Shown one piece after another: positions 1 through 64,000 of a DNA stretch of 64,000 nucleotides. The stretch comes from an uncultured virus (IMG/VR IMGVR_UViG_3300036770_005540) (taxonomy: Duplodnaviria > Heunggongvirae > Uroviricota > Caudoviricetes), in IMG/VR virus record IMGVR_UViG_3300036770_005540, positions 1-64,000 of that record; one strand, 5' to 3'. The notes under the pieces are model-generated. The model was not told where the DNA came from and ran no database searches. It saw only the letters and a list, made by a program, of their open reading frames with translations. Numbering within the stretch: the stretch's first letter is position 1; each line of letters begins with the position of its first letter. A program made the translations under genes and the position numbers.

Positions 1-255
1 CTGTGGGTTGCCCGCTATGTGTATTACTCGGATGCCGAGTTCAAGGATAAGCCAATACCCAAAGACCCCTCCTTGTGGGCAGATTATGCATTTGATTCTC
101 AAAAACTCCCACAACCCGTCAAGGGGTGGAAGACATGGGACGTTTGGCAGTTTGCAGCAAACCACAACCGTGCGGGCAGGAAGTTTGGCATGACATCTGC
201 ACACCTTGACTTGAACATATTGAAAATCGCATCCATGGAACGGCTAAAACTATGA
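1..255 (+). CDS. C-terminal part of a GH25-family muramidase/endolysin (5' truncated by window edge)
   Basis: Frame open from base 1: LWVARY...WDVWQF...LDLN, the typical GH25 C-terminal motifs. Followed by a 2-TM protein. Confidence 0.65.
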   Translation: MWVARYVYYSDAEFKDKPIPKDPSLWADYAFDSQKLPQPVKGWKTWDVWQFAANHNRAGRKFGMTSAHLDLNILKIASMERLKL

Positions 256-524
256 AACAACGCCTAACCCCTGACGAAATTGACGCTCGACTCAAGTTTG
301 TTGTCGGTTGTGTTTTGGCTGCTGTTCTCACTATCACCACCGTTGGTGTCCTCTATGCTCTTGTATTCGTAACACAGCCCATAGGCGCGCAAGCAGAGAA
401 CGACAAAATGTTTTTTGGAGTTCTATCATCCGTGGCAACTTTTATTACTGGAACACTTGCTGGATTAATGATTTCAACTGGAAGAAATGGAAAAAATGAT
501 GATGAACAACAAGACTTGGGCTGA
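252..524 (+). CDS. Two-TM membrane protein, holin-like
   Basis: Two hydrophobic segments and a charged C-terminus. Overlaps the stop of the lysin-like gene. Confidence 0.45.
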   Translation: MKQRLTPDEIDARLKFVVGCVLAAVLTITTVGVLYALVFVTQPIGAQAENDKMFFGVLSSVATFITGTLAGLMISTGRNGKNDDEQQDLG

Positions 525-888
525 ATATAAGGGCGAAATAAAGGGGGTTCGATTTGAATCCCACGAAATGCAGGAGATGGCTGACCCCACCTCCACCAAG
601 CCACCGTATTACCCCCCAGCAGAACAGGAATTCATTTCCGCAATGCAAGTTATTGCCAGGAGGTTCGGGAAATTAGCCGACAATGATGGCAACGGGATTT
701 GGGTTGGCTACGTTGACAAGAAGAACAACGACAACTACTCAAAGGGCATTTACTGTGAGCACTGCGCACACTACGAATCAGAAAAAGTATGCAAGATTAT
801 TGCGGCAAAGATAGAGCCGGGTGGCTACTGCAGACTGGCTGCAATCCCTTCGGAAAAAGTGACTATAAAAGGCAAAAAGAAGAACTAA
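487..888 (+). CDS. Protein with HiPIP-like four-cysteine C-terminal domain
   Basis: CEHCAHY-x5-C...IEPGGYC resembles the HiPIP Cys spacing. Start may be 496-502. Confidence 0.5.
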   Translation: MEKMMMNNKTWAEYKGEIKGVRFESHEMQEMADPTSTKPPYYPPAEQEFISAMQVIARRFGKLADNDGNGIWVGYVDKKNNDNYSKGIYCEHCAHYESEKVCKIIAAKIEPGGYCRLAAIPSEKVTIKGKKKN

Positions 889-1200
889 ATCTTAATCTGC
901 CCATAATCTCCGTCATAATTCTCAACTGCTCTCTTGACGGCAACATGCAGGGCCCCATACATGGTCAGTGCGATTAGTGCTAAAATCATAGGGAAAGATT
1001 ATGGACAAAAACCCACCCACCATGGTGGAACTATGGGGTAGCATTTGTCACTAGGCACTTATGAAAAAAATTAAAGACGACATAACGGTTATGGCAAAAT
1101 TCTTTGTATTTCTGCCTTTTATCGTTTTCTCAATGCTGAAAATGGCCATAAAGGTGCGCAAGGATATGAGCCACCCCAATCCGGAAATGTGGGAGTAAAC

Positions 1201-1530
1201 ATGGTCGGATTTAACGATTATCAAGCAGCAACAGAATCAACTGCCGTATACCCAAAGGACAAGGCTCTTGAGTATCTAGTTCTTGGATTGACGTCCGAGG
1301 CTGGCGAGGTGGCAGGAAAATTAAAGAAAATCATTAGAGATAATGAGTCTGTTGTCGGCATCCATGAGCAACAGGTGATTTGCAAAGAACTTGGTGATGT
1401 CCTTTGGTACATCGCCCAGATTGCTCTGGAACTTAACACAACCCTAGAAACAGTGGCGATGATGAACATCGAAAAATTATCTGACCGAAAGACGCGAGGC
1501 GTAATTGGTGGCAGCGGCGATAGTCGCTAA
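1201..1530 (+). CDS. MazG-like nucleotide pyrophosphohydrolase
   Basis: LGLTSEAGEV...KELGDVLWY...NIEKL motifs. Confidence 0.88.
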   Translation: MVGFNDYQAATESTAVYPKDKALEYLVLGLTSEAGEVAGKLKKIIRDNESVVGIHEQQVICKELGDVLWYIAQIALELNTTLETVAMMNIEKLSDRKTRGVIGGSGDSR

Positions 1531-1775
1531 CCAAGTATTTTTCTATATAGGTCTGAAAGGGCTTCGTTTGGCGTTTTGCCAAGTCCAATCTTTTCTTTAT
1601 TTTCAATAAACCAGTTATTGCATTCCGAGTCGTCGCCGTGTGCGTCAAATGGAACGGCATCACACTCAGCAACCGCAAACCAATTGGCGCCGAATTCGTA
1701 TGTCCCCTGATAGCGAGCCTCGAATATCGCAATTGGCCAAAGGGAGAGTTTTGAAGATTCCGAGTATTCTTCCAT
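1527..1775 (-). CDS. Hypothetical protein
   Basis: 82-aa ORF with ATG start, downstream of tRNA-Arg on the same strand. Confidence 0.55.
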   Translation of the reverse strand: MEEYSESSKLSLWPIAIFEARYQGTYEFGANWFAVAECDAVPFDAHGDDSECNNWFIENKEKIGLGKTPNEALSDLYRKILG

Positions 1776-1790
1776 CCAGACAGTCTAGCG

Positions 1791-1863
1791 CGCCCCCGCC
1801 AGGGCTCGAACCTGGAACCTACTGATTAGAAGTCAGTTGCGCTATCCATTGCGCCACGAGGGC
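1791..1863 (-). tRNA. tRNA-Arg(UCU)
   Basis: Acceptor stem GCCCTCG/CGGGGGC, anticodon arm ACTGA-CTTCTAA-TCAGT, T loop GGTTCGAG. No encoded CCA. Confidence 0.93.
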
Positions 1864-1874
1864 CTACCGAAATA

Positions 1875-3794
1875 TTACTTAATCGGGCAGGCGCCAGTCG
1901 CGCAGTCATCCATGGTCAGTTCGCCGTCAAAAGAACGCTGAACAAGCGGAATCGACATGTCAATCTTTGATACTGCCTTTTCGTATTCCTCTTTTGTTGT
2001 CTCCTCGTATGGGGGGAGCGGGAAATTGTGGTCGGTATGCAAAAGGAACGACACGGATTTCACCGAACTGTCGTAGTTTTTGGACAGCCATTCCTTGATT
2101 TCAGGTAGTTCCTCAAGTCGGTAGTAAACGGTAACCGACACGGCGTTGTCGGCCCAAATCGTCTGCATTTTCTTCACCCACTCCAACTGCTGAACGGCGG
2201 TCATCTCAGAAGCGAGGATTGCGTTGTCTGGAGACTTGCACGGGAAGTCAACCACGTAACGCGTGTGGTCTTCTCGGCCATCGATACCAATATCCCACTG
2301 CACTTTGTAGCCACGCTTGCGGCAAGCCTCAACAAGTGGGTCAGAAGACCCGAATCGAACACGGCGCGTGTAGTACTTAGCGTATGCGGGGTGGATTCCT
2401 GGCGTAACGCCTGGAAGAAGGCTCAGGGTCCCAGACGGTTGGACCGTGGTGAGACGCACCGACTTTGGAAGGCTCTTAGAAACGCTCCAAGAAGCGTCGA
2501 ACTTCTCCAAGTTCGTATAGGTGTCGTCAAGCCATGAAATCTGCTCCTCCGAACACTGGAGGATTCCCGTAATCGACTGACCCAATCGAGCATTCTTCCT
2601 AACGATGTTTGTCGTTTTTTCATATGGGTAAGACATTGTCGTAATGTGCTTCTGCACCTTGTAGAGCAACTGTGAGATATCCATCAACTGCTCTTTATCC
2701 TCGACATTTGGAAGGAAGATAGTTGCCAGGTTGCAGGACTCACCGTCAGCAAGGCCGATTTCTGCACATGGGTTGAATCCCTCGATTGAGTTATCTGTTT
2801 TTTGTTCGCCAAGTCGGCCGTACTTACGCGCCAACTTGCGATTTACGAGACCGTATGGCTCACCGGAGCCGTCATAGCCCTTCCACAACTCCGGCATGAT
2901 TTCTTCGTATGCATCTGCGTAAATGCTGTTATTGCTGTTTGCGCGCCATGCGGGAACAGAGCCAGATGACCAATTCTTGGCGCGAATGAAAAGAACGTCA
3001 TCCGGGTCGCCAATTGCAATTTGAGCAGAGCGGCGCGATGAGCCAGAAACAACGATGCGCCCGATGATATTGCAAATATCCAAAACATCAATTGAACGGA
3101 GTTTCTTGCCGACTCGATTTTCCATGACCTTGCAAATATCCGAAACACCATCAATGAGCGCGCCAGGTCCGCTTGCTGTTCCGCCAAATGTCTTAAGCGG
3201 CGCTCCATATTCGCGCACCAGAATTGTGGAGTAAGTGAACGACTTTCCAGTGTCAAAATAAGATTTCAAAACAGCATGAAGCAAGCGCTTCCATCCGTGT
3301 CGTGAGTCTGGGACGATAATGTCAGCGTCATTGCTGCGTTCGTGAGTGATTGATACACCAGCCTTGACTTTTGGAAGTTCGTGTATTTTGGAGCGCTCAA
3401 CGGAGAAGCCAACACCGCCACCCAACATGAGGTACTCGAACAGCATCTCAAAATCTTCGATTGATTCAATGTTGGTGAAGTAACAGTTATTGAGCGACGT
3501 GGCATTGAACTTCTTTACAAGAGGTGTTCCCATTTGCCAAAGTGAGCGACCCGAAAAAGAACAGCGAAGATTAAAGCAGTGGTCAAATAGACGTTCGGCC
3601 TCGGCATCTGTCAATGGCACGCCAGACTCAATGGCGCCATTAATAACTCGCTGAAGAGTTTCGGTCCATGTCTCGTTGTCGCCGTTGTCCTTCTTGCGAC
3701 TATATGTACGCAAGAAAACTATTTCCCCAAGACCACCAAAACCCCAAGGGGGTGTTTTTTGAGAATATGAGTCCACAAATGATTGTTCAAGCAT
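1875..3794 (-). CDS. nrdJ: Class II (adenosylcobalamin-dependent) ribonucleotide reductase, monomeric RTPR-like
   Basis: RTYSR, LNNC, RRSAQI, catalytic NPCAEI, QPSGT and C-terminal CATGACPIK redox pair. Start taken at MLEQSF. Confidence 0.93.
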   Translation of the reverse strand: MLEQSFVDSYSQKTPPWGFGGLGEIVFLRTYSRKKDNGDNETWTETLQRVINGAIESGVPLTDAEAERLFDHCFNLRCSFSGRSLWQMGTPLVKKFNATSLNNCYFTNIESIEDFEMLFEYLMLGGGVGFSVERSKIHELPKVKAGVSITHERSNDADIIVPDSRHGWKRLLHAVLKSYFDTGKSFTYSTILVREYGAPLKTFGGTASGPGALIDGVSDICKVMENRVGKKLRSIDVLDICNIIGRIVVSGSSRRSAQIAIGDPDDVLFIRAKNWSSGSVPAWRANSNNSIYADAYEEIMPELWKGYDGSGEPYGLVNRKLARKYGRLGEQKTDNSIEGFNPCAEIGLADGESCNLATIFLPNVEDKEQLMDISQLLYKVQKHITTMSYPYEKTTNIVRKNARLGQSITGILQCSEEQISWLDDTYTNLEKFDASWSVSKSLPKSVRLTTVQPSGTLSLLPGVTPGIHPAYAKYYTRRVRFGSSDPLVEACRKRGYKVQWDIGIDGREDHTRYVVDFPCKSPDNAILASEMTAVQQLEWVKKMQTIWADNAVSVTVYYRLEELPEIKEWLSKNYDSSVKSVSFLLHTDHNFPLPPYEETTKEEYEKAVSKIDMSIPLVQRSFDGELTMDDCATGACPIK

Positions 3795-3857
3795 GATTTT
3801 CCCCGTGATATTGTTTTGAGTTGCCCAGAGTACCACAGGGCCAAATACAGAAAGAGT

Positions 3858-4172
3858 CTAAATTAGACCTAAATTTTTTGCTTGCGTGACGGATATGACT
3901 TTTCCTGCCACCGCCACCAAAACTCTGGTTTTTGTTGTTGGGGTTAATTGTCTTTCGACGTAAACATCTTCTTTGACAACAAATTGTTGAGCATCTGGGT
4001 TGGGTTCTTCGACCCCAAAGCCTATGATGTGGTCTGGTTCTGCTGTGCTTTCCCCAACGCAATCTCCAGTTGGGTGCCCGCAGACTGGGCAAGGCTGCCT
4101 ATCGGCAGGGCTTATTTTGATATTGTCACCAATTGAGTATGGTCTCAAAAAATTATTTTTATAAAAAACCAT
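3858..4172 (-). CDS. Hypothetical protein with CPVCGH-x4-C motif
   Basis: ORF upstream of nrdJ on the same strand. Confidence 0.55.
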   Translation of the reverse strand: MVFYKNNFLRPYSIGDNIKISPADRQPCPVCGHPTGDCVGESTAEPDHIIGFGVEEPNPDAQQFVVKEDVYVERQLTPTTKTRVLVAVAGKVISVTQAKNLGLI

Positions 4173-4190
4173 GAACAATTATAACCCTCC

Positions 4191-4263
4191 GGGCCAGTAA
4201 CTCAGTGGTTAGAGTAGCACTCTTATAAAGTGCAAGTCGCGGGTTCAATTCCCGTCTGGCCCA
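4191..4263 (+). tRNA. tRNA-Ile(UAU)
   Basis: Acceptor stem GGGCCAG/CTGGCCC with discriminator A, anticodon arm GCACT-CTTATAA-AGTGC (anticodon TAT at 4224-4226), T arm GCGGG-TTCAATT-CCCGT. Confidence 0.92.
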
Positions 4264-4890
4264 CTAAAATTCTTGTATCAAAAACCCACTTCCTGTTATG
4301 TCGTATGCTATTTCTGGTGTTAGTTGGGTATCTGCAATATCTTTATCTATTTGCCTTCTAAAAGCACTGTGAAGCATGGATGGATATGCATATCTTTGCA
4401 CAGTATGTATGGCGTTCTGGGAAAACTCCATTAAGTGCCCCCAGTCGACCCTTCTCCCCAATCCATATTTGTATGGCATGGAAAAAAGATATATATCCGG
4501 TACACCAACCAATTCGTTTTCCTCACAATGTATAACGGTTAGGCACTCTTTGACTTTGGTCTCGGGTTCCAGAAAAGCCAAGGACAGTTCCCTGTTTTGC
4601 GGTTCGTCCGCAACATACCCCTCGGCAATAAAAGTCAAAGACGTTACACCCAATTGAAATCTTAGAATTTTCATTAACTCATAACACCTGGCAAACCTTT
4701 TTTGATGGGGCTCTTTCATAAACTTTGATTCAAGTTGGGCACACAAAAATGGCCTATTATCACGCCACGCAAAAAAGTTAAAGGACAGGTCCTCCCCAAC
4801 ACCTTCGGATTTAACAATTAGATTTTTTGCAAGTTGCGACGCAGTAAGTGTCAATGCAATCTTTGAAAAAGGGTCAAGATATTTGTCCAC
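4264..4890 (-). CDS. Hypothetical protein
   Basis: 208-aa ORF, no recognised motif. Confidence 0.65.
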   Translation of the reverse strand: MDKYLDPFSKIALTLTASQLAKNLIVKSEGVGEDLSFNFFAWRDNRPFLCAQLESKFMKEPHQKRFARCYELMKILRFQLGVTSLTFIAEGYVADEPQNRELSLAFLEPETKVKECLTVIHCEENELVGVPDIYLFSMPYKYGLGRRVDWGHLMEFSQNAIHTVQRYAYPSMLHSAFRRQIDKDIADTQLTPEIAYDITGSGFLIQEF

Positions 4891-4951
4891 GCGCTACGAC
4901 ATTAGCAATAGTTGCAATGACGATGGGGGATAATGGATTAAGGTTCAATTT

Positions 4952-5194
4952 ATGAGCAAAAAGAAAACATCCAGCAAGAAGCCTTCGACTGCAAAGAAGA
5001 AGCCTTCGACCGCAAAGAAGAAGCCTGCCAATAAGGTCCCACAAAAAATTGAAGTTGATGTGCCGACCGTCGATGAAGTGAAGGACCTTGTTTCCGACAC
5101 ACTCAACGCCGTGAAGGACAACAACTGGCAAATCACGCCAGCCGTCAAAAAGGGATTTTTGGCAAGAGTTAAGTCTTGGTTTAAGGTAAGTTGA
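4952..5194 (+). CDS. Small Lys-rich protein with KKPSTAK repeats
   Basis: Tandem 21-nt repeat encoding KKPSTAK, followed by an acidic middle section. Confidence 0.6.
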   Translation: MSKKKTSSKKPSTAKKKPSTAKKKPANKVPQKIEVDVPTVDEVKDLVSDTLNAVKDNNWQITPAVKKGFLARVKSWFKVS

Positions 5195-5345
5195 AGAAAA
5201 AGAGCAAAAACCCTTCAGGTTTGCTCGCCTCAAACCTGGTTGGTGAAAAACTTGCTCGTCGCATGCAGTATGACGACGCTCAAGAACTCATCAAATCAGT
5301 TACGTTGAGGAACGGCGCGTTCCGAAAAGTCGCCAAGAAGCGTTC

Positions 5346-6188
5346 TTAATCGACAACTTCTGGGAAGTTCTCCCATGCACCGCCAAAAGGCTTTATGACG
5401 AGCGTCTTTTCGCGCGTCATCCACTTATTGAATGCGCTGATATAGACGGCAATATTTGTCTTGCTGGCCTGTCGTGACCATTGGCCACGCTGGCGAGACA
5501 GCCAATTGCGCAAGGCTAGGGGTGATTCTCCCGGCTTCAGCCCTGCTCCATCAATGACCAGATTGATAAATGTGTCAACCTTTTCTCGCCCGTGCTTCTG
5601 AGCAGCAAGAATTGCAAACACGCCCCATGCGTGGCGAATGCCACCAACGGCACCATCAGCACGTCGGCTAAGCGAAAGCGCCCAATCCAGCATCTCGTCG
5701 TTTTTGTTGACGTATTCGACAATGTCGTGTCGCTGAACCAAGGACATTGAATTTGAATCCATCGGATTGAGGCCTGCCTCCATGCAAATCATGGTGCGAG
5801 CCATTGGGGTGATGTGTGTTGCGTTGGCTGGCATTCCCGCAGCAGCAAGAGCATCATTCACCGAGCGACCCAGACCCGAGTCAATTGACGTGTATGCGGA
5901 ATCATCAACACCACGCAAGACAAGGCACTGACATGGCTGATTTGACTCAACAATTGCAGTGAGGCGATGCTGACCATTCAGCAATTTGCCACTCTTGGAG
6001 ATGGTGATTGCGTCGTTCTGGATTTCCCACAAACCACGCTTCATTGCGTCCGTGTATTGGGCGACACGGTGTTTGCGCAATTTGCGGTTATCGGTGTTGC
6101 CCTCAAGCAACTTTTTGGCAGAAGAGGGAGTGATTACCTCAATTGCAACGGTTATGTCGGATGGGATTGTGTAGTTTTTGTTTGTCAT
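5346..6188 (-). CDS. ParB/Srx-like N-terminal domain protein
   Basis: NRKL...LLNGQHRLTAI, a DGQHR-type ParB-superfamily motif. Confidence 0.7.
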   Translation of the reverse strand: MTNKNYTIPSDITVAIEVITPSSAKKLLEGNTDNRKLRKHRVAQYTDAMKRGLWEIQNDAITISKSGKLLNGQHRLTAIVESNQPCQCLVLRGVDDSAYTSIDSGLGRSVNDALAAAGMPANATHITPMARTMICMEAGLNPMDSNSMSLVQRHDIVEYVNKNDEMLDWALSLSRRADGAVGGIRHAWGVFAILAAQKHGREKVDTFINLVIDGAGLKPGESPLALRNWLSRQRGQWSRQASKTNIAVYISAFNKWMTREKTLVIKPFGGAWENFPEVVD

Positions 6189-6241
6189 AGTAAGTTGTAC
6201 CCTATCGGTGTTACGGACCTATTCCAACCTGTTGGGAGGAA

Positions 6242-6457
6242 TTATTTCGCGCTCTCTGTGACTCCGGTCATTGACGCCAACTCCTGCTCTATTAGTGCCT
6301 CGAACTCATCACGGTGGTTGTGCTGGAGAACCAGGGAAGCCCGTCTGCGCGCCTCGGCCCTAATTCGGTATTTTTCATGATTGGGCTTGGTTTCTCCTTT
6401 TGCCTTACGTCCACGAGAGATGACTCCGTCTCGCTTTAATTGCTCAAAATTACTCAT
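6242..6457 (-). CDS. Hypothetical basic protein
   Basis: 71-aa ORF with upstream AAGGA. Confidence 0.6.
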   Translation of the reverse strand: MSNFEQLKRDGVISRGRKAKGETKPNHEKYRIRAEARRRASLVLQHNHRDEFEALIEQELASMTGVTESAK

Positions 6458-6585
6458 TAGTTGTTAATCCTTTATTAGTAGGTGATTTAAACCTACAGGT
6501 AACGCAGAATAAAAACAACCCCATAATTACCTATTTATGGGATTGGGTTGCAAAAGCCCTTTTATGCCTGTTGAATGTAGGCACT

Positions 6586-6810
6586 ATGGCAAGACAACAC
6601 GGCTCAAAGCAAATAAGAAGATTTCTTTCCGAAATCCAAAAACTTGGTTTCAGGGTAGAAAACATGAACAATAAGTACAAAATCACACCGCCAAGGCATC
6701 TTGGAACACGTGTGTACTTCACGCATGGAACACCAAAGGCAATCAAACCTTTATGCGCTGATTTTAGGAAAATTTACGGAGTTGAACTTGACTGGCAAGA
6801 CTTTGTTTAA
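6586..6810 (+). CDS. HicA-like small protein
   Basis: Helix-LGFRVE-YKITPP-YFTHGTP pattern resembles phage HicA-fold proteins. Confidence 0.45.
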   Translation: MARQHGSKQIRRFLSEIQKLGFRVENMNNKYKITPPRHLGTRVYFTHGTPKAIKPLCADFRKIYGVELDWQDFV

Positions 6811-7103
6811 GTGTTTCTCCTGAGCGGTTTAATTCCCATTTTTTCTGCCGCGCGTTCAAGTCTTTCCGGCAAATCAGAAGATGTTCTGAACTTCGGAAAA
6901 ACTTTCGGATACCCAAATCTCGTGTCCATTACAGAAACCCGACCATCGACAGATGTTTTCCAATCTGGAATATTTTTATTCAACCACGCCTCTCCGTTGC
7001 CATTTTTCACGTTTGCCTTGCGAAGTCGCTGATTGAGAACATTTGCATGCTCAGTTAATTTAAGCATCGACTCAATTGACTCTGGCTCGAATGTGGATGA
7101 CAT
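6807..7103 (-). CDS. Hypothetical protein
   Basis: Coupled to 7103..7537 by a 1-nt overlap. Confidence 0.6.
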   Translation of the reverse strand: MSSTFEPESIESMLKLTEHANVLNQRLRKANVKNGNGEAWLNKNIPDWKTSVDGRVSVMDTRFGYPKVFPKFRTSSDLPERLERAAEKMGIKPLRRNT

Positions 7104-7537
7104 TACTTTTTACCGTTGGCCATGATTTCATCAACGATGATTGTGGAATACTTTTTTCTTAGACGCCATATTTTGCTATTCATCTCCATAATGGCCTCCG
7201 TCTGGCGAGCCTTACTGCAAATTTGCGGGTCATACACACCATACTTCTTGAACAACACATCATCAAAATCAGAATTCTCAATGAGGATGTCGGAAATCCA
7301 TTGACCTTTATTATCTATTTGAATCATCAGATTGCAAAGCCCCTCATAACCAAAATCATCAAATACCTTATGAACCACTAATTCACAAAAGTTATCGCGG
7401 AACATTCTCTCTGCGTGACGACCATCTTTCATGAACTCAGATAAAAAGTCCATTATTTGTTCTTTGTCGTACCTATCGGCATCCGGGTCTTGTGCATCGC
7501 CTTCGATGTTTTCATTTTCATCTGACATATGAACCAC
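7103..7537 (-). CDS. Hypothetical acidic protein
   Basis: ORF in an operon-like run after the DUF932-like gene. Confidence 0.6.
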   Translation of the reverse strand: MVHMSDENENIEGDAQDPDADRYDKEQIMDFLSEFMKDGRHAERMFRDNFCELVVHKVFDDFGYEGLCNLMIQIDNKGQWISDILIENSDFDDVLFKKYGVYDPQICSKARQTEAIMEMNSKIWRLRKKYSTIIVDEIMANGKK

Positions 7538-7577
7538 CGCCTAAGAGTGACTTAAAACATTATCTCACTAAGCGACG

Positions 7578-8597
7578 TCACGCAAACGACAGTAGTAGTG
7601 CCTCTGTCTGTTTTTTGGTTTTTGTAACCCACGAATAGGTGCTCATGGAAGCATTCGCTTTATTATTAACAGTTGCGTCTCGGTAGTGGTCAAGATATTC
7701 ACCAACTGAGTTGAGCATTGACCAAGCATTATTGCCATATCCGCCAGCGTTATTGGAATTTACGTACAGGCCCTTTACCGTTGACCAGGTTTCCTCGCGA
7801 TTTTTCTTTTGACGCTCACTTTCTTCATTTTTCATTGGAAAAATATTGTTGAGGACCTTGTCAATCTTGATTGGATTCATGTCAATTTTCAACAATTTCT
7901 CCGCCGTGGCGGAGAATGCCTTTGCCCACTCAACGGACATTCCAAGAATTGTCCTAGCCTCTTCCATGGCATTGTCTGCGTTGCGTGTGTGGCGGGCAGT
8001 AAAAACACTCTGAGCAGAACTGAGGCCTGCTATTACCGTGTTCTTGCAAACCGCCCTGATGCTGGTATTGGCAAATGTAATCGGGGTTTTCCCATCATGG
8101 CCATTGCGAACAAGCAGATAGCGCTGAATCTCGTCCTTAACGCCAATTGGGTCAATAATCAGAGAGCCCAAATCAATGCAGGCAAAAAATTCTCGCCCTT
8201 CATCGAGTACTCCGCATGTATCAACAACAGCGTCGCCACCGGAAGCACCGACAACGTCCAGTGCTCTATCCATAACCTCTCGATTTTGCTGAACAGTAAA
8301 ACGTGTTCCAACGGTGGAGAGGCCGTCAAAACTGCCATCTGCGTTAATTCTGATGGTGGCCCTAGAGTCATTGACCCTCACAATCTGCCCATCTGGATTG
8401 CGCAAGATTTCTCCGTTTGCATCCACTGCCGCCACTTCGGCCAGCACGACATCAAAGTCCGCTTCGGCAGCAGCAAGCATTGCCTCTGCTGTTTGCAAAC
8501 CCCTCATCGCAACGCCCAACCTGTGCCAGGGGATTTCCCTATCGGCGTAGGCCATTTTTGCTTTTCCTGCTTTGTTTATTTCTATGTTGTGAGCCAT
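7578..8597 (-). CDS. DUF932 / phage-plasmid TIGR03299-like protein
   Basis: MAHNIE...PWHRLG, VQQN, YLLVRNGHDG, IRAVCKNT and RHT motifs. Confidence 0.85.
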   Translation of the reverse strand: MAHNIEINKAGKAKMAYADREIPWHRLGVAMRGLQTAEAMLAAAEADFDVVLAEVAAVDANGEILRNPDGQIVRVNDSRATIRINADGSFDGLSTVGTRFTVQQNREVMDRALDVVGASGGDAVVDTCGVLDEGREFFACIDLGSLIIDPIGVKDEIQRYLLVRNGHDGKTPITFANTSIRAVCKNTVIAGLSSAQSVFTARHTRNADNAMEEARTILGMSVEWAKAFSATAEKLLKIDMNPIKIDKVLNNIFPMKNEESERQKKNREETWSTVKGLYVNSNNAGGYGNNAWSMLNSVGEYLDHYRDATVNNKANASMSTYSWVTKTKKQTEALLLSFA

Positions 8598-8673
8598 ACC
8601 CTCAACTATATCGGATAAATCTAACCAAAAACAACGGTTGTCAAGTTGGTTTGGGTGCGGGTAGGCTGAAAAT

Positions 8674-8880
8674 ATGAATAATTATGAAAAAGAAACTAAT
8701 GTTTACAAATTTATTGATAAACAAATTGGAGATTTATTATCAATGAGTATTAGAAATACGCATAAACGAATTCCAGTTTTACAAGTAATTAAATTACTTT
8801 GTGAAATAGAAGATTTGATTCCAGAAGTTGTTATTGATGGCGATGAAATGGTTAAGTATTTTAATAAAAAGAGTCACTAG
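8674..8880 (+). CDS. Hypothetical protein (AT-rich gene)
   Basis: 68-aa ORF, visibly more AT-rich than its neighbours. Confidence 0.5.
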   Translation: MNNYEKETNVYKFIDKQIGDLLSMSIRNTHKRIPVLQVIKLLCEIEDLIPEVVIDGDEMVKYFNKKSH

Positions 8881-8984
8881 GGGAGCAAATCTGCTAAACT
8901 GGTACTAGTCTGTTAGAGAGATAATACGGCGGTTTTTACTAACCAATCGCCAGTTCATATTCCCGACACTCAGGAGAGACACAC

Positions 8985-9599
8985 TTGAATACGTTTATGG
9001 GTTGGGGTTTATCTTTTACCCTATTTTTCCTAGGTATAAACATTCCCGCAAGAGCCGACGCCCCCATGTCGGCCGTTGAGGCCCCAGCAACCCCATCGGT
9101 ACCCGAAGGGCTCGAACACCAATGGTCCCCATGGCCAAGTGAAAAACTTGAGACGTCTAGGGCCGAGGCAAATAAGCCACCAGAGACGGTTTTTAAATGG
9201 GGCGACATTTCCTGGTTGCCGAAACTGGCAACCGAGGCTGGCTGGCCGCCCGAAACCCACAAAAAACTTGGCCAAATCATTCTGAGAGAATCCGGGGGGT
9301 GTCCAAATAGGCGTGGCGGTGATGCCGTTGACCCAAATTGCAATATCACCCACGTAACCACGTGGACTCATCGTTCTGATACTGGATTGTTGCAAATCAA
9401 TGGCGTAAATTACAACACCAAACGCAATAAGTGGGCGCGTGTCTGCCTTGACATGGGCATCTGTTCGCAAGAACCGCTTCTAGACCCCCTCCTAAACCTT
9501 AAGGCTGGCTATCTTCTCTACACCTACTCAGGCTGGGACCCATGGGACCCCTGTGCGTGGGGTGAAGCGTGGGCGCACCGTTGCAAAAAGAAACCGTAA
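8985..9599 (+). CDS. Secreted lysozyme-like/SLT lytic transglycosylase
   Basis: Signal-peptide-like N-terminus. Catalytic RESGG, DTGLLQIN, N.KAG..LY and GW.PW motifs. Confidence 0.8.
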   Translation: MNTFMGWGLSFTLFFLGINIPARADAPMSAVEAPATPSVPEGLEHQWSPWPSEKLETSRAEANKPPETVFKWGDISWLPKLATEAGWPPETHKKLGQIILRESGGCPNRRGGDAVDPNCNITHVTTWTHRSDTGLLQINGVNYNTKRNKWARVCLDMGICSQEPLLDPLLNLKAGYLLYTYSGWDPWDPCAWGEAWAHRCKKKP

Positions 9600-9626
9600 C
9601 GGGTTTCTGCGGCTAGTATTTGCCGC

Positions 9627-9935
9627 GTGACAAAGAAAAACATCAGGGGAGAAATCCTAAACGAAACAGAAGCCATCATTAATGGCAAACGCAACAGAGA
9701 CTATGGCGACCCAGTAGAGGACTTTACGACAACTGCCGCACTCTGGCAGACGTATCTTGCCAGAATTTATGCGCGTAGGGGAGAATTAACACTTCTGCCC
9801 CACGATATTGCAGCCATGATGATGCTCCTTAAGATGGCGCGACTTACTTGGACGCCGGAAGAAAAAGACCACTGGATGGACACAATCGGATATGGGGCAC
9901 TTGGGTGGGAATGCGCGGTTAGAGAAGATGACTAG
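9627..9935 (+). CDS. DUF6378-like phage protein
   Basis: R...YGDP...F...A.LW, MMLLKMAR and D.W.D.IGY motifs. Confidence 0.75.
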   Translation: MTKKNIRGEILNETEAIINGKRNRDYGDPVEDFTTTAALWQTYLARIYARRGELTLLPHDIAAMMMLLKMARLTWTPEEKDHWMDTIGYGALGWECAVREDD

Positions 9936-10108
9936 CCGAGACACTCACGACATTATTGCCTACGAAACAGAATTGGGTACAAAAGAACCCACCTATAGTC
10001 CCCCAAGGGAACTGTATGAAGCATATTTGAGGCATATCAATGCAGCAATTATCCATTCCTCCGAGCAGGTTAAGTACTTCGAGGAACTTTTCGAGGAAAC
10101 TGACCAAA

Positions 10109-10534
10109 ATGCCTGACGAAAAAGAAGAAGAACTTCTTACCCCTGACGAAATTAAGTCAGTTTTAGTCGAAATAATCGACAAAATTCAACCGCCGTGGGG
10201 CAAAACGATTGCATGCGATGATGGTTGGCATCAATTGGTCGCAAAATGCCACTTGGAACTCAAGGCCATGGACCCCAACTATGAGATTTTTCAAATAAAA
10301 GAGAAGTTTGGGACACTTCGTTTCTATTTTTTGACTCGAAAAAACGATTATGTCGAATTGGAAATGTGGAAAATATCCCAAAAATATGAATTGGCTTCAG
10401 CCGAGATATGTGAAATAACTGGAAAACCTGGAAAATTGATGCATAAAAATGGCCGCTACAAAACTCTTGCAGAGGAATACGCCCAGGATGGTTGGATGGT
10501 AGTCGAAACTGCAACTACCGACCAATTATCATAG
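10109..10534 (+). CDS. Conserved phage hypothetical protein
   Basis: GW...QIKEKFGTLRFY...ICEITG motif common in phage proteins. Confidence 0.65.
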   Translation: MPDEKEEELLTPDEIKSVLVEIIDKIQPPWGKTIACDDGWHQLVAKCHLELKAMDPNYEIFQIKEKFGTLRFYFLTRKNDYVELEMWKISQKYELASAEICEITGKPGKLMHKNGRYKTLAEEYAQDGWMVVETATTDQLS

Positions 10535-10538
10535 TGAA

Positions 10539-10937
10539 GTGACCACGGAACACAGAAAAGCACCGCGTAAAAAAGTTATCTCAATTCATAGAGTCGGAGC
10601 ATGGGGCCACATACTCTACGAACATAGACTTGAGTGTGGTCACACAGAGAGGAGGCCCAGGGCGGCTTCTTCTGAAACCCTTGCTTGCGCTTGGTGCTTT
10701 CGCTCACAAGCAAAAGAAATAGAAATAAGAGCGCTTGGCACACCCGCAAAGTCGGTAGATTTTGACGCTGCAGACAATGAAATAGATATTGCACGAATAA
10801 AAGCACAACTTGCGCACGTCCTTAGCGTGGCGCTTGAGCAGGTCGAAATATCCGTGGTTGACAAACTTGGCGAGCAAAAAATATCTGGCGCCGTTGTGTT
10901 CCTGTCGGAGGGGAATGTACGTAAACTAATCGGCTAA
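10539..10937 (+). CDS. Hypothetical protein with LECGH...CxxC putative Zn site
   Basis: ORF within a + strand operon-like run. Confidence 0.6.
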   Translation: MTTEHRKAPRKKVISIHRVGAWGHILYEHRLECGHTERRPRAASSETLACAWCFRSQAKEIEIRALGTPAKSVDFDAADNEIDIARIKAQLAHVLSVALEQVEISVVDKLGEQKISGAVVFLSEGNVRKLIG

Positions 10938-10953
10938 TGGGAAAGGGGACAAA

Positions 10954-11562
10954 ATGAGCAAGCGCAAAGAGTTCACCGAAGAGCAAAAGCAGGAGATAAT
11001 CCGATATCGGAGGGAAGGAAAATCATGCGAACTTATCGCCTTCTTTTTGCATTGCGGAAAAGAACGGGTTCGTAGATTCTGCAAGGAAAACGACATTCCA
11101 GTCGGCCAACCATCACGACAAAATAGTCATTATCCATCAAAATCCGTAGCAGAAGCGCAGATAATCTACACGCCATATCCGGATTTCTCGCTTGCCGCAT
11201 GTCGAGGAGAAAGTATTCAAACGTTTTTTCCATCTGCGCGAATGGCAAATGGGAATAAATCGGAAAAATTAAATTACTCGAGAGTTGTTATTAGGGCAAA
11301 AAAATTTTGTTCAGATTGTCCAGTGCAAGAAAAATGTCTTGATTATGCACTGCTTGCAGAGCCACATGGGATATGGGGTGGGACAACCGAAGAGGAGCGC
11401 GAATACCTTCGTTTAAAACTAAACATTAAATGCGAACGTGATTCTGGCCTTTCTACACGAATGGTTCGTCGCCATCTGGGCACGCATACATTCAAAATGA
11501 ACAATTTGACCAAGTATGACTTGAATCCGATTGTTTCTTCGAGGCTTTCAACACGTGTCTAG
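10954..11562 (+). CDS. whiB: WhiB-family regulator with N-terminal HTH
   Basis: AAC...FFP...C..CPV...CLDYAL...GIWGG, preceded by an HTH-like segment. Confidence 0.85.
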   Translation: MSKRKEFTEEQKQEIIRYRREGKSCELIAFFLHCGKERVRRFCKENDIPVGQPSRQNSHYPSKSVAEAQIIYTPYPDFSLAACRGESIQTFFPSARMANGNKSEKLNYSRVVIRAKKFCSDCPVQEKCLDYALLAEPHGIWGGTTEEEREYLRLKLNIKCERDSGLSTRMVRRHLGTHTFKMNNLTKYDLNPIVSSRLSTRV

Positions 11563-13273
11563 CATTTCGCCACAACTACAGAATGTTCTTGACCGCCTAC
11601 AGGGCGTCGTGCGCATTTCTGGAGGGTTTCAGGCGAAGTGCCCATGTCGCAACGATGACGACAATCCATCGTTTTCAGTATCCGAAGGTGAGGGTGGTAA
11701 GGTCGTTGTTTACTGTCATGCAGGGCGATGCAACACCCAGCAGGCGTGCGAGGCGATGGGCATAAAAATGGCAGACCTTTATCCGCAGAAAGCAAAAAAA
11801 GAACTTGACTTTGTTGCCAAGTATCAATACCTTGACGCTGACGGAACTCTACTTTTTGAAAAGTTGCGCTACATAGATAGGTCGTCTGGGAAAAAGGAAT
11901 TTCGTCAGCGCAAGCCAGATGGCAATGGTGGCTGGGAGTACAAACTTGGCGAAACTCCTCGGGTGCTTTACAACCTGCCAGCAGTTCTTAAAGCAAAACA
12001 GAATGGCGAACCAGTTTGGCTGGTCGAGGGGGAAAAAGATGCAGACACTCTCATCAAAATGGGTATATGTGCGACGACTATGCCCAATGGGGCTGGAACA
12101 TGGTTGCCCATCCACACCGAAGCCCTCTCTGGTGCAGTTGTGGAAATTATCGCCGACAAAGACGAAGCAGGGCTCGAACACGCAAAGTCGGTTTATCAGG
12201 AGTTAATAGATTCCGGTTGCGACGTTCAGGTGTGGACGTGCACACATGGCAAGGACATGACCGAGCATGTTGGTGCTGGGGGTCAGATTGACGAATTGGA
12301 AACTGTAAATCTCGATGCGATTGTCATTCCTAAGCCAACCGAAAATAAGTTGCAATCGGACACGCACGAGGGTCGGGCGATGAATGAAATAACCGACATG
12401 TTTTTGCGCGACGACATGTCGGAAAGTCAAAAATTACAGCGCGCACAACTTATTATTTCTCGCACGACTAGCACAAAAATAGTCGACACCGGAAGGCTTG
12501 TAACTTGGTCAGATTTCGTTGGTGAATCAGACGACGATTCATACGATTGGGTAATTCCTGGTTTATTGGAGCGCAACGAGAGGGTCATTATTGTTGCCGC
12601 AGAGGGTGTTGGCAAGACCATGCTTGCTCGCCAAGTGGCAATATGTGTTGGAATGGGAATACACCCATTTACATATCAACCAATAAAACCTCAAGTAACA
12701 CTTTCTGTTGACCTTGAAAACCCGGAAAGAATCATTAGGCGCACATCACGCTCGATATATGGGGCAGCAAAATCAGTGTCTCGTAATCCAAGCCCGCAAG
12801 CACATTTGCTAATAAAGCCCCAGGGTCTTGACCTTTTGCGAGCAGAAGACAGGGCAGTGTTGGAAGAAATGCTGGAAAAGACCAGGCCATCAATTCTGGT
12901 GATGGGTCCCCTGTACAAGGCATTTATAGACCCAGGCGGGAGAACCAGTGAGGCTGTAGCAATTGAAGTTGCCAGATACCTTGACACCATTAGGGATGTT
13001 TTCCAGTGCGCAATGTGGCTCGAACATCACGCACCGCTTGGAACATCGATGACAACCAGGGAACTTCGCCCATTTGGTTCTGCGGTTTGGTCTAGGTGGC
13101 CAGAATTTGGCGTATCACTTCAGCCCGACTCAACTGGAATGCCATTCCATTACGATGTGCGACACTTCAGGGGTGCTCGCGATGAGCGCCAATGGCCAAC
13201 TAGAATTAAGAGAGGCAAACGTTTCCCATTTGAGGTGGTCGAATGGCCATCCTCCATTAAGGCACCAACATGA
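11555..13273 (+). CDS. DNA primase-helicase (Zn finger + TOPRIM + RepA/AAA_25-like helicase)
   Basis: CPC...PS...CHAG.C Zn finger, VEGEKDAD and DKDEAG TOPRIM motifs, Walker A AEGVGKT, LEHH, GS..W. Confidence 0.88.
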   Translation: MSSISPQLQNVLDRLQGVVRISGGFQAKCPCRNDDDNPSFSVSEGEGGKVVVYCHAGRCNTQQACEAMGIKMADLYPQKAKKELDFVAKYQYLDADGTLLFEKLRYIDRSSGKKEFRQRKPDGNGGWEYKLGETPRVLYNLPAVLKAKQNGEPVWLVEGEKDADTLIKMGICATTMPNGAGTWLPIHTEALSGAVVEIIADKDEAGLEHAKSVYQELIDSGCDVQVWTCTHGKDMTEHVGAGGQIDELETVNLDAIVIPKPTENKLQSDTHEGRAMNEITDMFLRDDMSESQKLQRAQLIISRTTSTKIVDTGRLVTWSDFVGESDDDSYDWVIPGLLERNERVIIVAAEGVGKTMLARQVAICVGMGIHPFTYQPIKPQVTLSVDLENPERIIRRTSRSIYGAAKSVSRNPSPQAHLLIKPQGLDLLRAEDRAVLEEMLEKTRPSILVMGPLYKAFIDPGGRTSEAVAIEVARYLDTIRDVFQCAMWLEHHAPLGTSMTTRELRPFGSAVWSRWPEFGVSLQPDSTGMPFHYDVRHFRGARDERQWPTRIKRGKRFPFEVVEWPSSIKAPT

Positions 13274-13941
13274 GCAATACCCCAATGACAAAAGAGTTTC
13301 TCGCAGAAAGAGACACAAGAATTTTCAAGATGAAACAGGCTGGTGTCTCAATTTCAGAGATAGCCAAGCGATTTAATGTCTCCACAAAAGTTGTTTCAAT
13401 GGCCATTTCGCGCCAATTGGAAAAATTAAATAAAGAAAACGTCCTTGTTTACCCAGAAGTCCTTCGAATGGAACTGGAGAGGCTTGACGCAATGCAGGCA
13501 GCCCTATGGCCAATGACTCAGCACAGGAAGATAACACTGGATGACGGAACAGAAGTTGCCGTTGAGCCAGACATGAAAGCCGTAGACAAGGTTTTGGCGA
13601 TAATAAACACAAGAACAAGGCTGCTGGGCATGGAGCAGACCAAGGTAAGCATTCATACGGACGCAGTCCCAGATGGTGGCGGCGCTCCAATTAGGGCCTC
13701 TCTTGCCGGTCAGTCTGGAAATATTGGGGAAATAGATTCCTTTGACCCGGAGTCTGAGGCCAAAAAATTGCTCGAACTTATGGCTATTTCCGGTGTTCTT
13801 CCAGAGGAAACTGTCACCAAAATGCTTGGACAAGCGCCTATTATCGATGCCGAGGTGATTGAAAATGACGAATCAGGAGCAGGACAATCAGGAACAGGAC
13901 AACTTGCAAGCGGCAGTGAGCAAGGTGGCGGAAACCCTTAA
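13270..13941 (+). CDS. HTH DNA-binding protein, possibly terminase small subunit-like
   Basis: N-terminal HTH (GVSISEIAKRFNVS) and ELERLD...R.RLLG pattern. Confidence 0.5.
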   Translation: MSNTPMTKEFLAERDTRIFKMKQAGVSISEIAKRFNVSTKVVSMAISRQLEKLNKENVLVYPEVLRMELERLDAMQAALWPMTQHRKITLDDGTEVAVEPDMKAVDKVLAIINTRTRLLGMEQTKVSIHTDAVPDGGGAPIRASLAGQSGNIGEIDSFDPESEAKKLLELMAISGVLPEETVTKMLGQAPIIDAEVIENDESGAGQSGTGQLASGSEQGGGNP

Positions 13942-14197
13942 TCCAACGGTTTCAACAATCAGCAAAGACGACAGCGGCCCTGCGGATAAACAGGTTTTAA
14001 TTCGAACAACCGAGTCAGAAAAAGAAAAGTGGAAGAACGCAGCGGCAAAAGAAGGGATTCCGCTTTCCCAATTTGTTAGAGACACGCTTAACCAAAGGGC
14101 AACCGAACTTCTTGATTGTTCTCACCCAATTGAGCATCGACGATGGTATCCATGGGCTGAGTTTTGTCTTAAATGCGACACTAGATTGAGGGGATGA
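13865..14197 (+). CDS. Ribbon-helix-helix-like protein with C-terminal Zn motif
   Basis: QVLIRTT..EK..W..AA..EG..LSQFVR, then C.H...C..C. Confidence 0.6.
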   Translation: MTNQEQDNQEQDNLQAAVSKVAETLNPTVSTISKDDSGPADKQVLIRTTESEKEKWKNAAAKEGIPLSQFVRDTLNQRATELLDCSHPIEHRRWYPWAEFCLKCDTRLRG

Positions 14198-14691
14198 AAA
14201 TAGTTGAACTTGAACCATTCGAATATGAATGGGCTTCGCATGTTGGTACGCGTCGATACATAGAAAACTGGCCCAAAAAGGATGCTCCGTACTACAAAAA
14301 AGAACTTATGGAAGACGATAGAACGGCTCAAGTCGCGGCAGCCGTATGCGAGTTGGCTGTTGCAAAAATAACAAATCGCTATTGGTCTGGCCATGTATGG
14401 ACTGCCAGTGAACACAACTACTACAAAAACAAGACTCAAGATGTTGGCAGAAATATAGAGGTTCGCCGTGTTCGCACCGGGGATTCTGCCGCTGTCAGAA
14501 AACGTGACATGGGCAAAGGGCTTGTTCTTTTTGTGGCGAAAGCAATAATGCCAGAATTACGACAAGTTGAGGTCTGGGGGTACATCGACTATGACTACGC
14601 ATGGGAAATTGGCGAGCCAGCGCCATATTCTCCGGAAGATACGAGACTCGTGCACCGCAGTCACCTCACTGTGCACTATGGTCATAACTGA
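14194..14691 (+). CDS. Hypothetical protein (possible PD-(D/E)xK-like fold)
   Basis: ELAVA...DV...IEVR pattern. ATGA overlap with the upstream gene. Confidence 0.5.
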   Translation: MKIVELEPFEYEWASHVGTRRYIENWPKKDAPYYKKELMEDDRTAQVAAAVCELAVAKITNRYWSGHVWTASEHNYYKNKTQDVGRNIEVRRVRTGDSAAVRKRDMGKGLVLFVAKAIMPELRQVEVWGYIDYDYAWEIGEPAPYSPEDTRLVHRSHLTVHYGHN

Positions 14692-14725
14692 TGTTGGATA
14701 AATCTAACCAGAAAGAGAGAACTTT

Positions 14726-14971
14726 ATGAATTTTATAGATAGCCATGAAGTATCGCTTGACGTTCTTGGTGACGGTAAAGATATTTGGACTTGCAAGTGG
14801 TCCGGTAGTGATAAGGTTCAGGTCTTCAGAGGTGACTTCATCAATAATCGCATCCTGTTCAATCACATGCTTACGCTTGATTGCGCTGCGACGATGACGG
14901 TGGCAGAGTTCTGCGAGTGGGCTGAACAGTTGCTTTTGGGTCTAGTCAAACAGGAGTACAAAGAGATATGA
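14726..14971 (+). CDS. Hypothetical protein
   Basis: ORF coupled to speD by an ATGA overlap. Confidence 0.55.
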   Translation: MNFIDSHEVSLDVLGDGKDIWTCKWSGSDKVQVFRGDFINNRILFNHMLTLDCAATMTVAEFCEWAEQLLLGLVKQEYKEI

Positions 14972-15411
14972 GATATGTCGAAAAAAGGGCGCCGCAGCAC
15001 AATCATTTGCTAATCAATGCAAAAACTCCGTTTCCGCTTACGAACAAGCGGAGAATGAAAAAGTGGCTAAAAGGGCTCGTTCACGATATTGGGATGTACA
15101 GAATCGCTGGACCCTTTGTTCACTACGTTGACAAGCCTGGCAATAAGGGTTTGACGGCTGTTGTAATGATTGAGACAAGCCACATCGCCCTGCACATCTG
15201 GGATGAGCCGGTACCAGCACATATACAATTCGATATATACACCTGCAGTGGGCTTGATGTTGAATTGACTCTTTTGAAAATTGTTAGTGATTTCCAAATC
15301 ACACAAATTGACTGGGTCTTCTATGACCGGGAAAAAGGCTTTAAGGAAGTCTCCAAGGGAAATTCAGTTGGCGACATTATGAAGGGCCGCAACAAGCCTC
15401 CAGTAATTTAG
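14968..15411 (+). CDS. speD: S-adenosylmethionine decarboxylase proenzyme
   Basis: GLTAVVMIETSHIALHIWDE (pyruvoyl-forming SH motif) and FDIYTC. Confidence 0.85.
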   Translation: MRYVEKRAPQHNHLLINAKTPFPLTNKRRMKKWLKGLVHDIGMYRIAGPFVHYVDKPGNKGLTAVVMIETSHIALHIWDEPVPAHIQFDIYTCSGLDVELTLLKIVSDFQITQIDWVFYDREKGFKEVSKGNSVGDIMKGRNKPPVI

Positions 15412-17378
15412 TCGCTAACTTTATTCAAAAGCGACAAAACCAACTGCGTTCCAAGGTCAGATTCTTCGTCAAGAGAAGCGCCGTCAACTGCAGTGTTCAC
15501 AACGCTTCGCTTGGAGGCAATGAGTGAGTAAATCTCCTCATCTATCGTTCCAGCACAAAGCGCATAGGTGGCGGTAACTGAACCCTTTTGGCCCATTCGG
15601 TGAAGTCGCGAGTATGTTTGGTCAAGGTCGGCTGGTGTCCACGGCAATTCAACAAAGATGATGTCTTGGGCTGCCGTAAGGGTGTGTCCAGTCTTTGCAG
15701 CCTGAATTGAAATGGTTATCACTTGCGCTTTGGGGTCGCCCTGAAACTTTCGTTTGACGTCTTCGACTTCCTCAACACTCATTCCGCCTTGTATTTTCAA
15801 ACCACCAAAACGATTAGCAAGTTCATCAACGATGTCTCTGTGATGAGCGGCAATAACGACTTTGGCGCCACCTTCAGTTCGTTGCTGAACCCACTCAATG
15901 ACGCTCTCCATCTTTGCTTTGGCGGCCAAGCGCCGCAAAACCGACAGCCTGACCAAGTTCTGTGCGTGCTCTGCTTTTATCCTGGCTATTACTGCTGCAG
16001 ACTTGGGATTTGTGCCTAGTTCTTTTGCTATTTCTTTTGCTCGCTCTACGAGATACAAAACAATGTCTTTTTCTGCCTTTGCATACTCCGCCATCGCTGC
16101 GGTTGTTCCAACCAGGGTCATTTCCTGATGAAACACTGGAGGCAATTCAGTCAAAACCTGGTCTTTTGTGCGGCGTATGTAGCAAACGGAACGAAGTTTG
16201 TCGTTTAATTCCTCCAAATTGGACGAACCCTCAAGATGCCACTGCCCCCATTTGTCTTGAAACGCAGCGCAATAACGGCGGTAAAAACCCCATACCCCAC
16301 CAAAATCCTTAATCTTGCCAAGTATGTCGAGTTGCGCCACATACTCTGCTGGTCGGTTGGTGACTGGTGTTCCAGTTAGGCAAAGAACAGGAGTTCCAGA
16401 TGGAGAAGAGCCGACAATCTTTCTGGCTGACTTGGTGCGCTTGGCGGTCAAGGTCTTGCAGTAATGGCTCTCATCCAAAACATACGCATGATGTCCGATG
16501 AGGTGTGACTCCCAATATGAAATATTCGAATACCCAATCACCAAAACGTCGTAGTCGCCCTTTTGCGGAAATTCTTTTTGCCCTTTTCCGGCAAGCACCG
16601 TAGCCACTCGCCTAGCGGGTAGCCATTTGCCGTATTCGGCCTTCCAGTTAAGGACCAAGTTGGGTGGACACATTACTACCGCCGGGTAACAACCAGCACC
16701 ATCTGCATACAACGCCTCTAACGTGGCTATTGCTTGTAGGGTTTTACCAAGACCCATCTCGTCTGCAATGAAACAGCGCTTGGCGCGCTTGGCGTATGCA
16801 ACTCCTGCCTTTTGGTACGGGAGCATGTTGTTTTCAAGGTTGGTATCGCCAATCTTTATTTCTGCTTCTGTGGCCCTGGATGCCTCATTGAGTTCCAGTA
16901 GTTGCGCATTGATTTGAGCAGCCATCATCGTGACATCGGCAGATACCGACTTGTTAAAGCGCTGCGCCCACTGGATGCTTTCGTTTATTGCGGTTAGCGG
17001 CGCACGCCACGCTCCGGTAGATTTATCCCAAGTGACAGAAGGTATCTGTTTAACCGACCTCACCATAACGGGGTCATACGGAAAGGATATGTAGATGTCA
17101 CCGTCTTTCTCATAGACCCCAACATCTTGGGCACTTCGCCTGGTCGGAAGTGTAAATACAAGCACCTCATTGTCTATGTCAAAGCCATGCTTGGTCGCAA
17201 ATGAGCGCGCCTGGGACACCTGGGCAACTGGACAGCGCCACAAGCGAGCAACTTTGTCCCACTTGCAATCCGGTATCCGCTTTACCTCGGCTACCTGTTC
17301 TTGGTTGTATGGGAAATCCAAAGCAAGGGTGTCATTGTCCAAAAATAGCCGTGCCATCGGACTCAATTTTATCTCCAA
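15408..17378 (-). CDS. SNF2-family helicase with two N-terminal HARP-like domains (SMARCAL1-like)
   Basis: ADEMGLGKT, LDESH, LTGTP..N and RLHRMGQ motifs. Two FPY...VK.IP...WDK....W repeats. Confidence 0.9.
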   Translation of the reverse strand: MEIKLSPMARLFLDNDTLALDFPYNQEQVAEVKRIPDCKWDKVARLWRCPVAQVSQARSFATKHGFDIDNEVLVFTLPTRRSAQDVGVYEKDGDIYISFPYDPVMVRSVKQIPSVTWDKSTGAWRAPLTAINESIQWAQRFNKSVSADVTMMAAQINAQLLELNEASRATEAEIKIGDTNLENNMLPYQKAGVAYAKRAKRCFIADEMGLGKTLQAIATLEALYADGAGCYPAVVMCPPNLVLNWKAEYGKWLPARRVATVLAGKGQKEFPQKGDYDVLVIGYSNISYWESHLIGHHAYVLDESHYCKTLTAKRTKSARKIVGSSPSGTPVLCLTGTPVTNRPAEYVAQLDILGKIKDFGGVWGFYRRYCAAFQDKWGQWHLEGSSNLEELNDKLRSVCYIRRTKDQVLTELPPVFHQEMTLVGTTAAMAEYAKAEKDIVLYLVERAKEIAKELGTNPKSAAVIARIKAEHAQNLVRLSVLRRLAAKAKMESVIEWVQQRTEGGAKVVIAAHHRDIVDELANRFGGLKIQGGMSVEEVEDVKRKFQGDPKAQVITISIQAAKTGHTLTAAQDIIFVELPWTPADLDQTYSRLHRMGQKGSVTATYALCAGTIDEEIYSLIASKRSVVNTAVDGASLDEESDLGTQLVLSLLNKVSD

Positions 17379-17396
17379 TCCATGTAGTGTGTCGGG

Positions 17397-17852
17397 GTGG
17401 GAAAAAACTCGGCGTACGACATTCCTTCTTTACGTTCTACTTTTCTCAAAGACCTGGAATACGGAGAGCAGGGAGAAGCACTCGTATCATCGTTCCTAGA
17501 ATGCATTTCTGAAGGCGATTTTGAGGTAAAAAGCGACAGATACAGGAATGGGCGAATGGCAGTAGAAACTGACCAAAACCCGAGGGCAGCCCTAGATGAA
17601 CAAGGCAATCCTATCTGGGTAAAAAGCGGGATAAATCTAACCAAAGCGAAGTGGTGGGTATATATTTTTTCCCCTGATGGTGCTTTTATCGTCGTTTCAG
17701 TTGACAGGCTCAAAAAATACTTGCGAGCCAATAAACGCATATTCAATGAATCAACAAAAATCAATTTTGGTAAGCCAGACAATCCAGCAAAAGGATTCCT
17801 TTTGTATCCACAGCATGTTCAGGACCTGATGACCAATCCTGCGTTTGGATAA
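17397..17852 (+). CDS. PD-(D/E)xK nuclease-like phage protein
   Basis: DL..G..GE, FEVKSD, AVE, SGI..T.A.WW. Confidence 0.55.
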   Translation: MGKNSAYDIPSLRSTFLKDLEYGEQGEALVSSFLECISEGDFEVKSDRYRNGRMAVETDQNPRAALDEQGNPIWVKSGINLTKAKWWVYIFSPDGAFIVVSVDRLKKYLRANKRIFNESTKINFGKPDNPAKGFLLYPQHVQDLMTNPAFG

Positions 17853-17923
17853 ATCTAACCAGAGTTTGGGAGTTCACAAATTGTGGTGTAGGTGCCCCCG
17901 CGCACACCGAGAGCGTCGAAAAA

Positions 17924-19189
17924 GTCCCGCACACTTTTGGTCTATGGGGTTGGCAAACGCCTGTTCGCTTACGGCAACGACGAACACTCGTTCGCACCCT
18001 CCAAATAGCGTCCCGATGAGCGCAAGAGCAACGCTGAACAACACCACGCCCAACCATAGCACAGGTCAAATACACGTCCCGTTTGCCGAAGTGGTGCGCC
18101 ACAAACCTGAGTGTGTCGCAGAAATAGTCGCACTCAACGCCATACACGCCCCGTTTGCCATATCAGTCGTGTATCGCAGTCGCAACACGCCGTTTCACTA
18201 CGCCCCGTTAGGCGCATAGCATTGTGTGTTGTTACGCATACGCATACGAAGTTGCCCATCACCTAGCCCCGTAGCGCATAGCGTTTCGCATAGCGCAGCG
18301 CAGTCGCATACGCATACGCCCCGTATTCATTAGTCTTTTCGTGTGTGTCGCATACGCATTTCGTATCGCTTGTCGCATCTAGCCCCGTGAGCCATAGCCA
18401 TAGCAACACGCAGGCACACATACACGTCCCGTATGCGCCGTGCGCTGGTGTGTGTGAGCATACGCATAGCCAACCCATAGCCACTATGCCCCGTATGTCG
18501 CATACGCATTCAGATACACACGCCCCGTTGAGTTTTTCGCAGGCTTCACGGGTGACCTACGGGCATACCCTACCTATGACAACACCACACACCACCACGC
18601 ATCTAGTCCCGTAGGTAGTGATAGGTATTTGTAATCAGTAGTCACGCACCATAGCAAGCCCATACCCCTACCCCTATGTGTGTCGCATCTAGCCCCGTAA
18701 GCACTACACCATAGGGATACCCCCACACCACGCCTACCGTGTGTGGCTTCATCTAGCCCCGTGACGCATACAACCTTTCGTAAAGGACTTGATACTTAGC
18801 CGCCCCGTGTTTTCGCAAGGCTCACGGGTGGCTTACGGGTGCTTACACCTACCTACACCACTGCCTACACCACACACGCATCTAGCCCCGTAGGCACTTG
18901 ACTACACGCCACCTGCCCATAACCACATTTGGTCGTTGCTGAACATAGGCCCCGTAGTCGCCTATCGCAGTCAAGCGATACGACATCTCGCTTATGAGAG
19001 TGCTTCACTATGCCCCGTATGGCGTGTGAGAGACTGAACACGGCGCAAGAGCCGTGTGTCTACTTGCGCCCCGCACAACATAGTCGCAGAACAGCACTTG
19101 TAGACAAACGATAATCAGCCCCGTACAAAACACGGATTTTGAGGGTTTTTTCAGCGTTTTTAGTGCTGTACTCAGCGCACTCAGCCCCG
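17924..19189 (+). repeat. Non-coding array of 21 co-oriented GYCCCG hexamers (about 63-bp mean spacing) in purine/pyrimidine-alternating sequence
   Basis: Copies at 17924, 18010, 18076, 18148, 18202, 18266, 18318, 18382, 18426, 18488, 18522, 18606, 18692, 18756, 18802, 18885, 18949, 19012, 19068, 19118 and 19184, often as ATCTAGCCCCGT. No credible ORF. Confidence 0.88.
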
Positions 19190-19230
19190 TGCCATAATAA
19201 AAGAACCCGATTACACCAAAAAGGACTTGT

Positions 19231-22200
19231 GTGACGCAACTTGGCCCCGAAAACAAAGACATTTACGAAGTTGATGTAAAAGACGGCAACCGTCTAGGTC
19301 GTCGCTTGTCTCGGGGCTTGAGGTCACTATCCAGAAGTGTCGGAAACACGGCAAGGTCGGGACTCGTTGTGGAACCATTTGACCCAAACGCATACGACGG
19401 TGATGGTGACGGCATAATCCAAGACGGAACACAGTGGGAACGCCCCGCAGTGCTAAGAAGTCAGTCAATACCAAACGCAGACTTGCCCAAAACACCTGAT
19501 GCCGGGACTGAAACAGAAACAGAAAAGACACAAAAAGAGACAAGAAAACTCGTTGACGCAGCAGAGCGAGCCGGGACTCGGATTTCGCCAGAACGCTCAC
19601 GGGTGACTACGGGTGGACTACGCAGTACGACAGTAACGCCGTTGCTTGACCCAGAGTGGCGAAGAACAGCAACGCCCCGAGAACTCGCTGAAATAATCGT
19701 GCCAGACACGCTTGATGAAGCAGACGCACTAGCAGAACAGTTGGCAGTGCCCCGAAGTGCTTATGAAACCGAAGCAGACTACCAAAACGCACTAAAACTA
19801 CTCAGAAGAACTCGGGACGCAGAAAGAGCCGCATCCAAGCGTCGTATGGAAGCACTTATCGCGATTTACGAAAAAAGACACCCCAAAACAACCAAAACAG
19901 GCTCGTTTGAGCGGGACCTAAGAGATGACCCTATTGAGTGGGACAAAAACCTCAAAAAAATCTTTGGCGACCAAAATGAGTGGGGCGAACAACTCGGGGC
20001 AACAAACAAACGGAGCGTTGAGCGGGCTCAAATAGAGTTTTTGGTCGCTTACAGAACAGAACTGGAACGGGACCCAGTAACAAACAAAACACTATTGGAC
20101 ATAATAAATGAAATAGAAAACGCCTATCGAAACGGAGTGAGGCTCACGCACGGGGCTTTTTGGAGAGACAGTACTCACATACCAATCAGTCCCGTTGAGT
20201 ATGTGCTTGCTCGTTTGTTTATGGAACACTCAAACCACCCACAAGACCCGTTGTTCATAACCGGCATTCGGGACGTAGTAACGCCGTCGGGCGACACCGA
20301 CGCAGTTATCAGATGGGCGACTGAGTTCCTTGATGGATACCAAAGGTTCTACGAAGCACGAAAGGGGTCCCGTGCTCTTTCCAAGCAACAAATAAAGAAC
20401 AGAATAGAAGTAGCAATGAACTCTGGGTCAAGAGGAGGCTTTTTCGGGACCCTTTTTGGTAGGGCTATTCCAAACGAACAATACATACAAACACACCAAA
20501 TGGTGGAAAGCAACGACCCTCGGGACCTTGCGCTACTACGGGCACTGTTACAAAGAACGCTAGAACAAAACCCTGAGTTTTTGGAAGCAGTAAGGAAGTT
20601 TGGACACCCGCCTCTCTATGTCCCGCACCGCGCTTACCATTTCATTGCCCCGCCAAGAGAGTTCCAAGAAAAGTTTTTGCTTGTTCCAGAAAGCGAACTA
20701 ACGCCATCTGAACTGCGGGACAAACTTATTTCAGGAAAAGAATACGAAAAAGGTTTGCTTGAAGCAATCCGCGCCCAAGAACTCGGAAAAGGAGATGTCA
20801 CGTTCGGGGCAGGTGGACTACTTGGTGTACGGGCGGGACTTGGTGGACAGTATTCATTTCCTGATGGGCAAATAACACTTACCCCAATGCAACTGAGAAA
20901 CACAATACTCAACCGCCCCGAGGCTGATGAAAACATAATCAACATGACCGGGACACAAGGCGCATACACGCTTGTTGGAGAACCAGCAATTCTCATACAC
21001 GAATTTGGCCATCACGTTGATTGGACTTTGCGCAACACCTTGTACGGGGCCTTGTGGGAGAGACGCAAGAGGGCTATTCGTGACTTTGCCAACGACCCAA
21101 ATAGAAATACAAGCCCCGACGTGTTCAAAGATTTTGTTCGTCAGCAGATAGTAGATTTTCGTGACGAACTAAAAGGCTTCACGGGCTTGGTAGACCCCGA
21201 TAACCCAAGCAAGTTGTCCGGGGCATCAGATAGACAAAACATTCATAGAAGTCGCTTGAAGTACTTAGGAGTGAACGTCCCCAGACAAGGCCCCGACGAA
21301 GTTCCTGTTGGTAGTCGTCTGTTTGACCCATCAACGCTAACCGACGAAGAACTAGATGACCAAATAAGGGAAATAGCGGGGCAACTAGATGAAATTCACG
21401 GAATGGTCGACATGCTGACTGGTCGCCAGCAAATACGACGAATGAAAGAAAACGGCACGTGGCAACGTGGCATCCACCCATCAGAAGGAGACGTAGGCGA
21501 TTACGCCATAAACAGCCCCGAACCTTATGTAACTACGCCATACGGAAATAGCAGTGCGATTGAGCGTTTTGCTGAAATAACAGCGTTTGTTTTGTCCCGC
21601 AACGGACAAAAACAGCCTGTTGCGGTGAATAACGCCGCCGTGCGTCTATGGGCTCGGATACTTGGCATAGATGTAGAACCACAAGATGTTGTTTCTCAGT
21701 CCCGTCGCAAAAGACTTCCTTCGGGTGGCTACTCAGACGAAATGGAAGACATAACAAACCGCATACTCTCAGACATAAAGATTGTTGCGCCAGATGTTCA
21801 GAGGCAGCCAGACGGTCACCGCCCCGGTTTGCAATCATCAACGTCATCATCAGATTTTCGTTTTGACCCAGATGAACGAAGCATGTTGCAGTCCCGTAGC
21901 AACATAGGCTTGGACACAGACCAACGCCTGTACGCACAAGATGAGCCGATAGGCGTTATGGATTTCATGAATAGGCCCCGTGTCTACTCAATAGGCGACC
22001 ATCATTTCTACGATAACGAAGTTCGCTATGGCTCGCAGATGAGTTTTGCGATGAGAAAGCGACTTGGAGAACAAGCGGGACGCAGATACATCAACAGAAA
22101 CAGACCCCATCACGGAGATATGGTGCGGGCGATTTCAGCAACGCAGTTTGGACTGTTTATTGACGACCTTCCAACTTACGACACAACTACATCGGGGCAA

Positions 22201-25200
22201 ATGAACGTTCTTCGTGGACTTGTTACGGGCAGAATAGCCAAACTACGCCCCGAAGAACGCTCACAAATAGAAGAAGCACTTAGAGACGCAACGAGAATAC
22301 ACTCGGCTATTTACGGCGCAACTCCGAACAAACGGGACACATACAGAGCGATAAAGACTGATAGAAAAACATTTTTGGAAAGCGTTGCCGTTGGCGACGA
22401 AATACCTATGCCGATTACGGCCTTCAGCCCCGATAAGCCCGACAACAACGAGAATGTGATTATCCGACTAGAAAAAGGCGCAAAAACCATAGATGTCGGC
22501 AACAGGCAAGTTCTTACTCAGGGCAATTTTGAGGTCGTTTCGGTTGATGACGACGGGACCCGTGTCATTGCCACGTTGCGCCATAAGGAAACATTTGACC
22601 CACGCCACGACGCACTTAGACCCGTGGACAAGTTTTCGGATAAGCCGAACGCAATGCGCAAGATGGGCAGTCCAATGCCCCGATACACCAGAGACGAACA
22701 ACAAAAGATGGAAGTTGATTTGGAGCGCAGACAGGACAAAGACAAAGTGTTTGGCTTGCGCTCAACAACGGGTATGGTCCCGGAGGATTTGAGCGAAAAA
22801 GAGATTGACGATTTCCTTGATGAAGAAGTGAACCTGTTTGAGGAAAAGCGGGTCCCGAAAGAAGTAGTTGATAAAGCGAAAAAGAATTTGCGTGATTACT
22901 TGCAGAGAAGTGCTATTCGTCGTTTTGTCAAGACAAAGCAAGCCCTTATCCAAAAGTACGGGGCCGATAAGCCGTGGGAAAGAGACGCAGACGCAATACG
23001 CAAATGGAGAGCAATCGACAGGGAAACCGCCGCACGGGTAAGCACAGTCCTGAGACGCAGCCTAAGAAACGCAATTGACAATAGAACTCGGGACATGATG
23101 GATGCCGACACGGGCGAATTGTTTGACGACGCAAAGGTTGGCTTGTCCAGAGTACTGGACAGGTTCAACTATTACATAAACGACTACGAAGGTATTGACT
23201 TGTCAGCGGGGCAGATTAGGCATCTTCTCGAAACTGGTCAGTTCGTTTACTGGAGACGGGACGACGAACTGTTCCCAACTGAGAAAATGGTAATCAATTT
23301 GCCAATCAACTCACCAGAAATGGCAGAACTCAAACAGGTTTTGGAGACGACACTTCCAGCATTGGAGGCGATGTCTCGGGCTTACTTGCTCGATGGTTCG
23401 GTCGACGTCCCGAATGCCAACAGAAGCATTTGGGAAGACCCAAAGATTGGCGGAAAGATAATCCTCAACAACGAGGAGTTGAACATAGTCCCGAACGGTA
23501 AGGGCGTTTATGCAATATTCCAGCCAGATGGTTCTGAAAGCATAAGCCTTGTTGCGAACGCATCTTTTGGAGTTGGCAGCCAACGACCCAATGGAACAAC
23601 TGGTTTTACTCGCAAAATAGGGCTAGACCGGGACGGGAATATTGTCATTGGTCATGACCGTTTCTGGATGGGCAGCAAGGACAGAGAACGCAAAGGTTCT
23701 GGTGTGGCGACGCTATTCAACCAGCATTCGTTTTTGTGGTGGAAGCAGCATGAGGGCACTGAGGTTGTGGTCCCGAATGCCGTGAGTGACGGCGTGATTG
23801 TGTGGCCACGTCAAGGTTTCCGTCGGATTGGTCAAGCACGACGGGACGCATTGGAAGAACAAGAAGGATTTTTCCATATGGTCAGGGCTTTGGTGCTGAA
23901 ATCAAAACGACAAGAACTGTTTGACGCAAACCGTCCCGAACGCGGGGGAACGGCAGAATACGAAGCGGCGCAGTTGGTGAAATACGTTGATGATGTTGAT
24001 AGTAAATACGGACTTGATAATCCAGAGTTTGCAAAACGCCTAGTGAACTGGCTTGCGCTTGCTCGCACAGCAAATGATAATCAAAGCCCCGAAACAGACC
24101 TCATCAACATATTGGCAAACATTATTGAGCCAAGAGAATTGAACGACAGCCAACGCCTGAGTTGGGCTGAACTGTTTGGACAAGTAGCGAAAAGCAATAG
24201 TTTCAGCATGTTTTTGAATCGGGACGAAAGCGACAATGACTACCTACCATCATTCGTCATCCCAGACCCGACTGACGACCTAGACCCGATGGAAGTACAA
24301 CGCCAAATAGAGCGTGGCAGATTGTTGCGCCAAGAGTTGGAGAACTCACAGGCCCCGAGCGAAGTATCAAGAGATATTTACTTCCCAGAAGATGACAAGG
24401 AAATTTCTAGCAACCGACTGCTTGGGGAAAGACAAGCGGGACGCCTATTTGCAGCCGTGAACATAGACGAAGCGACCAGTTCGGATACACGAACTTTTTC
24501 CTCAGCACGGGCATTCATGTATGCGAGAGAGGGTTCTGGCTTCAACGTCCCGCCAAGACTTCTCACACGGGTGGAAACAGAGGAACGAATTAGCAGGGGT
24601 GAAATACCCCTCTATGGTTGGATTGACCTCAATCGTGTCGGCATTTACACGAGCGACAGAAACAACATGCAAGAACTTTACGAGCAACGAGTTCGCAACA
24701 ATATGGTCGGACTGGCGGGGCCGAGTGAAGTCATGCGTTTCACCGATAAGCCATTTGACCACATTGACGATTTCCACGACACGAACAATCCAGTTACAGA
24801 CCCAGCAGCAGTTCGCAGTGGAATGCTTGGCTACCTAGCCCCGTGGGCTCGTGTTTACAAAGGTAAGCGAAATGCTTTGCCAGAAATGTTTTGGGGCAAC
24901 AGCACGGAGATTTCAATCGCAAGAGACATGCGGGACAGGGGCGATTTTGATGGTTTGATGGCTTTGCTTGTCAATAAGTTTGGCGAGGAGGTAGATAACT
25001 CGGTGATGGGCACGGACGTTGCGTTAGTAGAAACCCTAGATGGATTTTTGCCAAATGGAAACTCCGAAACAGCACAGACGGGACGCCGAGTGTTGGGGGC
25101 ATTGTTCCAAATTGAAAATAATCGAAGAATGGCCGAAGCAGGTATCTCAACGGCAATTAGGCAAGATAAGATACAAGGACTTAGAGATGGCTTGCTTGCC

Positions 25201-28200
25201 ATCATGGCAACAGAGTTTGACCAATCATTGCTGGTTTTGATGGGATATGACGCAATACAGCACAAAGACGGGGAGTTCACAATCCTCAACAACATGGCTG
25301 TCGAACTAATGGATGAGCCAGTTTCGTTCGCCCAAGCAGCGAGGATGATTGACGACCCGAGATTCAGAGCCATACCGTCCGATAGGTCCCGTTACTCAAC
25401 GTTCATTGAAACAAGACTTGTGGATAACCCTGACTGGTTTAGTGGCGACGACCCACGCCTGCTTGCCGACGAACCCATTTCTCTTACAAAAGCGGGTTTG
25501 AACAGTTCGACATACATAAGGTCTGTGCGTCAAGACCACAACATCAACCTAGAACGGGGACTACGCAGTAGAACACGGGGCTCGATTGCAAGCGCAAGAG
25601 AAAGACAGCGCCGAGAATCAGCAAGAGAAGGTAAGTCAGATGGGTGGGTAAATCCTGACGACGCATCATTCAAACAAGAAGTTGTAGAACTCGAGGGTCG
25701 CTTCAACGCGTTGGTTGCCCAACTTGAGGAGTGGGACGATAGGAACCTTGAACTCGACCGCCCCGATTGGGCCGGCCGCGAAGAAATCAAGAAGCAAATG
25801 GATGAAATCTCGGACCAGTTTGCGTCACTCATCAACACATCTAACATCGTCATTGAGAAATCCATGGAACACCAGGCGCTCATTGACGCCCTTGACGCCA
25901 TAATCAACGAGCGGGACGCCGACTACCTAGACGGGCGACCAAAGGTGAAAGATATTTCGCCAGAAATGCTTGACAAGATAAGGGCGTTGCGGGATAAACT
26001 GGTACAAGAGAAGCAAGATAATCCAGGCTTGCTTGACTTCACACGGGCACGTGTCAGACACAAGACAATCAAGAACGCAATGGAAAACTTCGACCTTCAG
26101 TACGAGGTTCGTTGGTTCAATAATGAACCTGACACAGTTGAACTTGAAGACGTAGTCAAAGCGGATGTTTCCGACAAGGCCGAGGCTTTCGTAGAACACA
26201 TTTATCGTGGTCTGTTCGACGAAAGATACGACGCTTGGAGGGAGTACATGAAGCCGACGATGGCATTCGGCGTACCCCTTTACGACTCGACTTGGGAGTT
26301 GGGCCACAAGAGAGTTGGCGAACTGTTTGACGGGGTGAGCCCTGATGAACGGGACGCTTGGAGGGCGGCGCACAAGGACTTCCTCGATAGTGAATACAAC
26401 GCAGAATACGAAGAGGACATCATCGACTCAACACCAGTCGGTGGTTCGACCAGACCACGTGACGTCCCCGCCCCGATTTGGCGTAAAGTCAGGGCTGCCA
26501 TGTCACGGGCACGCTCAACTCCATACAACGGCGAGAAAGAGGCTGCCACAAACGCAGCGATACGACTCCTCAATCCACACCGACCAGATTTGGCTAACGA
26601 AGACTTTGTTTCGGGCATTAGGTCGCACACTATTGTCAGCACACCTCGGTCGGTAGTGAACTTCTCTTCCAAGCAAATGCGGGGCGCCAGCCCAACCTCT
26701 CCAACAACCGCAATTGAGAACCACGCATTCTCACGCATCATTGATGAGGTGAGGAGCCAAGGCATAGAAATAGAAGAAGCAGACCTATTGCCCACTGGTA
26801 AGTACGGAAGCAAGTTGCGCCAGATTATGGACGACAACCAATCCACACAGTCGGTTAATTGGTTGATTAGACAAACAGAAGACGACCCAGTTCTTTCTGC
26901 CGTCGTAAATGCGGCGATAAAGCAGGCTCGACTCACAATGGGCATAACCCCAATCGAGGGTCACAGAATCAAAAAGGTGAACGGCCCCGTTGATGAGGAG
27001 ATTGCTGATGTTCTCGTAGACGACATCGACTTGGCTTTGTTGCGTAATCAGGGTGCGCCAACCTATGACCAAATTATCCAAATAGCAGCAGCAAAATACA
27101 TAGAACACGATAGACTGAACAAAGCATTCGGTTCTTACCAAGACCCAGAAGGCAAACTCATCGGCGCTGGCTTTACCCGCATCGACAAAAACAGCACTGC
27201 CTACCTGACGACGATGACCAGCGCCCCAGACGTTGATGGGAAAGACTACGTCTATAGGGACATTCGGGGCAACGAGGTTGCCCGCTTAAAGCGTTATGAC
27301 AGCGTGAAGTCAGATAACGTTGCAAGTCGCAAACCAAAAACCTTGAGTAATTTCGCCACGCAACACTCACTCATCAAGACCAATGACGCCATTTTCGGGG
27401 TAATGGCGGAGGCGGTTGAGTTTACGGGTGACTACGAAAATGCAAGTTTGAAGAAACTAAGGGCGACTATAGAAGAACTACAAAGCATTTACAGGAACTT
27501 TGAGTTTGCCCCGACTCCAGCGGGCCAACACCTGAAAAAACTATTTGAAGCGAACCTTGAAAGCGAAGTAAAAACTTTAGAACTTCTGGAAAGAATTGGG
27601 CAGCGATATGTACACCTGTTGCGTGAGCGGGGCATTTCGGACAAAGAAATAAGAGAGATGCTCTCAACCGTCAGGAAACAAACACTCAAGACAGCCGTTG
27701 ACCCCGTGGGGAGGGAGGACCTATTCCTGAATGGCAGCCCGATTCCAATCGGCAGTTCCAATGACGGAACAGTCGCAGAGCAGGCACTTTATGGCTTTTT
27801 GAACAGCAAACTCGGTAGTGCCATGCTGCCCCGTTTCGCCGACTCAGACGCACCTGCTGGTTTTCACGAGATTGGTCACTTTTCTTTTGGCCAAGCCTTC
27901 TCACGTCACGGTGAGTTCGTCGCCAATGCTTGGCCATTCTTTGTGCATGGCGACGCATTCTGGAGGTCGTTTGTCGCCTTACAGCGCAATCAGGCACCCA
28001 CCTTTGACAAGTGGACAATATCTGAGCATCTTGGGAAAGCCCTGAGCCCCGAACAGAAAGCAGCCTTCAAGGATGCCTCAAGGCTCATAGGCAAAACACT
28101 TAGCCGAGACTTCGTCGCTGCATTTGAGAGAGAAAGATACATATCTCTTGGCGATTCAGAACGACAAATAATAGCCTCGGATGTCATTGCGGCAGTTCGG

Positions 28201-29298
28201 GGCAATGACACGCTTGGCGATAAAGAAAAAGAAGAGTTAATCACACAAATTCAAAAAGAGATAGACGGGGATATGTTCTTTATTGGTGTGCCCAGAACAG
28301 GACGACACAGCGAAGAAGAAAAGAAATTCCTTCGGGAATTGGGATTACCTGAAGACGCAGTCCCGGACAACGGCATAACTGTGGGCACTTGGAAACTTTA
28401 TGATTCGCTAATTCCGCTTAATCCAAGCGTGTTTGGGTGGCAGCGTCGTGATGGACTCAGGAGTACCACCAACGAGGAGAGACAAAAATTAAAAGATGAT
28501 GTTGTTGAGCATGTTCTTGCTGGAAATACACTCAAGGCAACGGCAAAGAAGTTTAATATCAGCATAGAATCAGTCTCAAGATACCTGAGACAGGCTGGCG
28601 TCCCGAATCTTGGACAACGCCCGATTGGGATTGCGACGACAGACGATTCCTATCGTGAAACTGGCAAAATGGTTCGCGCCGATGCCCCTGATGTCCTGAA
28701 GGCAAAGTTTGATGCCTTGACACAGATGATTGCCGGCGGGACCGACCTGCGTGAGAGTTTGGAATCCATAAACTTTTCTGGCGTTGATATTGATTCCGTG
28801 ATTGACTTTATGGATAACTTGCCAGAACTCCCAGAACGTTGGTCTGGTACTAGAGGACCATTTACCGATAACGCTCTTTACCGAGCGATTTCTCTGATGG
28901 CTGCGCTTGGATTCTCAACAAACCTTACATCTGAAACATTGGGGTCAAGCCCCGTAACCGTCACCAAGTACAGGAAGCATTCAGGCTTTGTCCCACCAAA
29001 GATTCGGGGCGGGAATCCAACCCATAGAGGGCTCAGCAGCACAACTGCCACCTCTCGACAGCGCCGTGAGTTTGCGACATTGCTCAGGTCTGTACACTCG
29101 CTGATGGGCGGGCGCCCCGTGTTCTTTGGCAACGAAACTGATGAAGAAATGGCTATTGCTGAGCGTTTGTTCCGTCAGAAAAGAACGGCTGCTAAGCGTC
29201 GTTTGTCGCCTATCATTGATGCTCTGAGGGGTATGGCTCAGAGATACCCAGAACTGAGCAAGGATTTCGCTGACGAACTGAAGGAGATTTCCAGATGA
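19231..29298 (+). CDS. Giant (3355 aa) polyvalent multi-domain protein: zincin x2, ART-like, GNAT, DUF2786-like, HTH x2
   Basis: HEFGH (about 20998) with later E.FAE; YRAI...AFS ART-like segment (about 22340-22590); RKGSGVA...G..VW.RQGF GNAT (about 23640-23820); GYDAI (about 25243); KVRAAMSRARSTP..GEKEAA (about 26485); HEIGH (about 27865); HTHs at about 28520 and 28900. Confidence 0.8.
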   Translation: MTQLGPENKDIYEVDVKDGNRLGRRLSRGLRSLSRSVGNTARSGLVVEPFDPNAYDGDGDGIIQDGTQWERPAVLRSQSIPNADLPKTPDAGTETETEKTQKETRKLVDAAERAGTRISPERSRVTTGGLRSTTVTPLLDPEWRRTATPRELAEIIVPDTLDEADALAEQLAVPRSAYETEADYQNALKLLRRTRDAERAASKRRMEALIAIYEKRHPKTTKTGSFERDLRDDPIEWDKNLKKIFGDQNEWGEQLGATNKRSVERAQIEFLVAYRTELERDPVTNKTLLDIINEIENAYRNGVRLTHGAFWRDSTHIPISPVEYVLARLFMEHSNHPQDPLFITGIRDVVTPSGDTDAVIRWATEFLDGYQRFYEARKGSRALSKQQIKNRIEVAMNSGSRGGFFGTLFGRAIPNEQYIQTHQMVESNDPRDLALLRALLQRTLEQNPEFLEAVRKFGHPPLYVPHRAYHFIAPPREFQEKFLLVPESELTPSELRDKLISGKEYEKGLLEAIRAQELGKGDVTFGAGGLLGVRAGLGGQYSFPDGQITLTPMQLRNTILNRPEADENIINMTGTQGAYTLVGEPAILIHEFGHHVDWTLRNTLYGALWERRKRAIRDFANDPNRNTSPDVFKDFVRQQIVDFRDELKGFTGLVDPDNPSKLSGASDRQNIHRSRLKYLGVNVPRQGPDEVPVGSRLFDPSTLTDEELDDQIREIAGQLDEIHGMVDMLTGRQQIRRMKENGTWQRGIHPSEGDVGDYAINSPEPYVTTPYGNSSAIERFAEITAFVLSRNGQKQPVAVNNAAVRLWARILGIDVEPQDVVSQSRRKRLPSGGYSDEMEDITNRILSDIKIVAPDVQRQPDGHRPGLQSSTSSSDFRFDPDERSMLQSRSNIGLDTDQRLYAQDEPIGVMDFMNRPRVYSIGDHHFYDNEVRYGSQMSFAMRKRLGEQAGRRYINRNRPHHGDMVRAISATQFGLFIDDLPTYDTTTSGQMNVLRGLVTGRIAKLRPEERSQIEEALRDATRIHSAIYGATPNKRDTYRAIKTDRKTFLESVAVGDEIPMPITAFSPDKPDNNENVIIRLEKGAKTIDVGNRQVLTQGNFEVVSVDDDGTRVIATLRHKETFDPRHDALRPVDKFSDKPNAMRKMGSPMPRYTRDEQQKMEVDLERRQDKDKVFGLRSTTGMVPEDLSEKEIDDFLDEEVNLFEEKRVPKEVVDKAKKNLRDYLQRSAIRRFVKTKQALIQKYGADKPWERDADAIRKWRAIDRETAARVSTVLRRSLRNAIDNRTRDMMDADTGELFDDAKVGLSRVLDRFNYYINDYEGIDLSAGQIRHLLETGQFVYWRRDDELFPTEKMVINLPINSPEMAELKQVLETTLPALEAMSRAYLLDGSVDVPNANRSIWEDPKIGGKIILNNEELNIVPNGKGVYAIFQPDGSESISLVANASFGVGSQRPNGTTGFTRKIGLDRDGNIVIGHDRFWMGSKDRERKGSGVATLFNQHSFLWWKQHEGTEVVVPNAVSDGVIVWPRQGFRRIGQARRDALEEQEGFFHMVRALVLKSKRQELFDANRPERGGTAEYEAAQLVKYVDDVDSKYGLDNPEFAKRLVNWLALARTANDNQSPETDLINILANIIEPRELNDSQRLSWAELFGQVAKSNSFSMFLNRDESDNDYLPSFVIPDPTDDLDPMEVQRQIERGRLLRQELENSQAPSEVSRDIYFPEDDKEISSNRLLGERQAGRLFAAVNIDEATSSDTRTFSSARAFMYAREGSGFNVPPRLLTRVETEERISRGEIPLYGWIDLNRVGIYTSDRNNMQELYEQRVRNNMVGLAGPSEVMRFTDKPFDHIDDFHDTNNPVTDPAAVRSGMLGYLAPWARVYKGKRNALPEMFWGNSTEISIARDMRDRGDFDGLMALLVNKFGEEVDNSVMGTDVALVETLDGFLPNGNSETAQTGRRVLGALFQIENNRRMAEAGISTAIRQDKIQGLRDGLLAIMATEFDQSLLVLMGYDAIQHKDGEFTILNNMAVELMDEPVSFAQAARMIDDPRFRAIPSDRSRYSTFIETRLVDNPDWFSGDDPRLLADEPISLTKAGLNSSTYIRSVRQDHNINLERGLRSRTRGSIASARERQRRESAREGKSDGWVNPDDASFKQEVVELEGRFNALVAQLEEWDDRNLELDRPDWAGREEIKKQMDEISDQFASLINTSNIVIEKSMEHQALIDALDAIINERDADYLDGRPKVKDISPEMLDKIRALRDKLVQEKQDNPGLLDFTRARVRHKTIKNAMENFDLQYEVRWFNNEPDTVELEDVVKADVSDKAEAFVEHIYRGLFDERYDAWREYMKPTMAFGVPLYDSTWELGHKRVGELFDGVSPDERDAWRAAHKDFLDSEYNAEYEEDIIDSTPVGGSTRPRDVPAPIWRKVRAAMSRARSTPYNGEKEAATNAAIRLLNPHRPDLANEDFVSGIRSHTIVSTPRSVVNFSSKQMRGASPTSPTTAIENHAFSRIIDEVRSQGIEIEEADLLPTGKYGSKLRQIMDDNQSTQSVNWLIRQTEDDPVLSAVVNAAIKQARLTMGITPIEGHRIKKVNGPVDEEIADVLVDDIDLALLRNQGAPTYDQIIQIAAAKYIEHDRLNKAFGSYQDPEGKLIGAGFTRIDKNSTAYLTTMTSAPDVDGKDYVYRDIRGNEVARLKRYDSVKSDNVASRKPKTLSNFATQHSLIKTNDAIFGVMAEAVEFTGDYENASLKKLRATIEELQSIYRNFEFAPTPAGQHLKKLFEANLESEVKTLELLERIGQRYVHLLRERGISDKEIREMLSTVRKQTLKTAVDPVGREDLFLNGSPIPIGSSNDGTVAEQALYGFLNSKLGSAMLPRFADSDAPAGFHEIGHFSFGQAFSRHGEFVANAWPFFVHGDAFWRSFVALQRNQAPTFDKWTISEHLGKALSPEQKAAFKDASRLIGKTLSRDFVAAFERERYISLGDSERQIIASDVIAAVRGNDTLGDKEKEELITQIQKEIDGDMFFIGVPRTGRHSEEEKKFLRELGLPEDAVPDNGITVGTWKLYDSLIPLNPSVFGWQRRDGLRSTTNEERQKLKDDVVEHVLAGNTLKATAKKFNISIESVSRYLRQAGVPNLGQRPIGIATTDDSYRETGKMVRADAPDVLKAKFDALTQMIAGGTDLRESLESINFSGVDIDSVIDFMDNLPELPERWSGTRGPFTDNALYRAISLMAALGFSTNLTSETLGSSPVTVTKYRKHSGFVPPKIRGGNPTHRGLSSTTATSRQRREFATLLRSVHSLMGGRPVFFGNETDEEMAIAERLFRQKRTAAKRRLSPIIDALRGMAQRYPELSKDFADELKEISR

Positions 29299-29460
29299 AT
29301 ACTGAAAAACGCCCTGAGATTATCACTCAGTTTCTCAATAGTTTTAGCGACCAAGAGAAGAATGACTTGATGGACTTGGAGGATGAAGCACGGGAAGTTT
29401 CCGCACTTCGTTCCAAACTCCTCAAGAAAAACCTTACAGGCAATAATGAGGTAGAACAAG

Positions 29461-29958
29461 ATGTATCGGGAGAATAGAAACAGCCAAAGAACCCCCCAAT
29501 GGGTGAGAATGTCGGTTAAAGACTTCGTTGCGAACGCCCCGATGGAGTACAAGGGCGGTGGCTACACCAAGCCGATGTTGAGGGAAAGCATAAAGAACCG
29601 CATTATGCGTGGCGGTAAGGGAGGAAGACCAGGTCAGTGGTCGGCACGTAAGGCGCAGTTGCTTGCTCAGGAATACAGAAAGGCTGGGGGCGGTTACCGC
29701 ACGGGCAGACCATCACGGGCGCAACGTTCGTTGAAGAAATGGACTAAGCAGAGATGGAGAACTTCTGATGGGAAGCCGGCTGAGCGGGGCGGTCGGATGC
29801 GAAGGTACTTGCCAGATGCGGTGTGGAAGCGACTGACACCAGAACAACGAAAGGCGACCAATCGCAAGAAACTTGCTGGCGACAAGAAGGGCAAGCAGTT
29901 TGTAAAGAACACAGAAACTGTCGGCAAGATTTCTGCTAGATACAGGGCCAAGAAATGA
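29461..29958 (+). CDS. Highly basic DUF5872-like protein
   Basis: YTKP.LR...GGKGG.PGQWSARKAQ...Y..AGGGY, L.KW..Q.W and RYLP. Confidence 0.7.
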   Translation: MYRENRNSQRTPQWVRMSVKDFVANAPMEYKGGGYTKPMLRESIKNRIMRGGKGGRPGQWSARKAQLLAQEYRKAGGGYRTGRPSRAQRSLKKWTKQRWRTSDGKPAERGGRMRRYLPDAVWKRLTPEQRKATNRKKLAGDKKGKQFVKNTETVGKISARYRAKK

Positions 29959-30236
29959 GTGACGAACAGGAACGATACGTCCCGCCGCACGAGCGAGAAC
30001 ACCTGTATCTCATGGAACTCGGAAAGTTTCCACCACTCACGTCACGTAAGGTCAGAAACCGCTATCGTGATTTGGTCAAGACTTGGCGACACGACACCGC
30101 AAGATACAGATACAAAGAGATGATTAGGGAAGCAGAGGAGTACTTTACTCTCTCGCAAGGCGACCCAGACAATGCTCACTTGTTCTATTTTCAGCGCAAT
30201 AAGGACGCTAAACCAGACGACTACCTATTTTTCTGA
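29955..30236 (+). CDS. Hypothetical protein
   Basis: ATGA overlap with the upstream gene. Confidence 0.55.
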   Translation: MSDEQERYVPPHEREHLYLMELGKFPPLTSRKVRNRYRDLVKTWRHDTARYRYKEMIREAEEYFTLSQGDPDNAHLFYFQRNKDAKPDDYLFF

Positions 30237-30532
30237 CTTGTCTGACGAATTCGCAGTTTGCCTTCGTCGTCGCCACTTTTTACCCAGTCCTCATGATTGG
30301 CATAAAAAGTCCAACCATCAAAAACCATCTCCTCAAGGAGGTGCATGGTTGACTTGTTGGGTGCCCCGTCAAGCCATGAAAACCATTGAACCTCATAATG
30401 GTCGCCGTGTTGGGCAGTGATTTTGCCCTGTTTATCTATGGGTCGATAATTCGGGAATCCCTCATACTCGCCCTTTTGCCTGTGGGTGTGAACGAAGCGA
30501 CCAACTAAAGAATCTGCTGATTGACTATCCAT
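30221..30532 (-). CDS. Hypothetical protein
   Basis: ATG with upstream AAAGGGGA ribosome-binding site. Confidence 0.6.
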   Translation of the reverse strand: MDSQSADSLVGRFVHTHRQKGEYEGFPNYRPIDKQGKITAQHGDHYEVQWFSWLDGAPNKSTMHLLEEMVFDGWTFYANHEDWVKSGDDEGKLRIRQTSQKNR

Positions 30533-30546
30533 AATCCCCTTTGTGC

Positions 30547-30598
30547 TGAGATGCTTCGTGTCAGACTCTCAGGACTGACTTAACGAAGCACTGCTCAG
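30547..30598 (-). terminator. Hairpin downstream of ssb (terminator or processing stem)
   Basis: CTGAG.TGCTTCGT.GTCAG ... CTGAC..ACGAAGCA..CTCAG inverted repeat. Confidence 0.45.
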
Positions 30599-30605
30599 TC
30601 GGACC

Positions 30606-31061
30606 TTAGAAGGGTTCGCTCTCGTCACCCACGGATGCTGCCACCTTGGCGGTTGCGGGTCGCGTGCGCGGGGCCGCCTGCGTGCGGGCGGGCTGTGAGT
30701 TCTCCTGCTTCACACGGCGCTGAACTGATTCCAGCGAACGGGTGGCGATACCGATTTCATCGGCAATGAGGTCCACGACGGACTTCTTGTTGCCTTCCTT
30801 GTCCTCGTATGAACGCTGTTCCAAGCGACCAGTGACGACGACTCCGATGCCCTTTTCAAGAACACGGGCTGAGTTCTCTGCCAGATAACGCCATGCGGTC
30901 ACGTTGAAGTAGGAAGTCTTTTCCTGCTTCTCTCCGTTTGCGTCGGTGTATCCGTAGTTCACTGCTACGCCAAATGCGAGGCGAGGCGCCCCGCTCTGTG
31001 TGTATTCAAGTTTCGGGTCGTTGGTGACGTTCCCCGAAATGGTGAGTGTTGCTGTTGCCAT
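30606..31061 (-). CDS. ssb: Single-stranded DNA-binding protein
   Basis: GNVT.DP.L.YT.SG, F.VAVN, AW..LAEN, VVVTGRLEQRSY and acidic EPF tail. Confidence 0.95.
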   Translation of the reverse strand: MATATLTISGNVTNDPKLEYTQSGAPRLAFGVAVNYGYTDANGEKQEKTSYFNVTAWRYLAENSARVLEKGIGVVVTGRLEQRSYEDKEGNKKSVVDLIADEIGIATRSLESVQRRVKQENSQPARTQAAPRTRPATAKVAASVGDESEPF

Positions 31062-31123
31062 TACCTTGTTTCTCGCTTCCTTGTTGTTTCGTTTAGCGGG
31101 AGTGAATACCCCCGACACCTAAT

Positions 31124-31360
31124 CTACTTGCTCTCGTCTAGAAAATCAGCGAGCAAGTCGTCGATGGGGACAAGTTTCATCGTCGCCGTGATAACGCCGT
31201 TCTCGTCAATGCTCGTTGTATCAAGCGTGACGGCTTCCAGCATCGTTGAGGCGAAGTCCAAGCAGGCGTCCCGGTCTTCCTCGCCGACCAACTTGCCGAT
31301 GAACTCAGCGAAGTGGTCAAGAACGTTGAGCCTGATTTCCTCTGGGGATAGGTCGCTCAT
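31124..31360 (-). CDS. Hypothetical acidic protein
   Basis: Coupled to 31357..31557 by an ATGA overlap. Confidence 0.6.
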   Translation of the reverse strand: MSDLSPEEIRLNVLDHFAEFIGKLVGEEDRDACLDFASTMLEAVTLDTTSIDENGVITATMKLVPIDDLLADFLDESK

Positions 31361-31557
31361 TGTAGACCCCACGCCCTAAGCCACGCATTTGCGACTGACT
31401 CGGCTTGTTCGTTGCTTTGGCATGGAATGTGGAGAATGTGGCTGTCGGAACTGTCGCCCGTTGGGCTACTAATCCAGACTTCCACAAGGTTTCCGTTGGT
31501 TGTGATTGTCGTTGGAATGCCTTTGAGCGCACCCCTAGACGAAATGATTGTGGTCAT
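31357..31557 (-). CDS. Hypothetical cassette protein
   Basis: ATG 6 nt after TAAGGT of the cassette promoter. Confidence 0.65.
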   Translation of the reverse strand: MTTIISSRGALKGIPTTITTNGNLVEVWISSPTGDSSDSHILHIPCQSNEQAESVANAWLRAWGLQ

Positions 31558-31593
31558 GCCAACACCTTACAGGCAAAAATGGTGTAAGGCAAG

Positions 31594-32520
31594 TTATGCG
31601 CCCGCCATTGCCGACAGCCCCGCCCGCGACCGGCGAAGAAGGTGTGGCGCTGCGAAAGCCGTGATAGTCGCCAAGTGAAGTGGCACTATGTCCTCGTAAC
31701 TGCCATAACCGCCAGCCATGACGATAACCGTACGGGCCCCGAGATTGAGGATGCGCTCTGCGACCATTGCTTCACGGCGCTCAACGACATCTGGCTCAAT
31801 GAATGGGAATACATCCACACCAGCGTTGTAGAACACAATTGCGGGACCGATGGACGCAAGCCTGTTAAGCGCATCGCCAACACCGAGTAGGTATCTGTCT
31901 GGGTCGTCACACAGAATGGCCTGGCTGTTGTAGTTGCTTTCGTAGCCGTCAAAGTCAGAGGTGGAAAGGTCTACCTGTTTGATTTCTGTACCACCGATGT
32001 AGTCGTTGGTCCCGCCGCCGAAGTGGGCGTCAAGGTCAAGAATGGCGACTTGCTGCCCTGTAAGTTTCGCAGCGTACATAGCACCAATCGCTAGCGAGTT
32101 CACCGTACAGTAGCCACGACCCACATTCCGACGGGCGTGGTGAAGCCCACTAGAAAGTGAGCATGAATGGTCATAGCCAGCAAGAACATCATCCACAGCG
32201 CACAATACGCCTGCGGTTGAGTTCAGGACTGAGTGATACACGCCGTTATCCCAACTGAATGAGTTGCTCTCCGCCAACGCGCGGGGCCGTCCAGTCATCA
32301 CTGCTTGTAAGTACTCAGCATCAACGCCGTCAGCAATAGATGACTGCGCCTTTGCCAGCGCACTAGGAATACTTGCTGGGTCTTTGACCCTCACCCACTC
32401 GGACAAGCCAACTTCTGGCATTTGTAGCGAGCGAGCAATGTATCGGGATTTCTGGAATGTCTCAAACTGAGTGTCCGTCCCGCAATAATCTTCGTTCCAA
32501 TAAACATTCATGTTAGTCAT
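31594..32520 (-). CDS. Zn-dependent histone-deacetylase-family (HDAC/AcuC/APAH-like) hydrolase
   Basis: GLHHA...GYC.VN, ILDLDAHFGGGT, YNAGVD and GGY motifs. Confidence 0.88.
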   Translation of the reverse strand: MTNMNVYWNEDYCGTDTQFETFQKSRYIARSLQMPEVGLSEWVRVKDPASIPSALAKAQSSIADGVDAEYLQAVMTGRPRALAESNSFSWDNGVYHSVLNSTAGVLCAVDDVLAGYDHSCSLSSGLHHARRNVGRGYCTVNSLAIGAMYAAKLTGQQVAILDLDAHFGGGTNDYIGGTEIKQVDLSTSDFDGYESNYNSQAILCDDPDRYLLGVGDALNRLASIGPAIVFYNAGVDVFPFIEPDVVERREAMVAERILNLGARTVIVMAGGYGSYEDIVPLHLATITAFAAPHLLRRSRAGLSAMAGA

Positions 32521-33032
32521 AGTGATAACAATGATACGGCGCAAGAGGGGTAAAGCCAACCCCCACCAACGCCTCGGGGGGACATTTGGGCGTTGATGGG
32601 GGTGACTTTGTTGCCTTACTGCTTTCTAAAGCGAGTAAGAAGCACCGTGACTAGCACGGTTGCCACAATAAGCGAATACGAGACATACTCGCTAATGCGA
32701 ATGGTCAAGTCCACTTTGTTCCCCCTTTCTTAGTAGGTACGCTATCACCTTACAGGCAATAATGAGATACCGCAACTAGTTCCTTACGACCAGCCACAAG
32801 AAGTAAAAGAATATAAAGGCACCGAAGCCCACAATCTCATGCGTCAGCATTGCCGAGGGCCCCGTCTATGCGGGGTATCCACTGTCCGCCAACACGATAG
32901 AAGCCCATCAGTTCGGCGTAATCAGTATCATCATGAAACACGACTTCACGGCAATAGTCGCATATCTCAGACTGAGAATATATGCGCTCAACGGGGCAGG
33001 TACAGGTATTTTTGTCTGTCATATCGCCCCGC

Positions 33033-33365
33033 TCAGCAACTTTCCCAGACTTCGCCGTTGCGCAGTTCTAGGCGACAGTCGTTACTTGTTGGTAACCAGA
33101 TTTGCCAACCAGCCTGAATGGTGGTCCCGTAGGTGTTCACCAGATTATCTGTGACTGCCTGAATGTTGCCGTCGCACTTGGCTTGGGCAATAGCCCAGAG
33201 TGTGTCACCATACTGAACCGTGTGTGGCTCAGGGTCGCAAGTGAACCTATCGGCGTTGGCTGATGCCAACCCGATTACGCCCACAAGCCCGACGCAGGCA
33301 GCAACCCACGCCAAGGCGTGACGAACCTGCCTAGTCCGATAGTTGTGAATGTTGAGTTGTTTCAT
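33033..33365 (-). CDS. Membrane-anchored LysM-domain protein
   Basis: TM segment then HTVQYGDTLWAIA...IQAG.QI.LP. Cassette promoter upstream. Confidence 0.8.
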   Translation of the reverse strand: MKQLNIHNYRTRQVRHALAWVAACVGLVGVIGLASANADRFTCDPEPHTVQYGDTLWAIAQAKCDGNIQAVTDNLVNTYGTTIQAGWQIWLPTSNDCRLELRNGEVWESC

Positions 33366-33766
33366 ACTCCCACCTTACAGGCAATAATGAGATACGCCGA
33401 CCTCACCATTTGGTGGGTCGGCGCACCTCAGCCACTAGCAAGCGAGGTCGGGGTCACCCTCGCAAGGCAAGCCCTTGGCAACGCTGTTACTGTCGCAGGC
33501 ACACATGACGCAAGTAGGACCGTCATTTTCTGGCAAGATATGCCAGAGGTGACTGTCGTGTATGTCGTTGTGTAGCCCAACCATGTGGTTAGTGTCGTTG
33601 TTCATGCGACCACCTTACAGGCAATAATGCCATAAACCTACCTACACGGGCGACCGCCCCGATGCCTCGCCCAACGAACCCAAGCAAACATAACTAACGC
33701 GGGGCCCCCAGGGGAAAGCGCTTTTTCTATACCTTACGGTGGCGGAAAGGCTTTGTGAACGCCCCG

Positions 33767-33952
33767 CTATTCGGTCAACTCGTCGTTGAGTTCCGCCGTC
33801 ACGAGTGCCATGTGGCAGAAAAAGTACAGGAGTAGTGTACCGAACATCCACATGCCCAGCAGTGGTGGTGATGGCATGATTATCGCCCCCACCAACATCA
33901 GCAACAGGTGTGCTGTTACCAGCATCGCTAATAGTTTTGAGTATCTATCCAT
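33767..33952 (-). CDS. Small two-TM membrane protein
   Basis: Two hydrophobic helices. Cassette promoter upstream. Confidence 0.65.
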   Translation of the reverse strand: MDRYSKLLAMLVTAHLLLMLVGAIIMPSPPLLGMWMFGTLLLYFFCHMALVTAELNDELTE

Positions 33953-34790
33953 GCTCTTACCTTACAGGCAATAATAGTATTGCGCTACAGCCAGAACCAT
34001 GCGGTTTCTCGTGCGGTGCCGAAGGCCCCGTCGGTTTGCTCGCCAAGCCATTTATGCGCTTTGTCTTTGCACGAACTCCCCCTGAATACTTCCACGGTTT
34101 GCGTGTTCGTCTGCAAGTTTGTAAGGGTTAGGCGACGAACCATGTCGGGGTACAGGGTTCCGTTCTGACGCAAGTCGCCACGCTCAATCTTTACACTCCA
34201 ATGTTCGGCTCGGGGCTCCGCCGCAAGTGCCAAGTTCACTATCTCGACTTTGTTGATGCTCACTTGTCCAGCACCCACTCGATTACTTCGGCTTGTTCGT
34301 CAGTGACATCGTCGGTGAGTGGGGCAGAGAAGTAGTCCTCCAACTGGCCAGTAGCCCACTCGTAGAACTGCTCCATTACCTGCTCAGCCTCTTCAGGGTT
34401 GAGCCCTTCCAGATTTACCTTTGGCATTTTGTTCATACCTCAACCTTACAGGCAATAATCGTCTTGTGCAACCAAGTCACTTATAGTGACGATGCGACCA
34501 CGCCACAGCGACTTCCACGGCGACCGCCCCGCTGACCGGAGGCCCTGGGCGTGTTCCCAACGACATTGTTCTTCCCAATAGCAGTCGTATTCCTCTTCAG
34601 ACATTGCCTCCAAGTCGGCGTCAGTTGGGTCGTAGTAGCGGGGCCAGCGCTGCCACTTGTAAACGGGTTCAAGCAACTTCATCGTCAATAAGCCTTTTGA
34701 CTAGATAGCCAATCGCTGCACAAGACACCACGAGTATTGCGATGAACAGGTCCCATTCGCCCCAATGGGACCTCCAGTGCCCCGCCAGCA

Positions 34791-35330
34791 TTACTGGGAG
34801 ACGAACTTCTGGAAGTCAGAGATGACGTCTGCTATTGCGCCCTGAACATCATCCCCACTTTCGGTAATCTCCTCGCCAAACAACGGCAGTCCGTTGTCGC
34901 CATACTTGTAAGAGATTACGGTGTTGGTGCGCCGCCCCGAGATGTCAAACACCATTACCGAGAGAACTTCACCAACTGAAGGGTCTACTTCTTGCGTAAA
35001 CGCCCTCTGTAAGTCGCCACGCCGAATCTCCTCATTTGGATTTTTGTTTTCCTTGATGTATGCCTCAACAATAATTCCCACCATTCGGGGCACCCCATGT
35101 TCCATAAACGCTTGCTGAAGTTCATGGTGTAGTACGTCTGGGGCTGGGACTTCTTCACTTGGTGGAGTCATGGCGATAATGGTTATTGCGTCGTCAGTCT
35201 GCCAGATTAGGAATGGCGGTGCGTCCGCTGGCCCCGAGGAATCAGAACACATAATCAACTTGGCTCCCTTGGCGAAGGTTACGGCTGATTCGGCAAAACG
35301 CTTGAATTTCCGAGAGTTGCCTTTAGCCAT
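34791..35330 (-). CDS. Hypothetical protein
   Basis: Start at MAKGNS, coupled to 35323..35538. Confidence 0.6.
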   Translation of the reverse strand: MAKGNSRKFKRFAESAVTFAKGAKLIMCSDSSGPADAPPFLIWQTDDAITIIAMTPPSEEVPAPDVLHHELQQAFMEHGVPRMVGIIVEAYIKENKNPNEEIRRGDLQRAFTQEVDPSVGEVLSVMVFDISGRRTNTVISYKYGDNGLPLFGEEITESGDDVQGAIADVISDFQKFVSQ

Positions 35331-35894
35331 TCTGCTGCGCCTTTGAGTAGCGATAGTTCTCATACAAGTCGTGAGCGTGGGCAAAGATGATTTCTTCGTA
35401 CTTGTCGCTCTCATACACTTCTTCAGTATGGGGCAAGCGGGCGCTATCAACTAGTTCGTGAAGCGCCTTTTCGTACCAATACTCCACGACTTCGTCAGGT
35501 TGGTCGCACAGGGCGAACGTAATGGGGTTGTCATTCATAATCTGACCTTACAGGCAATAACTCATTATTCCAACTGTCCGGTTTATGCGGGGCCCGTCGT
35601 CGGGCCGTGTTGGCGCTCACACCGCCCTCAGTCGCTCGACGTACTCGCACTGGTCGTTTATGGGCGCATCAGTAAAGTCCTGAGCAGTCAGTTCTCGGTC
35701 TATGCGGCCAGTCAGGCAAGACAGGCACAGCATTCCCTCGCCAGCCCCGTGCTTGTCCCACAGTTCGTCGTGAACCATGTAATACTCGCCGTACTCGGCG
35801 GTGTGGATACCGCAGTCGTGGCAGTCAAACGCCCCACTCCAATAGAAGTCATCATGCTCATCTAGGTAGGCATCTAGGTCAGCGTCGGTCATCA

Positions 35895-36032
35895 TCACCC
35901 CTCTCCCTCGTGGAAAGGATACCAACCCCAACCGCCGTCGTTGCAGCAGTCGCATTCGTTGTCTGCGATTTCCCGATAGCAGGAGTCGCAGTATCCAGGG
36001 TTGTATGGGTTGTTGCTCGGTGTGTTCTCCAT
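35895..36032 (-). CDS. 45-aa Cys-rich peptide (paralog A)
   Basis: MENTPSNNPYNPGYCDSC...ECDCCNDGGWGWYPFH. Cassette promoter upstream. Too short for the supplied ORF track. Confidence 0.75.
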   Translation of the reverse strand: MENTPSNNPYNPGYCDSCYREIADNECDCCNDGGWGWYPFHEGEG

Positions 36033-36085
36033 GCCTACACCTTACAGGCAATAATGGTATAGTCCTACCGCACAACCGCACAAGG

Positions 36086-36116
36086 TTATCCACAGGCTGT
36101 ACACAGGTTATCCACA
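36086..36116 (+). promoter_or_regulatory. DnaA-box cluster
   Basis: TTATCCACA at 36086 and 36108 with a degenerate CTGTACACA between them (11-bp period). Confidence 0.65.
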
Positions 36117-36264
36117 GGCGCACCCCAGCCGCCGCCATGCGGCAGCCCCGTGGTCACGCCACGTGCGGAAACCAATAAATACAAAAAGCGGGACAACCCC
36201 CAAAAAATGTGTTTCTCTATGTCTTACGGTGGCGGAAAGGCCTTGGGGCTAGGCCCCGTTTCGT

Positions 36265-36510
36265 CTATGAGACATAGAACCTGACGGCCTCTTTGGTGGT
36301 CAGCAGGTCTCGGTCGTAGCGGTGGTCATACCAAGCCCCGGAGAAGCGATAGAGAACGCTCGTCAGGGCCTTGTAGAGGATTTCTTCTTTCTCCTCTGGC
36401 CACTGCGTATCGTCTGCCTCGGCCCCGGCCGCCTCAAGGGTGGCCATAGCCTCGGTCAGTAGGAACTTCAGTTGTTCTACTCGTTCGGTCAGTTTCTGTG
36501 TCTCTTCCAT
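36265..36510 (-). CDS. Hypothetical cassette protein
   Basis: ATG 6 nt after a TAAGAT promoter variant. Confidence 0.65.
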   Translation of the reverse strand: MEETQKLTERVEQLKFLLTEAMATLEAAGAEADDTQWPEEKEEILYKALTSVLYRFSGAWYDHRYDRDLLTTKEAVRFYVS

Positions 36511-36583
36511 ACTGTCATCTTACAGGCAATAATGATGTACCACAACTGTAGCCTTATCCCATTATTGCCTGTAAGGTCTTGGT

Positions 36584-36721
36584 ATGACACCGACCAACAA
36601 TCCATACAACAGCGAGTATTGCGATGCCTGCGACACCTACCTCAAGGGTGACGAGTGCGCCTGCCACAATGACGGTGGCTGGGGCTGGTATCCATTCCAC
36701 AACGAAGAAACCGAGGACTAA
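36584..36721 (+). CDS. 45-aa Cys-rich peptide (paralog B)
   Basis: MTPTNNPYNSEYCDAC...ECACHNDGGWGWYPFH. Inverted cassette promoter at 36560. Confidence 0.75.
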   Translation: MTPTNNPYNSEYCDACDTYLKGDECACHNDGGWGWYPFHNEETED

Positions 36722-37558
36722 GTTCCGGACAGGGGCTTGGTGAGCAGTAGTGAAAGCCCGAGGCATTGGGTGAAAGCCGACTGTCGCCTAGATGCTCATC
36801 AGGCTGGGGGGTTGGGGCCGCATCATTGGATGCGACAACCTCAACCCCCACCTGCGGGACGTATCGCTAGAACAGTTTCTCTTGCTGTTCTCTAGTTTCT
36901 TTGGTGAAACAGAAGTCGTGGCGATAACGGTAATGCTCTTGCTCTACTGAGAACATGGTCTTGCCTTGTCTTATCCAGCAAGTGGCGAGCCGCACGGTCG
37001 TCCCGCCCTTTGGGTCAATCTCGTACCCACACAGTTCACAAGTGTAAAGGGGTGGCACACCTACCACAGCAACTCAACTTTCTCCATTGTCTCATCTGCG
37101 ACTTCATCTTGATAAAACGGGTCAAACTCGCTTCCTCGTATTGAGTCGGCAACATCGGGGCGTCGCTCAGCGAGCATGTTGAAGAATACTTGACCTGCTC
37201 GCATCGCCTTGTTGGGCGAAGTGCTTCTCAGGTGATGCTCAAAGTTGATGGCGAAGTCCAACAGGAACTGATTGAAGGAATCACTCATTGAGGGCGTCTA
37301 AACGATGAAGAATGTGGGGTGTGCGCTCCCCCACCCAAGCACCTTGACAGTTGAACTCAATGTATTCAACCGCCTCGTCGTAGGACAGACCGTCCCGCGT
37401 CATCAACACGCTCACCATCTTGTCAAAGTCATAAACTGCCGTTTCTGGCTCGTTTATTCGTGTGGTGTAGCCGAGAAACGCGTCATCAAACCCATCCATC
37501 AGAAGAAGGTTCATGTCAGCGTCTTTCAGCGCCCTGTCAATCGCGGGACGGGTCGGCA

Positions 37559-37780
37559 CTATTTCAGAACTTCTGCTGGCTTTACCGACAGCGTTTCGCA
37601 CAGACGAAACAGCGTGTTGAGGTTTGGCGAGAAGTGGTTGTTCTCAATGCGGTTCACAGTCTTGCGGTCAATGCCAGACTTGTCGGCAAGTGCGTTCTGC
37701 GACATGCCCCGCTCGATACGAAGGTCTTTGAGTTTCTCGGCAACTCGTCGTTCCTTCTTTATGATTTCTGATTTCTTCAT
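37559..37780 (-). CDS. XRE/Cro-family HTH regulator
   Basis: LKDLR.ERGMSQ.ALA..SGI.RKTV.RIEN....P.L.TL. Confidence 0.9.
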   Translation of the reverse strand: MKKSEIIKKERRVAEKLKDLRIERGMSQNALADKSGIDRKTVNRIENNHFSPNLNTLFRLCETLSVKPAEVLK

Positions 37781-38242
37781 TTCTTCTCCTATGGGTGTGT
37801 GTATTGCTAGGTCAGTCATAGTACAGTCTCATTTCTTGCTTTGCAAGTCGTGTTATTGCTCCTTCATTATGAAGTAGTTTGCGACAACTACGAACACGCC
37901 ATAAGTGACTAGGAATACCGCAACATAGTTCATACGCCGTTCCACTTCCACTTGCGACAAGCCTGCTTGTCAGCCTGCTTGCGCTTGTCGGTGTGGGTCT
38001 GCGCTCTGGTGCGTGAGCCGTCAGCGAAGGCTTGACGGTCTGTCTCGTTCCACTTGCGTCGTTTCATAGAGTTCCCCCTGCCACCCCCCTATCAGGCAAG
38101 GGGGGTTGGCAGGATTAGTAGTTACGCCTGATACCTAAACCTTACAGGCAATAATGCGATAAGGCGACTTGGGCTGGGGTTGCCCCCGTGCTTGGGGCGA
38201 CAGCCCCGAGGGGGCCGGCGACGGGGTTCGTGATAGGCTATT

Positions 38243-38518
38243 ATGACGATTATGAGTAATAACACCAATGACATGGATGATTTCCGGGACTGGCGCTTTG
38301 ATGCGCCCAATCGCGAGCACATGCTTGAACGCAGAGTCAAGGAACTTGAAGACACTGTGTCTCGCTTGGAGAAGGAACTAAGCCGTATGAAGTCAAAAGA
38401 CTTTGACGCCATTGCTTACAGAAATGAAAAGACAATTAGCGGGGCAGGCAACAAGACGATTGGTGCTTTGGCTGGCACCATTAGCATTCTTCCAGAATCA
38501 CCGCACAAGGCTGACTAA
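38243..38518 (+). CDS. Hypothetical coiled-coil protein
   Basis: Heptad segment LERRVKELEDTVSRLEKEL. Confidence 0.55.
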   Translation: MTIMSNNTNDMDDFRDWRFDAPNREHMLERRVKELEDTVSRLEKELSRMKSKDFDAIAYRNEKTISGAGNKTIGALAGTISILPESPHKAD

Positions 38519-39789
38519 TGGCCGAAGAGAAGCCACAGCAGCCCCGCGAGACTGTCGTGCGGGTTACTTCGGATGACAAGAAGAAGCAAGTGCCTCGCTT
38601 TGTCGAGCCCCGCCCACGCGGGTCGTCTTGCTGCCCAGGCCGATAAAAGCATAGAACGGGGCCGCGCTGTGGCGGTCTGGGGGTTTCCCCCCAGACCCAC
38701 GCTGCCCTATTGGGCGAGCGTGTCGGCTACCAGCCGCGCTACGTGAGCGCGTAGGCGTGCCGTCGCGTGCCAGCCGCGCTCTGCGACCGCCGCGTCAAGC
38801 GCGGCGAGCAGGGCGAGCGCGAGCGCTATGCGCTGCGACTTCATGTCCCCCCTTGTCCCCCCCACCCCCCACCGCGTCGGGCGCTGCGGCGGGGGCGGGG
38901 GCTTGGTTGGTGATGCCCGACACCAACATCTTACAGGCAATAATGGTGTACCACAACTAGCCCCATTCGTGCGCGGGCGCACAAGCGCGGGCGCACACAC
39001 GCGCACGCGGGGCCGCAGGCGCGTACGCGCATACGTGCGCGCGAACGCGGGACAAAGGGCAAAAAGTGTGTTTCTCTATGCCTCACGGTGGTGGAAAGCA
39101 CCACGCGCCAGCCCCGTGCGAGCCGGCCTTGCCGTATGTGAGATTGCTAACTTTATGTAGGTATCTCGTCTGCGTATTCCAGCGCAATGTCCAACTCATC
39201 ACGATTGGTGACGGCCCCGTTCACGACGGCCCAAGCGAGTTGCTGTGCTTCTTGTTCGCTTCTCGCATACACAGTTGTCGTCAGACTGAAACAGACATGG
39301 AATGGCGCTCGAGCGGGGCCCCCCGCCGTGGGGTCACCGCTCATTTCGGCTGCCACCCTTGCGGAGTGCGGATGTGATGTAGTCGGCCTGCCCTGATGAT
39401 GTCGTTGGTGATGCTGAGTAGTGCGCCCACCCACTCAACTTCGGTAAGGCCTTGCTCTGCAATGTAGTCATCCTGACGGCCTGCAGCGAAGTCTCCCCAC
39501 AGGGCAGCGATGGCATCCTTGCCGACTGCGCCTATGCCGAGATAGTCGTCGGCCAGAACTGAGATGAGTGAGTTGTCGTGTGTCGTGGTCATACCCTTAC
39601 CTTACAGGCAATAATGGATTAGTGCTACTCAGGGCCGCTGGGGTGCGGCCGCCCCGCTGCGCGGGTGCTTAGCGCACCACCAGCACACTATGTTGTCGTG
39701 GTGGTCACTCCATGTTGGCAAGTAGTTGTCGTGCGCCACGGTCATTGCGTCGCCACAGTCAGGGCAGGGCTTACCCTCGTCGGAGTGCG

Positions 39790-40110
39790 TCACTTGGCTA
39801 ACTCTCGCCAAAGACGGAACTCAAAGAGTCCTGCGATGGGGTTCGGGTATCCGACTATCTCATTGACCCAGCGTTCAGCGTCGGAGTGCTGAGTCTCACA
39901 GTTGCGGAATGACTTGCCATAAGTGCCAATAAGGGTGCGGTCACGCTTACCTCGCTGGATGTTGATGTGTATCTCGTCAGTCTCAGGGCTATGGAGAACT
40001 GCGAGTATCCATGTTGCCGAGTAACCGCCCCATAGGTCAGTTGTCTCAAACTCCACCGAGTAGGTGGCGATGTCTAGGGGTTCAAGTTGGTGTTCGGTGA
40101 TTACTTCCAT
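39790..40110 (-). CDS. Hypothetical cassette protein
   Basis: Start refined to the ATG 6 nt after TAAGGT. Confidence 0.6.
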   Translation of the reverse strand: MEVITEHQLEPLDIATYSVEFETTDLWGGYSATWILAVLHSPETDEIHINIQRGKRDRTLIGTYGKSFRNCETQHSDAERWVNEIVGYPNPIAGLFEFRLWRELAK

Positions 40111-41400
40111 GCTCATACCTTACAGGCAATAATGCCCTAAGCCAACTCTCCGCAGTGTCGGCATACAAACTGACTGTCGTTCTCCACACAGCCGTACCAG
40201 CCGTCATAGCGTGAGTCAGTCTGGGCATGGTCATCGCAACAGTAGGTGGCGATGTCTACGGTGTCTCCGTTGGTGTCGGTGATAATGACTATGTTCATGC
40301 CCCTACCTTACAGGCAATAATGGGATAGGGCAACTGCCGTGTCGCACCGCCCGCCGCAGGTGGCGGCGGCCCCGCCCTCGGCTCGAACGTACAAACAACA
40401 AACCCTGAAAACCGGGACTAGGCCAAAAAGTTGTTGTCTCTATCCTCTACGGTGGCGGAAAGGGCCAACGCGGGACCCCTCGTTAGATTTCCACACACTC
40501 TTTCACGATTATTTCTAGGTTGTCTCTGCCCCATCTACCATCAGCGTCGTCGCCGTGCGCAAAGGTGTCACCCAAAGCGTCGCTCGCCAAGTCAAGGGCT
40601 ATCATGCCACTCTCGTCGGGGGTCCCGTCCATTTCGTCTAGAAGTATGGTTACTTCCATGACCACTTTATGAAGTGCCACAACTCAACCTCAGATACGCC
40701 GTGCCACACTTGACGGTGGGCAGTCTATGTATGGGTAATGAATAGGCTCGGTGTCCTCGCATAGGCAGAACCCGAAGATACCCACTTGCGTTTCGTGCGT
40801 GAGCGTGGCTAAGTCACCCCAACTCATCTGCTCGCCCCGCTCGTGGGCTTCACGCCAATAGGCAATAAACTCTTGTGGGGTCATTTCTTCTCCTCAGCGT
40901 CGTCGCTCAGCATTTCGCTCAGCATTTCTTGGTTCTTTTCGTGGAGTTCTTGGGCTGGTCGCATTATTTCTCCAACCAACTCAAGCACAAGTTCGTGTAT
41001 GGTCTTGCTTTCGCTCATACCTACACCTTACAGGCAATAATAGTATTAGACACTTTACCAGCATCTATCCATGTTTCGCCGTTAGAAGCCCACAATCCGA
41101 ACTGTCGCATGACTGCGAGACGCCCCGCATCTCCGAGTTCGTCGTTTAGCACGGCAAGGTCAGCGTTCACCTCATCAAGTTCTTCCTGAGTGCCTTCATC
41201 TTCCAATCGCCAACGGTTGAGTATCGCAAGTATGAACGCCTCGTATGCGCTCAACTTGTAGTAGCCCTCGCCGTCTGGCGCAATAGACAGAACCAAACTC
41301 ATAAACTCATCAAGCGTGGCATAGGTTGGCAATACCCCTGATACCGGGGCCCCACCGTCACCCCCTTGCGGAGTGGCGGTTGGGGTTGTAGTGGGGGCGG

Positions 41401-41763
41401 TCATACCGCCACCCCCACCGTGACCCTCGTATGTGGTTTCAGCGTGACAACTTGGTTCACAGCGTCGTTGGTAATGTCACCTGACGCAACCGCCTTGTCA
41501 AACTTCTTGGTATCCACTTTCAGGGCAGTCACCTTGTCAAAGGCGTTAGGTGCGACCATGCGGAGAGTGTCAAGGTCAAAGACCCTATTGTTCACTTCCT
41601 CAATGGCGACCATGTGACCGTCGCTAGTGGCGTGTCGGGTAATGCCTGCTAGGGCAAAGTCTGCTTCCAGCGTCGCACGGTGCTTCGCTAGTGCTTCCTC
41701 AGCCTCTTTCAGGTTGTCGTAGGCTCGCTTGTAAGCGTCAGCCGTTTCGGTGAGTGTTGTCAT
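41401..41763 (-). CDS. Hypothetical cassette protein (coiled-coil N-terminus)
   Basis: Cassette promoter at 41771. Confidence 0.7.
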   Translation of the reverse strand: MTTLTETADAYKRAYDNLKEAEEALAKHRATLEADFALAGITRHATSDGHMVAIEEVNNRVFDLDTLRMVAPNAFDKVTALKVDTKKFDKAVASGDITNDAVNQVVTLKPHTRVTVGVAV

Positions 41764-41841
41764 GCTATGACCTTACAGGCAATAATGGGATTACGCAACC
41801 TACGCTGAGTGGTCGCCTGACCACAGAACTAGCGCACAAAG

Positions 41842-41861
41842 TTATCCACAGGCTATCCACA
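41842..41861 (+). promoter_or_regulatory. DnaA-box pair
   Basis: TTATCCACA at 41842 and CTATCCACA at 41853. Confidence 0.55.
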
Positions 41862-42402
41862 CCCGCCGTAGTCGGCTGCCCCGCTTCGCTGGGGCTGGGG
41901 TGTTGCGCCTGCTGCCGAAACCCGGGGCCGGTGGGTGCGCTTATCTCTATCCTCTACGGTGGTGGAAAGCGTACTTGATGCGGTAGTAAGCCGACATAAC
42001 TTTATCCCAAAGCGTCATTCTGTGGTCGTCTCCGCCCCGCATGATGGCATCAAGCAACCGCTTCATTTCGTCGTTGGTCATTTCTTCTATTGGTTTGATG
42101 TGTGGTTTATTCATAGTCCTATTACGCACGACCTACCCCGAACTGTGACACTTCGGCGTAGATAAGTTCGTATGACTTTATCCGAAAGTCCTCGTTGTCG
42201 TGCTTCTTGCTCAGGTGTTCTAGTTCGGCTACGCCCTCGGCGTAGTAGAAGATTTCTGTGTCGGTCACCCCGAACTCGTCTGAGATTACGTCGCCGTTAT
42301 CGTCGGCAAGTTCCTTGCCCAGCGAGATGTAGCGTGCGTGCGCCCCGTTGGTCGGGTCGTCGTTCCAGATAATCTCGCACTCAGCCCCAATGGCTACCTC
42401 AG

Positions 42403-42912
42403 TCATGCTGCGCCCCTCTTTCGCCAAGTGGTCGGGTCAAGTGGGCATACTGCTGGCTCGCTAAACACCTTCTCGTAAAGGTCACGCCCTGCCTGCCAAT
42501 CGGTTGCCCAATCGCCGTCTGAGCCAATGTCCACAATGTCGCCGTAGATGACTTTCGCACGAATGAGTATGGCGGTCACTACTGCGTCGTAGGGCTTCTG
42601 GGCGGTCTTACAGAAGTCAAATATTTCGTTCTCCTGAACCGTGCCACGCTTGTAGGCTCGCTGGTGGTCAGGTTGCTCAGGTGCGCCTTCCCACGCAAAT
42701 CCCTCGTAGGCTAAGCCGTCTTTCTCAGAGCCGTTGAGTGCGAAGTAGGACTCGGTGAACTCAGGTTCGCCGTCGCCCCACGCCCCACAGATTTCCAAGC
42801 CTTGCGCCTGAGCCTCGGCAATAATCGCCTTAGCGTCAAGGGCAAGCCTGCCATACTGCTCGGCAGTACCGACATTTCGCTTGTCTCGGGTGAAGTAATG
42901 TGTGTATCCCAT
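42403..42912 (-). CDS. Conserved phage hypothetical protein (MGYTHY...FCKT..KPYD...SDG family)
   Basis: Recurrent phage motif set. Cassette promoter upstream. Confidence 0.7.
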   Translation of the reverse strand: MGYTHYFTRDKRNVGTAEQYGRLALDAKAIIAEAQAQGLEICGAWGDGEPEFTESYFALNGSEKDGLAYEGFAWEGAPEQPDHQRAYKRGTVQENEIFDFCKTAQKPYDAVVTAILIRAKVIYGDIVDIGSDGDWATDWQAGRDLYEKVFSEPAVCPLDPTTWRKRGAA

Positions 42913-42952
42913 ACTTAGAACTTACAGGCAATAATGATGTAAGCCAACTCGA

Positions 42953-43312
42953 TTACAGCGTGGCTTCGTGAGCGTCGTCTAGGCACTCAGCGCAAGTCCC
43001 GTCGCCGTTCATTACAGATGCGTCACGATGTATCGGGCATACTTCGTTGCCCTGTGCGTCTGCGTATTTCAACTGAATACTGACTACCTCATCGTCGGGG
43101 CAGGTGAACCGAATGTCCACGCTGAACCAACCCATAACAGTCCTCAGTAGGTTGTCATAATCTGATTGCGTCGCCTCTGTGTGAAAGGCTTGCCACTCGC
43201 TATCGGGCAGCCCCGCTCGTTCCATGATGCGCTTGATGCGCCCCAGAATGGCGAAAGCATTTCCATCTTCGCCCACCATAGGGATAACTATGTTTGGATA
43301 CTTAGTTTTCAC
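42953..43312 (-). CDS. Hypothetical protein (GEDGNAFAILG family)
   Basis: GTG 6 nt after TAAGGT. Confidence 0.65.
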   Translation of the reverse strand: MKTKYPNIVIPMVGEDGNAFAILGRIKRIMERAGLPDSEWQAFHTEATQSDYDNLLRTVMGWFSVDIRFTCPDDEVVSIQLKYADAQGNEVCPIHRDASVMNGDGTCAECLDDAHEATL

Positions 43313-43349
43313 GCTTTGACCTTACAGGCAATAATGGTGTAACGCAACC

Positions 43350-43877
43350 TCAGCAGATTTGGAAACCACCACAGCCCTCTAAGAACTCGCAGAACTCAGC
43401 GACATTTTCCGTTGAGAACGGATACTCAGCCTCAAAGCCAAGCCTAGAACCTTCGCCGTTACAGCCATTACACGAGCCGTGTGTGCGACCTGTAAGTATC
43501 TGTATTTCAGTAGGCAGTTCCTTAGTTGGCATTTCGTGTGCCACCCCCACCTCGTCGGTGCGGATACCTGTTCCGTCACACCAATCGCATTTCTCTCTGG
43601 GCAGGCTCGCCAAGTATTCGTTGTATTTGCGCTGATACTCAGCAGTAATGCCGTTATCCAAGTCGTAACGAAGTGCTTTGGCAAGTTCCAACGCCTTTTC
43701 AGCGTCTAGACCTGCGCCGTCGTTGCTATGCCAATACTCAGGGTCGCAACCGCTTGTGGCGATTTCGCCGTGTTGCGACAAGATGTAGTCGGCTAACGGT
43801 CTCCACCACCAGACATTATTGCGGAAGTAGTGACCTTTTTCAGTTGTCGGCTCTATGCCGTAGACATCCATTCCCAT
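43350..43877 (-). CDS. Hypothetical protein with DnaJ-like CxxCxGxG Zn motifs
   Basis: CDWCDGTG and CNGCNGEG, plus YFRNNVWWWRPL. Confidence 0.7.
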   Translation of the reverse strand: MGMDVYGIEPTTEKGHYFRNNVWWWRPLADYILSQHGEIATSGCDPEYWHSNDGAGLDAEKALELAKALRYDLDNGITAEYQRKYNEYLASLPREKCDWCDGTGIRTDEVGVAHEMPTKELPTEIQILTGRTHGSCNGCNGEGSRLGFEAEYPFSTENVAEFCEFLEGCGGFQIC

Positions 43878-44428
43878 AGCAGTACCTTACAGGCAATAAT
43901 GCCTTATCACAACTCCACGCCTTCGGCTATCGCCAAGAAGCCGGGGCCATTCATTTCGGGGTCTCTCGTAGGAAGAACTACCGTGCCGTCAGTCATCACG
44001 ATTTGTATGACAGGCTCATTTATGTCATCCCAGCCCAAAGCCTCAAGTTCTAGGGGTTGAACAAGTCGCACCGAGCGCACCTTTTTGCCAACGATGGCCC
44101 CGTAATACTCAAGTGCGCTTATCTCTGTTTCGGTAATCATTCGCACTCCTCTTCGTATGGCTCGCCCTCAGCCTCAATCCAACAGTCAAGGTGGTGACCC
44201 TCTGCGATTGCGTGGGCTGGTGCTTGCGTCTTGCCTCGCCATGACACGCCCTCAGGCAGGTCAATCTGGCGGTCATAATCGCCCTCGTTACACGCCTGAA
44301 TAGCCTCAATACACGGCTCAATCATGCTCGTAGGCACAGGTGGGTAGTGATTATTCGTTAGGTGGATTGCGAGTGCTTGGCGCATACTCAGCGAGTGCGC
44401 CAACTCGTCTGCCATAAGCCTGCCCATT

Positions 44429-44662
44429 TCAGTTCACCTTCAGGAAGTTGAAGTTGGGCTTGACGATTGAGTTCACGGCTTTGCCGTATCCCTCTTCTTT
44501 GCCTGCCTTGCGGATAAGCCCCCACACAGCGTCGCTAACACCTGCGTAGATGTAGCGACCACCGTTGAGATACTGAACCGTGAGTGTGCGCTCACGCTTC
44601 TCGTATCGGATTTCGGCAATCGCCGTTGAGTGCTTGGGTTTGATTGTGTTTCGCTTGAACAT
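44429..44662 (-). CDS. KTSC-domain protein
   Basis: STAI..I.Y....TL.V.Y.NG..Y.Y.GV...GK..N..VK. Confidence 0.75.
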   Translation of the reverse strand: MFKRNTIKPKHSTAIAEIRYEKRERTLTVQYLNGGRYIYAGVSDAVWGLIRKAGKEEGYGKAVNSIVKPNFNFLKVN

Positions 44663-44951
44663 ACTTAGACCTTACAGGCAATAATGAGTTATGCCAACTC
44701 GTTGTCTTTGCCAAACTGCAACATGGGCAGTTCCTCAATGACAGGCGAGTTCACACCGTAGAACACGGTAACCTCATCTACCTTATTGCCCTCAGCGTCA
44801 TAGACATAGAGTGCGACAACAGAGAAGTCCACACTGCCGTCTTTGCGGAAGTAGGTCTTGACCTGCTTGGTGATTTTAGTTGCGTTGTGAATGTCAATGT
44901 TTGCCATGCCACCACCTTACAGGCAATAATGGGATAACGCTACTTTGACAG

Positions 44952-44972
44952 TTATCCACAGCCTGTGGATAA
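44952..44972. promoter_or_regulatory. Inverted pair of perfect DnaA boxes
   Basis: TTATCCACA-GCC-TGTGGATAA. Confidence 0.65.
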
Positions 44973-45118
44973 CTCCTGCGTGCCGCCGGCCCCGCAGTCG
45001 CATCACAGCCGCACCGCCAAGAAACCGGCTCGAGCCGGGACTCGTCGTGTGTTTCTCTATCCCCTACGGTGGTGGAAACGGTTGTCGGGTGGGGTTTCCC
45101 CCACCCGAACTTCACCGA

Positions 45119-45541
45119 TTACAGGTACTCGGATACCGAACGGAGAGTGTTTGCTGAAACATACTCATCATCTGAGAGTTCCAACATACGCAGGGCGTTG
45201 GTAATCGCTTCCTTGTCTTGTCGCCAGCGATAGTCCTCGTAGGTCTTGGGCTGTTCTGGCTGTTCTGGCACAAGTGACTTCGGAATAGAGACAGTCACTT
45301 GGAACTCTTTGGTGGTCTTGCGCCGACCACCGTAATAACGGTTTTCGTCTGCGCTTTCCAGAGTTGCCTTGCCAGACTTGACGAGTTTGAGAATGGTGGC
45401 GGTGTACGCTTCCATTTCCTTGTCGTACTGAGCCTGCTTCTTGTCGTTGTTCTTGTAGTCGGCTTCCAACTCTTTCAGTTTTGCTTCCAGAGTGGTAATC
45501 AACTTGGCTTTCTTGATTTTCAGGTTGAGCGACCTAGCCAT
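45119..45541 (-). CDS. Hypothetical coiled-coil protein
   Basis: 140-aa ORF preceded by a coupled mini-ORF. Confidence 0.7.
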   Translation of the reverse strand: MARSLNLKIKKAKLITTLEAKLKELEADYKNNDKKQAQYDKEMEAYTATILKLVKSGKATLESADENRYYGGRRKTTKEFQVTVSIPKSLVPEQPEQPKTYEDYRWRQDKEAITNALRMLELSDDEYVSANTLRSVSEYL

Positions 45542-45703
45542 TATCGCTTACCTCTTGTGGTGGTGTTCATACCTGAACCTTACAGGCAATAATGCTTTAT
45601 CGCAACTTTCGTCGTGGGACACAAGTGACGGCCCCGGTGGGTGCGCTTCGCCCACTCCACGCACTTCTCGTCGTGGAGTGGGCTAGGCGTTGGGGGGACT
45701 TGT

Positions 45704-46156
45704 TTAGTTGTCCCAGATTGCGAGTGCGCTATCTCGTAGCGCACCTTGCCCATCGTTCTGAACCATCAGTTCGGTGTTGGTCGGGTCGCCGTAGAAACGG
45801 AGTGCCGAACCGAAGTCGCCGTTCTTGCCAACTAGGCACAGCATAGCGACACGCCGACGCTCAGGGTGTTGCGAAGGCGCAACCGTCTCGTCGTCGTTCT
45901 CGTCGGTGGGCGCAGCCCAACCTGCCGTGTAGAACGCAAGTTCGTCGTTGTTGGAGAGCATATCCCCTGCCGTTGCCAGCAGTTGATAAATGTCGCTATC
46001 CACCAACTTCTCGTCGTGACGAATAACAGGATTACCGTTCTCGTCATAGGAGACAGGCGCAATCCACGCCTTGACCTTGGGACTTGGGGGTGTATCGGGC
46101 GACAAGGCGACTGCCCCCAGCAGGTTCATCTTGTCGGTGAGTGTGAGTGTGTTCAT
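45704..46156 (-). CDS. Hypothetical cassette protein
   Basis: Cassette promoter at 46164. Confidence 0.65.
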   Translation of the reverse strand: MNTLTLTDKMNLLGAVALSPDTPPSPKVKAWIAPVSYDENGNPVIRHDEKLVDSDIYQLLATAGDMLSNNDELAFYTAGWAAPTDENDDETVAPSQHPERRRVAMLCLVGKNGDFGSALRFYGDPTNTELMVQNDGQGALRDSALAIWDN

Positions 46157-46473
46157 ACCACGACCTTACAGGCAATAATGGTTTACGACAACCCTTGTGT
46201 GTGCGAAGCAGGATTGCCCACCCCCCTTGAGCCGTTGGCCCCGAAACTTTGAACTTTCTGGTTTGGGCTGCCATTTTTGCCTTCAACGCAACAACCTGCT
46301 GTTTGTCACTGCCGCACGCGCGCGGCGGGGCCAATCGGTATATGGCTATGTCTTACGGTGGTGGATAGCACAGGGGGACGACTGTTTATTTCAGCAGCCT
46401 ATTCAGCATCGGCAACGACATCTATTGCTAGAAGTAGCGGCGTCCCGCCCCAGCCATGTCATCTGCCCCTGTG

Positions 46474-46779
46474 CTACATCTCCACTTCGTAGAAGTGTGT
46501 AGGGTCTGGTGCTTTCTTGGTAATCAAGTACCCAATGCGATTGACGTAATGGTAGCCATCTACGATTACCGTGCCGTCCTCGCCATCTATGTAAGTCCAA
46601 ACATAGTGGGTTGGTTCGCTTGCGTTAGAGGTGGTGACGACGAATAGAACTTCCTCGCCGTAGGTCTCAAACAACAAACCACCCAAGCCTGCGTCATCCG
46701 ACAGGTGGTTCTCAATGGGCTGAAACTCTTTTTCCCAAGCCTCAAAGTCCATCTTCTTGATAGTTAGTTTTACGCTCAT
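46474..46779 (-). CDS. Hypothetical cassette protein
   Basis: VWT...GYHYVNRIGYLIT motif. Promoter at 46788. Confidence 0.65.
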   Translation of the reverse strand: MSVKLTIKKMDFEAWEKEFQPIENHLSDDAGLGGLLFETYGEEVLFVVTTSNASEPTHYVWTYIDGEDGTVIVDGYHYVNRIGYLITKKAPDPTHFYEVEM

Positions 46780-47414
46780 GGATAAATCTTACAGGCAATA
46801 ATGAGTTATGCCGACCCAAGCCTTGCCATCAGGGTTGCATGCATATCGGAATCACGATTTACATCTTCTTGTGTGGTGATGTCTTCCCACTGCTCGGTCT
46901 CGTCATCCCAGATGGCCCCGTCTGGGAAACGTGCATCAAGAGAGTTGTGGTCAATATGGAAGACAGGCTGTCCGTTTTCCATCCAGCACTCAACGATGAA
47001 GTAGTGCTTTTTCATTTCTTGCCACCCATGTAATGCTCAATGATGCGACGAAGCCCTGCTCCGTGTTCATACCACTCGCCGTGTGGGTCTGCGCCCTGTT
47101 CATACTCGGCTTTGAGTTCTGCTGGCAACTCGTCGGTGTTGATGATTATTGCTTCATCAACAGCGAAGTAGGTGTCAGTTCCTGGGTGTACGACGATTAA
47201 GTTCATGTTTGTACCTTACAGGCAATAATGCTCTATGCCAACTCTGCTTCTATGCGGAAGTTGGAAATGTCCATCGGAAGTAGGTCGTCGCTAATAACGG
47301 CGTCCATCGCCTTGCTCTCGGCGTCGGCCCCGTCCTCGGCGAACACCGTGACGGTTGTGATGTGGTAGTCGGCAACGAAATGCACGTTCCAACGAGTTAG
47401 GGTGTCAGTCATAC

Positions 47415-47894
47415 TCACCATGAAGCCTGATAGGCGAAGTACCACTCGCTGGGCATTGACACGGCTTTTTCAAGTATCTTGACCGTATCTTCAAGGTCGG
47501 AGAAGTAATACTCATCGTATTCGGTACTCCCGAAGAAGAACCCAGACTGTGTTGGCAGTAGTTCCTCGGCTCTACCCTGCTCGGCAAGAACTTCTTTGAC
47601 CGTAGCCAACAGTTCTTCAAGTTTCTCACGAGACACATAGACTTCTCGGCAGTCATCTTCGCCATTGGCGCAGTTGTCCACGAACCATTGGTGTACGGCA
47701 TTGACCTTGCGCCAATAACCGATTTTCATGTCAATGATGATGGTTCCGCCAAAAGTAGTGTCAAGGTACTGTGTGTCCTCGCCAATGGCTTCCTTCAACT
47801 TCTGGAAGTCGGCATTTTTCTTCTGCCATGTCGGCTCCTCAAAGTCGTTGCTGAACGTATATTTCTTTGCGTATAAGTATTGGTCTAATCCCAT
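47415..47894 (-). CDS. Conserved phage hypothetical protein (MGLD.YL...YWRK.N..H.WF...LPT.SGFFFG)
   Basis: Recurrent phage motif set. Promoter at 47902. Confidence 0.72.
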   Translation of the reverse strand: MGLDQYLYAKKYTFSNDFEEPTWQKKNADFQKLKEAIGEDTQYLDTTFGGTIIIDMKIGYWRKVNAVHQWFVDNCANGEDDCREVYVSREKLEELLATVKEVLAEQGRAEELLPTQSGFFFGSTEYDEYYFSDLEDTVKILEKAVSMPSEWYFAYQASW

Positions 47895-48372
47895 ACCTGC
47901 ACCTTACAGGCAATAATGAAGTAAGACAACTTATTGCTCGCTCTCGTATGGCGGCACTTGCCAAGTTTCGGGGTTGTCCAGACAGGCCCCGCAGATGTCT
48001 TCGTCGTCGGTGTACTCTTCTGGCAACTTGTAGCCGCACCCTGCGGCGCAGTAGCGGGACTCACTCATCGTCCCCACGCTCCTCAATGACGGCTCGGATT
48101 TCTTTAAGGCTGTCCCTGAAGTTCCTGCGCCATTCGTTCCACATGGCTTCGTCTTGCATCATGTGATTGGCGAGTTCTTCAAAGTCGCTCGGTGAGCGGT
48201 CTTTCCACCACTCAAGGTCGTCGGCATTGGGGGCGAGACGTGGATGTGTAGACGCAAGTCCAAGCATCTCACTGACTTCCTCCTTTAGGTCGGCCGGCAT
48301 CATGCTGATGACGAACGCCGTCTCATAATGTGTTCTGTCGCTCATGGCTATGTCCTACGGTGGTGGAAAGGG

Positions 48373-48747
48373 CTACTTGCCAGCAACCAGATACTCGGTT
48401 GCCATTGTCCACAGATGCTCTGCTGAGTCATAGAAAGATTGCTCAACATCTTCAAGCCTCATTGACGGAATGATTCTGACAACAGGCAAAGACTCAATGC
48501 CCTGCTCGTGGAATATGTTCCAACCGCCATCAGTAGCCCACACTTCAAGCCGTGCGTAAGACTGCTCGTCGTAGTAGTTGCGCCGAATGACGACACGGAT
48601 TTTGGTACGGAAGTGCTTGTGAATCCCACTAGGACCGAAAGCACGAATCTCGGTGTAATACCAAGACTGTTGGTGATTGCGGAATGTCACATCGTTGCCA
48701 TCTTCGGTGACGGTGTGATACCCCATGTGATTTGTGGTTGTAATCAT
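48373..48747 (-). CDS. Hypothetical cassette protein
   Basis: Promoter at 48755. Confidence 0.65.
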   Translation of the reverse strand: MITTTNHMGYHTVTEDGNDVTFRNHQQSWYYTEIRAFGPSGIHKHFRTKIRVVIRRNYYDEQSYARLEVWATDGGWNIFHEQGIESLPVVRIIPSMRLEDVEQSFYDSAEHLWTMATEYLVAGK

Positions 48748-48774
48748 ACTTGGACCTTACAGGCAATAATCACT

Positions 48775-51256
48775 TTAGACAACCTCTTCGTATGTATCAA
48801 AGCAGTCGTATGCCTCAAAGTATTCGGTTCGGTTGGCGAGCAGTCCCGAGATGCGAGCCAGCAGGGCTGCGATTATCTTGTCGGACTCCTTGTTCCAAGC
48901 ATCTTGGCTGTCTGCGTGTTCGCAGTTTGGCACGGCGAATGCGATGCTGTAGGCGTGATTGTATTTAGTCATGTCAGGACCTCAACTTCAAGTGCTTTGT
49001 GGGATTGATTGCCATTCATGAACTCTTCGTTATAGCGGTCCCAGAACTCGGGGGCATCTTCATCTATGGGGTATGTGAAGTCACCGCCATAGTCCTTCAC
49101 CCACTCGCCATTCTTGTGGACGTGCTGATACTTATCTTCAAGTGTCATCTTGTCCCATCCGTCTGGCAGGGTCTTTAGCGACCAATACTCGGCTCGGTCG
49201 CTTCTCCACAGGTTGTTTTCGCTCACCTCTTCGGTGATGAAGCGCAGCACTATTTCGCTCACTTCACAGCCTCGTTTGCCAGAAACTCACTTGTTAGACC
49301 CTCGATGGCTTCCTTGACGCCATCGGCGGTGAAGTGCCTGTAATCCTTAGCATCTTCTTCGCTCACCTCAACGGCGTCCCATGGTCTGTCCCAATCAAGT
49401 AGTTCAATCTCAACGATTGGGGCGGTTGAGTACGCACCCTCGTCGCTGAAACTAATGGTCGGGTCGTCGTCGTCCTCGCACTCGTAAAGGTACTGAACGT
49501 TGATTTCAACTGTCTGATGAATGATGTATTTCTTCATGCGTAGACCTTACAGGCAATAATGGTTTATGACAACGGCTGAACGTCGTGCCTCGTACACCAA
49601 CCGTCATAGCAGTCGTCGCATAGAAGCACATTTTCCTCATACACGCGTTTGCCATCTTCGGTGGCCCCGGTGGGGGCTAGATTCCAGTGTTCGCCTAGGT
49701 CAACTTCGCACCAGTGGCAGGTTCGGTTCATGACTTACCCTCCCATTTCAACCGCTCATCGCTTCCCTCTTCTGTCCAGAATGGGAACCCGACGAACTCG
49801 TTAAAGATGCAGAAGTCGTCGTACTCGGTGCTTGGCTCTTCGCCCCACGATGTACCGCCAGTAATACGCAACTCACGATTGCCATCAAGTGTGATGCCCG
49901 ATACGTCACGATTGCCATCACAGCCGTACACAAGGTCTATTGCGTCAGAGATGCGTTCCTTGACACGGCGTTGTAGGTCATCAGACCATTCCTCGTCGGT
50001 AAAGCCGAAGAAACCGCAGTCCTCCATGCGACCCAAGTCAGTTTCGGTGATTACCAAGCGCTCAAGACGCTTACGGCAGTCTTCTATTGACTCCCGAATC
50101 TCAACGGTCGCAAGTATTAGGTCAGCACCCATTTCAGATGACTTCCCCATCAACAGTGGTCGTGAGACCGTGAGTGTGTTCGGAATGCATCTGCTGGTAC
50201 TCGGGATAGGTGTTCCCAATAATTTCGTGCGGGTTGGACTCTTCGTAGCACTCCAGATTCAAAGAACCATCGTCGTTGAACGATAGGACAACGTTGTAGA
50301 TGGTGTCTTTAGTGCCGTTGGAGCGGACGATGTTCACTTCTGCGACGCAGGGAGCATCATCCCAGTCAATAAGCGGAATGTCTGCAATTGGGATGTTTAG
50401 TTCGTGTTTCTTCATACCTGCAACTTACAGGCAATAATTAGTTTAAACAACCTCTTGGGTTTCGGCCGTCATCAGGTATAGGCGAATGTCCAGAAGAAGG
50501 TCGGTCATTTCAGACGAAGACACAAGGTCCCTACCCGAAATGTCGGCAATTGCCTTATCCACGAGTTTCAAGGCTTCGCCGATTTCCGGGACCCCGACAC
50601 TTGTGCTATCCACTGCGGTGGTGGAAGACTCAACCATGGTATCCATTATACAAACTTACACAGTATGGCGTGAGTATCTTCGCCATTCCACTCGACATCA
50701 AAGCCCTCGTTGCGTAGTGCGGACACGATAATGTGCGCCCCGCCGTTGTCGTGATAAATGTATTGGTAATCATTGCGAGCATTGCCACTATCTCTGGCAA
50801 AGGCAAGGTAATTACCCTGGCCACCATACGTCCATGCAACAGGTGTGCCTGGTTTGTAGTTGGGTTCCATGTCGGCTGCTGCACATGTACGGCAACAATC
50901 CATGCGATTTAGTTGGGTATAGACCCCAAGTTTTGCCACTGCTCTCCATGCAGCATTCCAGCGTTGTCGCTGAGTTCTCACAGCAGTTCCTCCAAGGCAC
51001 TATCCCAATCAGTGTCGTTTTCGCCAAGGGTATTGACGAAGTAGTACATCTTGCTGAACCTCATTGACTGCTTGTGAAAGAAGTTGTAAAGTTCTTGCGA
51101 ACCCTCGCCGTACTTATCGCAAAGTTGGGCGAACTCCTCCAGAATGGCGTCCCTCTCCTCTTCGGGAAGGTTGTTGAAAGACTCAACCACTTCGCTCCAG
51201 ACCTTCGCCTGATAAGCCTCGTGGAGGAGGTTGATGAATTCGGTGTCGTTTTCCAT
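48775..51256 (-). other. Run of about 9 small acidic hypothetical ORFs in promoter-headed cassettes
   Basis: ORFs 48775-48972, 48969-49262, 49259-49537, 49728-about 50130, 50134-50415, 50443-50646, 50646-50981 and 50978-51256, with overlapping or adjacent stop/start codons. Confidence 0.6.
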
Positions 51257-51470
51257 GTGTTGCACCTTACAGGCAATAATTACTTATTCCAACCCCCATG
51301 TGCGCATCCGCGCGCCATGGAAGACTCATCCTACAGGCATTAATGGGTTAACGCTCGCGAGCCCCGGATATACCAGACGTGCTGACCGTCACAGACATTG
51401 CAGGTTGTCAAACTACGTGGCTATCCACTACGGTGGTGGAAGACAGTTATAACCAATAAGGAGAAACCAC

Positions 51471-51866
51471 ATGAAACCACGGCTAGTTAGTACGCCATCA
51501 ACAGAAGGGGCGCTGCACACAATTGCATATGCCCGTAATAAAGATGGCCGAATTGACCTTGATGCATACAAGGGCCTAACTGGGACTATTGAATCAAACA
51601 ACCTAAAGATTGATGTAAAAATCAACAACGCTCGAGTTCGTTACGGGCATCTCGATTTGAATGTCAGTCCGATGTCCGGGGCTGGCGAGGTATGGGTTGA
51701 GCGAAAGAATATTGAAATCAACAACGACCCTGCGGCCAAGGCCCCCGTGGCAAAGATGAAAACTCGCAAAATTGACGAATCAAAACCGGAAAACGCGTTT
51801 CCGAAGAACGACATCAAGGAAATGATTCGGATGATGATTCAGGAAGAGCGCCAAAAGGCCGTCTAA
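51471..51866 (+). CDS. Hypothetical protein
   Basis: Strong TAAGGAG ribosome-binding site. Confidence 0.7.
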   Translation: MKPRLVSTPSTEGALHTIAYARNKDGRIDLDAYKGLTGTIESNNLKIDVKINNARVRYGHLDLNVSPMSGAGEVWVERKNIEINNDPAAKAPVAKMKTRKIDESKPENAFPKNDIKEMIRMMIQEERQKAV

Positions 51867-52121
51867 TAACGGCCCGGCCGCAAGTCTTCCCGAAGGTATA
51901 CCACATCTCCGTCATCTTTGGATTCGATGGCGGAAGATGTGGGAACCTCATCTGTGTCTGCCTTCACAGGGGCCTCTTCTGATAATTCTTCAGAACTTTC
52001 TTCTTCCGCCGCCGGCTGCGGCTCAAAATGAATTCGCTCAAGTTTTTGGTTGGACCCGAGGGCCCCGTGATTGTTCCCGGCCATGTTGTCTTACCTCATT
52101 ATTGCCTGTAACGTGTTTGCC

Positions 52122-52556
52122 ATGCTAAATCTAACAGATGACTACATAGACAGTTTACCTGCGGACACACGACGCATCCCTGATGTTGAGCGTGGCCTAT
52201 ACGTATTACAGACGTGGCAGAAGAATGGGGCCAGTGGCTCACCTGCTTCATGGCTCAAAAATTACATGATTCGCTCAGAGGGTTTGATGTGGATAAATCA
52301 AAACATCATCCCAAAACTAGGCGTCGCCATCGTGGCCGAGGAAAAGACGGAAAAACGCAAGGACAAGTACGCCAAGTTGGAGAAACTTGCGCTGGATAAC
52401 CTGTATCACGAATTCACGACCCAGCAACTCGCTGATGAGTCGGGGCTCGGCGCACAAACCATTAGCAAGTGGGCAAAGACCACTGGTTACTTCCGAGTAA
52501 TAGGGCGTGGCAAGTGGGAAGCCCGCAATCCAAAAGATGACCGCAAAAACGCCTAG
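52122..52556 (+). CDS. Hypothetical protein with C-terminal winged-HTH-like segment
   Basis: FTTQQLADESGLGAQTISKW. Cassette promoter at 52097. Confidence 0.65.
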   Translation: MLNLTDDYIDSLPADTRRIPDVERGLYVLQTWQKNGASGSPASWLKNYMIRSEGLMWINQNIIPKLGVAIVAEEKTEKRKDKYAKLEKLALDNLYHEFTTQQLADESGLGAQTISKWAKTTGYFRVIGRGKWEARNPKDDRKNA

Positions 52557-52593
52557 GGTTGTCTTAACTCATTATTGCCTGTAAGGTACAAGT

Positions 52594-53316
52594 ATGACAA
52601 CTACAAACACCACCACCAAACTCCCCGAGTGCTGGCAAGCACTTGAGGATGTACTTACCAACAACATTGACCGAGTCATCTTGTTTGGTCCCCCAGGGAC
52701 AGGCAAGACGTACGCAGGCATGAATTTCGGCAACGTGGGTAACGGCTCGTTCCGCATCACCTGCACCGAGGACATGACCAACCTGAACGTAGACGGCGCT
52801 TTCATGCCGACTAGTGACGGCAAGGCTTTCAAGTGGTATGAGGGTTCTGCTCTTAAGGCATGGCAGGCAGGCGGTCGTCTCGTCGTGGACGAGATTGACA
52901 AGGCTGGCTCCGACGTGTTCGCCACGCTACTGAACTTCCTTGACTCTCCTGAGTCTGCATCGTGGGAGCATCCTGAGAACGGACAGATTATCCGTCCCTC
53001 CAATGGATTCTCCGCAGTGATGACCACCAACGTTGAGGACATGGACGAATTGCCCGAAGCGTTGGCCGACCGATTCCCTGTTCGGATTCGCATCAACCAG
53101 CCACATCCCAATGCACTGCGTCGTCTCTCACGAGACCTGCGTGAGGTTGCGGTTAACTACGCCGACGCTGGACGAGACCGAATTTCACTGCGAACGTTCA
53201 TGGCCTTTGACAATCTCCGAAACTCAATGGGCGACGAACGTGCCAGCAAGATTGTCTTTGGGCATCGTGCTGACGGAATCATGGATGCTCTCAGGGTTAA
53301 TGCGGTGGCATCGTGA
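52594..53316 (+). CDS. MoxR/CbbQ/CobS-like AAA+ ATPase
   Basis: Walker A GPPGTGKT, Walker B VVDEID, TTN and ALADRF. Confidence 0.88.
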   Translation: MTTTNTTTKLPECWQALEDVLTNNIDRVILFGPPGTGKTYAGMNFGNVGNGSFRITCTEDMTNLNVDGAFMPTSDGKAFKWYEGSALKAWQAGGRLVVDEIDKAGSDVFATLLNFLDSPESASWEHPENGQIIRPSNGFSAVMTTNVEDMDELPEALADRFPVRIRINQPHPNALRRLSRDLREVAVNYADAGRDRISLRTFMAFDNLRNSMGDERASKIVFGHRADGIMDALRVNAVAS

Positions 53317-54866
53317 CCACAAAAACCACGATTGAACCACACGCACTAACACGGCGTGATAGACCGACACTGCGCTGGAGCGTTGAAGAAGTCATCGCCA
53401 AGCGTGGATACGCCAAGACCGACATCATCGGGCGCAAGATATATGCGCCTGCTGGATTGTCGGAACTTGAGCGTGTCGTACGTGCGCACGAGTTGATGCA
53501 TGCCAGAATCACACCTGCCGAAGAAATTGGTGATTGGATTAAACGTGGCGTTGCGTCAAAAGATTCAATCTATGCAGTTGAAGAAGTGCGTGTTAACTAC
53601 GCAATTCAAAAGGCTGGCTTTGATTTAAACGAACTGACCGACGGCAACGAAGATGCTGACGGCGAACTTGCAGTAATCCAAAACAATTGGGAGGGTGCCG
53701 TTCGTTTTGCGGTCGCTACCGCTGGCACTGCTGGCGGTAAACGATTTCTCGTCGGCGTGCGTCGCCAATCAAAACATTGGGCGAATGCTCTTCAACGAAT
53801 CCAAAAACATATTTGGAAACAAATTGAGGGTGCCGACACTGGTCGTATCGGCCGTAAGCGTGTAGTGAGGGAACCTTTGTTCTCAACCGAGGTACATAAG
53901 TACATCGGGCTTGCACCTGCTGGCTTTGCGTGGACCGAGCGTTGGGCTGAGTACCTTGACCGACTTGGTGCGATGCAACCGCCTGAAAAGAATCCGACCA
54001 CGGCCAAGAAAACAAAGAAATCAAGCACCGAGGCCGAGGGTAAAGAAGATGAATCCGACAAGTCCGAGTCCGAGTCTGGCGACAAAACTGATTCTGAAGA
54101 ATCAACAGAAATTGCCAATAAAGGTTCTGAGGATGACTTTGAAGAACGTATGCGTCGGATGAATCCGCTCTCATACAGCCGTGGTAGCGAAGAGTGGAGC
54201 AAACTCCTATGGGGCAAGACAAAATTGTCTCGTGTCTCAAAGGGTGCTCTTGGCAAGAAGCGCTATGCGATGCAATACGGTCGCAATCCACGACGCATCG
54301 GGCGACTCTACACTGACCCACAACGTCGTGTGTTTGACCACGAGCGTCGTGCCAAGGGTGGAATTGTCCTGATTGACGGTTCTGGCTCTATGGCACTTGA
54401 CCGTGATGACGTTCTCAAGATTCTGCAAGTGGCACCAGGTGCGACTGTCGCAATCTATTCCGACATGGATGAGGGTGAGGGCCGTTTGCCAAACATCCAC
54501 ATTCTCGCAAAAGACGGAAAATGTGTTGAGGAAAAAGACATGCCAGATTTTGGCGCTGGCAACGGCGTTGACTTCCCTGCTCTTGATTGGGCGATTAAGG
54601 AACGCAAGAAGAAGGAACCTGTCGTTTGGGTAACTGATGGCGGTGTGTGCGTTGCCAACAGCGGATTTAATCATTCGCTAGCGGTGCAGTGCATCAATCA
54701 CGCCAAGCGCCATAAAGTAATCTGCGTTGACCACGTTGATTCGGCAATCAAACAATTGCAGGCTCTGAACAACGGACAGACTGTCCGAGTCAAGTACCCT
54801 CAGTACTTCACTCAAGTCATCAACCACTTGGGCGGTATGGACGAAGAACAGGTAGTCAAGAAGTAA
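53313..54866 (+). CDS. HExxH metallopeptidase-like + vWA domain protein (partner of the AAA ATPase)
   Basis: AHELMH...EE.RVN, an acidic linker, MIDAS DGSGS and TDG. Confidence 0.8.
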   Translation: MTTKTTIEPHALTRRDRPTLRWSVEEVIAKRGYAKTDIIGRKIYAPAGLSELERVVRAHELMHARITPAEEIGDWIKRGVASKDSIYAVEEVRVNYAIQKAGFDLNELTDGNEDADGELAVIQNNWEGAVRFAVATAGTAGGKRFLVGVRRQSKHWANALQRIQKHIWKQIEGADTGRIGRKRVVREPLFSTEVHKYIGLAPAGFAWTERWAEYLDRLGAMQPPEKNPTTAKKTKKSSTEAEGKEDESDKSESESGDKTDSEESTEIANKGSEDDFEERMRRMNPLSYSRGSEEWSKLLWGKTKLSRVSKGALGKKRYAMQYGRNPRRIGRLYTDPQRRVFDHERRAKGGIVLIDGSGSMALDRDDVLKILQVAPGATVAIYSDMDEGEGRLPNIHILAKDGKCVEEKDMPDFGAGNGVDFPALDWAIKERKKKEPVVWVTDGGVCVANSGFNHSLAVQCINHAKRHKVICVDHVDSAIKQLQALNNGQTVRVKYPQYFTQVINHLGGMDEEQVVKK

Positions 54867-54920
54867 TGAAGAAGTCAGCCAGCGCACGTTTAGGTTGGTG
54901 TTCACGTGCGCTGGCACCAA

Positions 54921-55007
54921 AAGACGGTGTCACCGGCAGTGACCCAAGCCAGCAAATATGCTGGCCATGCGTCCTAGCGCACTTCCCGCTGTCGGTGGCA
55001 CTGTCTT
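54921..55007 (+). ncRNA. Candidate three-way-junction structured RNA
   Basis: 21-bp stem 54921-54941/54987-55007 whose four non-Watson-Crick positions are all G-U, enclosing two short hairpins. Confidence 0.6.
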
Positions 55008-55035
55008 GCAATTACTAAACGAAAGGAAGACAATC

Positions 55036-55245
55036 ATGAATGGCAAGACTCTTGCAGGAGAGAGACGCGGCCAGGCGGCTCAGCGCAGAAACGTCAATTT
55101 CGCGTTGACGATGTCGCAGTTCGAAGAACTTCAAGACATGGCCATGATGGCGGACATGCAGATATCCGAATACATCAGATACGCGATTTTCGGGGCCGCC
55201 GCTGCCAGGCGGCCGCGCAACCAGAGGAGCGCGCCGCAGCAATGA
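55036..55245 (+). CDS. Ribbon-helix-helix-like protein
   Basis: GAAAGGAAG ribosome-binding site; NVNFALT...L...A....M.ISEYIR. Confidence 0.6.
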   Translation: MNGKTLAGERRGQAAQRRNVNFALTMSQFEELQDMAMMADMQISEYIRYAIFGAAAARRPRNQRSAPQQ

Positions 55246-55329
55246 GAAGTTCTAAAAAGTTTTTTTTCTTCTGGTTCACCCAGTTGATGTCGCGCGTCAT
55301 TTCACCATACGGTGGTGGAAAGCAACGTC

Positions 55330-55575
55330 CTAACTCCGGCGCATGAACGCGCGGTCCCACACCCGTAGGAAGTTGAATCCCAAAATCAAACTCGTACAAT
55401 TAACCCAAGAAAGTTTCCATGAGATTGCATCGATTGACCAGAAGAGCCGCACCGCCAGGTAGAGGGCCAAAGAATAAACCAGGCTTGAGAACACGAAGTT
55501 CAAGAAACCAGACAAGATTTGCTGTTTTGCCTGTTCCTGGAATTTCCGGAACTCCTCCATCTCCGGATGGCTCAC
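55330..55575 (-). CDS. Small membrane protein
   Basis: Two hydrophobic segments. GTGA overlap with the upstream gene. Confidence 0.5.
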   Translation of the reverse strand: MSHPEMEEFRKFQEQAKQQILSGFLNFVFSSLVYSLALYLAVRLFWSIDAISWKLSWVNCTSLILGFNFLRVWDRAFMRRS

Positions 55576-55952
55576 TGGGAAACCTGAGAATTTTTGCGAA
55601 CAATCTGGTGAACGCGTTGGCGAGAAAGTTCAAACTCATCAGCAATAAAGCGAAGAGATTTTCCGCCGCGATGCAAGTCCAATATCTTGGAGTTTCTGTC
55701 GGAGTTCGTAGCCGGCCCTGGGCGCAGCGGGCCCCATTGCCAGTCGCGAATTTGCTCGAGTCGCTGAATCTTTTCCTGGCTCAATTGCCCCTTGCGGCGA
55801 CGCTGTCGAAGATACCCAACCCAAGAACCCAGCGGAACGGGGTTGCCATCGACCTCCTCGATGTGATTGGCCGGGACTCGACAGTGGTCTTCCCGCGCGA
55901 CGAAGTTATTAAGGGCTGTAATTGTTGTGTTAAAACGGGTAACGTTGTCCAT
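55572..55952 (-). CDS. Helicase-associated (HA) domain + HTH protein
   Basis: H..VP...LG.WV...R.....G.LS.E.I..LE...W, then GKSLRFIADEFELSRQRVHQI. Confidence 0.75.
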   Translation of the reverse strand: MDNVTRFNTTITALNNFVAREDHCRVPANHIEEVDGNPVPLGSWVGYLRQRRRKGQLSQEKIQRLEQIRDWQWGPLRPGPATNSDRNSKILDLHRGGKSLRFIADEFELSRQRVHQIVRKNSQVSQ

Positions 55953-56074
55953 GTCGAAGACAATAGCAAATGCATTTAAGCCTCAAGTTGATATTTTGAA
56001 ACTTTAATTAGAAATAGTTTTTGACAAACCTTTACGGTGGTGGAAAGCAACTCGTTGAGTGGTACTATCTAGGG

Positions 56075-56458
56075 ATGGAAGACCACGACGAACAAGATTT
56101 GGCTAGATTTGTCGAAAGAGTCAGAGAAGATATGGAGTTTGGGGAAACAGATGGCGGCCCCAATCGAATCATTGCTTCATGCCAAGACGTCGAGTCGGAC
56201 ATATACCTGCTGATAATGGCCGTGCCGCGCGAGTCCCTGTCCGATGGCGTGGGCCCCGAGTTATTCCAGACACCAGATGAACATAAGTTTCTGGCCTGCC
56301 TAAACGAGGAAGTTCTTTGGGCAAAAGCAGATGAAATAAGTGAAGAAAATATTTTCTACACAAGCCAGGAAAAAAATGACCTGATGGCTGAATTTATTGC
56401 GGACTTTTTGCCGCCGCTATTCGAGCGCGCTCGAGAAATGATTCCGCTAGATATTTAA
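56075..56458 (+). CDS. Hypothetical acidic protein
   Basis: ATG 6 nt after TACTAT. Confidence 0.55.
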   Translation: MEDHDEQDLARFVERVREDMEFGETDGGPNRIIASCQDVESDIYLLIMAVPRESLSDGVGPELFQTPDEHKFLACLNEEVLWAKADEISEENIFYTSQEKNDLMAEFIADFLPPLFERAREMIPLDI

Positions 56459-56970
56459 GCGCCTTGGTGGTGGAAAGGTTGGGGACTGCCGCCAGAAGAA
56501 CCCAACCACCGAAGAAACACACTTCGTGGCGGCAGCCCCGCTACGCGACCAAGGGGGAAAGGGGGGGAACACCCTGGCCACGCAATTATCGAAAGTACCA
56601 CAGAGATTTGTTGTCCCAGTGTAACTTTTAAAAATTTTGTCGAAGTTGCATGTTTTGCCGCCGGGTGCTGCTAGCGTGAGCCCCGTTCCGCGTTTCGCGT
56701 TTCCTCCCTGGGGCAAGGGGCGCGGAACAACAAAATACTTCTGCGCAGGAAGACCAACCATCAAAAACAACACCCAAAACTGGGTGCCGGCGGAGCCTTG
56801 CCAAAAATCAAAAGTTTTAAGCAAAGGTTCCCCCGGACCCCCTCCAAAGTTCAACACTCTAAGAAGTGTTCAATTATGAAGGGCCGTAAAAACAACAAAA
56901 GAAACTTCGGTTCATTTACGTCCTCTATCTCATACGGTGGTGGAAGACCGAGGTTGCTATAAATACAGAA

Positions 56971-57345
56971 ATGGTGTATCTTGAGGTGATGATGACGACT
57001 AAGCGTTTCAGACTCACCAAGGCTGAGAAACAAGAAAAAGCCATCTCTGACCGGAAGAAAGAAGAACTCGTTTCTCCCGAAGATATTTTGGCCGTTTTTA
57101 ACCACTGGGTCGAAACCCACAAGAAAGACGCGCGCCGCAAACCTGTCCTTGATGCAAAGCGCCGCAGATTGCTAGCCGTTGCCATCTACGACTACAGCGT
57201 CGATGACTGCATGGCGGCCATAGACGGCTGTGCCAACTCCCACTTCCACATGGGACAGAACAAGCAGGGAAAGGTCTACAACTCCCTGGAACTGATATTC
57301 CGCTCTGCAGAGTACATCGAGCGATTTATTGGCTACAACGAATGA
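56971..57345 (+). CDS. Phage replication-initiator C-terminal-like protein
   Basis: VF.HW...AIDGC..S.FHMG.N....YN.LELIFR pattern. Confidence 0.5.
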   Translation: MVYLEVMMTTKRFRLTKAEKQEKAISDRKKEELVSPEDILAVFNHWVETHKKDARRKPVLDAKRRRLLAVAIYDYSVDDCMAAIDGCANSHFHMGQNKQGKVYNSLELIFRSAEYIERFIGYNE

Positions 57346-57421
57346 GGACCGGGGCTATCGTGGTTGCCATGCTTGCTTTCTACGCAGCACTGGCGGTGGC
57401 GGATAGGAGAAAGGGCCGGCG

Positions 57422-57883
57422 ATGACAGAAGAAGAAATCGGCAAATTTATTAAAACCTTGTACTACACGTACGACCGGGTACTTGTCCCCAAGGAAGTCA
57501 AAGAGTTCAGCACGGCATGGAAGCCATACGTGGGCGAGTTTGACTATGAACTCGCCCAACAATTATTGCCCAACATTTGTATGGGTAAAGAATTTCCCCC
57601 ACGGCCATGGGAGGTTAGAGTTTTCCTCGTAAATTACACCAAACAAATTACCCCTGCTCCATCACCCCAAGAAGCGTGGGGACAGTACCAAGAGATAATG
57701 GCAGCAGTCACGAACGGGACTTCCGCAAACGTACGGATACATGATGCGTTGGTTGCGACCCTAAAGGCCATGGGGGGTATAGGGCTCAACAACCAGTTCG
57801 ACGCCAAGCGATTTGAAGAACTTTACAAGGATAAGGTTAACCAATGGATGAAGAACACGTACTGGATGGGCGATAAGCAATGA
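57422..57883 (+). CDS. Possible helicase loader/inhibitor-like protein
   Basis: AW...FPP.P...P...EAW pattern, adjacent to the replication-like gene. Confidence 0.4.
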   Translation: MTEEEIGKFIKTLYYTYDRVLVPKEVKEFSTAWKPYVGEFDYELAQQLLPNICMGKEFPPRPWEVRVFLVNYTKQITPAPSPQEAWGQYQEIMAAVTNGTSANVRIHDALVATLKAMGGIGLNNQFDAKRFEELYKDKVNQWMKNTYWMGDKQ

Positions 57884-58001
57884 CAAAACGACAAAAAAAT
57901 GAAAAGACTGACACGGGCGCAGCACTTCTCTCACTTTTTGCCCTTTTGGCAATAACCACGGGATTTGCGATTCTGTTCGTATTGACCTTCTAGTGATGTC
58001 C

Positions 58002-58163
58002 ATGAAGCGCAATGTCGGCAGACCCCCAAAGACCCCAACAGGGGAAAAGGTCGCCTTGACCCTCAAACTTCCTTCTGGGGTGAAGGCCAAGTTGATAGCC
58101 GATGCCGATGCGGTTGGTTTAACCTTGACCGACTACCTGATTGCCCTTATCCAGCGAGGCTGA
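58002..58163 (+). CDS. Small RHH-like protein with GRP (AT-hook-like) start
   Basis: MKRNVGRPPK...LTLKLP...GLTLTDYL. Too short for the ORF track. Confidence 0.55.
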   Translation: MKRNVGRPPKTPTGEKVALTLKLPSGVKAKLIADADAVGLTLTDYLIALIQRG

Positions 58164-58164
58164 C

Positions 58165-58506
58165 ATGGCCGAGCCTCAAAGAGCCAAATACGAAGACCGC
58201 CTATACAACGTCGGCATACGAATATCAGGCAAACAAAAGAACCTCATTATTGACCATGCCAAATCAAAGGGTATTTCTGTATCCCAATTAATTGAGTACG
58301 CCGTTTGGGAGTTCATCAGAAACGACAAGGGAATCCCTTCCCCCGGCCCTTCTCAGTTCGCCAAGATAAACGAAGCCGATGAGATACGTGCCTACCTGAC
58401 GGGTGTGAACCTATTGCAACCCTGCGGACAGTTGACCTGCAAACAAGAAACTGTGATGTTTCAAGGCATGGAGTTCTGCGAAACCTGCAATCTGAGGATT
58501 GGTTAA
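58165..58506 (+). CDS. RHH-like protein with C-terminal Zn finger
   Basis: GIRISG...A...GISVSQLI, then C....C...C..C. Confidence 0.55.
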   Translation: MAEPQRAKYEDRLYNVGIRISGKQKNLIIDHAKSKGISVSQLIEYAVWEFIRNDKGIPSPGPSQFAKINEADEIRAYLTGVNLLQPCGQLTCKQETVMFQGMEFCETCNLRIG

Positions 58507-58820
58507 TCGCCCCACATTTGAGCCAAAGTCGGCCTTGTGGGTCTTAATCCTCTTTTTCTTTGTTCTGCTGCCAGTTGTCTTGAAGTCAGTCCTGCCCATA
58601 CCCCATGCATGTCTGCGGGTGGAAATTGCAAGGCATAATCCAAGCAATACCTTTGCACCAAGCAAGCACGGCATATGGCTCTTGCCTGTGCTATGTAGGT
58701 AATATCCTTATGTTCTTTGGGAAACATTAGTTTGGTCTTTCCCTTACAGTTAGCCATGTCCATCCACTTGTCGCCGTGTATATACGGTGCTGGAGTTACT
58801 TCTACCTTTTTCTTTGCCAT
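58503..58820 (-). CDS. whiB: WhiB-family regulator
   Basis: W...ANC...FP...A.AICRAC.V...CLDYAL...GVWAG. Confidence 0.9.
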   Translation of the reverse strand: MAKKKVEVTPAPYIHGDKWMDMANCKGKTKLMFPKEHKDITYIAQARAICRACLVQRYCLDYALQFPPADMHGVWAGLTSRQLAAEQRKRGLRPTRPTLAQMWGD

Positions 58821-58835
58821 ATAAATTTATCCAAA

Positions 58836-59465
58836 TTAATATTTGGACTTGCTCTCTTTCCTGGTGTCTTGTATGTGCACATGGTACGGGCTCCCCGTAT
58901 AAGGGTCAAACCGTGCTGCTGCTGCAAGGGCCTTTAGCGCCTGCTGTCTAGCCTTTTGAATATTCGGGCGCCCGCGAGCCGCCAAAGCATGCAAAGCCCC
59001 CATTGCGTATTGGGCTCCAGTTCCTATCGCATAGGTGCCATTGACATCCGAATACCACGAGTAATCCCCATCCACTGTGTACAGGGTTCCGTTTACTGCC
59101 ACTATTACAGAACTGCCCATTTCAGCCATATGGGTCTTTAAGTCATTATCGGGCATTGCGTACCCCTGCTGTTCAAAGCACTCTCGTAGTGCAGGGATAA
59201 ATTTGACCGTAAAGAAGTGGTCGAGTTTCTTCCCTTTTAAATTAGGCGGCGCTGTTGGTGGCTGGAATGCATGATGCAGGATGTTGATGGCCCGCACGTC
59301 CCCAGCCGCCCCTATCAAGTACCTGCCATTTGACTGGACCTTCCCAGTGCCCTCACGCATGGTAACCACCTGCGTCACGTAGCCGTGTTCGTCTACATCT
59401 GAAACCTGGGAGTCAGTGCAAATGAGAGCAAAGGTATCTCCCTGTATCCCAACAATTGTTGTCAT
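58836..59465 (-). CDS. HslV/proteasome-beta-like Ntn-hydrolase
   Basis: N-terminal MTTIVG, DSQ, GK, GAAG, AIGTG..YAMGAL and D.YTG. Confidence 0.8.
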   Translation of the reverse strand: MTTIVGIQGDTFALICTDSQVSDVDEHGYVTQVVTMREGTGKVQSNGRYLIGAAGDVRAINILHHAFQPPTAPPNLKGKKLDHFFTVKFIPALRECFEQQGYAMPDNDLKTHMAEMGSSVIVAVNGTLYTVDGDYSWYSDVNGTYAIGTGAQYAMGALHALAARGRPNIQKARQQALKALAAAARFDPYTGSPYHVHIQDTRKESKSKY

Positions 59466-59655
59466 CACTCCTGCCCGTTCAGTCTTTTTTCGTAAAACTC
59501 AATACCGGCAGGGGTCGCCTTGTATAACCACTCGCCGTTTTCATCTATGCCAACTATTTCTATGTATTTCTTGTCAACAAGTTCTTCCAAGGCTTCCTTG
59601 ATGTGCTCCATGATTTGCTCATCATCCCCCCAGAACTCATCCCCAAGGGTGGACA

Positions 59656-60855
59656 TCAGTCTTTATCTGCGGCGTACTCTTTGCCGCGCAGAATTCCCCT
59701 ACCCTCAAATATCCACATTGGTTCATAGTTGAACCATTCCCTACCAACACCAAATGGTTGATACTGAACGATTGCCAAACCCTGTTGCCAGTTTTCGCTT
59801 CCCTTGACAATGGGTCTACCAAAGTGGTCGCTACCAGAGTTCGTAGAGGGAACCACTCCATCAGTGCGGCACAAACAGCCAGGACTAGATGCCATAACAG
59901 TACGCGGCCCGTTCGGGCTACGCCGTGTTCTATACAGGGTTTCAATTCTGTGTATGTGACCGTATATCAGAGACTGATGAGCATCGTTAAGGTACTTTGC
60001 TGCAGTTGAGCCGTTGGAGTTAACTTTGTGGCCGTGAACGACCATCAAATTGCTATTGATGAAATAAGCATTTTCTGGATATCCAACCAGATACTGAACG
60101 TCAAAGTCTTCCATTCGACAAAGGAATGGAACAGAGTTAACGGGGAACTTGTCCCTATCGGAGTACTTGTCCTTGCCCCTGGTGACTCCTGAGGTTGGAG
60201 ATGCGAAGTTATCAAGATACTTATGAAGGCGGGCTTCATGGTTACCCTCAAGCCACACAATTTCGGCAAATGGGGCGGCGCGGCGCAATTCCCGGCACAA
60301 TTCAGCAGCCCTATCAATGGCTGGCTGAACCATGTTCCTGAATGGCATACGGTTCAGATACTTGCCAAAGTCGGCAAAATCAAGATTGTCGCCGTTCATG
60401 ATTATCTTTGAGGGCTTGATATCACGAATAACGGCCACGGCAACGGCCAAAGCCTTTTCGTCGTGAATTGGCTCTAGTTCTACCTTGTTGGGGTCAACTG
60501 ATTTGTCGTAGTAACCGATTTGTATATCAGGCAGTATTACTGCCGTTTCCCACCCACCGGGGTCGACCTTTTTTGCCTTTGACTTTTGTCGTTTAATTTG
60601 TTCTTGTATCTGGGCTCGTTCCAGCAAGGAACCAGGGCCACCCTCAAACGTTGGGCTCAAGACGACCTGGTATGTCGTGGTCTGTTTCTCCGTCCCCTTT
60701 TCCTCATCATGCACCGACCTACCGGTAACGGCAACCTTTTTGATTGAGCCGATATCGTTTAGATTGAGTCCACTGGTATCCAGCATCTCCTTGATTGCTT
60801 TCACAGTATTTTCTTTATGACTCTCTTTAACGAGGTCTTTTAGTTTTTTGTTCAT
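59656..60855 (-). CDS. Calcineurin-like metallophosphoesterase
   Basis: PDIQ, GDNLD, GNHE, HG, GHIHR and NWQQG. Confidence 0.85.
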   Translation of the reverse strand: MNKKLKDLVKESHKENTVKAIKEMLDTSGLNLNDIGSIKKVAVTGRSVHDEEKGTEKQTTTYQVVLSPTFEGGPGSLLERAQIQEQIKRQKSKAKKVDPGGWETAVILPDIQIGYYDKSVDPNKVELEPIHDEKALAVAVAVIRDIKPSKIIMNGDNLDFADFGKYLNRMPFRNMVQPAIDRAAELCRELRRAAPFAEIVWLEGNHEARLHKYLDNFASPTSGVTRGKDKYSDRDKFPVNSVPFLCRMEDFDVQYLVGYPENAYFINSNLMVVHGHKVNSNGSTAAKYLNDAHQSLIYGHIHRIETLYRTRRSPNGPRTVMASSPGCLCRTDGVVPSTNSGSDHFGRPIVKGSENWQQGLAIVQYQPFGVGREWFNYEPMWIFEGRGILRGKEYAADKD

Positions 60856-61195
60856 TTATTGCCAGCCTTAAAAGAAGGGCAGGCTCTGCTGCCGTTAATG
60901 CACTCCCTACGAGCCTCGCCTAATTGAAACCGTGAAAGTTTCAACCCCTCCGAGGTAATGGCGTCGGTTATTGCTTTTATTGAAACTGAAGAATGCATTA
61001 CATCCGTAAATGCCTGCTTTGTTTCATCGTCCATATCTTGGTAGGCATTACAAACAGCACATCTATTGCGCAATTCGTTCTCTTTGAGACGTTTGAAAAT
61101 TTCGCTGAGTTTGTCGTTGTTGTTCATGTGGCCCCCATGTGATTGATGGTGCACACATAATAGACCATCTGTGCTACGCTGTGCTGCAATTCTCT

Positions 61196-61627
61196 ATGCC
61201 AGACGAAAAAACAGAGAAACTAAAATTGGCCCTTCGTGACTCGCTTGGCAGCGCCGCGAGCGAGGAAGTTATACAAGGAATTCTTCAAACACTTGACAAA
61301 CAGAAGGTGTTTCGTTACCACAACGAGAACGTGGTTAATTTGTTGTCCACCCCAGGAAGAGTTCTTTGCGCAATCATGGAGGACAATAGCATGACCCTTC
61401 GGGCGCTTGCCGTTTACCTCGACATGAGCGAAACGATGATTGACAAGACGGTAAAACTGCTTGTTGAATCAGGGCTTATTACAAAGACAAAAGTGAATCG
61501 ACAAAATTTTTACAAAGTCCACACTGAGGCGGTCATAAAACACCCTGATATACAGCACATACTTGGGGCCACGAGCATCAATAAAGAATTGCCAAAACGG
61601 CAGGTTGTTGATAACGACCTGTTTTGA
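61196..61627 (+). CDS. Winged-helix (MarR/ArsR-like) DNA-binding protein
   Basis: MTLRALA..LDMSE...V..L.ESGLI.K......N.Y. Confidence 0.7.
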   Translation: MPDEKTEKLKLALRDSLGSAASEEVIQGILQTLDKQKVFRYHNENVVNLLSTPGRVLCAIMEDNSMTLRALAVYLDMSETMIDKTVKLLVESGLITKTKVNRQNFYKVHTEAVIKHPDIQHILGATSINKELPKRQVVDNDLF

Positions 61628-61640
61628 TAGGATGTTACCG

Positions 61641-61997
61641 ATGGGTAATCAAATAATTAGACAGAGAGTTCAGCATGGTTCGCTGGGTTACCAGATTTTG
61701 AACTATGCCAGATTTAGGTCCAGACAAATGGATGGGACTTTTTCAATTCAGGAGTACCAAGAATTTAGGTACAACAGAGTAAAACCGTCCTACGTGAGCA
61801 GGGCCATTAACAGCCTTGTGAAGAATAAGCATTTACAGAAATTGCCAAACAACAGGTACAAATTTACAGATACCGGAGTCTTGGACGAATTGGGTATTTT
61901 GTACAAAGACACACTATGGGTGAAGGTAAAAAGCAGCAAAAAGCGCTACAGCAAAGAGCGACAGGAAATAGAAGACATTCAGTCAGATGATTTCTGA
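61641..61997 (+). CDS. Hypothetical protein, winged-helix-like
   Basis: VSRAINSLVKNKHL...NRYKFT. Confidence 0.5.
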   Translation: MGNQIIRQRVQHGSLGYQILNYARFRSRQMDGTFSIQEYQEFRYNRVKPSYVSRAINSLVKNKHLQKLPNNRYKFTDTGVLDELGILYKDTLWVKVKSSKKRYSKERQEIEDIQSDDF

Positions 61998-62317
61998 TTT
62001 AATTTGGACTCAAGCCAAGCGGCAAATACTTCGTCTGTTTTTGGCATGAACCACAACTGACATTCCTCAACTATTCTCGTATCGCCTATTACGGTCCAGC
62101 AGAGGTCTATCTGCTCTGATGCCGGACACGTGCCAGCATTGCAATCAAGGCCATACCTGCCAACAAAATGTTTAACCAAACACCCATACACAGGGTCTTT
62201 GCATTCGTCATCCCCCTTGTCAGGACAATGTATTTCCATTATCTCAAGTTCAGATTTCCAAATACGTAACCTAATAAAATGGCCATCATCATGCCACGTC
62301 ATCGTTTGGTCAATCAT
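61979..62317 (-). CDS. Hypothetical Cys-rich protein
   Basis: 112-aa ORF. Confidence 0.55.
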   Translation of the reverse strand: MIDQTMTWHDDGHFIRLRIWKSELEIMEIHCPDKGDDECKDPVYGCLVKHFVGRYGLDCNAGTCPASEQIDLCWTVIGDTRIVEECQLWFMPKTDEVFAAWLESKLNQKSSD

Positions 62318-62529
62318 GTGACCAGACTAGTCCTTTTGGGTTTTACCTACAGGACCGTGTAAATCGTGGGTTCTCAATGGGTGCCCAATTGGCAAACGAG
62401 TTCTTTTCTTGCCAGCCTTTGTTCCAGAAACTGTTTCCATCTGTTTTGTCAGATAGTTAAACCTTGTTCTTTGCTGAGCGCCGCGACTTACTCTTTTATT
62501 CTTTTTACCCATAGACAGACCTTATAAAT

Positions 62530-62790
62530 TTATTTCTTTTTGGCCGTCTTCTTTTTGCGATGGGCATCAGCATCGCCCATGTGTGCATCAAGTTTAGCAT
62601 CAATAACAGCAAGGTCTTCGTCAAGGTATTCAATTTCCAAAGCAACTTCCTCGAGTTTTTCCATCACCATTCCATGGTCTCGGACGTTCTCTTCGCGGCT
62701 CTTTTTGACTTGATACACAACAGTCACAAAGCCAATCAATGCAACGACAATGATGCCGAATGTCTCGATGAGTGAGTTGGCAATATCCAT
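62530..62790 (-). CDS. Single-TM coiled-coil protein in the lysis cluster
   Basis: N-terminal TM, coiled coil and basic tail, directly after the endolysin. Confidence 0.6.
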   Translation of the reverse strand: MDIANSLIETFGIIVVALIGFVTVVYQVKKSREENVRDHGMVMEKLEEVALEIEYLDEDLAVIDAKLDAHMGDADAHRKKKTAKKK

Positions 62791-63666
62791 TTACATCCCC
62801 AAAAGTTCTTGTGCCTTCTTGCCGACTCTAGGGCCAGCAGGAAGTTTGTTGGCTGCCTTGAACTTCTTGACCGCTTCAGATGTCTTTGGGCCGAAGTCTC
62901 CGTCGCAATTTGCCTGGTAAAACCCCTTTTCCTTTAGTTTTTCTTGCAGGAGTCTTACTCTTTCTCCTTTTGCGCCTGGGGCTAGTTCCTCGTCCGCTTT
63001 TTCTGTTGCTGGTGCCGCTGGCTTTGGGGCTTGCGCCTTTGGCGCTTCGGCTTTTGGGGCTTCTGCTTTTGGCGTTTCTTTTCCAGGGACTGGTGGAGTA
63101 ATTCCATTCTTTGCCATGTACTCAACTACCGCTGCTGGCGGATTGTCGCCTTCCGTGTAGCGCAGGTGCCATGGCTCCTCAGGGACAACTTCCCAACTGA
63201 ATCCAAACTTGCGAACGTTGTTGACAAGCCATTGAAGTCTCTTTGGCTCTGCTGCAGTGTGCACGTCAACAGCCAAACCGCTGTTGTGCTGAGAGGTGCC
63301 AGGTGCAGCAAGGCTCGCCAACTTCGGCGACTTCTTGTACCACTTCACGCCTTGAAACGTTCTCGTTGAAGCGCCAGGAATTGGTTCCTTCTGATAGCGC
63401 GTAAGAAACGCACTCAACTGGCTTGCAAACGTTCTGTAGGTATCACCAGCAGAAACTGGCTTAAGAAGGATTCCGTCTTTTTCCGCGGCTTCACACATTG
63501 CTGCCCACGCTGCTGCTGCCAACCAGTGCAACTGTCCACAGGGCTTGCCGCCCTCGCCGCGCGCTGGCCTTAGAAGATGACCAGGAAGTTTTCCTGGCTC
63601 AGTACCCTTGAGGTCTGCTGGCTGCTTTACTGGAACAACAATATCCCAAATAACTTTACTCGGCAT
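62791..63666 (-). CDS. Endolysin: M15 (VanY-like) peptidase + C-terminal peptidoglycan-binding domain
   Basis: YR...Q, APGTSQH..GLAVD and EPWH motifs, a PKAEA linker, then V..LQ..L...DG.FGPKT..AVK.F. Confidence 0.88.
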   Translation of the reverse strand: MPSKVIWDIVVPVKQPADLKGTEPGKLPGHLLRPARGEGGKPCGQLHWLAAAAWAAMCEAAEKDGILLKPVSAGDTYRTFASQLSAFLTRYQKEPIPGASTRTFQGVKWYKKSPKLASLAAPGTSQHNSGLAVDVHTAAEPKRLQWLVNNVRKFGFSWEVVPEEPWHLRYTEGDNPPAAVVEYMAKNGITPPVPGKETPKAEAPKAEAPKAQAPKPAAPATEKADEELAPGAKGERVRLLQEKLKEKGFYQANCDGDFGPKTSEAVKKFKAANKLPAGPRVGKKAQELLGM

Positions 63667-63668
63667 GG

Positions 63669-63929
63669 CTAAACTTCCTCTTTGGCTACTTTCTTTACTG
63701 ATTTGTCTACTTGATTAAAAACTTGATTAATTTCTTCAACGCTGAGTTTGCCATCGTCGAGGAACGCTCTTGAGAGTCCTTCGATTACTGTGGCTACGCC
63801 AGCAATTCCAGCCATGAAAACGGCTTTCCAAAGCGGAACTCCAGCAATTGTTCCAGCGCCAATGACACCAAGACCACTTGCAGCAAACGTTGCGAGAATT
63901 CTTAAAAGGATGTTCTTAAGTTGTTCCAT
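63669..63929 (-). CDS. Holin-like membrane protein
   Basis: Two hydrophobic helices, immediately upstream of the endolysin. Confidence 0.6.
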   Translation of the reverse strand: MEQLKNILLRILATFAASGLGVIGAGTIAGVPLWKAVFMAGIAGVATVIEGLSRAFLDDGKLSVEEINQVFNQVDKSVKKVAKEEV

Positions 63930-64000
63930 TAATCTTCCTTCTTCCACATCACCAAGTAGTAGTGGGCCGCAAAAGCAAGCAATGAAGCAATGATTGCCAC

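What the first reader, a model, noticed from the sequence alone, without database searches (positions are those of the whole stretch)
17924..57720. Quasi-regular GYCCCG/CGGGRC hexamer lattice written over coding DNA, with a sharp left edge and rightward decay
Seen: the hexamer starts abruptly at 17924. It recurs about every 63 bp in the non-coding block, then continues in both orientations through the giant ORF at roughly 60-120 bp spacing (by eye about 18 copies in 19.24-20.53 kb and about 18 in 20.6-22.0 kb, against roughly 1 per kb expected for four hexamers). It thins out through the cassette region. I spotted essentially none in 1-17.8 kb. Even spacing inside a 10-kb ORF implies selection on the DNA itself. 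Inference: these are binding sites for a protein that coats, pulls or protects the DNA near a physical genome end (first-injected or first-packaged DNA), or a spreading partition or nucleoid-like signal.
Basis: partly seen in the sequence, partly recalled or inferred. Interest (0 to 1): 0.82.

Follow-up and report, generated by a model that had tools for sequence, protein, structure and literature searches.

The report
Evenly spaced hexamer lattice marking one phage genome compartment
A six-base DNA word is written about 200 times, at strikingly even and graded intervals, over one 40-kb compartment of a large phage genome and is absent from the rest, which suggests an undescribed way of marking DNA that appears most exposed to host restriction enzymes.

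Summary
GYCCCG/CGGGRC occurs 199 times between window 17924 and 57720. It occurs 0 times in the other 96.4 kb of the 136-kb phage contig, where a codon-aware control expects 31. In the 10-kb ORF there are 84 sites against 11 expected, in all frames and both orientations. Spacing is far more regular than Poisson (z = -7.4) and widens smoothly from 63 to about 430 bp.

The same word forms a 37-40 kb compartment, starting just upstream of the homologous giant ORF, in relatives that share only 27-47% identity in that ORF.

The sites depend on position, not on the gene. A helicase gene carries 9-10 sites at conserved codons when it lies inside the compartment. It carries 0 (or 2 relics) when it lies outside, mostly through synonymous changes.

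The compartment also shows general depletion of 4-bp palindromes and has its own conserved promoter-like elements.

Best reading (about 0.4): these are recognition sites of a family-conserved DNA-binding protein that decorates the early, restriction-exposed, probably first-entering DNA. A physical genome end at 17.86 kb is not shown, because contigs bridge it at equal depth. I found no known system that fits.

The parts
17924..57720 (.). The GYCCCG compartment: 199 sites (120 as GYCCCG on +, 79 as CGGGRC on +)
   Evidence: all sites of the 136-kb contig lie here and there are none elsewhere; these are the only 6-mers with this property.
17848..17935 (+). Conserved boundary element: TTGGATAAATCTAAC (resembles an extended -10), then about 65 nt, then GAAAAAGTCCCGC, which carries the first site of the compartment
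   Evidence: the same element with the first site is at the compartment start in G001, G003 and G004. In G005 and G006 the site is inverted. Reading it as a promoter is my inference.
17924..19189 (+). Non-coding array of 21 sites, all in one orientation, mean spacing 63 bp, local consensus about CATCTAGCCCCGTA, top strand C-rich
   Evidence: GC skew is -0.17 to -0.25. No Rfam match. Related arrays occur in L033, L034, L040, L035, L036 and L041.
19231..29298 (+). Giant ORF (3355 aa) carrying 84 sites (41 sense, 43 antisense); spacing widens from about 78 to about 200 bp
   Evidence: No Pfam, PHROG or PDB match at default cut-offs. Two invariant HExxH motifs in 14 aligned homologues. Weak C-terminal HTH.
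29299..57720 (.). Rest of the compartment: 94 sites over SSB, an HDAC-like gene, about 60 small unknown ORFs and CobS/CobT-like genes
   Evidence: Sites fall in all frames and both orientations relative to the ORFs. Only 3 of 48 small ORFs match any PHROG.
36145..36240 (-). Example of a promoter-like element (CCTTTCCGCCACCGTAAGACATAGAGA) followed by a convergent site pair 44 bp apart, upstream of the ORF start at 36138. Four more lie at about 39079, 40443, 41950 and 45060
   Evidence: Equivalent elements occur only inside the compartment in G004 and G006, and a different one (13 copies) in G003.
15408..17378 (-). SNF2-family helicase gene just outside the compartment, with 0 sites: the natural experiment
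   Evidence: Orthologues inside the compartment carry 9-10 sites at conserved alignment columns.
1..17923 (.). Site-free left flank (RNR, primase, WhiB-like, speD-like, SNF2)
57721..64000 (.). Site-free right flank (HslV-like peptidase, phosphoesterase, lysin-like gene)

Best explanation
GYCCCG is the recognition word of a sequence-specific DNA-binding protein conserved in this family of large, probably actinobacterial, myoviruses. The sites form a lattice over exactly one genome compartment of about 40 kb. That compartment starts at a conserved element upstream of the giant ORF, holds the many small unknown genes and its own promoter-like elements, and appears more exposed to host restriction enzymes than the rest of the genome. 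It is therefore most likely the early, first-entering DNA.

The protein would decorate this DNA every 60-400 bp, forming a nucleoprotein array at the start of infection. The array would hold, organise or shield the leading DNA and act at the early promoter-like elements. Sites elsewhere are removed by selection because binding there would interfere with later functions.

Shown: DNA-level selection, strict compartment limits, regular and graded spacing, dependence on position, conservation across distant relatives, co-located palindrome depletion, and sites beside promoter-like elements.

Inferred: that a protein binds the sites, which protein it is, that the compartment enters first, and what the array does.
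For: (1) The sites are selected in place and removed out of place. SNF2 orthologues inside the compartment in G003-G006 (72-83% aa identity to G001) carry 9-10 sites, largely at the same nine alignment columns and mostly in the same orientation (G003 and G004 share all nine), about 73 codons apart. The G001 copy outside has 0; at five of the nine columns the residues are unchanged and only synonymous codons differ (e.g. GCC CCG to GCG CCG; ACG GGA CAC to ACT GGA CAC). A closer relative with the same gene order (L033) keeps 2 relics. The primase gene has 4-5 conserved sites inside (G005, G006) and 0 outside (G001, G002, G004).

(2) The same word marks a 37-40 kb compartment starting just upstream of the giant ORF in G002-G006 and in 15 of 16 metagenome loci that were tabulated. 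Giant-ORF identity in these is 27-77% and G+C is 43-53%. A more distant cultured myovirus (major capsid protein about 44% identical) has 63 GCCCCG scattered genome-wide, so it has no lattice.

(3) Spacing is regular in every genome: z = -7.4, -2.7, -2.2, -3.7 and -4.2 against an inhomogeneous Poisson process. Orientation tends to alternate (runs-test z 1.7-2.9). This fits a footprint or coverage logic.

(4) 4-bp palindromes (GATC and AGCT excluded) have O/E of about 0.25-0.58 in 3-kb windows inside and about 0.8-1.0 outside in G001, with sharp edges. The same is seen in relatives. The effect is positional: primase observed/shuffled is 0.86-1.12 outside and 0.52-0.75 inside. Only motifs in the first-injected region deciding sensitivity to restriction is documented for Autographiviridae (PMC12455610, abstract read).

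(5) Conserved promoter-like elements occur only inside the compartment, with a site 12-25 nt away or a convergent pair. There are 22 '+-' pairs against 5 '-+' pairs at 50 bp or less, clustering near 33 and 44 bp, which is three and four helical turns.

(6) Palindrome avoidance is relaxed within about 13 bp of a site (O/E 0.77-0.80 against 0.5-0.6 further away).
Against: - No binding protein is identified. The giant ORF's C-terminal HTH is weak in this genome (E 0.0055), and the one more distant homologue scanned (P0013) carries an ADP-ribosyltransferase domain at its C-terminus instead.
- A physical end at the dense edge is not seen. Contigs of 4 of 4 runs bridge it at equal depth, so the compartment is not a doubled terminal repeat.
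- Density profiles differ between lineages (dense at the left edge, or peaked at the centre). One entry direction does not explain this.
- The within-compartment correlation of site density with palindrome depletion is significant in only 2 of 5 genomes (G003 rho -0.80, G004 -0.70; G001, G005 and G006 not significant).
- Near-complete absence outside (0 of 31 expected) is as strict as for GATC and AGCT. That looks more like avoidance of cleavage than of mere binding.
- CCGG is totally absent from G004-G006, even next to sites, so sites do not visibly shield an overlapping restriction word.
- The relaxed avoidance near sites may only reflect reduced codon freedom there.
- CobT-like genes inside the compartment have 0 sites in 3 of 3 genomes. 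One 4.4-kb fragment of a giant ORF (L044) has none.
- Exceptions outside the compartment: G002 has 1 site and L033 has 2.
Confidence: 0.4

Rival explanations
1. The sites are cut or nick sites of a phage nuclease or terminase, and the compartment is the zone in which virion DNA ends fall. This could be a headful series from a pac-like array, or sequence-assisted end cutting. Site density and palindrome depletion would both scale with the chance of lying near a DNA end.
For: - Absence outside is as strict as for true restriction words (0 against 31 expected; GATC and AGCT are 0 genome-wide), as expected if a stray site is cut.
- One architecture has a sharp edge with decay, and two genomes show a small final bump at 36-40 kb.
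- The array of 21 same-oriented repeats resembles the repeats of pac sites. The phage 9g pac repeats have the core SRYCRCGGGRCG, which contains CGGGRC (PMC5567051, passages read).
- TerL is of the Terminase_6/Terminase_3 type.
Against: - TerL lies about 54 kb from the array.
- A 40-kb zone is about 27% of the genome, far wider than the usual headful scatter (that scatter figure is recalled).
- Contig depth is equal inside and outside, with no excess from redundancy.
- Centre-peaked profiles in relatives do not fit a one-directional series.
- Sites beside promoter-like elements and at conserved codons are not predicted.
- Contig ends that cluster upstream of the giant ORF fall at different nucleotides inside low-complexity repeats, so they are assembly breaks.
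Confidence: 0.15
2. The lattice is purely a transcription-control device. It would be a dense version of the multi-site operator or 'stoperator' systems of actinophages. A phage repressor binds the sites and blocks RNA polymerase throughout the early compartment (early shut-off), and sites are excluded from genes of other temporal classes.
For: - Sites or convergent pairs lie next to each conserved promoter-like element, and these elements occur only inside the compartment.
- Exclusion from the rest of the genome is explained.
- Actinophage precedent: repressors that stop elongation at many asymmetric sites spread over the genome (PMC9283540, abstract read).
- The phage has actinophage affinities: capsid hits to Gordonia, Mycobacterium and Arthrobacter phages, and a WhiB-like gene.
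Against: - There is no orientation bias relative to transcription: 41 sense and 43 antisense in the giant ORF, 36 and 52 in the small ORFs.
- Most sites are intragenic.
- 84 roadblocks in one gene, with smoothly graded 63-200 bp spacing, far exceed what repression needs.
- It does not explain why palindrome depletion shares the same limits.
Confidence: 0.15
3. GYCCCG is the target of a restriction-like, modification or self/non-self system, of the host or the phage. It is avoided in most of the genome. In the compartment it is modified, or otherwise used as a mark or decoy.
For: - Strict avoidance outside, alongside total avoidance of GATC and AGCT.
- Short asymmetric words with one degenerate position are typical of Type IIS/IIG/III and BREX targets (recalled).
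- A PAPS-reductase gene flanked by two ParB_N genes (DndC/DndB-like by domain only) is present.
Against: - The word is conserved across relatives whose absent palindromes differ (CCGG, ACGT, TCGA vary). That argues against one host enzyme.
- No adenine is fixed on either strand, so the usual m6A enzymes of Type III, MmeI-like or BREX systems do not fit (this is reasoning from recalled biochemistry).
- No methyltransferase was found among the ORFs scanned. ORFs under about 100 aa outside the compartment were not scanned.
- Fivefold enrichment with even spacing is not explained by tolerance alone.
Confidence: 0.12
4. The sites are Chi-like: signals that tame a RecBCD/AddAB/AdnAB-type exonuclease entering from DNA ends, or that promote recombination of redundant ends.
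For: - Short G/C-rich asymmetric word.
- Decay away from a presumed end in one architecture.
- All 21 array sites are in one orientation.
- The phage has a Rad52-like annealing protein and a PD-(D/E)XK exonuclease.
Against: - Inside genes both orientations are equally common and tend to alternate.
- Chi-like sites elsewhere would be harmless, yet they are removed.
- Even spacing is not predicted.
- No end has been shown near the sites.
Confidence: 0.06
5. The pattern is a by-product of codon or amino-acid usage, base composition, a dispersed repeat family, or assembly chimerism.
For: The compartment is 4-8% richer in G+C than the rest.
Against: - Synonymous and codon-order shuffles give 11 and 9 sites against 84 observed.
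- Neighbouring words are not enriched.
- Flanks are not conserved.
- Independent contigs from 4 runs bridge the left compartment boundary.
- The pattern recurs in divergent relatives.
Confidence: 0.01

Closest known systems
Stoperators of cluster A mycobacteriophages (and the conserved inverted repeats of phiC31; the latter is recalled)
   Same: Many copies of a short recognition site for one phage protein, spread over a large part of an actinophage genome, including sites next to early promoters. The stoperator site is asymmetric and is read by a monomer (PMC9283540, abstract read).
   Different: Here the word is 6 bp, not 12-17 bp (the stoperator length is recalled). There are about 200 copies, not about 20-35 (recalled). 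Most are intragenic and in both orientations. Spacing is even and graded. The sites are limited to one compartment, excluded elsewhere, and co-located with restriction-site depletion.
First-step-transfer or leading region of phages (T5; T7-like Autographiviridae)
   Same: A defined part of the genome that carries small early genes and is specifically poor in restriction sites. T5's stop signal has DnaA boxes (bioRxiv 10.1101/866236, abstract and two sections read). Two relatives here have three TTATCCACA boxes beside the first site. The location of restriction motifs in the leading region decides sensitivity (PMC12455610, abstract read).
   Different: No terminal position or terminal repeat has been shown here. 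The compartment is about 27% of the genome. No graded lattice of a positive signal appears in the parts of those papers that I read.
Repeat arrays of pac sites (P1 hexamers, recalled; phage 9g repeats with core SRYCRCGGGRCG, PMC5567051 passages read)
   Same: Short repeats in one orientation in a non-coding block. The 9g core happens to contain CGGGRC.
   Different: There are 21 repeats plus 178 further sites over 38 kb of coding DNA. The array is far from the terminase gene, and no cut site is known.
Chromosome-scale word systems (Chi, KOPS, matS, parS, DNA uptake sequences; all recalled)
   Same: Short words whose distribution along the DNA, rather than any one copy, carries the function. 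Some mark one domain (matS) or are evenly spread (uptake sequences).
   Different: Those words are 8-16 bp, far sparser, either strand-biased or palindromic, and not excluded with this strictness from the rest of the replicon. None shows a smooth change of spacing from 63 to 430 bp.

Membership tests
Stoperator-type multi-operator system | Sites oriented in one direction relative to transcription | tested here: not met
   41 sense and 43 antisense in the giant ORF; 36 same and 52 opposite in the small ORFs.
Stoperator-type multi-operator system | Sites mainly in short intergenic gaps | tested here: not met
   84 sites lie inside one ORF. Only 6 of 94 sites to its right are intergenic by my crude ORF calls.
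Stoperator-type multi-operator system | Bound by a phage repressor that stops elongation | not testable with these tools
   No binding or transcript data. Candidate HTH proteins are only listed.
Restriction-target avoidance | Word under-represented relative to codon-aware expectation | tested here: inconclusive
   Met outside the compartment (0 against 31.1 +/- 4.9). The opposite holds inside (84 against 11.2 in the giant ORF).
T5-type first-step-transfer region | Lies at a genome end inside a long terminal repeat | tested here: not met
   Contigs of 4 of 4 runs bridge the left edge, and contig depths inside and outside are equal (17.8/18.8; 34.8/36.3; about 26/27). Contigs cannot show ends, so only the doubled repeat is excluded.
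T5-type first-step-transfer region | Fewer restriction sites than the rest of the genome | tested here: met
   4-bp palindrome O/E is 0.25-0.54 inside and 0.7-1.0 outside. The effect is positional in the primase block.
T5-type first-step-transfer region | Cluster of DnaA boxes at the stop signal | tested here: inconclusive
   Three TTATCCACA boxes (two in G005) beside the first site in G005 and G006. In G001, 8 of 9 TTRTCCACA boxes lie inside the compartment but are scattered.
Chi-like sites | Orientation bias relative to the DNA end or replication direction | tested here: not met
   Only the non-coding array is uniform. Elsewhere orientations are balanced and tend to alternate.
parS/ParB partition or spreading site | Palindromic site of about 16 bp, in few copies | tested here: not met
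   The word is a 6-bp asymmetric sequence in 199 copies. ParB_N genes exist but lie beside a PAPS-reductase gene 57 kb away.
pac site | Repeats next to the terminase cut, usually in or near the small-terminase gene | tested here: inconclusive
   An array is present. TerL is about 54 kb away. The cut site is unknown because no raw reads were available.

The most novel reading that the evidence does not exclude
The lattice is a physical track written into the DNA. It would be a graded series of binding steps whose local spacing (63 bp to over 400 bp) is tuned to what each stretch of the genome needs while it passes into the cell. Cytoplasmic or co-injected protein binding at evenly spaced sites would act as a Brownian ratchet, holdfast or shield on the DNA that enters first and waits longest. 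Even spacing is the optimum for such a ratchet, and denser spacing is needed where the opposing force or the exposure is greatest. The genome would then carry a positional code for its own delivery, laid over coding sequence and rewritten by selection whenever a gene moves in or out of the compartment.
Probability: 0.12. Interest if true: 0.95.

Novelty: categorically new. Interest (0 to 1): 0.86.

Why it matters
If a protein really reads this lattice, it is a new way for a virus to partition its genome: a six-base word laid over genes at set intervals in one compartment and removed from the rest. The natural experiment is clear evidence of position-dependent selection on synonymous sites in a phage: the same helicase gene has nine conserved sites inside the compartment and none outside.

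The finding links three things usually studied apart: restriction avoidance, early-gene organisation and DNA handling at entry. It also gives a simple sequence test for which part of an uncultured phage genome is exposed first.

It yields direct experiments. The 1.3-kb array is a ready-made bait for the unknown binding protein.

Practically, it shows that motif-location maps, not genome-wide counts, are needed to read phage-host conflicts from metagenomes.

Tried and rejected
- Codon or amino-acid explanation: rejected by synonymous and codon-order shuffles.
- Longer hidden repeat: rejected, because flanks are unconserved inside ORFs. Tandem Repeats Finder lists only short, low-scoring repeats in the block.
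- Known RNA in the array: none in Rfam at E <= 1.
- Identity of the giant ORF: no Pfam, PHROG or PDB hit. No match in cultured phages by DNA or protein. Cluster look-up gave no names.
- Terminus by reads: only Logan contigs were on offer, no raw reads. The laid contigs show no starts or ends.
- Contig ends clustering 0.4-1.0 kb upstream of the giant ORF in 8 loci (L049 set aside, its match starts mid-protein) looked like a terminus. They fall at different bases in C-rich low-complexity repeats, so I read them as assembly breaks.
- The G001 contig ends split a tail-fibre module, so they are not taken as genome ends.
- 'The density peak sits next to the SNF2 gene': dropped, because L046 has SNF2 at the sparse edge.
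- 'TGTTGACA promoters mark the outside': dropped. There are only 2 copies in the window, against 3.3 expected.
- 'GTYRAC absent inside': wrong. 13 of 35 window copies lie inside.
- Helical phasing of neighbouring sites: none.
- Earlier notes of this scan: three look-ups returned nothing.
- Literature for the word or for such a lattice: five searches found only the 9g pac repeat.

Full report
**What is there**

The window is part of a phage genome. PHROG and Pfam scans find ribonucleotide reductase, primase, an SNF2-family helicase, SSB, CobS/CobT-like genes and a lysin-like gene.

The assembly held for the window is one 72.9-kb contig. It is part of a 136,198-nt virus contig, G001, classed as linear and 91% complete. 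I rebuilt G001 from fetched pieces. G001 coordinate = window coordinate + 61,605.

G001 encodes tail sheath and tube, portal, large terminase and major capsid protein, so it is a myovirus. The nearest cultured capsid proteins are about 44% identical, in Gordonia phages, and 1010 records match, many of them Mycobacterium, Arthrobacter and Microbacterium phages. With a WhiB-like gene, this suggests an actinobacterial host. That is an inference.

**Check of the observation**

GYCCCG/CGGGRC occurs 199 times between 17924 and 57720. It does not occur in 1-17923, in 57721-64000, or in the rest of G001.

The word is precisely GYCCCG:
- The other 14 NNCCCG words occur 3-22 times in either compartment. 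The two forms of the motif occur 128 and 71 times inside and 0 outside.
- Of all 6-mers, these are the only two that are absent from the 96.4 kb outside and occur at least 8 times inside.

In the 3355-codon ORF there are 84 sites. Synonymous shuffles give 11.2 +/- 3.1 (maximum 22 of 1000) and codon-order shuffles give 8.8. The sites fall in all three frames and both orientations.

Outside the compartment, 77 ORFs of at least 100 aa (85.7 kb) have 0 sites against 31.1 +/- 4.9 expected. Markov models of order 1-4 give 18-59.

Spacing:
- Mean spacing is 63, 78, 110, 202, 195 and 434 bp going rightward, with coefficients of variation 0.22, 0.31, 0.27, 0.42, 0.65 and 1.05.
- Against an inhomogeneous Poisson process with the same smoothed density, the successive-gap statistic is 0.63 against 1.36 +/- 0.10 (z = -7.4).

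**Relatives**

The giant ORF has no Pfam, PHROG or PDB match. It has 16 homologues of 29-100% identity. An alignment of 14 of them shows two invariant HExxH motifs. Some carry C-terminal HTH domains or an ADP-ribosyltransferase domain. In this genome the HTH is weak.

DNA of relatives came from 9 virus loci and 20 metagenome loci, some of them duplicates. I fetched five virus contigs in full (G002-G006).

In all five, GYCCCG is confined to one compartment:
- It starts with a single site 0.2-0.8 kb upstream of the giant ORF.
- Where both ends are visible it runs 37-40 kb. In G003 it spans 2320-39526 and is followed by 8.5 kb without a site.
- DNA outside it has no site, except for one in G002.

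Of the 16 non-duplicate metagenome loci tabulated, 15 carry the word in or after the giant ORF. One 4.4-kb fragment (L044) has none. Upstream DNA further than 1.5 kb from the ORF holds 0 sites in 8.0 kb (L046), 0 in 7.7 kb (L048) and 2 in 3.4 kb (L033).

Two density profiles exist:
- **Edge type.** This window, L033, L034, L040, L035, L036, L041 and L047 are densest at a non-coding array and at the ORF start (L047, cut within the ORF, is densest at its upstream end).
- **Centre type.** G003-G006, L038, L046, L048, L049 and others rise from the edge to a peak 16-20 kb in, which is the compartment centre, and then fall. G001 has a secondary maximum at the same place.

Spacing is regular in every genome (z = -2.2 to -7.4). 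Orientation tends to alternate (z = 1.7-2.9).

A more distant cultured relative has 63 GCCCCG scattered over its whole 88.7-kb genome. The lattice therefore belongs to the giant-ORF family.

**The natural experiment**

Gene order differs between relatives.

SNF2 helicase gene:
- It lies just outside the compartment here (15408-17378) and has 0 sites.
- In G003-G006 it lies inside and has 9-10 sites, about 73 codons apart, largely at the same nine alignment columns and mostly in the same orientation; G003 and G004 share all nine, G005 and G006 about six to eight.
- At five of the nine columns the G001 protein keeps the same residues but uses other codons, for example RAPLT as GCG CCG instead of GCC CCG, and KTGHT as ACT GGA CAC instead of ACG GGA CAC; at the other four columns the amino acids differ too.
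- L033 shares G001's gene order and is 92% identical in this protein. It retains 2 sites.
- L046 also has the gene outside, with 0 sites.

Primase block: 0 sites where it lies outside (G001, G002, G004), and 4-5 sites at conserved columns where it lies inside (G005, G006).

The sites therefore follow position and not the gene. They are kept by selection inside the compartment and lost outside it.

**What else marks the compartment**

- GATC and AGCT are absent from the whole 136 kb (about 375 and 326 expected). GATC is also absent from G002-G006 and AGCT from G002-G004 (one copy in G006, 23 in G005).
- Inside the compartment nearly every other 4-bp palindrome is depleted (O/E 0.25-0.54). Outside, O/E is 0.7-1.0.
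- In 3-kb windows of G001, O/E drops from about 0.8-1.0 to 0.28 at the left edge, stays at 0.44-0.58 (with a dip to 0.24) for 33 kb, and returns to 0.84-1.09.
- Relatives show the same depletion. It is graded with site density in G003 and G004 (rho -0.80 and -0.70 within the compartment) but not significantly in G001, G005 or G006.
- The depletion is positional. Primase observed/shuffled is 0.86-1.12 outside and 0.52-0.75 inside. One caveat is that G006 lacks ACGT, TCGA and CCGG everywhere. The relocated SNF2 of G001 is still at 0.66.

I read this as stronger exposure to Type II restriction. In known cases that marks the first-entering region (PMC12455610, abstract).

The compartment also has its own conserved elements:
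- The first site sits in a conserved boundary element, TTGGATAAATCTAAC, then about 65 nt, then GAAAAAGTCCCGC.
- Five copies of CCTTTCCRCCACCGT...ATAGAGA lie upstream of minus-strand ORFs, each followed by a site.
- Equivalents occur in G004 and G006. A different element, TTGTCT-N17-TATACT close to the start codon, occurs in 13 copies in G003.
- Close convergent pairs (22 against 5 divergent at 50 bp or less) cluster near 33 and 44 bp.
- 8 of 9 TTRTCCACA boxes of G001 lie inside the compartment. G006 has three and G005 two beside the first site.
- Only 3 of 48 small ORFs match any PHROG.

**Physical end**

Only assembled contigs of public runs were available. Contigs of all four runs laid cross 17.86 kb. 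Contig depths inside and outside are equal. The compartment is therefore not a doubled terminal repeat, and no end is shown there. An end cannot be excluded without raw reads.

**How it most likely works**

The data call for a sequence-specific reader conserved across the family, acting on double-stranded DNA without regard to orientation, and with a local range that makes even spacing useful.

I favour (0.4) a DNA-binding protein that decorates the early, restriction-exposed compartment and also acts at its promoter-like elements. Relaxed palindrome avoidance within about 13 bp of sites fits occupancy during exposure, but it could also reflect reduced codon freedom.

Three points tell against this reading: the strictness of exclusion outside, which resembles cleavage avoidance; the two density profiles; and the lack of an identified reader.

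Rivals are terminase or nuclease cut sites in a zone of genome ends (0.15), a purely regulatory stoperator-like lattice (0.15), a modification or restriction mark (0.12), and Chi-like sites (0.06). A compositional artefact is refuted.

**Comparison and novelty**

Membership tests for stoperators, Chi, parS, pac sites and a T5-type terminal first-step region each fail or are inconclusive on a defining feature (see the table of tests). Five literature searches found no report of the word as a lattice. The only hit was the 9g pac repeat, which contains CGGGRC.

I rate the finding as real, highly unusual, and not assignable to a known kind of system.

Noticed in passing
whole window, G001, and G002-G006: GATC and AGCT are completely absent from the 136-kb genome (about 375 and 326 expected). 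GATC is absent from all five relatives. CCGG, ACGT and TCGA are each absent from some of them. This points to heavy and lineage-specific Type II restriction pressure.
   Followed up: partly
window 8614, 14697, 17630, 17848 (+): The motif GGATAAATCTAAC(C)AGA recurs just upstream of rightward genes in the left flank and at the compartment boundary, and is also present in relatives. It resembles an extended -10 promoter. It may mark a second promoter class.
   Followed up: partly
window 25427, 36086, 36108, 41842, 44952, 44972, 48405, 52296: DnaA-box-like TTRTCCACA: 8 of the 9 copies in the 136-kb genome lie inside the compartment, two of them as close pairs. G006 has three exact boxes and G005 two beside the first GYCCCG site. 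This recalls the DnaA boxes of the T5 injection-stop region.
   Followed up: partly
window 17982; G004 17937 and 17971; G006 9359 and 9431: GAAC-N4-GTTC inverted repeats (the pattern of Gram-positive and actinobacterial SOS boxes, recalled) lie in the non-coding region at the compartment start.
   Followed up: no
window 18540-18570 and 18815-18845; relatives about 150-200 bp upstream of the giant ORF: A conserved CACGGGTGAnnTACGGG element and a CATAAT/GATAAT -10-like box precede the giant ORF in all lineages. The upstream region is C-rich on the top strand, with CCCCTA-like repeats in relatives (G-rich, possibly quadruplex-prone on the other strand).
   Followed up: no
window 19231-29298: The giant ORF (3355 aa) has two invariant HExxH motifs and a variable C-terminus (HTH domains or an ADP-ribosyltransferase in homologues). 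It looks like a 'polyvalent' multi-domain protein, yet it sits behind a host-type -10 box in the early-like compartment.
   Followed up: partly
G001 34600-43719 (outside the window; L053): A second giant ORF (3039 aa) with a DEDD/RNase_T exonuclease domain lies in the head module. Next to it are 2206-aa and 1225-aa ORFs and an 877-aa protein with sigma-70 region 4 and a zeta-toxin-like kinase domain.
   Followed up: partly
G001 19594-22062 (outside the window; L004, L055): A PAPS-reductase-domain gene is flanked by two ParB_N-domain genes near the terminase. The pair resembles DndC/DndB or IbrA/IbrB by domain and may modify DNA.
   Followed up: no
window 14968-15411 and 31594-32559: A speD-like S-adenosylmethionine decarboxylase and a histone-deacetylase-family (acetylpolyamine amidohydrolase-like) gene suggest phage control of polyamines.
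   Followed up: no
window 53313-54866 and its orthologues in G003 and G006: The CobT-like gene lies inside the compartment but has no GYCCCG site in any of three genomes. It is a conserved hole in the lattice.
   Followed up: no

Follow-up and report, generated by a model that had tools for sequence, protein, structure and literature searches.

The window analysed here, 64,000 nt of DNA from an uncultured virus, contains a giant open reading frame (19231..29298, plus strand) whose product is punctuated by a short recurring motif, G[LI]xSxT. This raises the question of what role a motif may have that returns between otherwise unrelated modules of one phage protein. The initial annotation saw a candidate polyprotein of effectors and took the motif for a protease cleavage or capsid-loading signal, with a prohead protease, the zincins of the protein itself or an HslV-like gene product as possible enzymes. 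Judged from the sequence comparisons reported below, the motif is probably a signal for proteolytic processing. To the complete reading, a head-targeted polyvalent effector polyprotein that would be cut at its motifs by a Peptidase_S78 prohead protease, we assign a probability of about 0.5.

The giant protein and its gene setting

The frame 19231..29298 is the only long frame in this region. It starts with GTG, has the sequence AAGGA 8 nt upstream of the start, and codes for a polyvalent multi-domain protein of 3355 aa (P0001). Since residues 12-25 are kept in homologues, this start is favoured over that of a shorter database version (P0002, 3309 aa). Fifteen homologues were found, with identities between 82 and 29%, and the conservation profile from N- to C-terminus revealed a conserved tail (aa 3281-3355; 29071..29295, plus strand). 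The gene is flanked by those for helicase/primase and SSB, at a distance of 22 kb from the head module, on a 136-kb phage contig (G001) that also codes for terminase, portal, capsid and sheath. The source is an uncultured myovirus, and its host is probably actinobacterial. Comparison of the whole protein to Pfam and PHROGs gave almost no matches, a profile of the 16 homologues returned a single weak row (E 0.092) from the PDB sequences, and searches of the INPHARED phages by megablast, and by tblastn with both halves of the protein, gave no match.

Motif copies exceed chance and keep their positions in homologues

All eight copies of G[LI]xSxT proposed by the initial annotation were confirmed on the plus strand: GLRSTT at aa 129 (19615..19632), GLQSST at aa 866 (21826..21843), GLRSTT at aa 1175 (22753..22770), GLNSST at aa 2089 (25495..25512), GLRSRT at aa 2110 (25558..25575), GIRSHT at aa 2462 (26614..26631), GLRSTT at aa 3075 (28453..28470) and GLSSTT at aa 3267 (29029..29046). 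Composition-preserving shuffles of the protein (n=5000) contained 0.11 motifs on average and 2 at most, so that none reached 8, and GLRSTT, which occurs three times in the protein, was absent from 3000 shuffles. The 18-nt strings behind the copies differ, which places the conservation at the protein level, as had been suggested. Chance and a DNA-repeat origin of the motif were both rejected.

Six of the sites hold their position even in homologues whose identity is as low as about 38%. Among the 11 proteins of clade A, site 866 reads G[LIM]xSST and site 2462 reads GIRSxT in every case, and site 1175 is also kept in all of them. In clade B, site 1175 is occupied by ALRSSG, SLRSSG or GLRSTG and site 2462 by [ST]LRSxG, which is replaced by GL[TR]SMR in clade C. 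Site 2089 is kept in 8/11 clade-A proteins, and nine of the 11 have a second copy 20-27 residues further on, the pair partner being the copy at aa 2110 in our protein. Site 129, which closes the N-terminal piece of 128 aa, shows the strict motif in 4/11 proteins and near-variants (GLRATT, TLRSST, GSRATT) in five more. The strict motif is present at site 3075, which precedes the variable C-terminal cargo, in 8/11, and only two of the 11 have a copy at site 3267, where the cargo gives way to the conserved tail. The sequence around sites 866, 1175 and 2462 is also well conserved, and this counts against a reading as cut sites.

The motif is concentrated in giant head-module proteins, one of them led by a prohead protease

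A search for the motif in the phage proteome counted 26 copies where 0.37 were expected in the 10,702 aa of five giant proteins, and 5 copies where 1.39 were expected in the 32,394 aa of all other proteins. The recurrence is concentrated in four giant proteins encoded between the portal and major capsid protein genes (18 copies versus 0.27 expected). One of them, a 1225-aa protein encoded beside the portal gene, is headed by a Peptidase_S78 domain (PF04586; residues 21-165, 40.1 bits at a cut-off of 21), and residues H59 and S123 of this domain are invariant in 12/12 fusions. In these proteins, motif copies are found next to Pfam domains: RNase_T (2371-2561) is flanked by copies at 2320 and 2616, one at 466 comes after Sigma70_r4 (414-456), and one at 625 comes before Zeta_toxin (649-795). 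Close pairs are seen at 2089/2110, 1059/1070 and 546/553.

The S78 match above the Pfam cut-off is shared with HK97 gp4 and herpesvirus assemblin. Unlike proteases of the HK97 gp4 type, the protease heads proteins of 1000-3800 aa in this group, whereas it is a small stand-alone gene beside the capsid gene in Gordonia phages, the closest cultured relatives. In comparisons with the INPHARED phages the fusion was found in no cultured relative. Of 600 pattern matches in IMG/VR, 542 encode a protein related to this fusion, and 303 of its relatives are in the protein collection, with widely varying architectures. The protease had no match on five partial viral contigs with homologues of the giant protein, these contigs being too short.

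The distribution of the motif also has features that fit less well. No copy is present in the major capsid protein or in the portal, even when a relaxed position matrix is used, and the N-terminal region of the capsid protein is nearly identical in three phages with three different versions of the motif. Any trimming of the capsid protein by S78 would use an unrelated site. A tail tape-measure-like protein, which should not be inside the head, contains two copies (P = 0.006 by shuffling), and this counts against the proposed reading.

An N-terminal module is the better candidate for head targeting

A module of about 65 aa, named the DGDG module, occurs both in the giant protein (aa 10-74; 19258..19452, plus strand) and in three proteins of the head module, one of which is the S78 protease fusion. 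An HMM of the module matched the N-terminus of the giant protein with an E value of 2e-26 and recognized proteins of 877 aa and 2206 aa that were outside the training set (1.7e-21 and 5.3e-20); a profile search retrieved 131 representatives. In all four module-bearing proteins of the phage, a motif copy follows 1-70 residues after the module. From these sequence patterns, the capsid-loading role that had been offered for the hexapeptide more likely belongs to the DGDG module, our candidate head-targeting domain. GLRSLS at aa 29, formerly listed as a ninth copy, lies inside this module and is not conserved as a motif; it was rejected.

Motif dialects change together across the proteins of one phage

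Phage-specific dialects of the motif exist, among them GLxSST, SLRSSG and GhxSxR, and the different proteins of one phage change dialect in concert. Homologues of the giant protein have [STG]LRSxG in clade B and [GST]hxSx[RK] in clade C at the same sites. The dialect of these homologues recurs in protease fusions whose longest contig is exactly as long as theirs (100,239, 118,066 and 118,652 bp), where the size match of the contigs, for clades A-C, is a fingerprint and not a proof that both genes share a contig. In a further phage the comparison is within one contig (G010): a distal protein of 810 aa combines the module (41-72), GFSSRR at 500 and an ART homologue (538-800), and the head proteins, encoded at a distance of 38 kb, use the dialect to which GFSSRR belongs. 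In a set of 16 non-redundant loci, position six of the motif in the other ORFs can be predicted from position six of the protease's own site (S = 53 versus 24.2 +/- 6.9; none of 10,000 permutations reached S). Two complete relatives, G012 and G013, also encode S78-led giant proteins. The recurring motif was seen in G012; the S78-led protein of G013 was viewed in a partial locus only.

Between dialect groups the S78 catalytic domain shows 77-83% mean identity, with a maximum of 93-95%. Its alignment has no column that cleanly splits the dialects, and columns 90 and 94 give only hints. Since the domain is near-invariant across dialects, the dialect-specific residues may be read by something else. 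One tentative view, which we hold to be rather unlikely, is a grammar of two parts. The address module would load the giant chains into the head, and the residues after the serine would be a lineage-specific code read by a fast-evolving or host-specific factor instead of S78, so that the chains would yield active enzymes only when the moment or the host is right. In that case the dialects would mark host range or an arms race over effector activation.

The same near-constancy of the protease domain, together with the lack of the motif in the capsid protein, is in favour of another enzyme as the one that reads the motif. This could be a host protease, freeing the effectors after entry into the right host, or an HslV/proteasome-like peptidase of the phage, and the dialects would follow the host or that enzyme. 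A precedent that speaks for this possibility is staphylococcal phage 80-alpha, whose capsid and scaffold proteins are processed by Prp, a protease of the host. The HslV-like gene named in the initial annotation (58836..59468, minus strand) is conserved in relatives; it is present in all four phage records checked, with 58-63% identity in G010, G012 and G013. However, we know of no proteasome-type peptidase that acts as a site-specific processing enzyme, and the tight physical link between the motif and S78-led polyproteins over hundreds of contigs favours the fused protease. We regard a host or HslV-like protease as an unlikely reader of the motif, and the phage S78 protease as the preferred one.

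Predicted catalytic domains of the giant protein

With two or more unrelated effector or enzymatic domains in one phage polypeptide, the measure applied to polyvalent proteins of phages and conjugative elements, the giant protein counts as one of them, in line with the effector picture drawn before: we found an ADP-ribosyltransferase fold, a weakly supported GNAT-like fold, two invariant HExxH motifs and, at the C-terminus, a cargo that is swapped between homologues. The best defined domain is the ADP-ribosyltransferase (ART) fold at aa 932-1120 (22024..22590, plus strand). Foldseek retrieved 28 PDB chains at E <= 0.001 for this region (best 6dre_B, E 5e-5), and VIA matched model residues 173-361 to 18 chains with Z values from 10.6 (rmsd 4.9, 146 aligned) to 8.5. 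ADP-ribosyltransferases of the R-S-E type have a catalytic Arg, a Ser/Thr motif and a Glu. Across the 16 homologues R1039 is present in all, T1063 in all as part of ITAF[ST], and E1101 in 15 as part of QGxFE; the spacing from Q to E is unlike the usual Q/E-x-E, and this internal domain had no match in Pfam. A GNAT-like fold at aa 1400-1517 (23428..23781, plus strand) is weak. VIA gave middling Z values of 6.0-6.2 to HAT1 chains for model residues 641-758 and 4.4-4.7 to other acetyltransferases; a KxxGx[AG] stretch is present, and Pfam had no match.

The two zincin-like motifs, HEFGH (aa 590-594; 20998..21012) and HEIGH (aa 2879-2883; 27865..27879), both on the plus strand, have their H, E and H invariant in 16/16 homologues, and HEIGH is followed by the invariant stretch GQxFxRHGE. 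A zincin fold or family, as had been proposed, was not obtained for either: the HEFGH region matched no zincin family by sequence (Pfam, PDB-sequence profile), and the HEIGH region gave no such match in Pfam, PDB-sequence, Foldseek or VIA searches, where one helical domain filled the VIA list and left the zincin part hardly sampled. The model of aa 2040-3200 (model 2) had no Foldseek match at E <= 0.001 and only helical-bundle rows, from one sub-domain, in VIA; aa 2462-3074 gave no usable match in the ESM Atlas. Following a long helical region, the DUF2786-like stretch (aa 2418-2448; 26482..26574, plus strand) also matched helical bundles only. It remained below the Pfam cut-off (E 0.11) and was above it at the aligned place in homologue P0014. 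The HTH cargo (aa 3081-3121; 28471..28593, plus strand) was likewise below the cut-off here and above it at the aligned place in P0003, P0004, P0005, P0008 and P0015. Beyond site 3075, some homologues carry HTH domains and others ADPrib_exo_Tox.

The invariance of both HExxH motifs, and two more in a 3039-aa head protein, would suit cleavage by the zincin-like metallopeptidases that the polyvalent proteins carry, acting in cis or in trans and either inside the head or once ejected. Autoproteolysis of polyvalent proteins has already been proposed in the sections of Iyer et al. covered here (PMC5512222). But HExxH is missing from three of the five motif-rich proteins, where a zincin would have to act in trans. 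Moreover, G012 and G013, with their S78-led giants, had no match to the zincin-1, ART and zincin-2 regions of our protein (G001 served as positive control), and unrelated zincins are possible there. In G010, the homologue of 810 aa combines module, motif and ART domain in a chain far shorter than the giant protein and so lacks most of its other modules. The protein's own zincins, once considered as the general protease, are thus improbable in this role, and S78 remains the more plausible enzyme.

Most modelled motif sites lie in predicted linkers

Of the six motif sites covered by structure models, five lie in segments of pLDDT <50 between confident domains, a placement with a simple binomial chance of 0.0014. 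Site 866 opens a low-confidence stretch of its model, and sites 1175 (410-428 of model 1), 2110 (71-79 of model 2), 2462 (425-433) and 3075 (1034-1044) are within such segments. The exception is site 2089, at the edge of a short helix, so the proposed linker position applies to all modelled sites but this one. The low pLDDT may partly be due to the shallow alignment of 14 rows.

Docking motifs, too, lie in disordered linkers. The hexapeptide might anchor the chains to a partner inside the head, such as the 451-aa protein whose gene follows that of the protease, or be a Ser/Thr modification site, without being cut in either case, and its dialects would co-evolve with the partner. This agrees with dialects that change while the protease domain stays constant, and the 451-aa protein is conserved in 4/4 phage records checked. 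On the other hand, the copies are located exactly at domain borders and directly behind the targeting module, close pairs suit redundant cut sites, the motif precedes swappable cargo, and the binding partner is purely hypothetical. We consider docking or modification quite unlikely and processing the better explanation. That the repeats are functionless junction scars of module shuffling has very little to recommend it: cargo is exchanged beyond site 3075 and fusion architectures vary widely, but the differing codons show that DNA-level homology is not maintained, the sites persist over long evolutionary distances, and a concerted dialect change of all copies in a phage is unexpected of scars.

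A model for packaging and processing

In the preferred reading, the DGDG module would take the giant protein into the assembling head, and the hexapeptide of the linkers between domains, G-h-x-S-x-z (GL[RQNS]S[ST]T in this protein), would be a processing signal common to every giant protein of the head module. The enzyme would most likely be the phage Peptidase_S78 (HK97-type, assemblin-like) prohead protease. Its cuts would remove the targeting piece and yield about eight products: a zincin-like module, the ADP-ribosyltransferase, a 914-aa module with the GNAT-like fold, a helical module, the second zincin-like module, the C-terminal cargo, which is exchangeable (HTH domains in this protein, but a second ART in relatives), and the conserved tail. 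The pieces would be ejected together with the DNA. We infer head packaging, cleavage, the acting protease and delivery from the patterns described above. Sites of assemblin-type proteases have a hydrophobic P3, any P2 and a small P1 residue. The motif, with its hydrophobic residue two positions ahead of a small one, presumably resembles them, and by this analogy our guess is that the scissile bond follows the invariant Ser.

Relation to known systems

The prohead protease of phage SPN3US cuts head and ejection proteins behind a common AXE motif, according to the parts of PMC10052503 covered here. The same parts describe, for SPN3US and phiKZ (gp245, AXE), one short consensus in many head-packaged proteins whose propeptides are removed, with several motif copies possible per propeptide (PMC10052503). 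Under the preferred reading, our phage would be similar in these features. In contrast to these phages, the protease here is a Peptidase_S78 fused to a long polyprotein, and the motif, G-h-x-S-x-z, contains no Glu and has lineage-specific dialects. It is found between catalytic domains along the giants and not only behind N-terminal propeptides, it is missing from capsid protein and portal, and the giant protein is encoded outside the late/structural module. Internal proteins of phage T4 have a capsid targeting sequence that is removed by gp21 at L/I-x-E, and their cargo is delivered with the DNA. The order of candidate N-terminal address, putative protease site and cargo, the last predicted to be ejected with the DNA, is the same here, whereas the candidate address is a conserved module of about 65 aa instead of about 10 residues and the cargo is a multi-enzyme chain. 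In polymorphic toxins such as CdiA, exchangeable C-terminal domains follow a conserved junction. Site 3075 is likewise a short conserved junction before variable cargo (HTH or ADPrib_exo_Tox); unlike in the toxins, the protein is of phage origin, a conserved tail follows the cargo, and the junction is the motif of all other borders.

In the sections covered here, Iyer et al. (2017) predicted packaging and proteolytic domain release of polyvalent proteins, which combine ART, metallopeptidase-like, acetyltransferase-like and HTH domains in one polypeptide as our protein does (PMC5512222). Those sections name autoproteolysis by embedded metallopeptidases and no recurring site, whereas we describe a defined inter-domain signal that also occurs in the prohead protease's own polyprotein and in other head proteins. 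Our finding thus supplies a defined candidate signal for their packaging-and-cutting prediction (PMC5512222), together with a protease candidate that is itself fused to chains of this kind, a possible address module and natural dialect variants of the six-residue border signal. It also defines a large group of uncultured phages in which the head module has grown into several giant multi-enzyme proteins. In the literature covered, with most subscription journals outside it, the motif, S78-led polyproteins and this phage group are nowhere described. If the model is true, effector boundaries could be read from sequence in thousands of unannotated giant phage proteins, and the pair of address and cut site would be a possible tool to load foreign proteins into phage heads.

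Searched for a shared late-promoter word, the region upstream of the gene has no 11-mers in common with the intergenic regions of the head module; it also had no match in Rfam. A few of its words recur in the adjacent upstream region and in one other intergenic region, and a repeat array is present upstream of the gene.

The giant ORF contains a conserved hexapeptide

The single very long frame in the window (19231–29298, + strand) encodes P0001, a protein of 3355 aa, from a GTG start with AAGGA 8 nt 5′ of it. We preferred this start over that of the shorter database version P0002 because the N-terminal residues are kept in homologues. The initial annotation had reported eight copies of the motif G[LI]xSxT in this protein, and all eight were found (aa 129, 866, 1175, 2089, 2110, 2462, 3075 and 3267). 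Shuffling of the protein gave a mean of 0.11 copies, and none of 5000 shuffles reached eight. The 18-nt strings encoding the copies are not identical, as expected from the differing codons noted before. GLRSLS, listed as an additional copy, does occur at aa 29, but homologues do not keep the motif at that place.

A protein search with P0001 yielded 15 relatives (82–29% identity, all metagenomic), grouped into clades A, B and C. The motif is conserved among them: sites 866, 1175 and 2462 are kept in all 11 clade-A proteins, sites 2089 and 3075 in 8 each, and a second copy follows 20–27 residues past site 2089 in 9. At site 129, 4/11 have the strict motif and a further 5 a near-variant (GLRATT, for example), and site 3267 is kept in 2/11. 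Conservation along P0001 is lowest in the stretch from site 3075 to site 3267 and recovers in a conserved tail of 75 aa behind it. Cargo in this stretch consists of HTH domains in P0003, P0004, P0005, P0008 and P0015, and of ADPrib_exo_Tox in P0010 and P0014.

Most modelled motif sites lie in low-confidence linkers

Two AlphaFold2 models were built from 14-row alignments, covering aa 760–1900 (model 1, mean pLDDT 62) and aa 2040–3200 (model 2, mean pLDDT 74). In model 1 a low-confidence stretch (model positions 108–162) opens at site 866, and site 1175 lies inside another (410–428). In model 2, sites 2110, 2462 and 3075 are located inside low-confidence segments (71–79, 425–433 and 1034–1044), while site 2089 borders a short helix modelled with moderate confidence. 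The view that the motifs lie in linkers is therefore supported for five of the six modelled sites and not for site 2089; such placement has a chance probability of 0.0014 by a simple binomial estimate, and the low pLDDT at the motif sites may also stem from the shallow alignment.

The models also supported the ART-like domain proposed earlier. The confident domain at aa 932–1120 has a predicted ADP-ribosyltransferase fold (Foldseek: 28 chains with E ≤ 0.001, best 6dre_B with 5e-5; VIA: Z 10.6–8.5 for 18 chains), in which R1039 (16/16), T1063 (16/16) and E1101 (15/16) are conserved. Residues 1400–1517 resemble GNAT/HAT1 with a middling VIA Z of about 6. Both HExxH motifs of P0001 are invariant; Foldseek and VIA searches with model 2, the VIA list being taken up by rows for one helical domain, gave no match to a zincin fold.

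The motif is shared by giant proteins of the head module

The motif pattern of P0001 is part of a larger pattern that extends beyond its gene. When all ORFs of G001, the contig holding the window, were scanned, five giant proteins accounted for 26 copies in 10,702 aa (0.37 expected) and the remaining ORFs for 5 copies in 32,394 aa (1.39 expected). Beside P0001, the motif-rich proteins have 1225 aa (3 copies), 3039 aa (6), 2206 aa (6) and 877 aa (3), and all four are encoded on one strand between the portal and capsid genes. The 1225-aa protein starts with Peptidase_S78, an HK97-type prohead protease (S78 fusion). Pfam domains are bracketed by motif copies: RNase_T (2371–2561) lies between motifs at 2320 and 2616, Sigma70_r4 (414–456) has a copy behind it at 466, and Zeta_toxin (649–795) has one in front at 625. 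The 3039-aa protein (locus L009:7600–16719, +) is a second giant polyvalent protein, in which an RNase_T exonuclease domain is joined by a KTSC-like stretch and by two HExxH motifs (HEMVH 673, HELGH 2854). The 877-aa protein, encoded just before the capsid gene (L010:7123–9756, +), has DUF3721, sigma-70 region 4 and Zeta-toxin-like kinase domains separated by motif copies.

Outside the window, a 1647-aa tape-measure-like protein (L002; G001 9239–14182, −) contains GLASST and GLASAT (two copies, P = 0.006 by shuffling) as well as the weaker variants GLASSS and GLASSM. A tape-measure protein is expected outside the head. These copies are either chance occurrences, given the Gly/Ala/Ser-rich composition of the protein, or a sign that processing extends beyond the prohead.

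Four of the five motif-rich proteins have in common a module of about 65 aa (G-R-x-G-R, a basic stretch, then VLDPxxRRDxDGDGxIFDGTWxE), located at aa 10–74 of P0001, ~400–466 of the protease fusion, ~229–289 of the 2206-aa protein and ~219–277 of the 877-aa protein; it was not found in the 3039-aa protein. In each of the four, a motif copy or near-copy follows 1–70 residues after the module. A profile of the four copies matched 131 of 1.84 billion cluster representatives with E ≤ 0.001, 37 of them at E ≤ 1e-10. Full-length matches were positioned at the N-terminus of 3300–4400-aa proteins, at ~220–300 of 900–2200-aa proteins and at ~400–480 of S78 fusions. By raw count, a loose h-x-S hexamer occurs within 55 residues after the module in 14 of 31 module proteins. 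Since the protease, which is required to enter the prohead, carries the module, we consider it a candidate head-targeting domain.

The motif varies in concert between phages

The motif occurs in phage-specific forms (dialects). GhxSxT is absent from clade B (P0013–P0015; loci L013, L014 and L016), which at the corresponding alignment positions has [STG]LRSxG in 4–10 copies, and clade C has [GST]hxSx[RK] (5 copies in P0016, 4 in P0017). Three of the 303 relatives of the protease fusion found in a protein search were paired with P0001 homologues by equal-sized longest contigs, which is a fingerprint and not proof of a shared contig. The dialect agrees in each pair: the T form in P0031 (fusion) and P0005 (100,239 bp), ALRSEG/TLRSSG in P0044 (fusion) and P0013 (118,066 bp), and GLVSRR/GLLSRR in P0060 (fusion) and P0016 (118,652 bp).

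Of 600 pattern matches in IMG/VR, 542 encode a fusion relative. The 80 loci retained revealed further dialects, each uniform within its locus: [ST]LRSSG (L032), GL[AS]SxK (L042), GLSSGA (L075, L054), GLSSGR (L095), G[FL][AS]S[RQ]G (L094), G[FM]xS[RS]R (L078) and GxLSSGx[RK] (L062). In a set of 16 non-redundant loci, the residue that is most frequent at position six of the motif in the other ORFs could be predicted from position six of the protease's own post-module site (agreement 53 versus 24.2 ± 6.9; 0 of 10,000 label permutations reached 53), in a test that is inflated by kinship of the loci and for which the script mis-picked the site in L041.

The phage record G010 (86.8 kb) replicates the pattern on a single contig: it pairs an S78 fusion with giant head proteins, with G[FM]xSxR as the motif form. 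An 810-aa protein encoded about 38 kb away has the module at 41–72 and GFSSRR at 500, and its residues ~538–800 are homologous to the ART region of P0001; the gap from the motif to the start of the ART-region match is 38 residues here and 41 in P0001 (copy 866). Judged by its sequence, this is a minimal version of P0001 in G010's own dialect.

Candidate proteases and comparison to known systems

The motif is a candidate cleavage signal that withstood every computational test able to refute it. The S78 prohead protease is a candidate for cutting there: it is the head protease, hundreds of contigs encode it as a fusion to motif-rich chains (some of them as a direct fusion to 2500–3800-aa proteins), and its own chain has a motif copy right after the module. 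Furthermore, the complete related genomes G012 (with terminal repeats) and G013 have no detectable homologue of the zincin-1, ART or zincin-2 regions of P0001 (positive control G001), and the S78-led protein of G012 still has a recurring motif. However, the capsid protein and portal have zero motif copies, and phages with three dialects differ very little in the N-terminal region of their capsid protein. The S78 domain itself shows 77–83% identity on average between dialect groups, and up to 93–95%, with no alignment column separating the dialects. The distribution is also compatible with another actor, either the HslV/proteasome-like peptidase (window 58836–59468, −; 58–63% identity in G010, G012 and G013) or a 451-aa protein encoded after the protease, both conserved in 4/4 phage records checked.

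In many S78 fusions that are about 2000 aa long (P0075, P0077, P0082, P0091, P0092 and others), sigma-70 region 4 and HTH domains (Pfam) sit on the protease chain, which suggests that transcription factors may be among the packaged cargo.

The nearest known mechanism is found in T4 and SPN3US, where a prohead protease matures head-packaged proteins by cutting at a short motif that they share. In SPN3US this motif is AXE (PMC10052503). As a protein class, polyvalent proteins come nearest; Iyer et al. proposed that these are processed by embedded metallopeptidases (PMC5512222). Unlike in these systems, the S78 protease stands here at the head of long polyproteins, several giant proteins have a motif site at every domain border, a separate candidate address module is present, a distal gene is linked to the head module by both motif and module, and lineage-specific dialects change in concert. 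In the literature searched, neither the motif nor S78-led polyproteins nor this phage group turned up.

Phage genome and putative host

The window corresponds to positions 61606–125605 of G001, a 136,198-bp IMG/VR contig that is 91% complete. A PHROG scan of the 86 window ORFs matched ribonucleotide reductase, MazG, two WhiB-like regulators, primase, helicase, SSB, the HslV-like peptidase, a metallophosphoesterase and an endolysin; tail sheath, tube, the tape-measure-like protein, terminase, portal and major capsid protein are encoded outside the window. The closest cultured capsid proteins are those of Gordonia and Brevibacterium phages (44–52% identity), and together with the WhiB genes they point to an actinobacterial host. 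Genes for tRNA Arg(tct) (1790–1863, −) and tRNA Ile(tat) (4191–4264, +) adjoin the ribonucleotide reductase gene.

Directly upstream of the giant ORF, at 18060–19190 (+), the word GCCCCGT forms an array, occurring at least 15 times on the same strand, with the extended consensus CGCATCTAGCCCCGT[AG] and spacings of mostly 52–66 or ~106 nt. The + strand of the whole 136-kb contig has 35 copies, against a genome-wide expectation of about 6 per strand. Rfam gave no match for the array region, PHROG gave none for the small ORFs called within it, and the word is not common to the upstream regions of relatives. The array may consist of iterons or mark an origin, or it may be a set of regulator-binding sites or clustered promoters.
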